64,000 nt of DNA, taken from NCBI GenBank assembly GCA_048213135.1, contig PS015061.1, forward strand, positions 31,172-95,171. The letters run 5' to 3'. The DNA comes from Reclinomonas americana ATCC 50394 (taxonomy: Eukaryota). Both the position numbers and the translations under genes were made by a program. Positions 1 through 64,000 of the stretch are shown piece after piece. Each line of letters starts with the position of its first letter. Within the stretch, counting starts at the first letter, position 1. The notes beneath the pieces were generated by a model. That model did not search any database. It saw only the letters and a program-made list of their open reading frames with translations, and was not told where the DNA came from.

Positions 1-345
1 GTGTACAGCTTGACTGGCTCCACACCAACACATCGTCGATATGGGGCATTGGCCGGCATCTCATTGCCATTGACCGTCAATCCGCACTCGTGAGCTGGAC
101 AGCTGTTGAGAACGTGCATGTGTGTCTCCGACAGTTGAAGACCACACAGTCGGCAGTACTTGGAGACCGCAGGCCTGTATGCGTGCACTCTGGCAGCAGT
201 CGGCAGTGTGTCGGTGCGCCGTCTTGAGCGCCGTTGCAGACACTCCAGTCGCGCGCTTCACTGTATTCATATGTACAAAATGCGCGGCAGCGAAACGCCT
301 GAGCGAAGCGTTCGCTCACGGCCTGCTGCGAGAACCGGATCCGGA

Positions 346-987
346 TCAGGTGGCGGCAGACTTCATCTCCTTGCGCAAATCAATCAGCTTATTCAACAGC
401 TTCTCCAGACTCGAAAGCCAGCCGCCAACAGAGCTGGCCTTGACGTGCTGTCGGGCTCGCTTCAGTCCCTTGTCAAGCTGATATAGCTTCGCGTCATGGT
501 TATTGGTCCACGTCTTCAACGACGGGGGAAGCTTGTTGTCACGAAGGTACGCGACAAAATGCCTCTCCGCTCCCCGGTCAACAACCTGATTGCCTTCTGC
601 CGTCTTCACGCGCAAGTTCGCGTCGGCTGACAGAATCTCGCGGACAAACTCCATGTGGGCCTCGCTGGGTGCGGGGCCCGGCACTCGGGTTAGCGCAAGG
701 GCTGCAAGCGCAGCATCGATCAAGTGCGCGCCGTTGGGCCTCTTCTTCTTGAACTCGGCGTAGCTAATCCTCTTGATGGTGTTGCTCTTGCTGTCGTAGC
801 GGTAGTAGTAGTTCTTCGCGGATCCAGTCTTCCACACGAGCGGAAAGTCGCCCTGTTGTTGCTCCACATAGGCGGCTGTCTTCTTCTCGTGTCCCTTCTT
901 GAGTTGAGCCGCGGTGAACTCCTTCTTCGGCTTCTTCTTCGGCTTCTTCTTCGACTTCTTCTCCTTTGGCTTCTTCTCCGTCGGCAT
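346..987 (-). CDS. Intronless hypothetical protein with a Lys-rich N-terminus (about 213 aa)
   Basis: Uninterrupted ORF from ATG 987 (MPTEKKPKEKKSKKK...) to TGA 346-348. The globular part looks protein-like, but I recognise no family. Confidence 0.6.
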   Translation of the reverse strand: MPTEKKPKEKKSKKKPKKKPKKEFTAAQLKKGHEKKTAAYVEQQQGDFPLVWKTGSAKNYYYRYDSKSNTIKRISYAEFKKKRPNGAHLIDAALAALALTRVPGPAPSEAHMEFVREILSADANLRVKTAEGNQVVDRGAERHFVAYLRDNKLPPSLKTWTNNHDAKLYQLDKGLKRARQHVKASSVGGWLSSLEKLLNKLIDLRKEMKSAAT

Positions 988-1340
988 CTGGGGTGGAAAA
1001 GAGGTCAATCAGGCGTGTGTGAATGGGTAGAGGAGAAACGCAAGACCGAGTGCAAGGCGCGGCCGCAACTTGTAGAAACGTCAGAGACACCGACTGTCCC
1101 GTTGAATCCTCGCTTGGGACATTGGGGACGAAAAGTTATACCAAAACGTCAACGTCGGGCCGACATGGTCAACTTAGCTCACCAGCAAGCCTGCCAGCAG
1201 TCCCCTGTGTTCACGTCTACGACCACCAGGCAGCTGCTAATCATGTGCATGCCGAAACATCGAGACAAGACAAGCAGGTCGACATCGATTGCAACCAATT
1301 TCTCCGACCGACTTTTTCTTCACCCGCACGTGTGCAAAGA

Positions 1341-1932
1341 ATGCTTGCTTTCTTGTGGAACCTGTTCATCGGCCTTGTGCTCCTCTACATTACCTGCGTG
1401 CTCTACTGCATCATCTACGAGTACCGACGGTTCTGGTGGCCTGTCAAGCGCGCACCCATTCCAGGTGAGACACAAACACACACACACAGAGATAGAGAGA
1501 GAGAGAGGGAGAGAAAGAGAGGGAATGAGAGAGAGAGGAGGTGTAGATGTCACTTTGGCATTACTCCTCTCTCTCTCTCCCTCTCACTCTCTCTCTCTGC
1601 TNNNNNNNNNNNNNNNNNNNNNNNNNNNNNNNNNNNNNNNNNNNNNNNNNNNNNNNNNNNNNNNNNNNNNNNNNNNNNNNNNNNNNNNNNNNNNNNNNNN
1701 NNNNNNNNNNNNNNNNNNNNNNNNNNNNNNNNNNNNNNNNNNNNNNNNNNNNNNNNNNNNNNNNNNNNNNNNNNNNNNNNNNNNNNNNNNNNNNNNNNNN
1801 NNNNNNNNNNNNNNNNNNNNNNNNNNNNNNNNNNNNNNNNNNNNNNNNNNNNNNNNNNNNNNNNNNNNNNNNNNNNNNNNNNNNNNNNNNNNNNNNNNNN
1901 NNNNNNNNNNNNNNNNNNNNNNNNACAAACAC

Positions 1933-1981
<49 letters not shown>

Positions 1982-4520
1982 TAGTACGTACGTACGTACG
2001 TCTTCTCTCTCTCTCTCTCTCTCTCTCCTCTCACTCTCTCTCTCTCTCTCTCTCTCTCTCGTATGCACACCTGCCCCTTGCATTGCATCAGTCACTCACT
2101 GTCACGCACACAGTGCCCTTCACTCCTCTGACTGCAGAGACACGCGAGGAAGCCCTGCGCCGAGTTACACACAGACACACAATGCCATGACATGCATTCC
2201 AATCATTCATTCATGATCATTAGTGGCGCGGATTTGAGCGATCCTATGACAAGGCCAGCTTCTTGGTGACCGGAGGCTGCGGCTTCCTCGGCAGTGCGTT
2301 GTGTGCGGAGCTTCTCAAGCGTGGTGCCAAGCGCGTGGTGTCGTTTGATATGCAGTCGCGCAAGTCGACGGGTGAGTGTGCCTCTCTAGTTCTCTCTTCT
2401 GCACTTCTCACTTTCTCACTCTCCCTTGTGTCTACCGCCTCGCACCTCTCTCCTCTCCTCCCCCTCTCCTCTCCTCAATTCTCTTCGTCATCCTTCGCCT
2501 CTCTCCCTCCACCTCACCCTTCCCCCTTCCCCCTCCGACAGACCCCCGCCTGGAGTACATTGTCGGCGACATCACCGACTCCTCCGCCGTGACACGCGCC
2601 ATGCACGGCATCGACTTTGTGTTCCACACGGCCGCCATTATCGACCCGTTCTGCATGAAGGATGAGGTGAGTGCATTTGGGAGGAGGCGGCTTGCGTGGT
2701 CTCCTCACGATTTATTCGTTCTCTGCAGCTCATGGAGCGAGTGAATGTGTACGGCACCAGCTTCGTGTTGGAGGCTGCTCGCGCTACCAACGTCAAGGGC
2801 GTTGTGTTCACCAGCAGCACCGCTGTGCTTGATGGGTGTGTAGTGCGGGGGTAAAAGGGGTGTGCCCGTCTCTCCTCACACTCCTGACATGAGTACAGTG
2901 GCGAAGGATTCGACGGCGACGAGACCATCCCGTACCCCCCGTTCCCCGTCGACAACTACTGCGTCACCAAGGCCGAGGCTGAACGCCTTGTACGTCTTGT
3001 ACCCTTGTTTTCTCTCCCGTCGGCACCCTTCCGACCCACCACTTGCGCAGGTCCTGAAAGCCAACGGCAACGGCGGCGTCCTCACCACCGCCATTCGTGT
3101 GTTCTTGTTCTTCGGGCCCGGCTCTCTCATCAGCAACTACATGCACGAGTACCGCGACAACTACACCTTGTTTGAGCCGCGCCCGGAGCCTGAAGGCACG
3201 TGCTACATTGACAATGCGGTGCACGCACACCTGTTGTGCTTTGAGCGCATGAGTCCGGACACCGCTGTCGGCGGCCGCCCCTTCTTCATCACCGACGGCG
3301 AGAACGTCAACGGCTACAGCGCATTCGTCACGGTGCTGCGCAAGGAGCTCGGCGTGCCACCAGCAACGGAACGGCCCGCGTGGATGGGCCCGGTGATCGC
3401 CTACATCACGGATGGGTTCTCGCGCCTCACGCGCGTGCTTTCCGCCTTGTCGTGCGGTCTCATCCGCCCCCGCCCACCGCTGCTCAATCGCTCCCAGCTG
3501 CACTTCCCGTACGATCCGCACGCAATGGATATTACGGCGGCAAAGGAGGTGAGTGCGGGATGGGGGATGAGGTTCTGAGCTTCTTGGTTTCGCGTTCTTC
3601 TCCCTTTTCGTTGACAGTGGGAAAAGAGGTGTGAGTTTTCTTGGTTTCTCATTCGCGGAGTAAGAGGTTAGCTGCCTTGGGTTTCATCTCTATCGTTTCA
3701 TTGGCATTGGTGGAAGATGTGTGGGGTACTCCTCCTGTTTCATTGGCAGTGGGGGAAGAGGTGTGAGTTTTCTTGGTTTCTGATTCGCCTCCTGTTTCAC
3801 TGGCAGTGGAGTAAGAGGTGTGCTGCACTTGGTTTTCCTCTCTCCTCCTGTTTCACTGGCAGTAGGTGGAAATAGTGTGCATTTTCTTGGTTTCGCTCTC
3901 TTCTCCCCGTTTCATTGGCAGTGGGAAAAGCTTTCACACTGTCCTCCAGTTCCATTGACAGTAGGGGAAGAGATGTGCTGTTCTTGCTTTCATCTCACTC
4001 GTGTCATGGGCAGTGGGGGAAGAGGCGTGGGGTACTCTCCTCCTGCTTCGTTGACAATGGGGGAAGAGGCGTGCTGTCCTTGATTTCGCTCTCTCCTCTG
4101 TGTCATTGACAGCGGAGTAAGAGGCGTGAGGTTCATGGTTTGCACTCCCGTTTCATGGGGAAAGAGATGCGGGATTCTTGGTTTCTTTCGCGCTGTCCTC
4201 CCGTTTCATTGGTCAATGTCCTTTATGCGATGCATGTCAACCGTCGCCGCATTGCGAGATATCGAACGCCAGTTGTCCCTCTCCTCCCTCTCTCCATCTT
4301 TTTCTCTCTCTCTTTCTCTCTCCTTTCCTCACTCTAGTCACCCTTCTTGGCCACTCGCCCCTTTCGGCCCCCGCGCGCCTTTGTTTTCTTCTCACCCACC
4401 ATCTCGAATACACAGATTCTCGGCTACCGACCACTGGTTTCGATCGCCGAAGGCTGCCGCCTCACCGGCGAGATCGACCGCCAGCGCATGAAGGCGCAGC
4501 AAGCGTCAACCGCCAAGTAA
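1341..4520 (+). CDS. 3-beta-hydroxysteroid dehydrogenase/NSDHL-like extended SDR with an N-terminal TM helix (8 exons)
   Basis: Exons at about 1341-1464, 2138-2163, 2224-2371, 2542-2666, 2729-2835, 2899-2989, 3051-3548 and 4416-4520 join in frame through GT-AG introns. Motifs: LVTGGCGFLG (NAD binding), VFHTAA, VNVYGT, catalytic YCVTKAEAE, YIDNAVHAH, GRPFFITDG and C-terminal LGYRP. Confidence 0.88.
3575..4215. repeat. Degenerate minisatellite (about 45-60 bp unit, core CTCCTGTTTCATTGGCAGTGGGGAAGAGGTGTG) in the last intron of the HSD gene
   Basis: About ten diverged copies of tttcattggcagtgg / gaagaggtgtg / ttcttggtttc. Confidence 0.8.
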
Positions 4521-4643
4521 GCATGCGAGACACACGCACATGCGCCCAGAGGTGCTAGAGAGACGTGCAGTTCAATCATGGTCGACATTGCCAATTCCAC
4601 ACATGATGAACGGCGGAAAGAATGGAGGAGTGACAATTGGTAT

Positions 4644-5484
4644 TCACGCCACGGGTTGCGTCGGTGGTACGGTGGGCACTGCAGCAGAGTGGGTGGGGGT
4701 GTGGAGGTGATCGACACCATCAATGCTGAGAGCTCACTCTCACATTTCGCGTTTTGTTGTCTGATTCTTTTCTCGTCCAGCGATGCGGCATAGACATGTA
4801 GTGGCGAGTACGCTACCTGTGGAAGAGACACACTCACCACGCTCCTCGCACAGCGCGGCGCCCTCCTCCAACAACCGACGACATCGACACGGAAAAACTC
4901 CGGTTTTTTGGCCACGTTCACAATCATGACTGCCGGTGACGGAATGCACAGCAGCATGAATCCACGACAGAGGTGAGGGTGATAACGGGTATCGATGTGA
5001 TTGTCACCGCAACTGCACCGCTCTGCTGCAATGGTTGTCTGTGGCGGAGGAGAGTTCGATATCTTTGAAAATCCACCTGCTCATCGATGCAGCAGCAACA
5101 GCAGTGGGAGCGGTCTGCTGCGCACTGTGCACGAGAGTGGGAGAGAGGATGCGGGGAGTAATGCCTGCGAAATATTAAGTGCCACGAAATCCGAACACGA
5201 ACACACATGTTGTACGCCGGTGCACGCTTGCGTGTTGAGGCGCTGATGATTTGCAGGTGTGGTTGACCACGAGAAGAGGGCCGCAAACGCACCCACTCAC
5301 ATGACAAGGCGCACACAAGCAGAACAACACACACATCGTGTTGCATCAATCGCCACCCATCCGGTTTTGTCCATGTCCAATCGCGATTTGGGAAGAATTC
5401 GAAAGCCACTCTCCAAATACGCACAGTCGTCGTCGTCGTCGTCGACACTCGGGGCAGGGAGGCAGGCACAGAAGCAGTGCCCAT
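4644..5484 (-). CDS. Small multi-exon hypothetical protein with a Cys-rich segment
   Basis: ATG 5484 (MGTASVPASLPRV...). GT-AG introns join DRSHCCCCCIDEQ / TTIAAERCSCGDNHID...FRVD / VAYSPLHV...NAK / LPTVPPTQPVA* (TGA 4644-4646). No homology recognised. Confidence 0.4.
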
Positions 5485-5633
5485 TCACCACGCGTGTGCG
5501 CACGCTGTGTAAATTAAAACGAAGTTGCTGTGGTTAGCCGTGAACTTGAAGCCGGGCGCCCATCGAACCCGGGCCACCCACCAATAACCAACGAGGAGAG
5601 AGCGCGCGCAAGAGCAAGAGAGAGGCTCCCACC

Positions 5634-6067
5634 ATGGGGTCCTCCTCGTCCTCCTCCTCCCGCGCAACCTCCACGCCTCCTCTCCCTCCAATCGCCTCCG
5701 CCGCGGCCTCCAGCGCGCTCTCACTAGCCGCGCTGGCCGCAGGCACCGGCGAGCCCACTGCGCCTCTGCCAGCACACGCCGACTTTACCTCCACTGCTGG
5801 AGACACGGCCTCTGCCTCCTCAATGCTCGACTATGCCGTGCTCACACTGCGCCTCTCGCGCGGAGAGATTGAGGCGTTGCGCGAGTTGCCACTGGCCGTC
5901 GCGCAAACGCTGCGGTTGCTCGTGCCTAAGCGGCTGGTGAAGACAAAGACGCCGGCGAGGTTGGCGGTGTGGGTGCAGCGCATGCGAAAGTGCTTTGGTG
6001 AGTGAGTGCGTGTGAGAGATGAGCCATGACACCGACTCTCTCTCTCACTGTCATGACGCGTGTGTGT

Positions 6068-6132
<65 letters not shown>

Positions 6133-6234
6133 TGTAGAGGACTTCCGGAGATTGCGCTGTGATATGGATGATGATGATGGTGAGTGTGGTGCACCTTAGG
6201 CGACGCCTAATCCATCGCCTAGACGCACCTAAAC

Positions 6235-6298
<64 letters not shown>

Positions 6299-9200
6299 CG
6301 ACAGGCGCATCTGTACGCATACACAGAGCGATAGGCGCATAAGTACGCGTCACCTTACAACCAAAGCTCCTTCACTCCCTCGCTCTCTCTTCTCTCTCCC
6401 TCCCTCTCCCNNNNNNNNNNNNNNNNNNNNGACAGGCGGCCGATCTGTACGCGATACACACGAGCGATAGCGCCTAAGTACGCGTCACCTTACTAACCAA
6501 CGACTCCTCCTACTACCCTTCCTCTCCTCCCTCTCTCTCTCTCTCCTCCCTCCTCCCTCCTCCTCCTCCTCCTCTCTCTCTCTCTCTCTCTCACACTCTG
6601 TGGACCTTCAGGCGTCACCTGACACATCGCGTCCGCTCCTCCGATCCTTCACTTCTCGCTCTCCCTTCTCTCTCTCCTCCCTCGCCTCTTTCCTCTCTCT
6701 CCCCCTCCCTCCCTCGCTCACCTCTCTTTCTCTGCACAGCTTCTCGGAGCGCATTCGATCCCATGGACGTGCCTGTGGAGGGTCGATCGATGACGGTGTA
6801 TGCGGCGCTGTCGCAGGTGCTGCATCGGTGTATCGATGAGACGGTGATTATCGAGGTGTTGACGCTGATGGATACGCTGTTGGAGCATCGTTGCGTACGG
6901 AGGGAACGCGGGGGAGAGGGTCGTGCAGATGAGCTGGCTGTCGGGCGAGTTGAGCACGCAAATTTATCGAGTGAGAGAGAAAGAGAGCATGCAGACACAC
7001 GCATACGCAATGGCGTGGTGTATTTGTCAGCTTCCACTCTTCTTCCTTCCCCTCTCTCTTCCCTTCCTTCCTCTCTGCCCCCTTCCCTCTCCACCCCTTC
7101 CCCTCTCCGCCCCTCTCCACCCCCTTCCCCTTGTGCTCCCTCTCACTCCCCCTTCCTTCACCTCCTGCAGACGTCTACCTCACGGTCTCCACCCGACAAG
7201 CGGTTCACAAGCACGGCTTCATGGGCAAATTCGTGGCGCTGCTGTGCGCGCCGCCCATGAACATTCAATCGAAACGCATTCAACAACTGTGTGCCAACTG
7301 CTTGCATGCCGCCATGTTTGGTGCGTCTCTCCCTACCCCCCATTCTCCACACCGCTCTCTCTTCCTTACTCCGCTCGCGCAGAGTATCCCGCCAATCAGG
7401 ATCTCTTTCGCACCGAAGGCGGCCTGCAGTGGTGCATCACGCAGCTCTTTCTCACCTATACGCAGCCGATCTTCACCTTTGACGATCTGGAGGGCGGCTG
7501 CGGTGGCTCGGCCTCGCCGCACAGCGAAATGCCATTGTCGTCGTCGTCGTCCAGCTCCTCGTCATTAAGTGGCGGCGGGCGCTTCTACGATGTCAACGAG
7601 TCGCAGTCGTTCAACGGCAGCGACTCGAAGCAGCGTGTGCCGGCGCAGTCCAAGTGGGAGACCGAGGTGTGTGCCGAGGCTGGGTGGGAGAGAGAGGNNN
7701 NNNNNNNNNNNNNNNNNNNNNNNNNNNNNNNNNNNNNNNNNNNNNNNNNNNNNNNNNNNNNNNNNNNNNNNNNNNNNNNNNNNNNNNNNNNNNNNNNNNN
7801 NNNNNNNNNNNNNNNNNNNNNNNNNNNNNNNNNNNNNNNNNNNNNNNNNNNNNNNNNNNNNNNNNNNNNNNNNNNNNNNNNNNNNNNNNNNNNNNNNNNN
7901 NNNNNNNNNNNNNNNNNNNNNNNNNNNNNNNNNNNNNNNNNNNNNNNNNNNNNNNNNNNNNNNNNNNNNNNNNNNNNNNNNNNNNNNNNNNNNNNNNNNN
8001 NNNNNNNNNNNNNNNNNNNNNNNNNNNNNNNNNNNNNNNNNNNNNNNNNNNGAGAGAGAGAGAGAGAGAGGAGGGGAAAGGAGAGGGAGGAAGAGAGAGT
8101 ACAGATTGAAGAGACAAAAGGGACGGAAAGATAGAGGGATTAGAGAGAACAGCGAAGTGTCCACGGAAAGTATACTTCTGCTCACTCCGCGACGACAGGT
8201 GGCGGTGGTCATTCTCGGCTCGGCGGTGCTCGGGCATCGTGGAAATCAGGACGTGGTACGCGCCTCGAACGCGCTGTTGGAGCTCACTAAATTACTTCGA
8301 CCGGTGAACCGGGGCCACCACGGTCTGGCACTATGTGCCATCCAGACGCTAAAGCATTGTGTGCAAGGTACGCTTTGATGGAAGACGCCCTTTTCTTATC
8401 TCTCCATCTCTGTCGTGTGCAATTTCTGTCGGTCTTTCACCCTGTGTCTCTCCCCTTCCTTTTGCTCCCTTTCCTCTTCGTCTCATGTGCTATTCCTCTC
8501 TCTGTCCCTCTCTCCTGCGCTCTCCACATCTCGCTCTCTTTCTTTTTTCTCTCGTGTGCGATACCTCCTCCTTTTTCTTTCGTTGTCTCTCTCCCTTTCG
8601 TTCTCAATCCATGCCTCATATGTCGCTCTTGTTTCCTCTTCCCTCTCCTTCGTGCTCTTCACTCCTCTTGATCCATCTGTACCTCCCTCCCTCGCCTCTT
8701 TCATTCCCTCTCTTTCCCTCTCTGTCCACCTCTCCAATTTCGCTTTCTTTTTCCTCCCTCTCCTGCCTCCCTTCCTTTCCTCTCGCACTCTCTCTCCTTA
8801 TCTCTCCCTCTCCTTCACTCCCTTTCACTCCTCCTCCTCCCCAGCTGCCCCTTCTCTTCCTCCGTCTCTCTCCCTCCCTCCCTCTCGCTCTCCCTCTTTC
8901 TCTCCCTCTCCCTCTCCGTCTCCTTCTCACTCTCCCTTGCTCTCTCCCTCTCCCTCCCTCTCCCTCCCACTCCCTCCCTCTCTCTCTCTCTCTNNNNNNN
9001 NNNNNNNNNNNNNNNNNNNNNNNNNNNNNNNNNNNNNNNNNNNNNNNNNNNNNNNNNNNNNNNNNNNNNNNNNNNNNNNNNNNNNNNNNNNNNNNNNNNN
9101 NNNNNNNNNNNNNNNNNNNNNNNNNNNNNNNNNNNNNNNNNNNNNNNNNNNNNNNNNNNNNNNNNNNNNNNNNNNNNNNNNNNNNNNNNNNNNNNNNNNN

Positions 9201-11161
9201 NNNNNNNNNNNNNNNNNNNNNNNNNNNNNNNNNNNNNNNNNNNNNNNNNNNNNNNTCCTCTCTCTCCTCCCTCCCTCCTCCTCTCCTCTTCTCTCCTCTC
9301 CTCCTCCTCTCCTCTCACTCTCCCTTCGTCTCTCTCCTCCTCCCTCCCTCCTCCCTCCCACCTCCCTCCCTCCTCTCTCTCTCTCCCTCCCTCTCCCTCC
9401 CTTTCCTCATTCCCTCACTTCTCCTTCCACAGGGAACGAATCCAATGCACGCGCTCTGGAAGGTCTCGGAATTGTGAACTGGCTCATTCGGTGGTGGCGC
9501 GATGTCGACCTAGGCGTGTGCCGCGGTCGCAATGAAAGCGCTGCTTTGTACGAGGCGGAGCTCACGGACGTGGTGGACGCCATTGCGGTTTTAGTGCATG
9601 GTATGCGCGCGCACGCAGTCGCTTGTTCCCTTTTTGCTGTTGTGCATTGCTGTTCACCACGCTTCTGCAGAGAGTGCTGTTCATCGCGAGGATTTTGTGG
9701 CCAATCTCGGCCTTCAGACGGCTTCGCACTTTATCCGCAGTTGGAGAAGTGTGCCGCAGTTGTATCAATCATGTGTTGCTGTGTTAATATTATTGGAAAA
9801 TCTGCTGACCCCCGATGACGGTGAGGAGAAGGAGACGGAGAGGGAGAGAGAGAGAGGGAACGAGGAAGAGAAAAGCAAGAGTACGGGAGGAGAAGGGAGG
9901 TGCAGAGAGGAAGGGACGCGAAGAGCGACTCAAGCAGAGACTAAGATATTGATCGAGTAAGTTTGATTGAGGGAGTACTTGTGTGGGTGCCACGCAGCCA
10001 AGCACTTGGCGCTTGCTGATTTCTGTGCACCCCACACAGTATGGAACCGTCACTGGCACGACCTGGACAAGGTGGACTTTGAGCTGGCCGTCCAGGATCT
10101 CATCAATGATGAGCCGCATCCCGCGGTCGAGCAGCAGGCCATGGACTTTTTGGATATTGTTTATGCTGGTGCGTGCCGTTTTCCATGGCCCGCTTTACCA
10201 TCTCGATCGACTGACCTCCCTACCCCCTACAAAAACAGTCACTCGCACTCCGCCGGCCCCGAAAAACCCCGTGCGTGTGCCCCTACCACCCCCAATTTTG
10301 TACCACGCGCCTCTCCAGCGCCCGTCCTCCGCATCATTACCGGCGTCGCGTTCTGCCGACAAACCGCGCACACGGCGAGTTGTATTCGCCTCGGCACCTG
10401 CTGTGTCAGGCAGGAGAGGCAGCACGGAGCCTCCCGCCACGGTGTCCGCGAGCAGAAGACAGGCGGGCGCCGCTGTGCAGTCCTCCGTCGCCGTCTCGGC
10501 TGCTGCCGCTTCGGCATCACCTCCGCCATCGCGCACCGCCGCCTCGTCGTCACCGTCGTCGTCGACACTCACGCTTCAAGTTGGCGACGATGAGCCGGTC
10601 AGTGTGCGCGCACATGGTCGGACACCCGGCGAGCTGGCGGGGCACGATGGCAAGGTACACGCACCGAAGAAGAGATCGCCGCCGTCGTCGCCAAGCTCTG
10701 CGCCTCCAATGTCGCCGCCTCCTTCCGAGGCTCCCTCGCCTTCGTCGTCTTCCTCGTCGTCGTCGTCGAGTGCTTCGCCGGCCCGCAAGAAGACCAAGAC
10801 GCGCATCGTGAAGCCGGCGCAGCAGTCGCGGCCGCAACGTGCCACACGCACCGGCAAGAAGAAGAGTGGCGGAGACGACGTCGACGCCATGGTCGCCGCC
10901 GACTCGCCCACTGGACGAGGCACCGCGGGCACGATGACCGCGTCCTCGCCACCCGCGGCACTCACCGTGCAGCCCCTGCCCGACTTCCTCGTGCACTACT
11001 TGCAGACGGAGCTGCGAGACGAACTCGTGCGCGACTTTGGCGAAGCCGCCTTTACGGAGCACCTGGTCCGCGTGGCGCCCGGTGTCTCTGCACCACCACC
11101 ATCGTCGCACACTGCAGCGGCAGCTCCTCCTCCGTCCACGGTAGCCGGCAACAGGAGATAA
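5634..11161 (+). CDS. Multi-exon hypothetical protein: helical (ARM-like) middle and Ser/Pro-rich C-terminus
   Basis: ATG 5634 is followed by in-frame exons near 6740-6889, 7171-7320, 7383-7667, 8200-8368, 9433-9600, 9671-9820, 9960-10168 and 10237-11161. Segments such as LGSAVLGHRGNQDVVR and CVQGNESNARAL look ARM-like. Several introns contain N gaps. Confidence 0.65.
6058..6294. repeat. (TG)n and (CA)n microsatellites in inverted orientation within one intron
   Basis: (TG)n at about 6058-6130 and (CA)n at about 6233-6294, separated by about 100 nt of unique sequence. Confidence 0.85.
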
Positions 11162-11382
11162 TGAAAATACTTTGCTTAATCGCGTGTCGCTTTTCACTGC
11201 GAAGCCATTGAGGCGCTCTGTTGCGGGTCCACGGGCGCAACACTCTAGATCTCGCCGAGCCACACTATTCGGCTCACTTGGTTCTGGAGAGTGAGTACAA
11301 TCGTCAGCATTCGTCGCGAACAAAGCACACAGAGTGTGGTCACTCACCCGCACGCAGTCGTGCAGTCACCAGCAGTGTTCAC

Positions 11383-12666
11383 TCAAACACCACCTGCACC
11401 TTGTTGCTCGAGCAGTTGCAATCGCACTCTCTCCACATCCGCGTGCCACATGTCGTGCTCCTCCACTGCCCGGTACAGTCGATCGAGAGCGAACGGCTCC
11501 TCACACGGAGGCGGCTCATACCTCACCAGGCGTGTGCGAGCGCGTGGCAGCAACAACATCTCTGCCTCCTCCTTGAGGAAGCACCGTATCACCATGAGCG
11601 GCAGTGGTTCTGTGCCGACGGCACTCCTTTCTTCCTCGACCACTTCCAGCACACCTTCCTCCGAGCACTGGAGCACAGCGACGGCATGTCGCACGCAGAG
11701 CATCTCCCACACAAGGTGCGAGTACACTGTCGAATCGCAGAGTGAGACAGAGACAGAGAGCCAGCAGTCTTTTCTCCCTGTCTCACTGCGCTCGCAACTC
11801 TCTTGTTCTGGCAACTTGTCCTCAGGCCCCCACGACTTGGCACTCCAAGCCGACGGATACTTGGCCACCAACTCAGCGTCGAGGCTGTCGGAGAAATCAT
11901 TAATGGCGATGGGGTCTGCGGAGGCAGTCAGCATCAGAGTGCTGCTGGTGACTGAGAAGCAAAACACCACACAACATCCATCCTCCGTTGCAATCGCCAT
12001 GAGCTCTTCGTCCGACAGCTCGTCCCCAGCAGCGCAATCATCTTCATACATCACAACATCCTCTTCCATGCGAAACATGCGCTCCAGCCGAGAACACTGC
12101 ACGCCTCGTTGCCGACAATACGCCGCGCGGAACTCCTCAAGCTGCAACTCAGCAAATTCCTGCCATCCTACGCCTTGGAGCGCGGTCGCATCGCTGCGGA
12201 CAAGGTCACTCACGAAGCAGCAGTTGTACGGGTCCGAGGTGCGCACCCACTGGTTCTCCCACATCTCCAAGTGGTGCGCCAACCCACCATAGTCGTGGTT
12301 CACAACAAGACGACCAGTGAGCAGGCGTCCAAGTGGCGCAAAGAAGCCGCGAACATAGTTGGCCAGTGGGTGGAAGCGGTAAGGCTGCGGTTTGCGCATG
12401 TAGTCGTTTCCGGGCCAGAAGAGGCGCGTCCCCGAGCGATCCACCATCCAGTTGTCAAGCGTGTCTTGGAGTTGGTCCGAGAGCGATGTGCGGACCCAGG
12501 AATCCTGCAGACGAGTAAGTGCGTGAGAGGGAAGAGAGAGACAAGAGACAAGAGAGAGAGAGAGAGAGGAGAATGATTCAACTCGTGCATTGAAGAGGGC
12601 CACCAAGTCGGGAGGAAGAGGCGGACTGATGATGAGGGCACCGTACACGTAGCCGTCGACGCCCAT
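11383..12666 (-). CDS. Hypothetical protein with a C-terminal module shared with the adjacent WD40 proteins
   Basis: ATG 12666 (MGVDGYVYGALIISPPLPP). Probable in-frame introns at 12505-12582 and about 11728-11787. Contains YSHLVWEMLCVRHA...LPLMVIRCFLKEEAE. Stop at 11383. Confidence 0.75.
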   Translation of the reverse strand: MGVDGYVYGALIISPPLPPDLVALFNARVESFSSLSLSLVSCLSLPSHALTRLQDSWVRTSLSDQLQDTLDNWMVDRSGTRLFWPGNDYMRKPQPYRFHPLANYVRGFFAPLGRLLTGRLVVNHDYGGLAHHLEMWENQWVRTSDPYNCCFVSDLVRSDATALQGVGWQEFAELQLEEFRAAYCRQRGVQCSRLERMFRMEEDVVMYEDDCAAGDELSDEELMAIATEDGCCVVFCFSVTSSTLMLTASADPIAINDFSDSLDAELVAKYPSAWSAKSWGPEDKLPEQESCERSETGRKDCWLSVSVSLCDSTVYSHLVWEMLCVRHAVAVLQCSEEGVLEVVEEERSAVGTEPLPLMVIRCFLKEEAEMLLLPRARTRLVRYEPPPCEEPFALDRLYRAVEEHDMWHADVERVRLQLLEQQGAGGV

Positions 12667-12803
12667 CTCCGTTGCTGTCTCTCTGTCTGAGGAACGAAGC
12701 ACAAGTTGGCGTCCTGCGCGCGTGTGTGAATCGTCACTCTCTCTCCGTCACACGCACACACACACACACACACACACACTGTCTCTCCTTGTCAACACGC
12801 ACC

Positions 12804-13856
12804 ATGTCCTCACCACCTCCTTCTCTTCCCTGCAAATGCCTGGATGGATATCGTGTGGTGAGCTCTGTCGCCATCACCCCCGATGGGCTGCACGTGGTCT
12901 CGGGGAGTTGGGACAGAAGCGTGCGAGTGTGGTCACTGAGGAGCGGTGAAGAGTTGCGACGGCTGGAGGGGCATGATGGAGATGTGTATTCTGTCGCTGT
13001 CTCTCCCGATGGTCAGCACATCGTGAGTGGATCTGCGGACATGACTGCGCGCGTGTGGTCGCTGGCGGGTGGCGAGGAGGTGCAGCGATGCCAAGGGCAC
13101 ACTGAACGAGTGATATCTGTTGCTTTCGCTCCCGATTGTCAACACGTCGTGAGTGGAAGTGAGGACCGAACAGTGCGTGTGTGGTCGCTGGCAAGTGGCG
13201 AGCAAGTACGACGGTTGGATACCCACTGGGTGTGGTGTCTCGCGGTAACTCCCGATGGGAATCACATTGTGACTGGCAGCTGGGACGGGATTGTGCGCGT
13301 GTGGTCACAGGCGAGTGGAGAACAAGTGAGACGGCTGGAAGCCGGCCCCGAGGGGGTGTGCGCTGTCGCCGTCACGCCCGATGGGCAGTGCGTAGTGAGT
13401 GGGAGCGGTGACAACACCGTGCGAATGTGGTCGCTGGCGAGCGGTGAAGAAGTACGACGATTTGAGGGACATACGGTCTGGGTGACCACTGTCGCCGTCA
13501 CGCCCGATGGTCGGCACGTTGTGAGCGGGAGCGACGATACCACGGTGCGAGTGTGGTCACTTGAGAGTGGAGAAGAAGTGCGACGCTTGGAGGGACACAG
13601 TGGAACCGTGCTGTCAGTCGCCGTCTCCCCCGATGGTCAGCAGATCGTGAGCGGAAGTGCCGACATGACAGTGCGAGTGTGGTCCTCGCCATATGGTCAC
13701 GCTCGGCTGGAGCTCCTCGGTGCTCGTGAGGCCATGCGCGCGGTGCAGGAGATGCAGGAGGAGGACGAGCGGTGGCTGCCCGAGATCGTGATGCGCTGTT
13801 TCTTGGTCGAGGAGGCGGAAGTCGTTGTTCATCGGTGCTTTGACCTGCGACTGTGA
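12804..13856 (+). CDS. Intronless WD40 protein, copy A (7 regular repeats plus C-terminal helical module)
   Basis: Seven repeats of the form GH..V.SVAV(S/T)PDG.H(V/I)VSGS.D.TVRVW, then SSPYGHARLELL...LPEIVMRCFLVEEAEVVVHRCFDLRL*. Confidence 0.93.
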   Translation: MSSPPPSLPCKCLDGYRVVSSVAITPDGLHVVSGSWDRSVRVWSLRSGEELRRLEGHDGDVYSVAVSPDGQHIVSGSADMTARVWSLAGGEEVQRCQGHTERVISVAFAPDCQHVVSGSEDRTVRVWSLASGEQVRRLDTHWVWCLAVTPDGNHIVTGSWDGIVRVWSQASGEQVRRLEAGPEGVCAVAVTPDGQCVVSGSGDNTVRMWSLASGEEVRRFEGHTVWVTTVAVTPDGRHVVSGSDDTTVRVWSLESGEEVRRLEGHSGTVLSVAVSPDGQQIVSGSADMTVRVWSSPYGHARLELLGAREAMRAVQEMQEEDERWLPEIVMRCFLVEEAEVVVHRCFDLRL

Positions 13857-14175
13857 TGTGTGACTTGTGGTTGTTCATCGTTCCTTCTGTGTTGTTGTGA
13901 AGTTGATCGCGACTGCACTCTGCGGGTTCGTTCAAGCAATGAAGCATGCAGAGTTGCAAGGTGGGACAGTGAGTGATCATATGCATGTCGCGCGTCGAAC
14001 GATACCGAAAGACAACAGAGCACAGATCCGTTTACAGCAACACATTGAAGACCATTCGTAAGGTCACCCGTGCAGTGGATACTGTCACCGTGCTATATGG
14101 CCACATGGTTCAACGTCAAGAGTTGTCCGTCATTGATCCTGCTTGCAACATTTGATCTAATCACGTGCACACGAC

Positions 14176-14209
<34 letters not shown>

Positions 14210-14734
14210 NNNNNNNNNNNNNNNNNNNNNNNNNNNNNNNNNNNNNNNNNNNNNNNNNNNNNNNNNNNNNNNNNNNNNNNNNNNNNNNNNNNNNNNNNNN
14301 NNNNNNNNNNNNNNNNNNNNNNNNNNNNNNNNNNNNNNNNNNNNNNNNNNNNNNNNNNNNNNNNNNNNNNNNNNNNNNNNNNNNNNNNNNNNNNNNNNNN
14401 NNNNNNNNNNNNNNNNNNNNNNNNNNNNNNNNNNNNNNNNNNNNNNNNNNNNNNNNNNNNNNNNNNNNNNNNNNNNNNNNNNNNNNNNNNNNNNNNNNNN
14501 NNNNNNNNNNNNNNNNNNNNNNNNNNNNNNNNNNNNNNNNNNNNNNNNNNNNNNNNNNNNNNNNNNNNNNNNNNNNNNNNNNNNNNNNNNNNNNNNNNNN
14601 NNNNNNNNNNNNNNNNNNNNNNNNNNNNNNNNNNNNNNNNNNNNNNNNNNNNNNNNNNNNNNNNNNNNNNNNTCTCTCTCTCTCTCTCCCTCCCTCCCTC
14701 CCTCCCTCCCGCTCTCACCTTGTCAACACACACC

Positions 14735-15790
14735 ATGTCCTCGCCACCATGTTTTCTTCCCTGCAAATGCCTGCAAGGACACACCAGTGCAGTGAACTCT
14801 GTCGCCATCACTCCCGATGGCCTGCACGTGGTCAGTGGGAGCTGGGACATGACCGTGCGAGTGTGGTCACTGGCGAGTGGCGAGGAGGTGCGGCGGCTGG
14901 AGGGGCATGAAGGAGATGTGCTCTCTGTCGCCGTCTCTCCCGACGGTCGGCGCATTGTGAGCGGGGCCATCGATACCACTGTGCGCGTGTGGTCACTGGA
15001 GAGTGGCGAGGAGGTGTGGCGAAGGGAAGGACACACTGATTCGGTGATGTCTGTCGTCGTCTCCCCCGATGGTGAGCATGTAATCAGTGGAAGTGAGGAC
15101 CGATCTATACGTGTGTGGTCGCTGGCAAGTGGTGAGCAAGTAAGCCTGTTGCGCACCCACGTGGTGTGGTGTGTCGCCGTCACGCCGGATGGTCTTCACG
15201 TCGTGAGTGGGGGGTACGATAAGTCTGTGCAAGTGTGGTCACTGGCGAGTGGAAAGGAAGTGCGATGGTTGAAGGGACACACGAGAGGAGTATGCTCTGT
15301 CGCCGTCACCAGTGACAGGCAGTGCGTGGTGAGTGGGAGCGGCGACAACACCGTGCGAGTGTGGTCACTGGCGAGCGGTGAAGAAGTGCGACGATTCGAG
15401 GGACACGCGCAAGCGGTGTTGTCTGTTGCCGTCACTCCCGATGGTCGGCACGTGGTGAACGGAAGCGAGGATGACACCGTACGAGTGTGGTCACTGGTGA
15501 GCGGCGAAGAAGTGCAGCGATTGCAGGGTCACGGTGGAATGGTGGCTGCTGTCGCCGTCTCCCCCGACGGTCAGCAGATCGTGACTGGAGGTGAAGACGA
15601 GACAGTTCGAGTGTGGTCCTCGCCGTATGGTCTCGCTCGGCAAGAGCTCCGCGCAGCTAGGGAGGCCATGCGCGCGGTGCAAGAGATGCAGCACGAGGAC
15701 GAGCGGTGCTTGCCAGAGATCGTACTGCGCTGTTTCTTGGTGGAAGAGGCGGAGGTCGTTGTGCATCGGTGCTTTGACTTGCGACTGTGA
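14735..15790 (+). CDS. Intronless WD40 protein, copy B (tandem paralogue of A)
   Basis: Same MSSPP..LPCKCL start, seven WD40 repeats, and near-identical C-terminal LPEIVLRCFLVEEAEVVVHRCFDLRL*. Confidence 0.93.
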   Translation: MSSPPCFLPCKCLQGHTSAVNSVAITPDGLHVVSGSWDMTVRVWSLASGEEVRRLEGHEGDVLSVAVSPDGRRIVSGAIDTTVRVWSLESGEEVWRREGHTDSVMSVVVSPDGEHVISGSEDRSIRVWSLASGEQVSLLRTHVVWCVAVTPDGLHVVSGGYDKSVQVWSLASGKEVRWLKGHTRGVCSVAVTSDRQCVVSGSGDNTVRVWSLASGEEVRRFEGHAQAVLSVAVTPDGRHVVNGSEDDTVRVWSLVSGEEVQRLQGHGGMVAAVAVSPDGQQIVTGGEDETVRVWSSPYGLARQELRAAREAMRAVQEMQHEDERCLPEIVLRCFLVEEAEVVVHRCFDLRL

Positions 15791-15919
15791 ATTGCAAGGA
15801 AGCAGGAGCTTGTAGAGAAGATTCATGCAAAAAGAATGAAGCAGGCACGTGGATGGGATGGCAACGAGTAACATAGCGTCCAACGTCGCGTCCTTCCTCT
15901 CGCCAATCACGCATTTCCA

Positions 15920-16044
15920 ATGTTACGCCGCGTGCTAACGAGTGGCACTCGGGCCTTCAGCACTGTCTTTGGCCAGCCAATGCCCTTTACACACCCGCAC
16001 ATGTTCAGCGCGGAAGACGAACGTTACTCTTGCACTCGCACACT

Positions 16045-16088
<44 letters not shown>

Positions 16089-17200
16089 CACACGCGCGCG
16101 CACACACAGTGTTTGCACTGACAAGCATTCGCGAGCTGATCCATCGACGCACTCGGCTTGTGGAACAGATGCCTGTGGGATCTCTGTTGCTGTGCAGCGC
16201 GCACCCGGAAAAGTACCAATCCAATGACATTCCATACACCTTCCGGCAGCAGACCGACTTTTTCTACTTGTCAGCCTTTCTGGTGAACAGCAGAGTGTCT
16301 CTCTTTCTCTTTGTGCATGTGTCTCTCTCTGTCTCTCATTCTACATGGCGATCAGGAACCGGATGCGATGCTGATGTTGCACAAGGAGCGTGGCGATCAG
16401 TTCTCGTTCAGTCTGTTTGTGAATCCCAAGGACGCGACCAAGGAAGTGCGTGCGAAGGGAGGCTTGCGAGGGAGAGGGGGGCTTCCTCTGTCCACGTTCT
16501 TCCGCACGTGCATTCTCTGCGTGGCTCGTGGAGTGCTGTCGTGAGAAATCGTTGTTCTTCCGCTTGCACGCCGCGTGATCGTCATGTTGTCTACTGTCGG
16601 CGTCCCTCTCCTTGTGCCTTTTTGATCTGTCTTCTTGTCGGTGTCTGGCCTGTTTCTTTCTCCTGCTCGAGCTTTGCTTTCCTTCCTTCGTTATGTGCGT
16701 CCTCATCCCCATTTCCTCCACTCCTTTTTCTTATCTACCTTCCTGTCTCTCGTTCACCTTTATCTCTCTCGCGTCTCCTCCACTTCTTCTCACTTCGCAT
16801 CGTTTCCTCTCTCGCTCGCTCTCGCTCTCTCTCTCTTCTCTCTCTCTCTCTTTCTCTCGCTTTTCCTTTATTGTCACTGTCAATCTCTACCGCTAACTCC
16901 TACTTCTTCTTCTTCTTCTCCTTCTTCTTCTTCTTCTTCTTCTCCTCGTCCTCGCCTTCCTGTTCCTCCTCCTCCTCCTCCTCCTCCTCCTCCTCCTCCT
17001 CCTCCTCCTCTTTCTCTATTCCTCCCCCCTTTCCTCCTCCTCCTCCTCCCTCTCCTCTCCTCCTTCGCTCTCCTCACTCACCCTCTTTCCCTTTGACCCA
17101 CCTTCTCCCTTCACGCAGCTGTGGAACGGCCCTCGCAGCGGCGTCGAGTTCGCCAAGAGCATCTTTGGCGCCGACGAATCGCACCCGATCGGCGCACTGG
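15920..17200 (+). CDS. XPNPEP3: Mitochondrial Xaa-Pro aminopeptidase (XPNPEP3/Icp55-like), N-terminal part; truncated at an assembly gap
   Basis: Presequence-like MLRRVLTSGTRAFST, then GQPMPFTHPH, IPYTFRQQTDFFYL..EPDA, LFVNPKD...ELWNGPRSG (AMP_N domain). The catalytic domain is not present before the N run at 17201. Confidence 0.82.
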
Positions 17201-17262
17201 NNNNNNNNNNNNNNNNNNNNCCGTAACGTAACGTACGTACGTACGTTCGTCTACTACTACTA

Positions 17263-17327
<65 letters not shown>

Positions 17328-17419
17328 CAGCAAGCACCACACACATACACACACACGCAGTCATCCATTGTGCGCACAAGTAACTGCCCTAACGCACCGC
17401 GTTCTACAGAACCTCACTC

Positions 17420-18530
17420 AGACCCTCTCAGAACACGACGCCACTTCCAGCACACGCACAATCTCTCGCTCTGCAACAGCACCTGCTCTTCCATTCTTTG
17501 ACGACGATCATTGCACAAGGAGGACGCAATCTCTCTCTTCTCTCTCTTTCTCCTCTTGCACAGGCACACACCTACTCCAACTGCGTACGAGACACTGCTC
17601 CAAAACACGCTACTTCTCTCGCTCTGCAACAGCACCTGCTCTCGTATTCTTCGATTACAATCAATTACTCTCTTCTCTCCCCTCACGTCCCTTCCTCCTC
17701 TTGAACAGGCACACACCTACTCCAACTGCGTACGAGACACTGGTCCAAAACATGCTCACTGATCGTGTGCTAAGCAACTGCACCAAAACCTCCATCTGCA
17801 ACATCATTCACACACTGAACAAAGAAAGCCGTTCCGCAACACACGTGCCCCCCCTCCCCCGTCGACATACACAAACCTCTTTCCTACTCTCTCAAAAACA
17901 CCGCTTCAGAACACGCCCTATCTCGCTCACACACGCAGCTCCCCAAACACGTCTCCACTTCAACAAAAGACGAAAACCACTCCAACCCTGCAGCACACGC
18001 TCTCTCATCCTGCGCCAGCACACGACAACCATCGTTCTCACGCATACTTCGACTACAATCGTTGCACAAAAAGGACACAATCTCTCTCTTCTCTGTCTTC
18101 CTCCTCTCAAAACAGGCACACACCAACTCCAACTCTCTCCGTGACAAAGCTCCAAATCACGCTCTCTCACACACATTGCAGCGTCACAGTCGAAGCCCGT
18201 TCAACCTCTGCATCAGAAGCCGCACAGCAAAACACACACGCTCTCCTCGTCTGCCTTTCTCACCTGTCTCCTTCACACTTCCCTTCAACAATCACAATCC
18301 GCATTCTACTTCTGCATCAGTAGCCGCACAGCAACACACACACTCTCTCCTCGTCTGCCTTTCTCTCCGCCCAGGCACTTGTCTCCTACTCTCTTCCTTC
18401 AACAACAACGAAGCCCATTCCACCTCTGCATCAGTAGCCGCAAAGCAACACACACACTCTTTCTTCGTCTGCATTTTTCTCCGCCCAGGCACTTGTCTCC
18501 TTCTCTCTTCCTTCAACACAAACGAACCTC
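17420..18530. repeat. Degenerate tandem repeats, probably intronic in the pinin gene
   Basis: Repeated blocks ACAGGCACACACCTACTCCAACTGCGTACGAGACAC, CTCGCTCTGCAACAGCACCTGCTCT and CTCTGCATCAGTAGCCGCACAGCAACACACAC...CGCCCAGGCACTTGTCTCC. Confidence 0.75.
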
Positions 18531-18610
18531 ATTCTCCCCCTTCCACCTCCTTTCCCCCTCTCCCCCCTCCCTTCCCCTTACCCCCCCCCTTCCTCCTCCG
18601 TCCTCCTCAC

Positions 18611-19552
18611 CTTCACCGCCTTCGCAATCACCTCCCTCGCCTGCTTCAACTCATCCAACTCCTTTTGCCGCTTCTCCCGCATCTCGGCATTATCACGCTC
18701 CCTCTGTTCCCTCAACTCGCGATCCGCCTCCGCCGCCTTTTGCTCCACTAGTTGCTCCATAGTCCTGCGCTTAACCTCCGCCTCCGACGTCCGCGCACGC
18801 TCCTCCTGCGCCCGCCGCAAGTGCCCCTGCAACAGATTGCCCAGCAGTCGACCACCGCGCTTCTTCTCGTCGGGATTGGTGGCCATGTGCAGCTTGCGTC
18901 GCTCCTCGTCGGCCTTGCGATGTGTCTCCGCCAGCGCCGCCAGTTCCTCCGCCGTCAACTTGGTCGCCGGCTCCGCAACAGGCGCCGCAGCATCATTCGC
19001 CTGCAATCGCCTGTTGAGTGAACCGCACTGCATGACAGGATCGCAATGAACCAACCTTGTGATGATGGTGCGATTGATGAGAATGATGGTCTCTTCGCTC
19101 ACGATCGCGATCGCGATCACGCTCCCGATCTCGTGAGTGCTCCACAACAGCAGCAGCAGCAGCAGCAGGCACCGCCAGTCGCGATTCACCAGGCACCGTC
19201 AATACCGTCGACAAACGTCGTCGCGAGGTGGCCGGTCCGCCATCGGCCTCCTCCGCCTCTGCAGCACGATGATGCGACGACGACGCTGACGACGATGACA
19301 ATGGTGGTGCATCCTCACGATCGCGCTTCCGTCTGCACAAGCCGGGCACGTAAGCAAACCATAAGAGAAGGAAATCGTCCACATCGACATGGCCGCTTTT
19401 CTCTCTCTCTTTCCCCCCCCACTCGCTCTCGCAGTGTGTGCGTTCGTGCTGCAGTCTCACCGTACACCTGACAACAGTTCCTCCAATTGACGTTCTCGTC
19501 GCTCCATGGCGGCCAGTCGTCGTCGCGCATGTTCCAAACCCGTGGCAGACAT
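18611..19552 (-). CDS. PNN: Pinin/SDK/memA-like splicing-associated protein, 5' part (3' exons not found before the gap)
   Basis: ATG 19552 (MSATGLEHARRRL...). Three exons give an RD-rich stretch and NPDEKKRGGRLLGNLLQGHLRRAQEE...RRTMEQLVEQK, which matches the pinin domain pattern. Donor AAG|GTGAGG at about 18610. Confidence 0.7.
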
Positions 19553-20038
19553 CGTCAGCACAAGAAGAGAGAAAACCGAGACAGGTTTGCACGCGAGTGT
19601 GAGTGTGTGCGTGAGTGTCGTGGAGAAGAGGACAGAGAGAAAGAGAGCGATGCAGCTGTGCTTGCTCTATCGCGAGGTGAAAGTCAAAAACGGGGGGACA
19701 CGTCATCCTTAATGTCCTCAATCACGTTTTTCCGATCACGAAAGGAGATGGTTCGCGCTCACCCTCCTCTCCTCTCCTCTCCCTCTCTCACTCTCTCGCG
19801 CGCTCTCTCTCTCTCTCTCTTTCTCCCCTCTCCCTCCTCTCGTCTCCTCTCCTCCTTCCTTCCGTCTCTCTCTCTCACTCCTTGTCTCCCTACCACTTCA
19901 CCTCACTCCTTGTGTGCACATGAGGAGTATGCTGCTTCCTCTGTCTCCCCTGCAGCAGATGCGATCACGATTGGTGACTTTCTGCAATCGCGCACATTAT
20001 TTACACAAGCAGTGGTTGACGCTAAACGCTGCATGCAG

Positions 20039-20631
20039 CTGATCCACACGTGACAACTGTTGGTGAGCTGGAGGATGAGCGTGAAGCGCTTGCGTTCTTC
20101 TTCCGCCCACTTCGTCGCGATCGCCGAGATGTCGAGAGCCTTGTGAGTGCCTGTCTTTCGAGTGGCAATCTACCGCGACTGAGGAGGCTCCTCACGCTTG
20201 GGCGGGAGGTCGTTGCAAGACGACTTGGCGGTCTTCTCGATGAAGACGACGTGTGCCTCCTCCTCAGCCAGATTGACAAGGTGTCGTACGACGAGACCAT
20301 TGGTTACTGCTTCGACGATGACTACGATGAGGAGCTGTGGCCACCACCACCACCACCACCACCACTGTCGCCTGCAGAACACGAGGCGTCTGACGATGAC
20401 GATAAGGGTTTCGTGTGGCCTCATCAGATGACCGCTGAAGAGTGTGCTCGCTTCGAGGAAGACGTGAAGAAGTGCTGCGCACGGGAGGAGCAGGAGCGCC
20501 ACGAGTTCGCCAATCGCTGGGACTGTGAACCGGCTCAAGATCTACTGTCGGCCAAGGCCGCAGAACTGGATGAGTTGGCCAAGGCGAGGAGTGTGCGCCA
20601 GGCCGCGCAGATTGTCCAGTTACTTGCCTGA
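20039..20631 (+). CDS. Hypothetical protein, last exon (5' exons in about 19650-19972 uncertain)
   Basis: Open frame of about 195 codons with acidic and poly-Pro segments ending in TGA 20631, preceded by a CAG acceptor. Confidence 0.5.
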
Positions 20632-21150
20632 GTCAACGCTTCGGGTTTGTGGTCGTGGTGATGTACGTGGAAATGGTGCTATTGCTGATTCTTGCATAGA
20701 GCAGCTCGAGGTGAAAGACATGCGCTGCTACGCACGCAGCGATTCGACGCTGGAAACCTCGTTGTGTCAGAATCGTTGCTCGCGCGAGCTCGGCTATCCG
20801 GAGCAGCTAACCCGCAACGCATTCCTATCATTGGCTCAGTGAGATGATGGTACACCGTGCAGATTATTATTTGCCAACACCCGTTTGATTGGCCAACACC
20901 CGTTAGATTGGCTTTGCCTCCTGAAAGGAAAGATGACTGTTGGAGAAGAGTAATTGCGTGTTTTGTATATTGTTGGTGTGCCAAGGTCAGTGTCAGCGAG
21001 GGATCTGTTGACTTTGGTCGCAATAGTGCTGTGCGGTGAATGAAGTGTGTTTGTTTCTTTGTGCAGTGTATCGACAATTGATGTCGGGCCTCGCTCGCTC
21101 TTCTGTGAACCGCATTACATGGTGCATTTTTACTTGACAGCTGCAGTGGT

Positions 21151-22802
21151 CTACGGCGCTTTCGGGGGAGGAGGTATCACTCGCGTGCCCCAGATCATGT
21201 GGATGAGGTGGAGCATGTCGGCCAGGGCGATGAGGCCCATGGCCCAGAAGAAGCAGACGACGTCGGCAATGATGCCGATGGCGGGGACATTTGGCTGAGC
21301 ACTGCGGACGGCCGGCATGGCGAAGCTGCGAAGGTGCAGGAAACTGAGAAGATGGAGCTCAACAAGCGGAGCTGCATTGGTACGCACAGGAAGGCTGTGG
21401 TGAAGATGATGCGGGGAGGCTCGGGTTTCATGTCGCGGGTCCAAACGAGCACAGCGAACGAGAAGACCAGAAGGGCCAGGATCCACATCAGCACCATGAC
21501 GAAGATGGCAAAGAACTGCGCTGCACCATGAACGACAACTGGCATTTCTCGTCACGTGCGTGGTGCGTCTCACCTGAACAGTTTCCGAACGAGCAAACGT
21601 CACGTCCATGCCCAAGAAGACACCGTTGTTGTCAAAGTCGGATACAGTCGGCTGAATGTCCCACCTGGTGCGAGCTTCAGTGATCGATGGAAAATCAGAG
21701 TACCAACAAAAGAACCTCACCCTTGCAGACCACCGGAGAGAGTAAACAGGACCGGAGAAGGAACAACGTCATCGCCGGTGGCCGGCAGGGTCGTGGTGCC
21801 AGAAATAAAGACTGGTGTCGACTGGTACGAGTCGCACGGATAAAAGCTGGCATCTGGTGGGCAAGATGATGGGGAGAGAGAGAGAGAGGCAAAGATCAAA
21901 AGATAACATGTGCTGAGCAAGCATGTCGCAACGCAGCACAGCACGGACTGCCGTACCACCAGTAGCCAGATTGATGGTGATCTCCGTGGAAGGCATAATG
22001 CCACCCTTCTTGAATGCAATGGGCGTTTGGTCTGCACCACCAACATCACACCGAGTGAGGCGGAAAACGGGGTCGGTTTATCGTGATTGCCCAGGAACAC
22101 ACACCGATGGTCAAGTTGACTGCAGTGTTGAGCACGTAGTTGCCGCCCTGAATGTTGCTAAAGTCTCCCACAAAGTCACCTGTGACAACAAACGTGATCA
22201 TGAGTGATTAATTGATGACGTTAGCGCATACGGCCCACATACCACACGGGGCAAAAGTGACTCGCAAGCGGTACGTGCGCGCAATGGGATCGATGGAAGA
22301 CACAGTGCCGAAGATGGCAATAAAGTTGTACGAGGAACACAGTGCAGCGATCTCCTGGTTGCCGCCCACGTTGGGATTGTCGGGGGGGTTGATCACAGCC
22401 ACGGCCTTTGGATAAATCGGCTGCTCATTGGGGTTGGCCTGCGCAGTGGACTTGTTCTTGGCCTGCGCGCGGCGAGTCATGAGCACAGATGCAGCGAAGA
22501 AGAGAGCCATATATATGCATGCAGCGTCATCAACTCACATCATTGGCCGACGACACACCAGCCGCCACGACACCGGCAATCAGTGCCATGGCAAACAGAA
22601 TGGCGCCAATGAGATGCCACGTGCCACGACTAGGCCATTTGCAATTGGCACAGCATCGCCTGGACGCGGCGGCGTTCGGCGGTTTCCTGCTGAAACGTGT
22701 TTTCGTCAAATGATGATCATGCTCATTGATACCATGATTGCATTGCATCAGTTTGCTGCTGCGCGCACAGACGCACATGCATGCTCTCTCTCTCTCTCTA
22801 TC

Positions 22803-22897
<95 letters not shown>

Positions 22898-23055
22898 GTG
22901 TCACACACATACACTCATGTTACGCACTTGACTTCCACGACGGTGATGAGCGCAGGCGCGTCACCGCGCAACTCCACCAACTCCACATCGCGGTGTGTGG
23001 TCGAGGCGGGCGTCCTCGCGCGCATCGAGGAGTTGGCATGCGCGGGAGAGTCCAT
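21151..23055 (-). CDS. DUF4436-like multi-pass membrane protein
   Basis: ATG 23055 and multiple GT-AG introns. N-terminal TM helix, FYPCDSY, then FARS..FFAIFVMVLMWILAL, LFAMPAVRSAQPNVPAIGIIADVVCFFW. This fits the DUF4436 C-terminal pattern as I recall it. Confidence 0.72.
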
Positions 23056-23435
23056 TGTGCGCGCGTAATCCGTGTGCGGAAAATGTTAGTTTGCATTGAT
23101 ATCAGCCGTCGTTTGGTGGGACACTTCGTGCTCAATGCAGTTTGAAGAACCCAGAAATTCCGTGTACGCATACGTATATGGTGTATGTGTATGGTGGAGT
23201 GGAAGAGAGAGAGAGAGAGCATACATATACTCTTGCCAATTGCAAGGCATTTTATATATGCACACTGCATGCGCAGTTTCATGATCATGATAGCGCTCTG
23301 CCTGAAACCCAGTTACCTCAGAAGCCGAGCGCAGGGCGCCTTTTCCCCCTTGCTTGGTCAACTGCTTCGCACTCAGGTGACAGAACAGAAGGCTCGTCCC
23401 GTGCCCCATTCTACGCGATCGAGTCTCGAGCACAG

Positions 23436-26400
23436 ATGGTTTGCTTCCTCTCTCTTGCCTCCCCTCCCCTCCCTCCTCTCACTTTCCCACTCGCCCACTC
23501 GCCCACTCGCCCACTCTCTCACTCTCTCACTCTCCCAGTCTCTCTCACACCCTCTCGCTAACTCCCTCTCCCTCATGCTTCCCTTTTCCCTTTCGTTTTC
23601 GCACTCACTTCACCCCACTGCCTGTGCACAGGAGGAAGACGCTGCGTCTTCTGCCGCCTCTGCTGCAGTTGCTTCCGCAGTGGAGAATGTGATCGGTGAG
23701 TTTCCGAACGAAGTCTGTCTCTCTTCACACTCTCTTACCTCACACGCGCACTCTCACACAGAGCAACTGTCGTCTGTGCAAGTGGCTGACGATGTCGCTG
23801 TTGCTGCTGTCGAGGATGCTGCTCCCGCTGTTGTTGAGGTTGTTGAGGTTGTCGACTTTGTGTTTCCGAGTCGCCAGCGTGCGGCAGTGCGAGCGAGTAA
23901 CATCGCACACGTGTCCACTGTTGGTGAGGAGCAACATCAGGGGAGGAGATGGAGTGTGCATGGAGTGTGTGAGTGATTGATTGCGCTTCACAATCACAGA
24001 ACAACCTGCTGTTTTTGCGATTTGCGGTGGTCGTGGCTCTGGCAAGTCATTCATGATGCGTCTGGTTGTGGAGGAGATGAAGCGGTCGGGATGGAAGCGA
24101 CCCATTCGGTATCTGCAATGGGATGCACCACAGGTGAGCCACTTCTCTTCTTTTATGCCTTTTGTATTCTGGTGTCGTACGCGTCTTCGCCTCTTCCTCC
24201 TTTCCCTCTTTGACTTCTCGAGTCTTTCTCCTCCTCCTCCCTTTCCTCTTCCTCCTCCTTCTCCTTCTCCTCCTACTCCTCCTCCTACTCCTCCTCCTCC
24301 TTCTTCTTCTTCTTCTTCTTCTTCCCCCTATTTTCCTTACCCTTGATTACCCTCGCGTAGGTCGCCGCTGTTGCCGACGGTGATGGCGAGGGGTCGGAGG
24401 AAGACAGCGCGGCGGGTGTGTGCTACGTGATCGATGGCATGGCGATGGACGACGCACTGGCTGCGCGTGCTGCCGTCGGTGAGTCGCTCGCGCTTGGTAT
24501 CGTTGCCACATGCCTTCTTCGTCATCACACTACTGTGGGAGCAGACCTGGTCAATGCAGTGGCCGTGATTGTGACGTGCACCAACTATGACGAGCGAGTT
24601 TTGCGTCAGGTGCTCAGCGGTGATGAGACGCGCATGTTTGTGCATGTGACAAGTGGCCTGGAGTCGCTGTCGGTGGCGGATGTGGATGCGTTTGTCAAGA
24701 CGGTTGGCGCGCGTGGTGTGGATGTGTCGGGATGGACGAGTGAGGTGTCGGCGCATTTGCTGCGCTCGCTGCAAATGCTGAACAATGCTGCTCCATTGGT
24801 GATGCAGTGTGTAGAGTTGCGTCGTCGACGATTAACCAGTCACCAGGTCCCTTTTTGTTTCTCATTCATCATTTTCTCGTGCACAGACACGCACTCTCCC
24901 GCCATCCGTCGCCACTGTCACCGGCGCTGATTGACGAAGTGGTGCATGCCATCGTCGCGCCACTGGAGCCACTGCCGTCATTGTCGTCGGTGATTGCGGG
25001 ACTGTCGCCGGCGGCGTGTGAGCTGCTCCTGTTCTCCGTGCTGGCCGACGAGTTTCACGTGCCGCTCACTGCCGACTTGGCGACCGCGCTGCATCACTTG
25101 GCGACAGATGTGGCGGCGGCACCGGCGGTGCTGGATGGCGTGGCGAAGGAGGCGATGGCGCTGGGTCATCGGATCGCGCTGCTGCCGATGAGTGTGGCAG
25201 ATCCGACCGACGAGACGGATGCTGACTGGCGCGAGCGACGTGCACGCATTGCGCGTGCGCTTCGTCAAGACGCACCCTTGTCGTCGTCGTCGTCGTCGTC
25301 GGCTGCCGAGGAGCTTGTGGCCACTGGCCTGGTGGAGTGCGTGTCGCACGATGTGGTCGACGCGGTGATGCTGCTGCTGCGGTGCGATGTGGTGCGACAC
25401 ACGAGGCATGCTCCTCGCGGGTGCACCGAGTACCGGCTGCGGTCGACGCTGACCACTCCATGTGTGCATGCCGTTGGTGGCCTCGGTGGCGAGCTGGAGC
25501 GTGTGCGGCATCTCTTCATTTGGGTGCTCTGTGCTGCGTGTACTGCGGTCGATGACATGGATGTGTTTCGTGAACACCTCTGCGGCCGGTATCTGCTGAA
25601 CACGAGCAGCCATTTGTGGACGTGCCTGGCCACGGACGACGGCTTGTGGATGCACTCTGCAGCCGTGGCTCCGGCCGCTGCGCTGCTGTATGGGTGTGGA
25701 GGACGACTGGCGGACTTGTCACGACGGTCGTGGCCGCGTCGGCGTTTCCCGCAGCCACTTGGCGAGCTGCTGTATGTGCGCACGGATCCGCCGCCATTGC
25801 CGTCGCCATCGGGACTGGTGGTGTCCGTGGTGTCGCCCGCGGATGTTCCTGGTTGTGGCGATCCACTGTTTCGAGCTCGGATGCATTGCCGGTCGTGCGT
25901 GGCATACGTGCTGAAGCGCACAAGCGAGTGCGTGGAGGCGTGTACTGCATTGTGGAGTGCCCTCCTCGCCGACGATGGCGGGGAGGTGGCGCGATGCGGC
26001 GCGCAGGCACTTGCCTACCTCGCGGAGTACGCTTGGTTCCTCTTCGAATGCAGTGAATACAACAAGCCGGCACTGATGGAGCTGGTGAAGGCCGGCATTG
26101 CGCGGTCGCGAGAGCTGCACGGCGACAACAGCATGGAGTCGCAAGGCTTGGTCGCCTCATTGGCCATGGCGTGTATGGAGGAAGGTCGTCTGTTGGAGAG
26201 CGAGCAGCTGCACAAGCCTTGCTACGATCTTGCGATCGAATCATTCGGTCGCAAGCACCCCATGTCCCTCGCGTTGGCCTTCATCTCGTCCGGCTGGGTC
26301 AGCGCCTCGGTGCGCGGCGAACTGGACTCTGCATGCACGATCCTGGTCGATTTGCTGGCCAATGTCTGTGAGGTGCACGGCCCGATGGATTCATCGGCCA

Positions 26401-29400
26401 TGTCATTGTCGAGGCAGTGCGCCCAGCTTCTGGAACGCCTCGGGCGGACTGTGGAAGCCGAAGCGCTGTACCGGCGTGAGTTGGCGTATCGGCGCGAGAC
26501 GGATGGTGAGGAGTCGGTGGAGACCATGCAGTCGATCTACAACCTCGCCGATTTGTTGCAGCTGGTGAGCGAAAAGCGCGAGGCCGATGCGCTCTACGCC
26601 GAATGCTCCACGCATCTGCGCGGCGAGATGGATCGAGTGGCCGACTCCAACGACGTCACGCCGCAGCTTCTCGACTTGCTCAACCTGGCAGCCATGTGCG
26701 CGCTGAAGCGTGAGGAGCACCAAAAGGCCGAGGATCTGTTCCGTCAGTGCTTGGCTGGCCGACGACGGCTGCATGGCATGCATAGTGTGCATACGCACAC
26801 GGCGCTGACGCACCTGGCTGTGTGCCTTAAACAGCGGGGTGAAGTGACGGAAGCCACGGAGCTGTTTCGGGAGATTCTCGCATCGGTCTCGCAGACGCAC
26901 GGGCCGCGAAGTCAGGTGACTGCCAGCATCATGTTCGACCTGGCCGACTGTTTGCAGCGCTTCGAGGATGCGGCGCACCTGGCCGAGAGCGAGACGATGC
27001 ATCGCGAGTGCCTCCAGTTGCGGCGTGAGATTTTCGGTGATCGACACCCCGACACGATGACGTCGTTGTGTGAGATGGCCTCGCTGCTGTACAAGAAGAT
27101 GCAACCAGAGGAGGCGGCGACGATGTATGCGGAGTGTCTTGCAGTGCAGCGCGAGTTGCTGGGGCCGAAGCATCAGGCCACGCTCATCACCATGCGCAAC
27201 TTGTCCGTGGTGTCATCGCTTCTCGGGCGACTGGATGTGTCGGAGGCGCTGACGCGCGACATTATTGCGGTGATGGTCGACATTCACGGTGTGAACTCGG
27301 CGGCTGTGGCCACTGCCGAACTCGACTTGGCCGACACGTTGGCACTCCAGCAGCGATCCAGCGAGGCACTGGAGGTGGCGCACACGGCAGTGCAGCACCT
27401 CCGTGAGGCACCAGATGTTGGCGAGTGCTGCGAGGTGTTCATGAATAACTTTAGCACGACTGTGCGTATTGTTGCGTCGTCAGCGGTGCCGTTGGACAAC
27501 ATACGTGACGTGCTGCAAGACGCACACACAGTGTCGTCCACGGTTCTCGGTGTGCACCACTTGGTGACTCTGGGTCTGCTGTCGCACCTCGCCGCGTGCG
27601 AGCAGCAAATGGGCAAGTCGGAGCAAGCTGTGCAACACTTCCGTGAGCTGGTGACGGCTCTACGTGCGTCGGAGGACGCACAGGCGCAGCCAATGTTACT
27701 GGAAATCATGTTGATGTTCGTGGTGCACCAGTTTCAAGCGGAGGAGTTCGACGAGGCGGCTGCTGTTGGCGTCGATTTGTTCCGGTGGCGTCGAGCGCTG
27801 TTCGGCGAGTGGCACATTGACACTGCCGACGTGCTGGCGGTACTGAATCGCGTGTACCATGCTTCTGGTGACGGCGTCAAGGCAGTGCAGTACGGCTTGC
27901 TGTGTGTTGAGGCTCGTCGGCGCGCGCTGGGCCCCGCTCACGTTCACACGCTCACGGCCATGATGAATGTGGCGACATCGTACGAGCTGCGCGGTCAATT
28001 CGCCGAGGCGGTGCAGCAGTTGCAGAATGGCTTTACGATATCCGAGTCAGCAACCGGTCGCCTCCACGTGACAACACTTGGCTTCGAGTTCCGTCTCGCT
28101 CAAGCACTGGTGAGGCTCGGCGATCTCGACAAGGCCGAAACGACGTTCCGCGACTTCCTGGCCAATATCAAGGACTTGCCCAAGGTGGCAGGACCTCGTC
28201 CAGCCCAAGATCAGGACGACGGCAATCAGCAGCAGGGCCCGGAGCACGACATTCCGAGTGCCAGCGATTTGGAGGATGAGACATTGTCGGCAGCTCTCGG
28301 GCTGTCGGAATGTCTTCGTCAGGCGCAGAAGATACCGGCGGCGTTGGAGGCGGCTCGCGAGTTCCAGTCCATGTGGCTGGCGGCGGGGCGCAACAAGCAG
28401 GACGACTACCTCACTGGCCTTTTGACGGAGGTCTCCTGTCTACTTGTGCTTGAACAGTACGCGGAGGCGGAGGTACGCTCACGGTCGGCGCTGGATCACT
28501 GCCGACAGGATGTTGGCGACGAACACCCCTACACTGTGTTGATGATGGCGCTGCTCGCGTCGTCGGTGTACAATCAGGGGCGTCTAGCTGATGCTGTGCC
28601 GGTGTTGGAAGAAGTTGCGCCACTGATACGCGGGGTGTTTGGGATGGATAATCACTACACGTTGTCGGCGTTGACACAATTGGCACGCGCGTACGTTCAA
28701 CTGGGGCGATTCGCGAATGCCATTCCCCTCTATGAGGAGCTGATACCGGCGCACCGTGCTGCTTGCGGAGACATGGATTCGACTACACTGAATATGACGA
28801 GAGAGTTGGCGCTGTGCCACGCAGCGCTACGCCATACCGAGGTGGCACTGGCGTTGGTACGAGAGCTGGAGCCGAGGTATCGCGCCGCTTATGGCGATCG
28901 GCATCCGGAAACCCTCAGCCTTCTGCACGCGCTGGCGTCCATGCTGCGGTCAAAGTGCGGAGACGAGAACGTTGACGCGCAGGCACTGGCGCTATTTGTC
29001 GAGTGTTACAATGGACGGCGGGAGGTGCTCGGCGAAGACGACAGTGAAACGATGGACGTGCTGCAAGAGCTGACATTGTATCGACTGGTGGCCGGAGAGG
29101 TGGACGTAGCGGAGCAGGGAGCGCGACAAGTGCTGGCGTGGCGCCGCCAGTCAGTGGGCGACCTCGACTTGGACACGGCAAGTGCGCGGCATGTGGTGGC
29201 GCTGTGCCTGCTGTGCCGGCAGTTGCAGGCGGTGGGCTGCGTCGATGTGCGACTGGGAAGCGTCAGACAGCTGCTGCAGTCGTGCCGTCAGCGGCTGCCG
29301 GTGGCAGTCGTTCGTGCGCCCGCTGGAGCCGCTGCCGCCGCCGCCGAGGGCAACCACGGCGGTGCTCCTGGCTCGCCGGGCAGCATTGCGAACAGTCAGG

Positions 29401-30031
29401 CGGTGGCGGTGGCCGGTGCCGAGCCAGCTGTGCTGAACCAGATCGACACGCTGCTACGCGAGTCACTGAGTGTGGTGCGCGCATTCCTGGGCGAGGCTTC
29501 AGGGGTGGCAGGCCAGTTGTTGGTGGAGCTGTCTGTGTGTGCACAGTTGCGAGGTGACACGGCTGCGGCGTGCCAGTTGCTGACGGAGGCCCGAGGCGTT
29601 TTCGCGGCAGAGGCTGGCGAGATGCACGTTCACACCCTGCACGTGATGTGCTATCTGGGTCAGTGTCTGGCCAGCATAAATTCACTGGCGGAGGCGGCGG
29701 CGATGTTGGAGGCCAGTGCAGCCGGGTTCCGACAAGTTTCGTGCGGTTTGAGCTCGAGGGGAAGATGGTGGTGGCTTGCTGATTGTCGATGATGATGTGT
29801 GTGCAGACTTGCGGTGACGAAGACGCCGACGCGGTGATGGCACGAGATGAGCTTGCACGAGTGCGCGGACTGCTGGCGGAGCAAGTCGGCGAGGTCGGTG
29901 GCGAAGAAGGACAACAAGTGCAGCGCGACGATCACGATCAACAGCAGCCGCAACAACAACAACAACAACAACAAATGCAAGGAGCTCAACCAGAGGCGGC
30001 ATTTGAAGGCAACGCACCGGATCCAGAGTGA
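23436..30031 (+). CDS. STAND-type P-loop NTPase plus TPR-repeat protein (NLR-like), copy A
   Basis: Exons: ATG only 23436-23438, 23632-23695, 23762-about 23922, about 24000-24132, 24361-24815, 24887-29735, about 29807-30031. Walker A GGRGSGKS, Walker B-like VCYVIDG, sensor-like VIVTC, GxP-like NAAPLV. Many kinesin-light-chain-type TPRs (..LG..HPDT..S...LA). Confidence 0.85.
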
Positions 30032-30121
30032 CCCCAGCATGTGTTGAAGTGTTGGAAGTGAATGTTAAGTTGTCCATGCATGAAGTCCCGGCCGCCTTCC
30101 GTTCACGAAACGCACAAAGCA

Positions 30122-33100
30122 ATGGTTTGATTGCTTCGCCTCCACGTCTGTTGCCTCCATCTGCTGTGCTCATGCGTGGAACATTACTGCTCACAGGAGG
30201 ACGTTGCCGCCTCTGCTGCAGTTGCTTCCGCAGTGGAGAATGTGATCGGTGAGTTTACCGAACGAAGTCTGTCTTTCTCACATTCTCTCACACGCGCACT
30301 CTCACACAGAGCAACTGTCGTCTGTGCAAGTGGCTGACGATGTCGCTGCTGCTGCTGTCGGGGATGCTCCTGCTGTTGTTGAGGTTGTTGAGGATGTCGA
30401 CTTCGTGTTTCCGAGTCGCCAGCGTGCGGCAGTGCGAGCGAGTAACATTGCACACGTGTCCACTGTTGGTGAGGAGCAACATCAGGAGGAGAGATGGAGT
30501 GTGCATGGAGTGTGTGAGTGATTGATTGCGCTTCACAATCACAGAACAACCCGCCGTGTTCACGATTTGCGGTGGTCGTGGCTCTGGCAAGTCATTCATG
30601 ATGCGTCTGGTTGTGGAGGAGATGAGGCGGTCGGGATGGAAGCGGCCCATTCGTTATTTACAGTGGGATGCACCGCAGGTGAACCACTTCTCTTCTAGAT
30701 CTGTTATGCCTTTTGTATTCCGGTGTCTTCCTCCTCCTCCCTTTCCTCCTCCTTCTTCTTCTTTCCTCCTTTTCCTCATTTCCCTCCTCCTCCTCCTTCT
30801 CCTCCTTCTCCTCCCTGTCCTCCTCGTCTTTCTCATCCTCTTTCTCCTCCTCCTCCTCCTCCTCCTCCTCCTCCTCCTCCTTCTCCACCTCCTCCCTTTC
30901 CACTCCCTCCTCCTCCTCCCCTTTGCCTTACCCTTGATTACCCTCCTGTAGGTCGCCGCTGTTGCCGACGGCGATGGCGAGGGATCGGAGGAAGACAGCG
31001 CTGCGGGTGTGTGCTACGTGATCGATGGCGTGGCGATGGACGACGCACTGGCTGCGCGTGCTGCCGCCGGTGAGTCGCTCACGCTTTGTATCGTCGCCAC
31101 ATGTCTTCTTCGTCATCACACTACTATGAGAGCAGACCTGGTCAACGCAGTGGCCGTGATTGTGACGTGTACCGACTATGACGAGCGAGTACTGCGTCAG
31201 GTGCTCAGCGGTGATGAGACGCGCATGTTTGTGCATGTGACAAGTGGCCTGGAGTCGCTGTCGGTGGCGGATGTGGACGCGTATGTCAAGACGGTTGGCG
31301 CGCGTGGTGTGGATGTGTCGGGATGGACGAGTGAGGTGTCGGCGCATGTGCTGCGCTCGCTGCGAATGCTGAACAACGCTGCTCCATTGGTGATGCAGTG
31401 TGTTGAGTTGCGTCGTCGACGATTAACCAGTCGCCAGGTCCCTTCTTGTTTTCTCATTCATCTTTTCTCGTGCACAGACACGCACTCTCCCGCCATCCGT
31501 CGCCACTTACATCCGCGCTGATTGACGAAGTGGTGCATGCCATCGTCGCGCCACTGGAGCCACTGCCGGCATTATCGTCGGTGATTGCGGGACTGTCGCC
31601 GGCGGCGCGTGAGCTGCTCCTGTTCTCCGTGCTGGCCGACGAGTTTCACGTGCCGCTCACTGCCGACTTGGCAGCCGCACTGCATCACTTGGCAGGAGAT
31701 GTGGCGGCGGCACCGGCGGTGTTGGATGGCGTCGCGAAGGAGGCAATGGCGCTGGGTCACCGGATCGCACTGCTGCCGATGAGTGTGGCAGATCCGACCG
31801 ACGAGACAGATGCTGACTGGCGCGAGCGACGCGCACGCATTGCGCGTGCGCTTGGCCAAGACGCACCCTTGTCGTCGTCGTCGTCGTCGTCGTCGGCTGC
31901 CGAGGAGCTTGTGGCCACTGGCCTGGTGGAGTGCGTGTCGCATGATGTGGTCGACGCGGTGATGCTGCTGCTGCGGTGCGATGTGGTGCGACACGCGAGG
32001 CATGCTCCTCGCCGGTGCACCGAGTACCGGCTGCGGTCGACGCTGACCACTCCGTGTGTGCATGCCGTTGGTGGCCTCGACAGCGAGCTGGAGCGTGTGC
32101 GGCATCTCTTCATCTGGGTGCTGTGTGGTGCCATGGCTGCAATTGATGAAGTGGACGTGTTGCGCGACCACTTGAGTGGCGAGCACATGCTGAACGCGTG
32201 CAGCCATTTGTGGACGTGTCTGGCCACGGACGACGGCTTGTGGATGCACTCTGCAGCCGCGGCTCCGGCCACCGTGTTGCTGTACAAGTGTGTAGCGCGA
32301 CTGGCGGACTTGTCACGACGGTCGTGGCCGCCGCGTCGCTTCCCGCAGCCACTTGGCGAGTTGTTGTTCGTGCGCACGGACCCTGGGCCGACGGGCTCCA
32401 TGGAGCTGTCGCCCGGCGCGGTTCCGGGTTGTGGCGATCCGCTGTTCCGAGCTCGGATGCATTGCCGGTCGTGCGTGGCGTACGTGCTGAAGCGCACTGG
32501 CGAGTGCGTGGAGGCATGTACGGCAGTGTGGGAAGCGCTTCTCGCTGCCGATGGCGGCGATATTGCGCGTTGCAGTGCGCAGGCACTTGAATACCTTCCA
32601 CTTATCGCCACCACGTTGTGCGAACGCAGCGAGTACAGCAAGGCCTCGGAGTTGCTGGTGGCCGGTATTGCACGGTCGCGAGAGCTGCATGGCGAGCACA
32701 GCCTCGAAACTCAGGGCATGATCAACGTGTTGGCTCTCGACTACGCCCAGGAGGGTCGGATTGCGGACGGCGAGAAACTGCACACTGAGTGCCACGTACT
32801 CGTTGTGGAGACGCTCGGCGCCAAGCACCCCTATGCACTCTCCATGGCCTTCAACGTCGCCAGCTGGGCGGTTGCTCGTGGCGACGTAGGCATGGCCAGT
32901 ACGATCCTTCTCGCTCTTCTGCCTGACGTCAACGAAATATTTGGAGCGCTCGACATGACGACAATGACCACGATGCAGAACTGTGCCCACCTGCTTGAAC
33001 GCCTTGGGCGGACAGCTGAGGCCGAGGTGCTGTACCGGCGTGAGTTGGCGTACCGGCGCGAGACGGATGGCGAAGAGTCGGTGGAGACCACGCAGTCGAT

Positions 33101-36100
33101 CTACAATCTCGCCGACTTGCTTGAGCAGCTTAGCCAGAGGCGCGAGGCCGACGCGCTCTACGCCGAGTGCTCCACGCATCTGCGCAGCGAGCTGAACCGG
33201 CTGGCCGACTCCAACGACGTCACGCCGTTATTGTTGGGCCTTATCAACTCGGCAGCGTTGTGCGCGCTGAAGCGCGACGAACTGCAGACTGCCGAGGATC
33301 TGTTCCGCCAGTGCTTGGCTGGTCGACGACGTCTGTTTGGCTTGCAAAGTGTGCACACGCACACGGCGCTGTCGAACTTGGCTATTTGCTTGGAGAAGTC
33401 CGGCCAGCTGACGGAGGCTGAGGCGTTGTTGCGCGAGAGTTTTGCCCTGCGGACGCAAGTGTACGGTCTGCGCAGTCCCATTACGGTCGGGGCCATGTTC
33501 GACCTGGCCGACTGTCTGCAGCGCTTCGAGGATGCGGCGCACCTGGCCGAGAGCGAGACCATGCATCGCGAGTGTCTCCAGTTGCGGCGTGAGCTGCTTG
33601 GAGATCGGCACCCCGACACGATGACGTCGTTGTGCGAGATGGCCTCGCTGCTGTACAAGAAAATGCAACGGGAGGAGGCGGCGACGCTGTATGCGGAGTG
33701 TCTTGCAGTGCAACGCGAGTTGCTGGGGCCGAAGCATCAGGCCACGCTCATCACCATGCGCAATCTGTCTGTCACATCGTCACTTCTCGGGCGACTGGAT
33801 GTGTCGGAAGCACTGACGCGCGACATTGTTGCGGTGATGGTCGACATTCACGGTGTGAACTCGGCGGCCGTGGCCACGGCCGAACTCGACTTGGCCGACA
33901 CGTTGGCACTCCAGCAGCGATTCATCGAGGCACTGGAGGTGGCGCACTCGGCAGTGCAACATGTGCGTGAGGCGCCCGATGTTGGCGAGTGTTGCGAGCC
34001 GTTCATGCGTGGCCTCAGCGAGGTCTGCAGCCGCATATTTGGCGCGGTGCAGTCGGACACTGTGTGCGATGCACTACAAAGTGCGCACACAGTGTCGTCC
34101 ACGGTTCTCGGTGTGCACCACCTGGCGACTCTGGGTCTGCTGTCGCACCTCGCCGCGTGCGAGCAGCAAATGAGCAAGTCGGAGCAAGCTGTGCAACACT
34201 TCCGCGAGCTGGTGACGGCCCTGCGTGCATCGGAAGACGCACAGTCGCAGCCAATGCTGCTGGAGGCTTGCTTTTTGTTCCTGGCGTCCTCGTACCAGAC
34301 AGGCCAACTGGACGAGGCGGCTGCTGTTGGCGTCGACTTGTTCCGGTGGCGCCGAGCGGTGTTTGGCGAGTGGCACAGTGACACAGCCGACGTGCTGGCC
34401 ATGCTTGATCGTGTGTACTATTCACTTGGTGACGGTGCCAAGGCAGTGCAGTATGCAGCTTTGTGTTTGGAGGCTCGTCGGCGCACCATGGGTCCCGCTC
34501 ACGTTGACACGCTCATGGCCATGATAAATTTGGCGGCGTCTTACGAGCTGCGCGGTCAGTTTGCCGAGGCAGCACAGCAGTTGCAGAACGGCTTTACGAT
34601 ATCAGAATCAGCAACCGGTCGCCTCCATGCGTCAACACTCAGCTTCGAGTTCCGTCTGGCGCAAGCACTGCTGAAGGCGAACAATTTTGACGCGGCCGAA
34701 ACGACATTCCGCGACTTCCTGGCCAACATCAAGGACTTGCCGAAGGTGGCTGGGCCACGATCAGCGCAAGATCAACGCGACGGCAACCAGCAGCAGGGCC
34801 CGGAGCACGATATTCCGAGTGCCAGCGATTTGGAGGATGAGACTTTGTCGGCAGCTCTGGGACTCGCCGAGTGCTTGCATCAGGCGCAGAAGATACCGGC
34901 GGCGTTGGAGGCGGCGCGCGAGTTCCAGTCGATGTGGCTGGCGGCAGGGCGCAACAAGCAGAACGGCTACCTCACTGGCCTCGTGACGGAGGTCTCCTGC
35001 CTGCTTGTGCTTGAACAGTACGCGGAGGCGGAGGTACGCTCACGGTCGGCACTGGATCACTGCAGACAGGATGTTGGCGACGAACACCCGTACACTGTGT
35101 TGATGATGGCGCTGCTCGCGTCATCGGTGTACAATCAGGGGCGTCTAGCAGATGCTGTGCCGGTGTTGGAAGAAGTTGCGCCACTGATACGCGGGGTGTT
35201 TGGGATGGACAATCACTACACGTTGTCGGCGTTGACACAATTGGCACGCACGTACGCGCAACTGGGGCGGTTCGCAGATGCGCTTCCGCTGTACCAGGAA
35301 GTGGTACCAGCCTTCGGCGAGTTGAATCCGGCGACGCTGAATATGCAGAGTGAGATTGTCATGTGTCTCGCTGCACTGAATCACGGCGAGGAGGCGCTGG
35401 CGTTGATACGAGAGCTGGAGCCGAGGTATCGCGCCGCGTACGGCGATCGGCATCCGGAAACCCTCAGTGTGCTGCTCGCGCTGGCGTCCATGCTGCGGGC
35501 AAAGCACGGCCACGACGGCGTTGACGTACAGGCGCTGGCGCTATTTGTCGAGTGTTACAACGGACGGCGGGAGGTGCTCGGCGAAGACGACGACGACACG
35601 ATGGATGCACTGCAAGAGCTGTCGTCATATCGACTGGCAGCCGGAGAGGTGGACGTAGCGGAGCAGGGAGCGCGACAAGTGCTGGCATGGCGCCGCCAGT
35701 CAGTGGGCGATCTCGACCCGGACACGGCTAGCGCGCAGCATGTGCTGGCGATGTGCCTGCTGTGCCGGCAGTTGCAGGCGGTGGGCTGTGTCGATGTGCG
35801 ACTCGGAAGCGTTAAGCAGCTGCTGCAGTCGTGCCGTCAGCGGCTGCCGCTGGCAGTCGTTCGTGCTCCCGCTGGAGCCGCCGCCGCCGGCGAGGGCAAC
35901 CACGGCGGTGCTCCTGGCTCGCCGGGTAGCATTGCAAACAGCCAGGCGGTGGCGGTGGCCGGTGCCGAGCCGGCTGTGCTGAACCAGATCGACACGCTGC
36001 TTCGCGAGTCACTGAGTGTGGTGCGCGCATTCCTGGGCGATGCTTCAGGGATGGTGGCACGACTGCTGGTGGAGCTGTCTGTGTGTGCACAGTTGCGAGG

Positions 36101-36567
36101 TGACACGGCGGCGGCGTGTCAGTTGTTGACGGAGGCCCGAGGCATTTTCGCGGCGGAGGCTGGCGAGATGCACTTGGAAACCTTGCATGTGACGTGCTAC
36201 CTGGGTCAGTGTCTGGCCAGCATCAATTCACTGGCGGAGGCGGCGGTGATGTTGGAGGCCAGTGCAGCCGGATTCCGACAAGTTTCGTGTGGTGGGAGGG
36301 GACGGTGATGGTGGTGGCTTGCTGATTGTCGATGATGATGTGTGCGTGCAGACTTGCGGTGATGGAGACGCCGACACGGTGATGGCACGAGATGAGCTTG
36401 CACGAGTGCGCGGACTGCTGGCGGAGCAAGTCGGCGAGGTCGGTGGCGAAGAAGGACAACAGGTGCAACGCGACGATCACGATCAACAACAACAACAACA
36501 ACAAATGCAAGGAGCTCAACAGGGAGCGCAGTTTGAATTCGAAGGCAACGCACCAGATCCAGAGTGA
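30122..36567 (+). CDS. STAND-type P-loop NTPase plus TPR-repeat protein (NLR-like), copy B
   Basis: Same seven-exon structure and motifs as copy A. ATG 30122 lies only 90 bp after the stop of copy A. The large exon spans about 31478-36281; stop TGA 36567. Confidence 0.85.
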
Positions 36568-36777
36568 TGCACTCGTGGTGTCTACAGTACAGAACTGTTT
36601 ATAAAAAACCAAAGTTAGAGCAACCGAGCGTCGCAGAAGTATGCAACCACATCTCAAATCCGACAATTGCCGCGGCTGACTGACAACTTCCGCTCACTTG
36701 AGAGACAACACCACTCCGCCACCACACAACACACACACACACTCACACACACTCACACATATCTTCTTCTCAACTCC

Positions 36778-37824
36778 ATGGGTTCCTGCGCCTGCTGCGG
36801 CGACAACTCCGCCCGCGAACACGACGCTCGCGTGTCGACTGGCCGCACGCCACTGCGCTCCGGCGCCGGCCGCAAGCTCGGNNNNNNNNNNNNNNNNNNN
36901 NNNNNNNNNNNNNNNNNNNNNNNNNNNNNNNNNNNNNNNNNNNNNNNNNNNNNNNNNNNNNNNNNNNNNNNNNNNNNNNNNNNNNNNNNNNNNNNNNNNN
37001 NNNNNNNNNNNNNNNNNNNNNNNNNNNNNNNNNNNNNNNNNNNNNNNNNNNNNNNNNNNNNNNNNNNNNNNNNNNNNNNNNNNNNNNNNNNNNNNNNNNN
37101 NNNNNNNNNNNNNNNNNNNNNNNNNNNNNNNNNNNNNNNNNNNNNNNNNNNNNNNNNNNNNNNNNNNNNNNNNNNNNNNNNNNNNNNNNNNNNNNNNNNN
37201 NNNNNNNNNNNNNNNNNNNNNNNNNNNNNNNNNNNNNNNNNNNNNNNNNNNNNNNNNNNNNNNNNNNNNNNNNNNNNNNNNNNNNNNNNNNNNNNNNNNN
37301 NNNNNNNNNNNNNNNNNNNNNNNNNNNNNNNNNNNNNNNNNNNNNNNNNNNNNNNNNNNNNNNNNNNNNNNNNNNNNNNNNNNNNNNNNNNNNNNNNNNN
37401 NNNNNNNNNNNNNNNNNNNNNNNNNNNNNNNNNNNNNNNNNNNNNNNNNNNNNNNNNNNNNNNNNNNNNNNNNNNNNNNNNNNNNNNNNNNNNNNNNNNN
37501 NNNNNNNNNNNNNNNNNNNNNNNNNNNNNNNNNNNNNNNNNNNNNNNNNNNNNNNNNNNNNNNNNNNNNNNNNNNNNNNNNNNNNNNNNNNNNNNNNNCT
37601 CCTCGCAGTCGACATCGACTGGCGAGGGGACTGTAGTGGACGCGCGAGTGGCGTCTGCAGAGGCCGCTGATCGAAGGCGGCAACAGCAGGTCACAGCAAC
37701 GAGGTGAGAGTGAGAGAGATGTGTGTGAGAGTGAGAGTGTGTGCGTTGCTCATTGTGCGTGCGTGTTGTGTGCGAGTGCAGGAAGGCGGCCAATGGAAAG
37801 TTTGCACGCCGGCCGGTCATATAA
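36778..37824 (+). CDS. Small lipid-anchored protein, SVIP-like; spans an assembly gap
   Basis: MGSCACCG (myristoylation/palmitoylation-type N-terminus), GRKLG and ARVASAEAADRRRQQ (SVIP-like AEAAERR). Last exon RKAANGKFARRPVI*. Confidence 0.5.
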
Positions 37825-37932
37825 TGAGAACTTGGCATAGTGAAGACCATTTCAATGTGCGCTTTTTTCTCCCAGTGTCCGCCGCTTGTTTCTCTCTCTC
37901 TCGCTCTGTGTCCGTGTGTGCGTGTGCCTCGT

Positions 37933-40900
37933 TCAGTGCAACGCGTGCAACCGCATGTCGTAGTTGTCGAACGCCACCAGTGCCAGCTGCAGTGGTCGGT
38001 TTGGCGGACCGGCGAATGCGACGCCCGCCAGGATCGTGTCGGTCTCTGTGTAGGATGTGACGTGCTCCAGCTGCAGGCACACGCACACAGAGTGAGTCAG
38101 CTAAGTGTGGGGATACAGCAGGTCACACGCGCGTGCACGCAACCTCTTCGCCGGCTGCGTCGGGGAGGCGCCACAGAGAAAACACTGCGTCCTCGGCGCA
38201 CGTGGCCGCGTACGGCAGCAGTGGGTGCAGGTGGAGGCCGGTGATCCATCGCGAGTGCGCACTGGCCTCGAAGGCCAGCTTGAGGTCGGCTGAGCCACTG
38301 ACAATCTCCCACAGCCGCAGGGCGCCGTTGCCGTGGGTGGAGATGACGAAGCGGTCGCGAACGGCGACGCCGGTGGTGGTGTCGCTGAAGGGGGGGAACG
38401 GGTGAGGGAAAAGGGGGAAGGGGGATACGGGAGAGATAGAGGAGAGGAGAGGAGGAGACGGGGGAAGGGGGTATGAAGAGAAGAGGAGAGGAGAGGAGAG
38501 GAGAGGAGAGGAGAGGAGAGGAGAGGAGAGGAGAGGAGAGGAGAGGAGAGGAGAGGAGAGGAGAGGAGAGGAGAGGAGAGGAGAGGAGAGGAGAGGAGAG
38601 GAGAGGAGAGGAGAGAACAATGAGGGGACGACGAAAAAATAAATGAGCACGACCACGAAGGGCAAGTGAGAGGATGCAGAGGTGGATGGGGAGGAGAAGA
38701 AACAAAAGAAACACAGCGGGAGAGGATCGAGTAGAGGCTGAACTCATGCACGAAGAGAATGACAGCAACGGTGACATAGAGAATAAAAAACATCAGAGAG
38801 AGAAGAAGAAGAAGAAGAAGAAGAAGAAGAAGAAGAAGAAGAAGAAGAAGAAGAAGACGAAGAGTAAGAAGACGTAGANNNNNNNNNNNNNNNNNNNNNN
38901 NNNNNNNNNNNNNNNNNNNNNNNNNNNNNNNNNNNNNNNNNNNNNNNNNNNNNNNNNNNNNNNNNNNACGAGGACGGGAAGGACGTAGTAGGTAAGGACG
39001 GACGTACGACTACAGACGACGAAGAGAAGAGAGACGACGAGACGAGAAAAGAAAAAAAGAGAGAGAAGAAGAAGAAGAAGAAGAAGAAGAAGAAGAAGAA
39101 GAAGAAGAAGAAGAAGAAGAAGAAGAAGAAGAAGAAGAAGAAGAAGAAGAGCGATGAACGAGAATGCCAGAGAGTATGGAAACGAATGCAATATGAAACA
39201 GGAGAACGAGAATGGAGGGAGAGGATTGAGTTGACGATTCAGAGGCTGCATGAAAGAATGACAGCGATGGTGAAGAAGAGAGGGAAAGGAGAGAGAGAAG
39301 AGACTGTGAATTCAAGACGGAACAGGAGAACGGGAATGAAGGGAGAGGATTGAGTTGACGATTCAGAGGCAGCATGGAAGAATGACAGCGATTGTGAAGA
39401 AGCGAGTGAGCGGCTTGAGCGAGTGTTGTCTCTCTTCTGTCTCATCACCCTTCATCGTTGCTGTTCATATCTTCCATTTCTACTTCTTCGTTTCCAGCTG
39501 GTTTCCCTCCCTCGTCGTCTCCTCCTCCTGCTCCTACTCTCCTCCACATCGTTGCCATCCCTCTCCCTCCTCCCCTTTCTCTTCCTTCTGCTTACGCAAC
39601 CCTGTGCCCGCCGTCCGCGCCACCAGCTCCAACGACCCGTCACCCTCGATAAGTCTCCACAACGCCACCCCTCCACTCTCGTCGCCACTGACCACCTCCG
39701 GCTTCTGCAACTCATACAAATGAGCACAAAATCGCGACGCCTTCTTCTGCACGGGAGAAGCGAAACTCCCAGCGACGGACTCGCGCCGAGACACGTGACC
39801 GGCACATTCGGGTGCGCCTGTCGCGAGATCGTTGGTGGAGCCACGCGCTCCGAGCCCAGCGTGAACGCATACAAGCTGCCGGCCTGGTCGCCGCACACGA
39901 CATACGCCGCCCTCTTCTCAATCATCGCGTACACAATGCTGCGGAAGTGCAATCGATCTGATCATAGAGAGTCAGCAGGAGGAGGAGGGAGGAGGGGAAG
40001 GACAAGGAGGAGGACAAGGAGGCGGAGGAGGAGGAGGAGGAGGAGGAGGAGAAGAAGAAGAAGAAGAGAGAAGAAGAAGAAGAAGAAGAAGAACGAAACG
40101 AAACGAAAGAAAGAAAGTAAAGTAATAAGTAAGAAAGAAACGAAACGAAACGAAACGAAACGAAAACGAAACGAAAACGAAAGAACGAACGAAGGAAGGA
40201 GACGAAGAACGANNNNNNNNNNNNNNNNNNNNNNNNNNNNNNNNNNNNNNNNNNNNNNNNNNNNNNNNNNNNNNNNNNNNNNNNNNNNNNNNNNNNNNNN
40301 NNNNNNNNNNNNNNNNNNNNNNNNNNNCGATCAGAGAGGAGGAGGAGGGAGGAGGAGAGGAGGAGGAGGAGAAGAAGAAGAAGAAGAAGAAGAAGAAGAA
40401 GAAGAAGAAGAACAGCAGCACCAACAACGAGAAGAACAAGATCAGGGAGATGAGGGAGAAGGGGGAGGAGAAGAAGAGCAACAAGATCAACAAGAGAAAG
40501 AAGTAAAAGATCAAGTAGAGGCCCTTTCCCCTTCACCACCGCCCTCTTACCTCCACTCGCATCCACATCACTGTGAAACGAGTACAGAGGCCGCGCGCCC
40601 GACGGCTCAAACATCTCAAATCCGCTCGTGGTCGCCACCGCCAACAGCGGAGTTGCATCGGGGAAGTCACACCACGCCACACCCAACGCAGTCGCGTTCT
40701 CCAACAACGGAATCGTGCGCTTCACCTCACTCGCCACTAGTGCACGACATGTCACACAGTCAGCTTCAATTGCGCCCACGCACGCACTTCAATATATCGA
40801 AACATCGCGCGCCGTACCGCCGGGGAAGCTCATTGTACACACGGCGCTCTTGTGCGCAAATGCGAACAGCTGGCTGGTTGATGAGAACCGCAAATTGCCG

Positions 40901-40971
40901 CCGCCGAGCAGCAGTGATGGAGTGGAGGGAAGACGCGCAGTGGTGCGCGCGTCAACGCCACTGATGCTCAT
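37933..40971 (-). CDS. WDR54: WD repeat protein 54-like
   Basis: ATG 40971. Spliced segments LPSTPSLL..NL, LLAVATTSGFEMFE, VVCGDQAGSL, AHSRWITGLHL....ATCAEDAVFSLWRL and DTILAGVAF...LVAFD resemble WDR54. Confidence 0.68.
38483..38615. repeat. (GAGAG)n pentanucleotide microsatellite in a WDR54 intron
   Basis: Perfect gagag repeats over about 130 bp. Confidence 0.95.
39155..39405. repeat. Tandem duplication of about 125 bp in a WDR54 intron
   Basis: AACAGGAGAACG..GGGAGAGGATTGAGTTGACGATTCAGAGGC.GCATG.AAGAATGACAGCGAT.GTGAAGAAG occurs twice, with a related degenerate copy near 38715-38775. Confidence 0.8.
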
Positions 40972-41285
40972 TGTGCGAGTGGTTGGAAGAAAAGCGTGTG
41001 AGTGGTGGCGCGAAGGACAAGTCGATGTCGGTTCGTCGGAGCGGACGGTGGAGCGCACTTTTATTACATCACATCGCAGGTGCGCGCGTTGTCGTCGACT
41101 CTGTGTGTGTGTGTGTGTATTGCGTGCGATTGTGTGTGCGTGCGTGTCTCGCGCTCTTTGTGCACGCGTGCGTGAGTGTCAATTTTCTCTCTCTGTGTTT
41201 GCTTGCTTGCGCGCTCACTCTGTCTCTGCACGCGCGTGTGTTTGCTCATTGTGTGTGCGTATGTGTGTCCGTGCGTTTGCAGCAA

Positions 41286-41724
41286 ATGAAGGAGGTGATT
41301 GTGGGCACTATTGGGATCATGGCCGCGGCTGGCGTTGTGCACTTTGGCACTCGCGCCTTGGGCAGTTGCGTCTCTCTGTTGCACTCACTCACTCACTCTC
41401 TGTGTGTCACACCAATGTGCGCGCGCACTCTCTGTGTGTGCCTTCGTGTGTCTGAGGCAAACCGCACATGACCATGTGACGCTGACACACACACACACAC
41501 ACACAGAGAAGAACGTGCCGGCGACATTGGGCAACCGACAGTGGCAGCGCGAGCAGCACCTGCAGGCGGTGCGTCTCCGTCTCTCTTTCCTTCTTTCCTT
41601 CGTGTTGTGTGAGAGTTGCATCCTGACACTGCTTTTCGCATCTTCGCGTGAGCAGATTCGCGACCGTGCCAACCCAATGATGCACCTCAGCGAGTACAAG
41701 AAGATCGGCGCCATTGGCAAGTAA
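41286..41724 (+). CDS. Small single-TM protein resembling cytochrome c oxidase subunit 4 (yeast Cox5)
   Basis: Three exons give MKEVIVGTIGIMAAAGVVHFGTRALG-KKNVPATLGNRQWQREQHLQA-IRDRANPMMHLSEYKKIGAIGK*. A TM helix followed by PxT...WQ......NP is the COX4-family C-terminal pattern. Confidence 0.55.
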
Positions 41725-42459
41725 CTCTGCACTGACCACCACGCTGTCCCCCTCCGCGTACCACGCAGCTTGTGTTGCTCTATTTGAGTGAAGGGAGTGT
41801 GGCGAGGAGAGAGACTTCTTCATTTGGAGTGGAAGGGGTATTGTTGGGCAGCAGATAGGGTGACGGTGCCGTTGGCGTTGGAGAACCGACGTGAAGTGGT
41901 TTCGTTTCCGCGAACGCTGGGAGAAATTGCGCGCCGACAGAGCAATCATATCTTGGATAGTGCTTGGTTTCGTGCGGTGACTCAGGTGCATGTGTAGGCT
42001 TGTCGGTAAGGATTAGGCGGACTGCACAAATCGATAACTTCCCGACACTCGTGTACCCCCACACTTGTACACGAGCATCGGGAAGCTTCAACCTGTACAG
42101 TGACTAATCGCCCTCCTTTCGACGAAGAAAAGGACATCAGAGCTGACTGGCCGTCGTGGCGAGCGACAAACAAGAGGATACGGGAGATTCAGGATACGCG
42201 AGCGCACCCCGCCACCCCGAGTCATGCAAGTTGTGGGTTCGTCGCTCAGCCCGGCCAGTCAGATGTGCCTCTCATCACGACCCACAAATGACCATCATCG
42301 GCACCGCACCCAACCGCACAATTCCGCGAGAAGTGCTTGTCTGTGTCAAAATCTCGCGGCGCGCACAAACACGCACTCGAGCGTGCGTGATGTGCCGCAG
42401 CCGTAGCGTGCCGCTGAAGACGACGTTGATGTGGTTGACTCGAACACCTCGGCTACCGA

Positions 42460-44009
42460 TCACGGCTTCGCTGCCGAAAGGTGAAAGTGATGGTGACTAG
42501 CGGGGAGCACGACGCTTCCCCGCCTTGTCGGTCGTCTGTCACAAAAACGCCAAGTGTGAACAACACTTCGGCATCGCAGTATGCAAGGGCGAACATACCA
42601 GGATGACGGCCAAATTGTCACGCAGTTGCTCCACGGACGACGCGCGTGCGATTACAATGCAAAGCAGCATAAGCGCGCGCGCCGACCGATCTTGATCATG
42701 AACCATGCTGGCCAGCTGTTGATCCGAAATCGTCCAGTTGAAAACAATCCGCAGGAAGTTGATGCAGACTTGGTCACCGACTTCCTCGAACGCGTCCTCC
42801 AAGTTTTTGCGGTGGCGGGAACGGAACTCTTCCAGCTCGTCGCGGTACGCTGCCGGGAAGCAGTTCACGACTGCTTCCCAAATGAGCTGCGGATTTCCGT
42901 GGCACGCCGCCAAGGCGGCGATGAGGTTGCGAATGGTATTGCGGGCCATGAACAAGCAAGTCGCCTTGGCTCCCTCGTGCGGAAGTCGACGCGGCAAAGA
43001 AGGCCGGGATGGACGGTTTGTGCGAATCACTTTGCCACCGCGATCAGCACCAACGCATTCTTCCGAGGCAAGCGTGTCGTGGGTGAAGTCGAGCAGGTAC
43101 TCCACAAGGGCACGCAGTTCCGGGCAAGCACGTGCTTGCTCGATCAGGGCCTCCACGGCATTGAGATACTCGGGATCCGCCAGGTCGGCGGGAGTCAGCA
43201 GGTCGTCAAGGACGTGATCGAAGTGCGAATGCACCGGAGGCGGCACAACAAACAGCGGCGGCGCCGGGAGCATCACGGGAGGCAGCGGTGGCGGTGGCGG
43301 TGGATAGTAGCAAGCAGCAGCACTGGCGGCCGCCTGCTGGGTGGCAGCCGGATCGGCAGTCGGCATAGTGCACGTCCACGACGAAGACGACGACGGGCTC
43401 ACGAAGAGCGACATGCGTAGCTCCGGCGACATGCACTCGAGCTCAGCAGATGCGCTGACAGACGCCTGTGGCGGCGGCGGGGGTGGCATCGGCGACATGT
43501 ACATCGATGCAAACGCCGACGGCTGGCCAAGGAAGCCAGCTGCAGCAACTGGAACGCGACGCGGCGGCGGCTGCGGCGGCAAATCCTGTTCCAGCGGCGG
43601 GAGCGGACTCGGCGGCGACGCGCCAAATCCACCAGCACCATTCGGGCTACCCGACAAGTGGGCACTTCCAGACGATGCCGGCGGGGTGTATGCAGTGTCG
43701 CGTTCGGAAAACCACCGGCCTGACAGGAAGGACGGGAATGCATAAGCTCTCACGGCTCGCGACCGAACACGCACGACAATTCTGACAGCAACGAAACTCG
43801 GCGACGGCAACTGCGGCGGCGACCACGGGCGATTGTCGCCGTACCCACCAGCGAGAGGAACACCGAGATCCTCGCCAGCGAGCAGGGGCATATCTGCGGG
43901 GGTCAATGTTTCTTGTTGTCAGAGACTGACCGCGCGCGTGTTTTTCCACGTGTCGCGAAGAGCAACACTCACCCGTGAAGCCCTCTCCGCCATTTCCCAC
44001 ATCATCCAT
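42460..44009 (-). CDS. Hypothetical protein: Pro-rich N-terminus and helical C-terminal domain
   Basis: ATG 44009 (MDDVGNGGEGFT), intron, then a long ORF. Donor CTG|GTATGT at about 42598. The 3' end (TGA 42460) is tentative. Confidence 0.6.
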
Positions 44010-44280
44010 ATTGAAACCTGCGTGCGTCAAAGGGGGGAGTTGAACAACAGGCGCGCGAGAATTTCTCTTTCCTCTATATAGATCTCCTTTCACACGCACA
44101 CAGAGAGCAGAAACGCAACTGTCGTCGTCCATCGAGAACCCAACTCGTGCAGAAGAAGACCCAGGAGAGAACGCTTTCGCGCGAGTTTCGCACAAAAACC
44201 TATCAAATATCTGCTATCCGTCCGCCCACCGGCTTGTCGAATCGTGAAAATTCCCCCCACTCCCTTTCTCTCATGCAACA

Positions 44281-47200
44281 ATGAGCGTCCGTCGCGCTCG
44301 CCGTGTGGCCTTTGCCACCGAGCCAGTCGTCGCCACCTCTTCCTCCTCCTCCTCCTCACCAATCGCCTTGCCTCAAAAGACGAGCATCAGCACACAGACG
44401 AGTCCCATTCTGCGGAACCCTCTCACACCTCCACCTCCACCTCCCACCTTACAACAACAACAACAGCACCAAACGACAATGAGATTGGGATTTGACGAGG
44501 ATGATGATGATGATGATGCAACAGATGATGATGCACCGGATGACAGCAACGATGATGATGATGATGATGCAGTGGGAGAAGGCGACAAGCACGAGCAGCA
44601 ACAGCAGCAACAGCAGCAGCATGGTTACTTGCATCGATTGACGGCGGTCAGAGAACGCGCGGCAAAGATCGAGGCCACCATTCCGCACACGGATTTTCAA
44701 GTGCGTCACCTGGGAGAGGATGACTACTGGCCCAATCATCCACGACTTGCTGACTGTTGTCTCTCTCGCGCGTGCAGCTGTTGTCACGCACGGTGGATCG
44801 ATGTGTGCAGGCGTTGACGCAGTTTCTGCAGGTGCAGCTGCCGGTGAATTGGACGCCGGCGTCGCTGGGATCGGCTGCGGCCGTGAAGGAGTTGGTGGAT
44901 CCGCTCGGCTTGCCGGGCTTTGTGAATCGCGTGGAGCGGTATGTGGCGTTCTTTGAGGATGAGCCGCGGTGTCGGCGGCTGGGCATGAGTCGCATGGTGT
45001 GCATGTTTGCCACGCGCGTTGACTTGGTGCGTGTGGCTGTATGAGGCAACGAAGATTGTCGTGAGAGAAAGAGGGGATGAAGTAGGAGAGATGAAGCACG
45101 ATTGTCGCGAGAGAAAGAGGGGACACGAGCGAGAGCAGCTGCTGGACCACGATTGTCGTGAGAGAAAGAGGGGATGAAGCAGGCGAGAGCAGATGAGAGC
45201 AAGAGGGGATGAAGTAGGAGAGATAAAGCACGATTGTCGTGCGAGAGAGAGGGGACACAGGCGAGATCAGACGGTAGAGCGCGATTGTCGCGAGAGAAAT
45301 CACACGAGAGCAGCTGCTGGTCGTATCAATCAGTGACAGAAAGAAGGGACGAATCTGTGAGAGCAGATGGTAGAGCGCAATTGTCGTGAGAGAAAGAGGG
45401 GATGAAGCACACGAGAGCAGCTGCTGGTCGTCACCAATCAGTGACAGAAAGAGGGGACGAATCAGTGAGAGCAGATGGTAGAGCACAATTGTCGTGAGTG
45501 AAAGAGGGGACGAAGCAGGCGAGATGGACATCATCTGCTATTGACTGAGAGGGTAGGAGACAAGGTTGCGAGACACGGAACATTGTCTCACAGAGTTCGT
45601 CTTGTATTCCGAGAGATTGAGAGAGCGAGATAGAGAGCGGGTTGCGGACGAGAGTCGCACACAGAGTTGTCGGTACTTGTCGTGTGCTGATTAATCGCAC
45701 ACAGAGTGGAGCCTGCAGTCGTCTGTTGGACTACACACTACCGCTGCTATTGGGTTCGGCGACGGCTGAGCAGCTGCGATCACGTATCTGTGGAGCGTCG
45801 TCGCCGCATGCGCATGTGTGGAGTTGGTGGACAGCGGGGTTGGAGTTGCAGCAGGCGGAGAGCAGTCCACCGGTGGTGATTCCGCTGCAGCGACGATGGA
45901 GTGACTTTTCCGATGGTGCCATGCAGCGCATCATGCACTCGTTGACACCGGTGGAGCGCAGCAGCATGAGCAAGTTTGGCCTGGCGCCGGAGCACGTGAC
46001 CGAGGGACACATGCTCGTGTTGAAAATGTTACGATGACAGCAGGAGACGGCTCTGTCTGTCGTGCCATTCATCTCAACCGGTCTCTGTGCACAGCATCCT
46101 CGACTTGCACAACACGGGTCACGTGGATCTGCCGACGCTCTCCAGTTTCATTGGCGACGGCGAGTTTCTGTCGCAGCTGGCCAACGTCACACAGGTGTTG
46201 ATGCGGCAAGACGACCAGGTCAGCGCGGCCGAGTTGCGCGAACAATTACAGGCGCACTGGGAGTCGCAGATCGAGGAATTGCTTGGTTTCGTACACGCGA
46301 AAGAGAGAGAAAGAGTATGTGTGCATGTGTGAGGAAGAGAGATATCAACCGAGCTGTCTCCCTTTCTCCAAATGCACTCGTCTATGCGCGCATTAGTTAC
46401 TGAGCCCTCCTCTCCGTCGCCTCCTCCTCTCCCTTTTTCACTCTCCATTCCCTTTTTCCGCTCTCCCAGTTGCGGAACAACGAGTCTACAACGAAGTCGT
46501 GGAGGCTCAGTTGCGCCAGCCACCGCTGTCGGCGGAGGCCAGCGACGAACTGGAGCTGCAGTGGATGATACGGGAGCGAGCACGGCGTGAGAAAATCCTG
46601 CGCTTTTACGAGGCTCAAGAGTTCTTGGTGTGTCCGTCCGTGTGCTGATTCTTGAAGTGTCAACGCGCACTCATTCCCTCACCTTCATCTGCCTCGCAGC
46701 GCATCCGCATCGACGACTTGTCTGTACAATTCGGATCCATGAATATCAAGGAGTCGTGCGGCATTGACGATGTGAGTCACCGCGACACCACCAGTTCATG
46801 ACAGACCACGCGTTCACCGCGTTTCTCTCTGCACAGGACGAGGTGTATCACGGTGGCTACTTTTGCGCCCTGCTGCTTCCACATGCGCGCTATCCATCAT
46901 TACAGGTGGACGCCATGCCCGTACGGCAATGGGTGCGCACTGTGGGGGAGGCCGATCGGTGTGTGACTCCAAGCAAGTGTCTCTTTGACTACTCCTCGCG
47001 TCTCACTTTCAACTTCGTGCAGCGAGGAATTGTTTATCTTTGCGCCTGGCCATCTGCACGTGTTCTCCAGCTGCATTGTGTTTCGTGGCATGATTCCTGT
47101 GGTGGACGAGGTGCGTCATCATCCTGCCCTTGAAATCCTGCGGACAAAGTGGTGACACTCCCTTCCTCGCTCCTCCCCCTTCTTTTTCTTCTTATTTTTC

Positions 47201-50200
47201 TCCTCCTCTTCCTTTCTTTTTCTTCTTGTTGTTGTCGTTCACGTGCTTGTTCTTTTTCTCGTTCTCCTCCTTGTGCTTCTTGTCCTCCTCCTCCCTCTCC
47301 TCCCTCTCCTCCTCCCCCTCTTCTCCTACTCCCTCTCCTCCTTCTCCTCCCTCTCCTCCTCCTTNNNNNNNNNNNNNNNNNNNNNNNNNNNNNNNNNNNN
47401 NNNNNNNNNNNNNNNNNNNNNNNNNNNNNNNNNNNNNNNNNNNNNNNNCCCTTCAAAGGAGGTCGAAGTGGTCGTGCCAATGAGCCGCATTCTCGACATT
47501 GTCGTCTGCGAGACCCCGAAAGGCGAAGAGTCACGCTTCAAACTCTTTCGTGCGCTGGCGGTGCGCGAGGGACGGCCACGATTCACCTCCTCGTATGCCT
47601 CGCCGGAGCAGTCAGAGGGCGAAGAGTCGTACGACACGGAGGTATTTGTAGTGTTTTTCCCCCAACATCTCTCTGCTGCTCACGATCACCACCCCGCCGC
47701 ACAGCACGTGTTCGCCAATGTGGTGTTGCACGAGGAGATGCAGTCGGTGCTCATGTCGGTGTGGCGTCGTGTGGGCTCGGAGACCGGCAAGTCGTCCGGC
47801 ATGACACCCGATCGCAAGAGGTACGACGATAGCCGCATTCTCCCTCCTTGCCCGCCCCTGACTGGCAGTGCGCAGGAATGCCGCCAGTCAATCGACGCAA
47901 CTGTACTTTGGAGCCTTCAAGAGGAACCAGCGCTCCAACTTCCAGTGGAGAATTCTGCACTTGGACCTGGAGGCGCACGGTGAGGAGGACCGACCAGTGC
48001 GCGCCATGACCACCATTAGNNNNNNNNNNNNNNNNNNNNTGCGAATGGCCGCGTTCGTCGCGAGATTCCGTACACGGCGTTCCGCGAGTGCAACCTCGGC
48101 AACGTCAATCCCACATCGTGTGTGCTGCACGTCGATCCCTCGGTCTACGACTATCCCATCGAGTTGTTCTTTGAGGGACCGAAGGAGTGCCAGCTGTTTG
48201 TGGCCGTCATTAACGGGCTGATTGTCGATCCGCACTTGTCGGTGGCCAGCTTTCTGTTGTCGCCACCACGCATCGCCTATCACGGTCGAGTGGACGTGCG
48301 CAGCGGTCTCGTGTGGCGCACGCGCTACGTCATGCTGTACCCGCACATGATTGTGCTGTTCGTGTCGGTCATTACGAGGTGCGCTGATGCCCAAATGATC
48401 TGGAGTGTTGCAGTTTTTCTCATTGACGCGACAGATTACCGGAGCGCATTCTCTACACTCGTCACTTGTCGGTGGCCGCAGAGGGCGAACGCGAGGTTCA
48501 TATCCATCAGCAGATGCAGAGTACGCTGGTCAAGTCGCGCTTCCGCTTCCCCTCGGCGATGCACCGCGACGCCTTTGTGCGTCTGCTGTGCGAGGCCATT
48601 TCCCACGATCAGGTGAAGTGCTTCTATTTCGTGACACTGGAGGTCTCTCCTCGTCTCTTGCTGACAGGGGGGTCACGCAGTTCTACGACGTGAAAAAGTC
48701 TGTCATTCGCGCCTGGTGCCCGACACTGGAAACCACCACCGCCGCCTCGTCTCCCACGACCACCAGCCGCTCATCGTCGCCACCGAGCTCCACCGACGAC
48801 GAAATGTCGCTGCCGTCGGAGACTGTCACCTCGTCGTCATTACCGCCGCCGCCACCACCGCCAGCACAGTCGGTGCGCGGCGCCATCATGGCACCGTCCA
48901 AGATCCCCGCCGGCTACGTGGAGCCGTCGGTGGTGGAGCAGACGAATCGAGCCACCGCGGCTGTGCGCGACATGGTGGCCGACTTGCAGTTGCTACGCCG
49001 CTCGCCCTCCGCGCACGTACCGTCGTCATCTTCGCCACCCGTTGGCGGCTCTCCTTCCCGGATAATGTCGTCGGCGCTGCGCCAGTCGCCGCCGTCCCCC
49101 GCCAGCGGGCTGTTGTCACCGACACTCACGGTCGGCTCGGCACTGCCGGCCATTGTGGTGCAAACAGCGTCGCCGCAGTTGGCACCCGTCTCTGCACCTC
49201 TGCCTGCATCGCCGATCCTCGCGCCCACACTGGACGACGAAATCGATGACAGCACGGCTGGCTCGTCGTATTTCGACACGGCCACGTATGGTACGTCAAC
49301 CTTCTCTTTGCCTGATTTCTTGCCTTCTGATCGCCCTCGTTGTGCAGATGAGGACTCGTCGCTGGCACTGCCGGCACCCGCCGAGATCCGCTCCATACTA
49401 TCGACCGGCTCACTGTCGTCGTCGTCGACCGACTTGGACAGTCAGTCGACGCCTGTCGCAGCGGCAGCTGCGGCGGGTAGAGAAAAGGTGCTCCCTCCCG
49501 AGGCGCCGGCCGTGACTGCCGCCGCCCCTCCCTCCACCACCACGACGACGACAACCACCACCACTGCCACTGCTTCGGCTGCCTCTCCATCAACAGAGCA
49601 CCACCGAACGGCGCTGGAGGAGGACGTGGCCAAGGAGCTGCGCTTTGTGGAACAACTCAAACAGCTGCTCGTCGGCTGTCGTTGCGTCCATTTTTTCGTC
49701 TTTCTTGACTCTGTACTTTGCCCTGGCGTGCCGACCACAATATCGCAGGTGTTTGCAAGTACTCACGCAAGGGACGAGCCGACGATGTTGCGTCGCCAGA
49801 CCCTGCGCGTTCTCCCACTCTGCCCGCTAACACCGCCTTTGCCTTCTCTTCATGCAGCGCTATCTCATCTTGTGCGACGACCGTCGTCGCCTGTACTGGC
49901 TCCACCGACGCAGCACGCAAAGCAAGCTGGCCACGCGCGACTGCGCCAGCACCTCGTACATTGACCTGACCGCGCCCGGCTGCCAAGTCCGCCTCGGCCG
50001 CGTCTCTCGCGCCTTCCAACGAGCCACCCACAGCAGCAGTCACCCACACGAACTCGACACTCGCTCGCTCACCGTCTCCCCCGGCAGTGTCTCCGTCAAC
50101 GGTCGCGAGAGCCTCGACTTGGAGTTCCCCTCGGCCGACGAATGCCGCTGCTGGTTCGACACACTCACCACGCTCATTCGACACCACCATCGCAGACAAC

Positions 50201-50229
50201 TCCCCGCCGCCGCCACCGCGCCACCCTAA
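44281..50229 (+). CDS. Multi-exon protein with GRAM-like and C-terminal PH-like domains and a possible EF-hand-like loop
   Basis: About 15 exons join in frame. ILDLHNTGHVDL; DEVYHGGYFCAL...PGHLHVFSSCIVF (GRAM-like); LLVGCRVCKYSRKG..RYLIL....LYW...RESLDLEFPSADECRCWFDTL (PH fold). Stop TAA 50229. Confidence 0.75.
45050..45530. repeat. Degenerate minisatellite (core GATTGTCGTGAGAGAAAGAGGGGATGAAGC) in an intron of the GRAM/PH gene
   Basis: About seven copies of ATTGTCG(T/C)GAGAGAAA with interspersed GAGAGCAG modules, plus a higher-order duplicate of about 120 bp. Confidence 0.8.
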
Positions 50230-50255
50230 TGAACAGCTTTTTTTACTCACTTATA

Positions 50256-50909
50256 TCACGCCTTGTTCACTTGCATGCCGAGTGCCACCAACTCGCTCTT
50301 CTCAAGGCACATGACAATCTGCTGCTCCTGCACACCGCGTCGCCTCAGCTCGTGCTTCAGCCCGGCAATCGACAAGGCCATAAGGTGTCGACGATCTTCT
50401 TCTTCCACTGGAGGAGGAGGCGGAGGAGGCGGAGGAGGAGGCACATCTTCCTCCTCTTCCTCCTCCTCGTCATGTTGTTGGCGAGGTGGAGGCAGATGCA
50501 TGGCCAGTCGCGATCGCATCACAGGCACTGCTGCTTCTTCCTGCTCGTCGTCTGCCTCTGCCTGTTGCACGCGAGGAGGAGGCAAGCTCATGGCCAGTCG
50601 AGGAGGAGGAGAAGTCTCGCGCGCTTTCTTTAACGGCGGCTCCTCCTCACTGCCCTCGCCCTCACGCTCACGTCGCTCAGTGGAAGTCGCTACTGTTGTT
50701 GCTGCTGCTGTCACAGGCAACTCGGGCTCACGCGGGTTGAGAAAGCGCCACGGATCCTGCAAGAACGACTCCTTAAAGTAGGCGAAACCGCCTCCGCCTG
50801 TGTTGCCTCCTCCTCCGTTGCCTCGGCCTCTGCCTCCTCCGCGTCCTCGGCCGCGATGAAAGCCGCCTCCTCTGCCTCTGTGGCCTCCTCTGTGCCCTCT
50901 CCACTCCAT
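50256..50909 (-). CDS. Intronless RGG-rich protein with an MPLKIP/TTDN1-like motif and a C-terminal SAP-like helix pair
   Basis: 217-aa ORF: RGG repeats, YFKESFLQDPWRFL (compare YFKPSMLEDPW of MPLKIP) and LSIAGLKHELRRRGV....LEKSELV. Confidence 0.7.
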   Translation of the reverse strand: MEWRGHRGGHRGRGGGFHRGRGRGGGRGRGNGGGGNTGGGGFAYFKESFLQDPWRFLNPREPELPVTAAATTVATSTERREREGEGSEEEPPLKKARETSPPPRLAMSLPPPRVQQAEADDEQEEAAVPVMRSRLAMHLPPPRQQHDEEEEEEEDVPPPPPPPPPPPVEEEDRRHLMALSIAGLKHELRRRGVQEQQIVMCLEKSELVALGMQVNKA

Positions 50910-51047
50910 TGACTAAGTCCTCTCTGTCCCGCACTGTGTTAAGTCACACTGACGGACTGAGAGAGGTGCGGTTAGTCATCACCTCCTCTGTCTATGCCTC
51001 CTTTGTTGCCTCTCACGCGCGTGCTTTCTCTCACGCAGTTGAGCTCG

Positions 51048-53567
51048 ATGGGTCATTTCCGAGTTGGGTGGTTGGCCACCTCGGCGACTGTGACTGTGCT
51101 TGTAATGGCACTCGCGCTCGGCTATCTCCGATCCTCCTCCTCGTCTTCCTCTGACTCGTCCGCGGAGGACCCGTGGAACGCGACGACAGATGCGGAGTGG
51201 CAACGACTTGTGCACCACGCGCACTTGCGCTCTTCTTCTCTCTCAGCTTCTGTGTCCTCTGCTCCTGAGAAGAGAGTGGCGCTCTTGTTGACGAATGACT
51301 TGCACTCGGCGGCCGCCGGCTGTTCTCGGCGACAGCTCGGTGGATACGCTCGATTGGCATCGAATATTCAGCGGGTGCGCGATGAGGCACAAGGAGTTGC
51401 GTTGTCATATTCTCTCCTCCTCTTTCCTCCTCTTTCCTCCCCTATTCCAACGCAAAGCACAGGTTCTTGTCATGGACGCGGGCGACTGGTGAGCGATACG
51501 CGAAAGATGCTCTGATTTTTTTTGACAGGTGGATCCCTGATTGATTGGCTGTGATGATACCATGTACAACAGGTTCAGCGGGAGTCTGTTTGATATGTTG
51601 GGCCCGTCGAACCGCACGGATCGCGTGCCTGAGTTTGAGTTCTTCTCGTACGCCAAGTACGATGCGGTGGCGATTGGCAATCACGAGTTTGATCAGAGTT
51701 GCGACGGAATCACCACTTGCTTTGTGTGTTTCGTTTTTTTTTTGACGACGTGTCGGTGTAGAACCCGAGGGTCTGCGAATGATGTTGCGCAAGGCGCGTG
51801 CTGCCGGGTTGCAGGTGACTCTGGTGGCGGCCAACATGGTGTTTGGCGAGGCGTATGCCGATTTCAAGGCCGAGTTTTGGCGTGAGGCGCACGATCCGCC
51901 AGAAAACGTCTCCATCCGCCCGTACATTATCAAGGAGATGGCCAATGGCATGCGTGCGGGCGTTATTGGACTCACGGGACCCGACGCGCTGTTGCTGTCA
52001 ATCGGTTCGCGCGATGGCCTCGAGTTTATCGGGTTCGACGATCAGTCGGGCAAAAAGGTAAGACACCGCTCCGCCCGCCTAAGAATGCGTGACCTCTCAT
52101 TGTGATGCCGCAGCGCATGGAACCGGTGATCACGCTAATGAATCAACTCGCGCACAAGCTGCGCCACGAAGACCACTGCGATCTGGTGGTGGTGGTGCTG
52201 CACGGTGGACAGCCGGAAGATTCGGAACTTGCGCAGCGTCTGACCGGCGTCGACTTTATCATGGCGAGTCACACGCATCACGTGTACGTCAGGAAGGAGG
52301 AGCAGAGCACCACCTGGCTGATGCAGTGCCACTCGGAGGTGCGCAGCGCCGCCTGCACTTCACGCTTGCTTCTTGATCTTAATTCACGATTTGCAGGGAC
52401 ACTTCCTCGGCATTCTCGAGACCGGCCGCGAGAGCAATGGTGAGCTCCCTCCGTCGCTGTCTATCTTTATTTACTGCGTGCTTATTGTGTGTCTTCACAG
52501 GCCTGTGGCGCCCGCTGGATGGCGGTTTCCACCCGTGCCGCCCGCAACTGCAGGTCGACAAGGACAACACTGTGGCACGCATGGTGCACGAGTGGACCGA
52601 CGAGTTGCAGACGAAGCTCGACTTGCCGTTTGCGCCAGGCGAGATCTTGTACACGGGCGACAGTGGTTGCGTCGAGAGTTCCAGTGGGGGGAGGGAACAC
52701 AGCAAAATGTGTCTTCGCGTGTTGACGCAATCACTCTCCGCAGCCGCTCTCTTCCGGCCGAATCTCACGCACCCTGAGTACGCACGCATGGTGTTCTCGC
52801 TGGTGCATCACGAGCTCGATCGTGCACTTATCGCCGACGGCGAGGAACCGGTTGACGTGTACATTTCGGCTCCCGGCTGCGCCACTCCCGACATTGTGGT
52901 GCCGGACGCCGCCGGCCGCGTAGCGGTGCGCTTTGCCGACGCGTATCGCATTGTGTCGATTTCGAGCGGCTACCCTGTGTACGTCTTCTACCTCAAGAAG
53001 GTGCGATTGTCATGTATGTGTGTGTCGGATCGATCTGGGGAGACGAGTGCTGACCGGGGCAATGTGGTGCAGTACGCACTGCGCGCTCTCGTCGATCTGG
53101 TCGATTTGTTGCGGTACGCCATGCAAGCTCCGGACTATGCCGTCTCATTGTCGGACTCGGTGTCGTACGAGTCGAGGTGGTGGGGCATTCTCTTCATCAA
53201 CAGGATATACGGTGACGTGCGATTCCCTGTGCTCCCCATTTTATTTACTTGGTACTCAAAACATTGTACGCCAGACATGCGGATGCGCGGCAAGGACTAT
53301 AGCGAGTGGCCGGACCTCGTGCGTGTCGGTGTGACGCAGCCATTCGCCTCGCGCTTCTGGCTGGCCTCCAAGTGGACGATGGGCCTGTTTGATTTGCAGC
53401 CGCGCAACGCTGACGGCGAACCTCTGCGGCCCGAACAGACCTTCACCAAGTACACCGAGTACGAGCTGTTCGCCAACAGTCTGCGCCGATTGAGCGACCA
53501 CCTGCCCGTTCCCGTAGATGCTGTGACCGGGATCAGCGCCGACTTGATCGAGTCCAGTCACCGGTAA
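51048..53567 (+). CDS. 5'-nucleotidase/apyrase-family calcineurin-like metallophosphoesterase with an N-terminal signal/anchor
   Basis: Motifs TNDLHS, GGYARL, MDAGDW, GNHEFD, LHGG and SHTH in order across about 10 exons. Hydrophobic N-terminus; stop TAA 53567. Confidence 0.87.
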
Positions 53568-53684
53568 CACGCCACGCAAACACAGAAAAATACGTATCGT
53601 CATTCAACCCGGAACACCCAATTGTAAACATTATGCATTCTCGTTTTTTCATTTGGCACGTATTATATGCTCGTTCTGTTGATG

Positions 53685-56600
53685 TCACATGCTTTCGTCG
53701 CGCGCGCGCTTTCTGCGCTCTCGCCCAGGCTGCATTTCTAGCCACGACTCGGCACTGACGGCACCATAATTATAGAGTTGGTGTTGTTGTTGCTGCTGCT
53801 GCTGCTGGTGAGCTCGCACCAGTTCCTCGTGCTGCACGCGTTCGCGCGTCTTGGCCTCGCGCCACTCGAGGAATTCTAGGTAATCGGCGGCCGACATGAA
53901 TCGCGGCACCTCCACCAGCGCCCCAGTGGCCGCATTCAGCACCAACGCGGTACCGGCTTCGGTGAGAGCCGTGGCTCCACGCGGGGCCGGCACAAAGCCC
54001 GTGACGACGTCGCGCGCCACCATGCGCAGCGACGACTCCACGCGTTGCTGGTTCTGCTGCAGCAACTCGCCAACCGAAGGCATCGCTTGTGACTGCGTGG
54101 GTGTGATGGTGATGGGAAGCGGAGGAGGAGGAGGAGGCAGCACTCGAGGAGGCGAGGCAACCGTCTCCACTCGCTGCAGTGTTTGCGGGGGTGCCGCATG
54201 CGCTGACGGCGGCGATGGTATTACTGATGTTGACGATGACGCTGGTGGCGGCGGTGGCGGTGGTGGAGGTGGCGGTGGCGAGAGCGCAAGAGGTGCTTGT
54301 TGCTGTTGTGTGGAATCCAGCCCAAGAATGTGCGAACGCTCAACACTGCACACCTCGCACAGTTGCGCCAGCGACTGCAACTGGCCATCCGCTGCCTCCA
54401 TCTGCTCGTCGCTGGCACGCCGTACAGAGGGTGATCGACCCTGCTTCGGAGACTGCAAAATGGTGAGAGAAACGCACACCAAAAGTCAACCACACTTGGC
54501 GTACCAATGAGAGCGGCAAGGGCGGCAGTGCGACAGGCGGGAACAGCGACATTGCGCCGTTGCTGCCACTGCTGCTGTTGCTGGTCGCTGACGGACGACG
54601 CGCATTGTGCAGCGCAAATGTCGGTGGGGAGGCGCCGGAAAAATTGAGTGCCGCCAGCGGAGGCGGCGGCGCAAACGTCAACGAGGTCAGCTTCGAATCG
54701 AAACGACCCGTGTGCGGCTTGCGTGACACCGATGCCGACGGCACGGAAGAAGATGGTGCTGATAGTGAGGTGCCGCCTGTTGCCGATGCTGCTGCTGCTG
54801 CGGCTGCGGCCGCCGCTCGCATCAACAGTGAAGGGGTGCGTGCATCGCCGTCGTCGTCGCCATCATCGTCTTCATCATTATCAAAGTCCATTGCACCAGC
54901 CATGTCCACACCGCCACCATTCAACAGTCCACCGACGCGCGCCGTCGTCATTGTCGACGACGGTGGAAATCGGCAGTGCAAGCAGACAAACTGCACACAC
55001 GAGGTCAGCTGCGAAATCCTCCCGTTAAACAAAGAGCAGGGGACGCAACATCGGGCTTCTGAAACTCGGCGGCCGACAACCCCGTGCGACGCTCCCAACA
55101 CCTCCGGCACGTCACGCGACGACACAAGGGCTTGCCCGACACGGGCGTGATGATGCGAATATTGGAGCACCGACCAGGCTCGTCGCCGGCATTCTTCTTG
55201 CACGTCAGACACGTGCGATGATGCTTGAATCGTGTCGACTGCCCGTCGTCGGCGCCGTTTGCTGCGCGCGACAAGGGATCCGAACTGCGACTGCGCAGCG
55301 GCGATGCCAGAGGTGACACCGACGAGGAGGACGCATCAGCCGCCGCCGCCAGCATGGAGGCAGTTGTTGCAGTCGATCCTTTCCCTCCCGCTCCATTCAC
55401 AATCGACGACAGCGAGAATAGAGGACGTGTGGGCGGCGACAGCGGTGGCGGCAGTGGGTGAGCCGGTGGTGCGGGTGGTCGCGGTGATCCTCCCGAGGCC
55501 AGCGAAGGCGGCAACCATCGAGTGAGCGGCAGCGCCGGTTTCATCGGCACGTCGGTGATAACATCGACGTTCAATGGTCGTCGCGTCAGTGATGGCGACG
55601 GCGCTGGTGTAGCACCGCCACTATCGCCGGGCGAAAACACGGTGTGCGGACTGATGGCGCGCGTCATGGCCAGTGCCGGCGGCACAGAGACGGTGATCGC
55701 CGAGACGCCCGACATGGACGGCGAAGGCATATTCGACGCGTTGACCTTGGCAAACGAGGAGCCGACCTTTTGCTGCGCTGCCCACAGAGAGAATGCCGCG
55801 TCCGCCACTGTGCATGTGCGTGTGTGCGTGTGAGTGTGACATGACAGCAGCGCGTGAGAGAGAGAGAGGGAGTTACAAAACTGTCGTGCTTGTATCGCCG
55901 ACTGCATCGACACTTGCTTTCCAGTGCCTCGGGCACTGCGCAGCGAGTGAGTCACCTGAGTGATCAGCGAAGCGTGCGTGTGGACGACAAACGCAACAGA
56001 GTGATCGAATCGTGTCGGTGACGCGCGCATGCAGAAACTCCGGCAGTGGATTCACCGATGGTGGTTTCCGACGCGACGTGCGAAACGCCTCCGACACCAC
56101 CGCCACAGCACCGTCGGCCGAGACAATGCACAAAAAGAGAATGTTGCTGCGACGCGCATACCCGGTGCCGTGCCCGATGCGAATCACCAACGACACCGGC
56201 ATCCCCGCTCCTCCTCCTCCACTACCGCCACCACCACCAGCATTGCTGCCTGTAGCACCATTCGCACCATTGCTGACATCGTCGAGATTGGCAAAAATCA
56301 CCGGCACTGGCGACGTGTCGTACGAAGTGTAAAACGTGCGACCAATGTAACCTCGCGTATCGTACGGCGCCGTGGCCGACGACACCAGCACCGGGTTCCA
56401 CAGCTCCGGTGGTGCCGGCGACGGCACTGCTTTCCCCCCCGCACATCGTGAACACGCAGCACAAAAAAAAAAAGCGCGCCACTCGATATTCCTCACCTCC
56501 CGGTGGAAACGCCGCCTCAAACAGCAACACGCGACAGCCCGGCACACTGAAATCGGCCGCAGCCGACACCTCATCGGAGCCCGGTCGCACGAGAACACGC

Positions 56601-57004
56601 ACATTACGACCGGCATGAAACACCTGGTTGTTCTCCTCGGCCGCGAGCGACGACAGCGACAAGGCCGAAGAAGTTCGCGTCATTCCATTGACCGGCGACG
56701 CCGATGAGGGTGGCGACGAAGCAGAACTGGTCATACTCGACATATCATCGCCTTTGCTATCATACGGCGCCATCTCAATGTGCTGCGTCGTCAGTGTGAG
56801 ACAGATTGACCAAAATAGGGCAAATCGAGACAGACAAAGAAAAAAAGCATCTTCTCATGCCCAATGTAAGCTCCATCGAGACAGTGTCACAGTCGCACCT
56901 CGCTCTCTCTCTCTCTCTCCCAAAAGATACACACTCACCGGTCCTCCAGGTGCGGCCACCTCTGTGGCAAACTGTTTCGCCAGTCGCGCACTTGCATAGA
57001 CACG
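53685..57004 (-). CDS. Putative transcription regulator: beta-rich domain plus zf-4CXXC_R1 (CDCA7)-like zinc finger; 5' end uncertain
   Basis: Spliced frame includes LVIRIGHG...VVSEAFRTSRRKP, then TCLTCKK...RCSN...LCRRVTCRRCWERR...FVCLHCR (8 Cys), then low-complexity Pro/Gln regions. Stop TGA 53685. Confidence 0.6.
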
Positions 57005-57518
57005 CTGTATATACGGGAAGAAGAGGACGATAACGTGAGAAACAGACAAGATCCTCTTCTGTTGCTTGTCGTGCACGCGCGCAAGTGTGTGGGAGAGTGA
57101 GTGTGCGTGTGTGATGAGAATTTTCGGGAGTTGAGAATGCGAGAAGTGCAGCGAAAAAAAGTGGACGCGCGGCATGACCATCACTCACGCGCTCACACAC
57201 GCACACACTCTCTCACTGAAACACACACACAGTGCGCTCATGCAAGATGCTCTCTCTCTGTGTGCGCCGCATCTCACCATGGTGTGCGCACACGGTCGAT
57301 CAATCGAAGTGTGAGAAGTCAGTCTTCGTTCATCGCTCGGAGTTGGATGACCAACATTGCAAGACAGACACTCTCCTCTCTCTGTCGAGTCACTATGGTT
57401 CGCGGCTACATTCTTCTTCGTTTTTTTGCTTTCGTTTCATCCCCGCCCTTTCTCTCACTCTGATGTTGTTGTCGGAAAAAATGCACCAGTCACACAAGAC
57501 AAGAGGAAGAAGTCGAGC

Positions 57519-60500
57519 TCACTGAGCGGGGGCGGCAGGCGGTGTTGCTAGCACGCGCAGCACCCGGTCGTCAATGATCGAGGCCAGGTGCGCGAGGATG
57601 CGCGAACTCCGCACCACGTCCTCGGTCAGTGCCGCACGGAACGTGTGGAAGAACGACAAGTCGAGCTGCTCCAATCGCTCGCGCGTAATGGCGCAGTTCA
57701 CCAGCGTGGAGAACGCCAGCATCTTTTGCACCAGCGGCCACAACACAGGGCCCTCAATGTCCTCCATCGAGCTGCCGTCGCCCATCATGGTCTGCGATAC
57801 GTCAAAGTTGTCGTGCACGTCGGCCGTCACCGAATCCACCAATGCTCGTCGCTCGTCCTCCGTGCGCTGGCTGAGAATCTGCGCGCCACAACAAAACGTG
57901 AGCCATCATGGCCGCCACCACTTAACAACAGGGGGATGAACAAACGAACCAACGGCATCATGTGCTCCACAAAGCGGCTGACACGCCCTCGGAAAAAGTG
58001 GCTCACGTGGTCCTTGAACAGACGGTGCAGGTACTCGAGTGCCAAATTGCTCGACACAATCGGCTGCAGAGTGCGTTGATCGGACGCCAGCAGTGCTTCG
58101 CACAGCGAGTCGTGCGCCGCCTCTTGCACTTGCATGGCCTCCTCCAGAGCGTACCATACTGCAACGAACCGCATCGTAAGAGACCAGTCGAAACACAAAC
58201 AGAGAGAGAACACATAGAGAATCGTACGCACCCAGCTCCACGCCAGCTTGTACCGTCTGTGGTGAGGGCAGAGCATTGATGCCGACAGAGGCCACCCACT
58301 GCACGCCACACGCGAAAGAAAGCGTGAGCATATAGCTGCTGCACGAATGAGAAAAAAAACAAGGTCGTGAAGACGCAACGCAGTAATATGGCCTGAAGAA
58401 CTTGTCGTTGGCCATGTCACCCGACTCGACGTACGTGAGACCCGAGTGTGAGAAAATGTCGGACAACATCGACCGCTGACGCAGGGCACTCGGTCCGCCG
58501 AGATCCTTCAGACCTGTGCGCGCAAAGACGTCAGCACATTCGATAACACAAAGTGTGGTCATGATGATGTCTTGCACACGCAACTCGTTTGCTGGTAGAA
58601 ATCGTCGTCGTTCTCTGCATCCAGATCGGCAGGCGGACTGTCATGCAATGTTCGGTGTTCGTTCAACAGCGCCTCCAGCAGCTGATTCCTGCAACCGGCG
58701 TCCAGTGTGCTGAGCAGCTTGCTTAGCTCAATACATGACGAGCGGAGGTGCACAGGCACCGGCCGTGACATGATGGTGAGCAGCGCGAGTTGAATCGGCA
58801 GCTGCATGAATCGTAGCGTGAGAGCCGTGCAGAGAGACTCTCATCTCTTCTGGTGTGTGTGTATACCTTGCTGTCGCCCCACATGCGTGAGGCGTCAATC
58901 GCTGTTCGCTTCAGCATCTCATTTTCGTTCTCAGCGTACATGGCAATCCAGGTCGCCACACGCGTGAGCACGTCAATGGCCAACCCGAGTGGTGTGCAGT
59001 CCTCCTCCACCAACGTCTCCACGCGTTGCTCGATAATCTGATCATCATAGAGTGAGTGAGTGAGTGAGTGAGTGAGTGAATGCGGGATGCGATGACACAA
59101 GGCAGCTGGCTCGCAACGCAACTTGTGACACACTCTCGAATCCGCTGCAGTCCTTGAACATCAGCACGTCGTGGTCGTCGTGAATGCATGCTCTCAGCAG
59201 CTTCAGGCAATTGACCTGATGTCTGTAGAACTTCTCCGACTGCAGCACGGTGTTGATGTAGCGCGTGCGGAAGTTCGCGTTGAGACGGCACGCCACATTG
59301 ACCAGGTGCATCAGCGACGGCACAATCTCGTCGTACTCGTTGTTCTCGATGAGAATGTGCTTCGTGGCCCAGTCGAGATTCTGGTGCTCGGCCACGGCCA
59401 ACGCAAACTGCTCGTTGACGTGGCACGCACGGCACACCACCGCGTAAAAGTCCGGAATCACAGCCTGCAAACTCACCAGCATCAGCTTCCAATCTCTCAC
59501 CACACACACACACACCCCTTCCCGCACGCAACATTATTGTAGGTCACGTAGCGCTCCACCGGACGCAAGCTAATGTAGTGGTCCATCAGCAACACACTGC
59601 TGCGCTCCAACTCTGCCAGGGCCATCGAGGCCGGCGGGTAGTTCTCCGTCGCACGGGCCCAGAAGGCAATGGCGAAGCGCTTGTTCTCGTCACAGTCCTT
59701 GCGCAACTTGTCCATGGCCATCAGCAACTCGAAGAACGCACGGAAGTACTGCACAAAGAGCTCCTTCTCCGCGTCCGACGCCATGCAGAACCGCAACATC
59801 TTGAAGTACGGCACCAACCGCCACACGTGCGGCATGTACGCTGTGTCCTCCTGCTGTCCCTTGGCCGCCGGTTGCACGGGAATAATGTACTTGTGCGCGT
59901 GCGGCAGGTAACCCAACAGAAGCTGCGGAAAAAACAAGCGCGCGGTGAGCAACTCTCACATAGATTCCATGCCTGATCAACACACACGCACCTTGAACAC
60001 ATTGTGCATGATCCGCCGACCCTCGTCAGACAGATCTGCTGGTGGCTCCTCCGGGATCTCGTCGTCGGTGATGCTGGAGAGACCCGCAAGCGAGCCAGGC
60101 GGCAGCTGCGGTCCAATACCCACAAATGGCGCTGCAAGGTGGCACGCAAAGAGAGAGAGAGAGAAAGAGTCAGCGCGCGACCGGAGACAATCATCCGCAA
60201 TGAATCGTGGAGCAAAAAAATATCACACTCACCAGCCGTGTCCATCAGCGACATTTGAATGGCGGCCGCGGTGGCGGCCTGCGAGCCACCCGCGCCACCG
60301 GCGGGTTGCGTGCGACCGCCCGGAATCAGTGTGCGCAGCATCTTGGCAGCCTCCTCACGTACCAGATCGTACGAGTGCGACATCAACAGCGACTCCAGCC
60401 ACTCGGTCATGGTCCGGTACAGGTGCTCGCGCACCAGCTGGTTCTTCTCCGCCAGGCCGACAATGTTGCGCACAGAGTGGAGCGTGGCGTTCTTGAACTT

Positions 60501-62323
60501 CAGGTTGCCGTGGGTGACCTTCATCAGCGACTGCAGCGCGTACTTGACACGCTCGCCACGCAGACTGTCCTCCAGATCCAACAGCGGGGTAAGCACGGCA
60601 AAGTACGGCTTGAAGTGCTCGGCGTCGTACATGTTCACGCCCTCCGCAATCACGTCGATCACCAGGTGCGAGTAGCGGAAGTGCTCCCAGCACGTGTGCA
60701 GCACGATGCGAGAAATGGCCTCCACATTCATGTTGTCCTTGATGGCGTGCGGGAAGAAGTGCTGAGCGTGTGCACGCAAGAGCAGTGAGTGAAAGGGTGC
60801 GGTTCTTTGCGCGAAGTGGGGCAACAGGGCGTACCTTGCTGAACAGGGCCTCCTTGTCGCGCTCGCTCAACTCCAACACCTCGCCCTCACGCGCCGACGG
60901 CGGCATGCCGTGCTCGGCAAACACGTCGGTCTTGCACGACTCGACCAGCACCGCAAACATGCCAATCATGTGCTTCAAGTTTGGCGGGCTGATCTTGTCG
61001 CCCATCTTGTACGGCTTGCGGTCGACAAACTCGGTGACCTCGGCCCAGAACGGTGACTCGTCTTGCAGGTAGAAGTGGATGAAGCGAGCAATGAAGCTGC
61101 GCTGCAGCAGGTACATGCGCTGTGCACGAATACACAAAGAAAGTGAGTGTGCAGCGCAAGTTGCGAGAATTACAACAGTGCGGTTACCAACCTCGACGGT
61201 GCCCAGCTTGGCAATCTCCTCAAAGAGGTAGAAGTACTCGGCAATGTGGCGCCAGTTGTAGCACGCGTAGCGCACCAACTCAAAGGTCGAATCCACAAAG
61301 CGCAACGCAATCGAGTTGTAGACACCGTCGTCGCGCAGCGAGAAGAACGGATCGTCGGAGGAGTCCACCTCCGGCGTGCTGACGTCGCTTTCATCGCGCG
61401 GCGGGTGCACCCACTCCAGAGCATGCTGCGAGCGCGCGCATTTTTGAGTGGACTGGATACCGAGGGGGGAAAATGACACAAAAAATCGCCGATATACGGT
61501 ACCTCACGCTCCAGATCGAACACAGTCTTGAAAATGTTGCGAATCAAGTCGGCAAAGCCGCGACGAGTGTCGGCCACCGTGCAGCTCATGAACATGTGCG
61601 CCAGCCACGCCTGGTGCTCCGTGAGGTGCTCCAGCAAGTGAGCCGATGCCTACACACATGGCATGCAGCGATGAGTGTCGGGGAAAACGAGTGAAAGAGA
61701 ACTGCGACTTTGCGGCGCACCGGCACGTGCTTCTGGTACAGATTGGAGAGCAAGCGAATCCAGCGGGGGAATGCAGACTTGTCCTTGGCGTGCGACAGCA
61801 CCTCGACCAAGAAGCGCGTGGCCAAATCCAGCGAGAGAGCGCCCGTGTCGCCCTCGACAATCGGGCCCAATTCTGAGACACGCAAGAGGTGAGTGATGAG
61901 AGACAGAGAGAGAACGAGAGAGAGAGAGAGATGCAGCCAGCACAAACCGAGTTGAGGCGGCACGGTGAGTCCACTGATAAAGTTCCACATGAACTCAAAG
62001 TACTGCTTGTCGAACACGTTCTTGTCCTCCAGGAAGCTCATGTTCTCCACCCACACGTTGTTGAAGATCTCGCGCGGCACAATGTCCGACACCGTGCGAG
62101 CCTGCGCACCAGCGTACAGCTCACGCACCGGCATGGGGATCACGTCCTCGCGCATCGGCACCGGCTGCTTGCGTTGATAGAAGAGCATGTAGGCGTTGTA
62201 CTGCTTGGCGACCACACGCGGCACCTGCTTGCGCTGCACGGCATCGTACTGCATCGTGTGCTCAATGCCGCCAAAGGTGTAGGGACCAATCGACTGCACG
62301 CACAAAAGCAAAAGGAATGATGT

Positions 62324-62360
<37 letters not shown>

Positions 62361-64000
62361 AAAGAACCACTCGTGCATCCATCATCACTCGCCTTCTCAT
62401 CAAATCGGTCGACGTACGTGTCGTTGAACTGGTACCACTTGCGCTCACCCGAGCCGTCAAGCGCCTCACGCTCCTTGATGAACGAGTAGTAGTGACCCGA
62501 GTCGGCAGTTCCCGTGTGCACCAGCACACCGACCAGCTCGTACTGGTAGTACGCCGGATCGCGTTTCAGAGCCGCCTGCAGGCCCTCGTCCTGCTGCTGC
62601 TCCGCCGCTGCAGCAACAACAACAACAACAACAACAACACCAGTGAGATGGCCTGTTCCACCACCACCATACACTCTCTCTTCAAGCACGCAACTCAATC
62701 CCTCGCGCTTCGCCAGACCCTCCTTGGTGTACGGCTCCATGTCGAGCTCCATCGGGAACTCAAAGTAGTCGTTGACCTTGATCTTCTTCATCTGATCCAG
62801 GTCGAACTCGAAGCGCTTGAGGTGGAGAATGAGGTTGTTGGGCAGATCCTTGATGCACACGCGCTTGAGGGCGTCGATCTTGGTGTCGTACTTGTCACAC
62901 TGGTATTTGTTGTCGCCATCCAGCGTCTCGCCACCGACAAACGCCTCCAGCGCCTCAGCCAGGTTCTTCTTGTTCTTCACCGGCAGGCACACCGTGAAGC
63001 ACGGCTCGTCACGCTCGCCCACATACGGGTACTCCGGCTCCTTGCTGATGATCTGGTTGACCTGCACACCACCAAAGAACTGGCGCAGCAGCTCCTTGTA
63101 GCCCGTGCGCTCCAGCGCGTTCTCCATCTTGTCGAACAGCGAGTTGAAGAACTCGTCCACATCCATCTGCTGCGCCGTGTTGACCGGCTGTCCGTCGTAG
63201 TCCTTGTACGACTTGCAGAACGGCAGCGTGTCGTAGTACTTCTTCTCGCTCTCCTGCAGCGAGCCGAACATGAGCTGCAACTGGTACAGCAGCGACTCGT
63301 TCTTCTCCTCCGGCGTCTCGTAGTCGTCGTCCGACATGGCCAGCAGCGAGAGGCGGAATTGCGGAATCATAAACAGCTGCTGCATGAGCGAGTTCATGTA
63401 GCACGTGCAGCCTTGGTTCTTGAGACCGACGTAGCCGCTCTCGCTCTTCTCCATAAACTCGGGCGAGTAGTGCCACTGACTGGTGCGCTTGTCACCTGTG
63501 TGTCGTCGACTGGTGAGCTGACGGACGCACGCAAGCACACTTGTGTTACTCGGTGACAAACCTCCCACTTGCTGCTCCATCAGCAAGTACGACAGCTCGG
63601 CAAAATTGCGCGGCGTGTCCTTGGTCAGCGTCTCCAGCAGGCGGAAGGCCGCGTGGCGGCTGGCACGGGTCTTGCACTTGGGTGCTGCGTACGCACCGTG
63701 GTCGTCGGCTGTCGGAATGGCAAACAGGCACTCGTTGAAAATGTACTTGATGACGCCGGCACTGTCACAGCAGCACGCACGTGAGTGAGTGAGTGAGGGC
63801 GGATGCCTCGACTGGCGTAGCAGACGCAACTGTACTTCCGAGCCGACCATCTCGCGCAGGTCGGGTGAGACATCGAGAAGCGCGCGCAGCACGTCCATCA
63901 GGCCAATCAGCGAGTGATCCACCAGCGCCGTGTTGAGTCGCGACTCAAACGTGGCGTGCGACAAAATCGTCTGCACCAGCTGCTCCACCAGCGCCGGAAT
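57519..64000 (-). CDS. Ubiquitin-specific protease of the USP9/USP24/USP34 family (5' part lies outside the window)
   Basis: Cys box GYVGLKNQGCTCYMNSLMQQL, QQMDVDEFF, LHLKRFEFD, His box VHTGTADSGHYYSFI, WYQFND, NAYMLFYQR, then a long helical C-terminus. About 17 introns join in frame; stop TGA 57519. Confidence 0.93.

Follow-up and report, generated by a model that had tools for sequence, protein, structure and literature searches.

Does one genome use two forms of 5′ splice site that differ by a single base of register? The question is raised by a window of 64,000 nucleotides of Reclinomonas americana ATCC 50394 (contig PS015061.1), the whole stretch analysed here, for which it had been predicted that about 17 introns begin with GTTGCG, the donor GTGCGT displaced by one base, and that these almost never follow an exonic G.

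Occurrence of GTTGCG at predicted intron 5′ ends

The motif is present at all 17 listed coordinates, on the strands given, and is followed by T at 15 and A at two (Table 1). The −1 bases are A at nine sites, C at four, T at three and G at one, the sole G lying at 52666, exactly as claimed. GTTGCG occurs 72 times in the window, compared with 54.1±6.8 in dinucleotide-preserving shuffles (0 of 100 reach 72). Against the same background, GTTGCGT occurs 23 times (12.9±3.4) and AGTTGCGT 10 times (2.9±1.8), and GTTNCGT is found 50 times against 30.2±5.3 in shuffles. GTGCGT is strongly enriched as well (106 versus 61.7). It had been taken for the usual donor; in our gene models, the commonest ordinary donor is instead GTGAGT (12), and GTGCGT accounts for only six.

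The count of 17 introns holds in part. The sites at 24816 and 31407 are paralogous copies, leaving 16 independent sites, and four (21932, 41365, 55049 and 58379) are unsupported or undecided. For 41365 the best context acceptor, at 41506, lies at the 89th percentile. The site at 55049 (80th percentile) was picked in a one-strand run of the gene finder and dropped in the two-strand run. At 58379 two in-frame models exist, homology is uninformative and the gene finder prefers 58401–58339 with a GTTCTT donor. The claimed donor at 21932 is not supported; the model takes GTTATC at 21907, and the context score is at the 34.5th percentile. The two GTTTCGT donors at 29736 and 36282 are also paralogous by alignment, and the A/GTTGAAT donor at 12582 (slash, exon–intron boundary) is on the minus strand.

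Several sites had further been described as forced by the reading frame. At 63830, use of the nearby GTACAG would indeed disrupt the frame (626 versus 1816 by homology score), whereas a frame-compatible GTGTGT lies at 24807, 9 nt upstream of 24816, so that GTTGCG is not frame-forced at the latter site. This alternative costs 1.35 nats at 24816, whose context score is at the 99.8th percentile, and its counterpart 9 nt upstream of 31407 costs 2.3 nats. The introns at 62694, 63830 and 52666 are themselves in frame and stop-free, and the frame therefore does not force them. Such introns are not rare here, since 18 of 120 predicted introns are stop-free multiples of 3.

Table 1. GTTGCG donors and related sites in the window
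Feature	Coordinates	Strand	Length (nt)	−1 base	Remarks
GTTGCGT intron, USP34-like gene	63762–63830	−	69	A	multiple of 3, stop-free; model-chosen
GTTGCGT intron	62608–62694	−	87	A	multiple of 3, stop-free; (GTT)8 inside
GTTGCGT intron	59465–59532	−	68	T	missed by gene finder
GTTGCGT intron	59038–59122	−	85	A	(CACT)n inside
GTTGCGT intron	58514–58584	−	71	A	
Possible GTTGCGT intron	58299–58379	−	81	C	multiple of 3, stop-free; read by eye
Possible GTTGCGT intron, weak	54991–55049	−	59	T	
GTTGCGT intron	52666–52743	+	78	G	multiple of 3, stop-free
GTTGCGA intron, GNHEFD phosphoesterase-like gene	51698–51761	+	64	A	
GTTGCGT intron	51396–51462	+	67	A	
GTTGCGT intron	49787–49857	+	71	T	CTAAC, pyrimidine tract, CAG; model only
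GTTGCGT intron	49681–49748	+	68	C	model only; context score 67th percentile
Claimed GTTGCGT donor, unsupported	41365–41506	+		A	not model-chosen
GTTGCGT intron ahead of large TPR exon	31407–31477	+	71	A	model-chosen; paralog of 24816
GTTGCGT intron ahead of large TPR exon	24816–24886	+	71	A	model-chosen
Claimed GTTGCGA donor, not supported	21927–21932	−		C	
GTTGCGT intron	6890–7170	+	281	C	model-chosen
Additional GTTGCGA intron	11727–11798	−		A	model; unlisted earlier
Additional GTTGCGT intron	38071–38143	−		G	model, low-scoring gene; unlisted earlier
Related A/GTTTCGT intron	29736–29806	+		A	model; paralog at 36282–36351

Protein homology bears on eight of the 17 sites (63830, 62694, 59532, 59122, 58584, 51698, 52666 and 51396), the remaining nine having no usable homologs or being undecided. 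At these eight, excising the intron puts the frame right and makes the product collinear with its homologs, and in junction scans against frame-compatible alternatives the GTTGCG donor is best, or best among GT donors. The intron at 63830 coincides with a gap in the homologs and scores 1566 when left unspliced. That at 62694 also falls at a homolog gap and gives the top of four models (4286 versus 4217, 4206 and 4048), with a context score at the 99.9th percentile. At 59532 the predicted junction ranks first of 44 frame-compatible GT/GC..AG pairs (2858 versus 2787), and tblastn matches stop at 59527–59536 and restart at 59467. The donor at 59122 is first of 30 candidates (1502 versus 1469), with P0121 residues 2610/2609 contiguous across the intron; at 58584 the P0121 matches are collinear. 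A clear case is 51698, first of 14 candidates (3852 versus 3579). At 51396 GTTGCG is the top GT donor of eight candidates (3093), but a GC donor 3 nt further on does better (3138); homolog matches resume exactly at 51463. Three margins are small: 62694; 58584, where P0121 ranks GTTGCG best by 104 to 103; and 52666, first of 42 candidates by 1537 to 1529 over GTGGTT at 52663. The best named homologs of the USP34-like gene are amoebozoan.

Gene models were obtained independently with a purpose-built two-strand gene finder, whose free donor hexamer table was started flat, with no donor preference. The flat-donor iteration gave five to six GTTGCG introns (5 of 110), and in the converged models GTTGCG was the top donor, at 14 of 120 introns, an increase to be read with the caveat that donor-table training can be self-reinforcing. 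The converged model recovers 12 of the 17 listed sites (6890, 24816, 31407, 49681, 49787, 51396, 51698, 52666, 58584, 59122, 62694 and 63830) and adds two, at 11798 and 38143, both on the minus strand. Under the flat donor model, the 125 introns have 411 candidate donors compatible with the frame, of which 13 are GTTGCG where 3.75 are expected (p=1.5e-4); the only other strongly enriched hexamer is GTGAGT (15 versus 3.9). Within ±90 nt of flat-model donors, 14 of 23 GTTGCG occurrences are in frame (p=0.006), and GTGAGT behaves similarly (16 of 22). When any single GTTGCG site is forbidden, the intron and its acceptor stay, and the donor is swapped each time for an unrelated GT or GC. Every site has in-frame alternatives, which cost 1.0–10.7 nats, with 7.7 nats at 58584, 8.7 at 6890 and 10.7 at 51698. 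Lowering the GTTGCG score to −4.4 nats leaves seven of the 14 model introns, and to −6.3 nats three; the intron at 6890 withstands every handicap. The gene holding 49787 (context score at the 65th percentile) yielded no homologs.

Composition of the donor class

GTTGCG donors begin 15 of the 120 predicted introns of the window, a share of about 12–17% with the looser family A/GTT(G,T,A)CGT. All class introns start with GT by construction; they end in CAG (14 of 15) or TAG (one), their branch sites are ordinary and CTRAY-like, and their median length is 71 nt, compared with 73 nt for other introns. The U12-type 5′ consensus is RTATCCTT; the sites read GTTGCGT instead, and this assignment was rejected. 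An introner-like, transposon-derived family was likewise rejected, the introns sharing no sequence beyond +8 and containing the reverse complement ACGCAA in just 3 of 15.

The predicted loss of −1 G is borne out, with G at 1 of 17 listed sites and at 22 of 42 ordinary GTRNG donors (p=0.0009), while −1 A rises to 9 of 17 from 7 of 42 (p=0.0085); the ordinary set, drawn from gene models, is noisy and very degenerate. The positions depend on one another: C at +5 with G at +6 occurs in 21 of 35 donors with T at +3 and in 2 of 75 with a purine there (p=2e-11), and a position-independent donor model predicts 0.79 GTTGCG donors among the window introns, where 15 are seen. Judged by sequence statistics and protein homology, the GTTGCG donor class is real.

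Possible modes of recognition

On balance, these data suggest that the sites are genuine short GT-AG introns with a distinct donor, (R)A/GTTGCGT(C), probably read one nucleotide out of register. RA/GTTGCGT equals RAG/GTGCGT with one substitution, which makes recognition displaced by one base plausible. In such a register, −1 A replaces the canonical −2 A and +1 G the canonical −1 G, so that loss of −1 G and gain of −1 A would be expected. The canonical last exon G would become the first intron base, placing cleavage one base upstream of the canonical-register position. The log-likelihood of 15 sites under the ordinary-donor matrix is −115 in the canonical register, +80 when shifted and +86 with a bulge at +3. 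The intronic positions are thus fitted as well by the bulge as by the shift; the exonic positions alone favour the shift (−2.3 versus −6.1). Base pairing of an snRNA one nucleotide out of register appears the most likely route, through a shifted U1 register or a +3 bulge with its poorer fit to exonic bases, and catalysis would then occur at the sole available GU, GT presumably being the cleaved bond.

The original prediction of a major shifted-register class stands as regards the class, its non-independence and the exchange of −1 G for −1 A; use of GTTRAGT and strong standard pairing do not accompany it. GTTRAGT, the mammalian type, corresponds to the most frequent ordinary donors moved by one base; it occurs six times in the window against 11.8 expected and at none of the predicted donors. 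For the duplex between the class consensus and a standard U1 5′ end, RNAduplex gives just −1.7 kcal/mol. A co-evolved snRNA accordingly stays a rival: a co-evolved or second U1-type species with a 5′ end of ACGCAAC or similar would read GUUGCGU directly. The requirement for C at +5 and G at +6 fits this explanation, as do the amoebozoan homologs of the USP34-like gene and the U1 changes matching donors reported for Entamoeba, Mastigamoeba and Physarum (bioRxiv 10.1101/2022.06.08.495308). We nevertheless regard it as unlikely. The class occurs alongside GTGAGT and GTAAGA donors of the ordinary kind, which would call for two or more forms of U1, and a shift on a U1 whose ...ACCU... segment is unchanged from the standard is the simpler explanation for −1 A. 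A nearly universal donor of the Entamoeba type is not seen: GTTGCG opens only 15 of 120 window introns. An arrangement of two donor systems, with standard U1 for GTRNGT and a dedicated variant U1 for GUUGCGU (about 1/7 of introns), is improbable; if true, it would in effect define a third spliceosomal intron class with a one-base-longer donor helix. An Rfam search found no U1 or U6 snRNA genes in the window.

Other explanations dispense with GTTGCG as the donor or with the class itself. GTTGCGT might be an element at intron 5′ ends, the true donor being a GC at +4, a nearby GT or cleavage at AG/TTGCGT. The in-frame alternatives at every site are compatible with this, and the GC 3 nt downstream is nearly equal at four junctions (2787/2858, 1469/1502, 103/104 and 1526/1537) and ahead at 51396. 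However, the GT donor leads in four of five GC comparisons, the GT sites that could replace it are unrelated hexamers that differ from one another, and an exonic AGTT conserved in all three codon phases is hard to square with a coding role. A GCGTNN that follows T bears little resemblance to the known GC-donor consensus, and the one clear GC-AG candidate in the window reads AAG/GCGAGT. To our knowledge, large-scale use of introns that begin with TT is without precedent. We consider this explanation distinctly improbable. A general anticorrelation of −1 G with strong intronic consensus (the exonic/intronic donor-strength seesaw described in PMC11732430) could account for part of the −1 G depletion. 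Combined with ordinary GTNNGT degeneracy and selection of sites it might be taken to explain everything, and the degenerate reference set leaves some room for this. As a full account without a separate class it is very improbable in view of the excess over independence; +5 is C, whereas seesaw classes share G, −1 is specifically A rather than any base, and the enrichment is already present with a flat donor model. Equally remote is the suggestion that some in-frame, stop-free cases (62694, 63830, 52666 and 58379) are low-complexity coding insertions. The segments do lie within open reading frames, one of which spans 804 aa at 61586–64000, and microsatellites such as (GTT)8 are present, but homolog gaps fall exactly at the segments, removal lifts homology scores (1816 versus 1566 and 4286 versus 4048), and each shows, in the expected order, the donor motif, a branch site resembling CTCAC/CTGAC, and CAG.

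Relation to known donors

Out-of-register recognition, the reading we favour, has its closest parallel in mammals. A shifted register is known for rare human sites, for example CA/GUCAAGUAU (PMC4856993, citing Roca & Krainer 2009). Such sites share with ours a consensus one base downstream and a first intron G in the canonical −1 G place; the tested oligo also has A at −1, and cleavage there remains at GU (PMC4856993). The window donors show this one-base displacement with −1 A, the log-likelihood rising accordingly. They differ in abundance, as all validated non-canonical registers together make up about 1.5% of human sites (PMC4856993), and in using only the GCGU core, GUURAGU forms being absent from the window. 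Bulged +2/+3 U1 registers (Roca et al. 2012, via PMC4856993) are similar in that dropping one U after GU gives GUGCGU. A bulge, however, keeps −1 opposite U1 C9 and should therefore retain a preference for −1 G, which is not kept here.

Entamoeba combines GUUUGU donors with an AACAAAC U1, Mastigamoeba has ACGUAC, and Physarum is said to carry standard and modified U1 variants (bioRxiv 10.1101/2022.06.08.495308). The Entamoeba case is a precedent for U1 5′ ends changing to suit donors, and its GUUUGU(U) donors resemble the window class in U at +3, a preferred U at +7 and a possible amoebozoan affinity. In contrast, about 88–90% of donors in that intron-poor genome are GUUUGU, whereas the window is intron-dense and GTTGCG is a minority beside GTGAGT and GTGCGT. 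Mamiellophyceae (AG/GTGCGT) and the +4-pyrimidine donors of Mastigamoeba and Thecamonas share the ordinary partner motif with C at +4, but a one-base-displaced companion class is not reported in the parts of PMC3879977, PMC2483917 and bioRxiv 10.1101/2022.06.08.495308 cited here. The NN//GURAG and AG//GUNNN sub-classes (PMC11732430) likewise couple weak exonic bases to a strong intronic motif, although the window motif is not an in-register GURAG and its −1 base is specifically A.

If the preferred reading is true, out-of-register recognition, a rare exception in human, would serve at least 1/10 of introns here. The rules of 5′ splice-site choice, namely which snRNA sets the cleaved bond, could then be tested on natural variation, and the class would provide a concrete case for or against snRNA–intron co-evolution. 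Standard gene finders would be misled by GTTGCG donors in Reclinomonas americana: a position-weight donor model scores the class far below ordinary donors (−115 for the 15 sites), so that annotation would be systematically wrong at about 1/8 of introns.

GTTGCG donors in the gene models

The sequence of this one 64-kb window points, in the main, to a class of introns that begin with GTTGCG. The original prediction placed such donors at 17 positions; the hexamer is present at all 17, on the strands claimed, and the class largely stands, with 16 independent sites rather than 17, four of them weak. GTTGCG occurs 72 times in the window (54.1±6.8 in shuffles), GTTGCGT 23 times (12.9±3.4), AGTTGCGT 10 times (2.9±1.8) and GTTNCGT 50 times (30.2±5.3), and the observed counts of all four patterns were reached in none of 100 shuffles. 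Sixteen of the 23 GTTGCGT heptamers are candidate donors, namely 15 of the predicted sites and 38143.

Genes were modelled with our own two-strand Viterbi gene finder, trained by hard EM. It draws on codon usage, a matrix for acceptors, a prior on intron length and a free donor hexamer table that was flat at the start. Earlier gene finders were dropped, those with flat signals as too noisy and a one-strand version that fused genes across strands. In the first training iteration, with flat donors, GTTGCG started 5 of 110 predicted introns, where about one is expected because it accounts for 72 of ~7,800 GT sites. In the converged model it starts more introns than any other hexamer (14 of 120), followed by GTGAGT (12), GTGTGT (7), GTGCGT (6), GTTTCG (5) and GTAAGA (4). 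This model regains 12 of the 17 predicted sites and adds two, 11798 (-) and 38143 (-).

Four checks were run against self-reinforcement by donor training. Parsing with flat donors, while keeping the coding, acceptor and length models as trained, yielded 125 introns, six of which start with GTTGCG. Among all frame-compatible GTs within ±90 nt of each donor in this parse (n = 411), only GTGAGT (15 vs 3.9 expected, p = 1.5e-5) and GTTGCG (13 vs 3.75 expected, p = 1.5e-4) stand out, with GTAAGA next. Of 23 GTTGCG copies near the flat-parse donors, 14 are in frame (p = 0.006), similar to GTGAGT (16 of 22). With the GTTGCG score lowered to -4.4 nats, 7 of 14 sites remain, and 3 of 14 at -6.3 nats. 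When any one site is forbidden, the intron and its acceptor always persist and the donor moves to a GT or GC that is also in frame, with a penalty of 1.0-10.7 nats, so the introns themselves are robust. The replacement donors are all different and unrelated, and it is by its recurrence that GTTGCGT is singled out as the donor.

A donor-blind context score was computed for the 16 predicted sites other than 63830 against all 7,812 GT sites. Nine of the 16 lie at or above the 90th percentile (binomial p ~6e-6 by hand calculation, for sites that were pre-selected and include two paralogs). Site 21932 scores poorly (34.5th percentile), and 41365 and 55049 are weak candidate donors by gene model and context score.

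Homology tests of individual junctions

Two genes have identifiable homologs, one a USP34-like deubiquitinase and the other a GNHEFD phosphoesterase-like gene. At junctions in these genes, all frame-compatible, stop-free GT/GC...AG pairs were ranked on their local alignment scores, summed over the homologs. At seven junctions the top rank went to the GTTGCG donor and its expected acceptor, including that at 59532, which the gene finder had missed. At 51396, GTTGCG is the best GT donor (3093), and a higher score (3138) goes to a GC donor 3 nt further downstream. At 58379 homology does not separate two in-frame models. The ORF at 48399-49964 returned no homologs in our search, so the donors at 49681 and 49787 rest on the gene model. 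Homology thus backs eight of the 17 predicted donors, three by small margins, and four of the 17 are weak.

Genes, tested junctions and a candidate intron in the window
Feature	Position	Strand	Evidence	Alternatives
TPR gene tandem duplication	24.3-30.3 kb and 30.9-36.8 kb	plus	one exon of ~1,650 codons, TPR_12/TPR_10-rich	
GNHEFD phosphoesterase-like gene	50994-53567	plus	8 exons; GNHEFD metallophosphoesterase motif; homologous proteins P0241-P0268	
USP34-like deubiquitinase gene	~57.5 kb to window end	minus	Pfam UCH; 240 homologs	
Candidate GC-AG intron, USP34-like gene	62294-62392	minus	AAG|GCGAGT...GTGCAG, ~99 nt, in frame, stop-free, (CT)n-rich	
GTTGCG junction	51698		3852, best of 14	next 3579
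GTTGCG junction	52666		1537, best of 42	next 1529
GTTGCG junction	58584		104 (homolog P0121 only)	next 103; with 8 homologs second, 465 vs 469
GTTGCG junction	59122		1502, best of 30	next 1469
GTTGCG junction	59532		2858, best of 44	next 2787
GTTGCG junction	62694		4286	4217; unspliced 4048
GTTGCG junction	63830		1816	unspliced 1566; GTACAG donor 626

The TPR gene copies are 96% identical (261 bp compared), and because of this duplication the pairs 24816/31407 and 29736/36282 are the same donor sites counted twice. At 96% identity, comparison of the paralogous sites 24816 and 31407 is too close to tell exon from intron. The claim that 24816 is forced by the reading frame proved incorrect.

Donor composition and U1 pairing

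The class was compared with other donors in a set of 120 introns, with 59532 replacing a wrong model intron, that contains 15 GTTGCG, 21 GTTNCG and 42 ordinary GTRNG donors. If positions were independent, their single-base frequencies would give 0.79 GTTGCG donors, against the 15 seen. A C at +5 is joined to a G at +6 in 21 of 35 donors with +3T, compared with 2 of 75 with a +3 purine (p = 2e-11). The last exon base (-1) of the 17 predicted sites is A in nine, C in four, T in three and G in one, in agreement with the original prediction, and -1G is anticorrelated with GTTGCG (1/17 vs 22/42 of GTRNG donors, p = 0.0009). Conversely, -1A is found at 9 of the 17 sites and at 7 of the 42 GTRNG donors (p = 0.0085), and at six of the eight homology-backed sites (p = 0.002). 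The introns are otherwise ordinary, with a median length of 71 nt vs 73 nt, acceptors of the usual kind (14 CAG, 1 TAG) and CTGAC/CTAAC/CTCAC-like branch sites visible in the sequence. An introner or inverted-repeat family was ruled out, since the introns have nothing in common past position +8 and lack terminal inverted repeats; ACGCAA is present in just 3 of 15.

The consensus (R)A|GTTGCGT differs from (R)AG|GTGCGT by a single substitution when it is read with a displacement of one base. Scored with the ordinary-donor matrix, the class has a log-likelihood of -115 in the canonical register, +80 when shifted and +86 with the +3 base bulged, and the exonic bases prefer the shift over the bulge (-2.3 vs -6.1). 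One study (PMC4856993) documents a shifted U1 register at rare sites in humans and puts the share of human sites with validated non-canonical registers at ~1.5%. A plain shift on standard U1 is disfavoured by two observations: GTTRAGT, the mammalian-type sequence obtained by shifting the most frequent ordinary donors, is never a predicted donor and occurs 6 times in the window vs 11.8 expected, and the class consensus pairs weakly with the standard U1 5' end (-1.7 kcal/mol, compared with -6.3 for GUGCGU and -11.5 for GUGAGU). The apparent need of the class for a GCGU core would be compatible with an altered or extra snRNA. Co-evolution of this kind is reported among Amoebozoa in a preprint (bioRxiv 10.1101/2022.06.08.495308): Entamoeba combines GUUUGU donors with a U1 carrying AACAAAC, Mastigamoeba U1 carries ACGUAC, and standard and modified U1 forms are both present in Physarum. 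Donors in general tend to trade -1G against the strength of their intronic part, as described in a further study (PMC11732430). This seesaw may contribute to the depletion of -1G; it accounts for neither -1A nor +5C. The shifted-register reading of the class is plausible but unproven. In the literature searched we found no GTTGCG, GUUGCGU or GTTGCGT donor class, nor such a class in work on shifted pairing in protists; supplementary donor tables could bear on its novelty.

Gene content and further introns

G+C content ranges from 45 to 62% across the window, which contains 11 runs of N. No Rfam family matched at gathering thresholds, and hence no snRNA was found there. Pfam matches were obtained in 8 of 30 reading frames tested; TPR, UCH, AMP_N, 3Beta_HSD and WD40 reach the cut-off, and three of the eight matches fall under Pfam's own cut-offs (DUF4436, BP28CT and another weak one). 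The donor-bearing genes mostly lack a Pfam family. P0121 is the best homolog of the USP34-like gene (49% identity), and its best named homologs are amoebozoan and glomeromycotan (~40%). The GNHEFD gene, which we take to be 5'-nucleotidase-like, has weak homologs of 560-660 aa that are collinear with its exons, and its last exon has no Pfam match. The protein collections searched contain none of the organism's own proteins. The contigs of the closest relatives barely exceed the coding sequence, and these are therefore probably intron-less transcripts.

Homologs of the USP34-like gene are gapped precisely at 62294-62392 (-), a likely GC-AG intron that the gene finder kept as exon. In the USP domain, a 23-residue segment at 63490-63560 (-) is missing from all close homologs. 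No good frame-compatible donor/acceptor pair is present there, the sole option being a 48-nt GTCACC...CCAG, and the segment is probably a real insertion rather than an intron. Thirty-four of the 120 predicted introns have a length that is a multiple of 3, and 18 of these also lack an in-frame stop; at 61586-64000 (-), three to four consecutive introns of this kind leave an unbroken 804-aa ORF over the USP domain. Such introns, if retained, would evade nonsense surveillance, and naive ORF calling passes through them.

Many short introns carry (CACT)n, (CT)n or (GTT)n microsatellites immediately upstream of the acceptor, as at 59040-59080, 62300-62360 and 62610-62640 (all -), where the repeats also act as a branch site resembling CTCAC or as the pyrimidine tract. 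GTGCGT occurs 106 times in the window vs 61.7, yet is a predicted donor in just 6 of 120 introns; either the models under-call it or the excess has a non-donor source, e.g. GT/GC-rich repeats. AGTTGCGT is also found at 44119 (-) and 47901 (-), both additional to the predicted sites. The former lies 24 nt upstream, in frame, of the model's donor for the intron ending at 44018, and the latter shares the 14-mer AGTACAGTTGCGTC with 63830.
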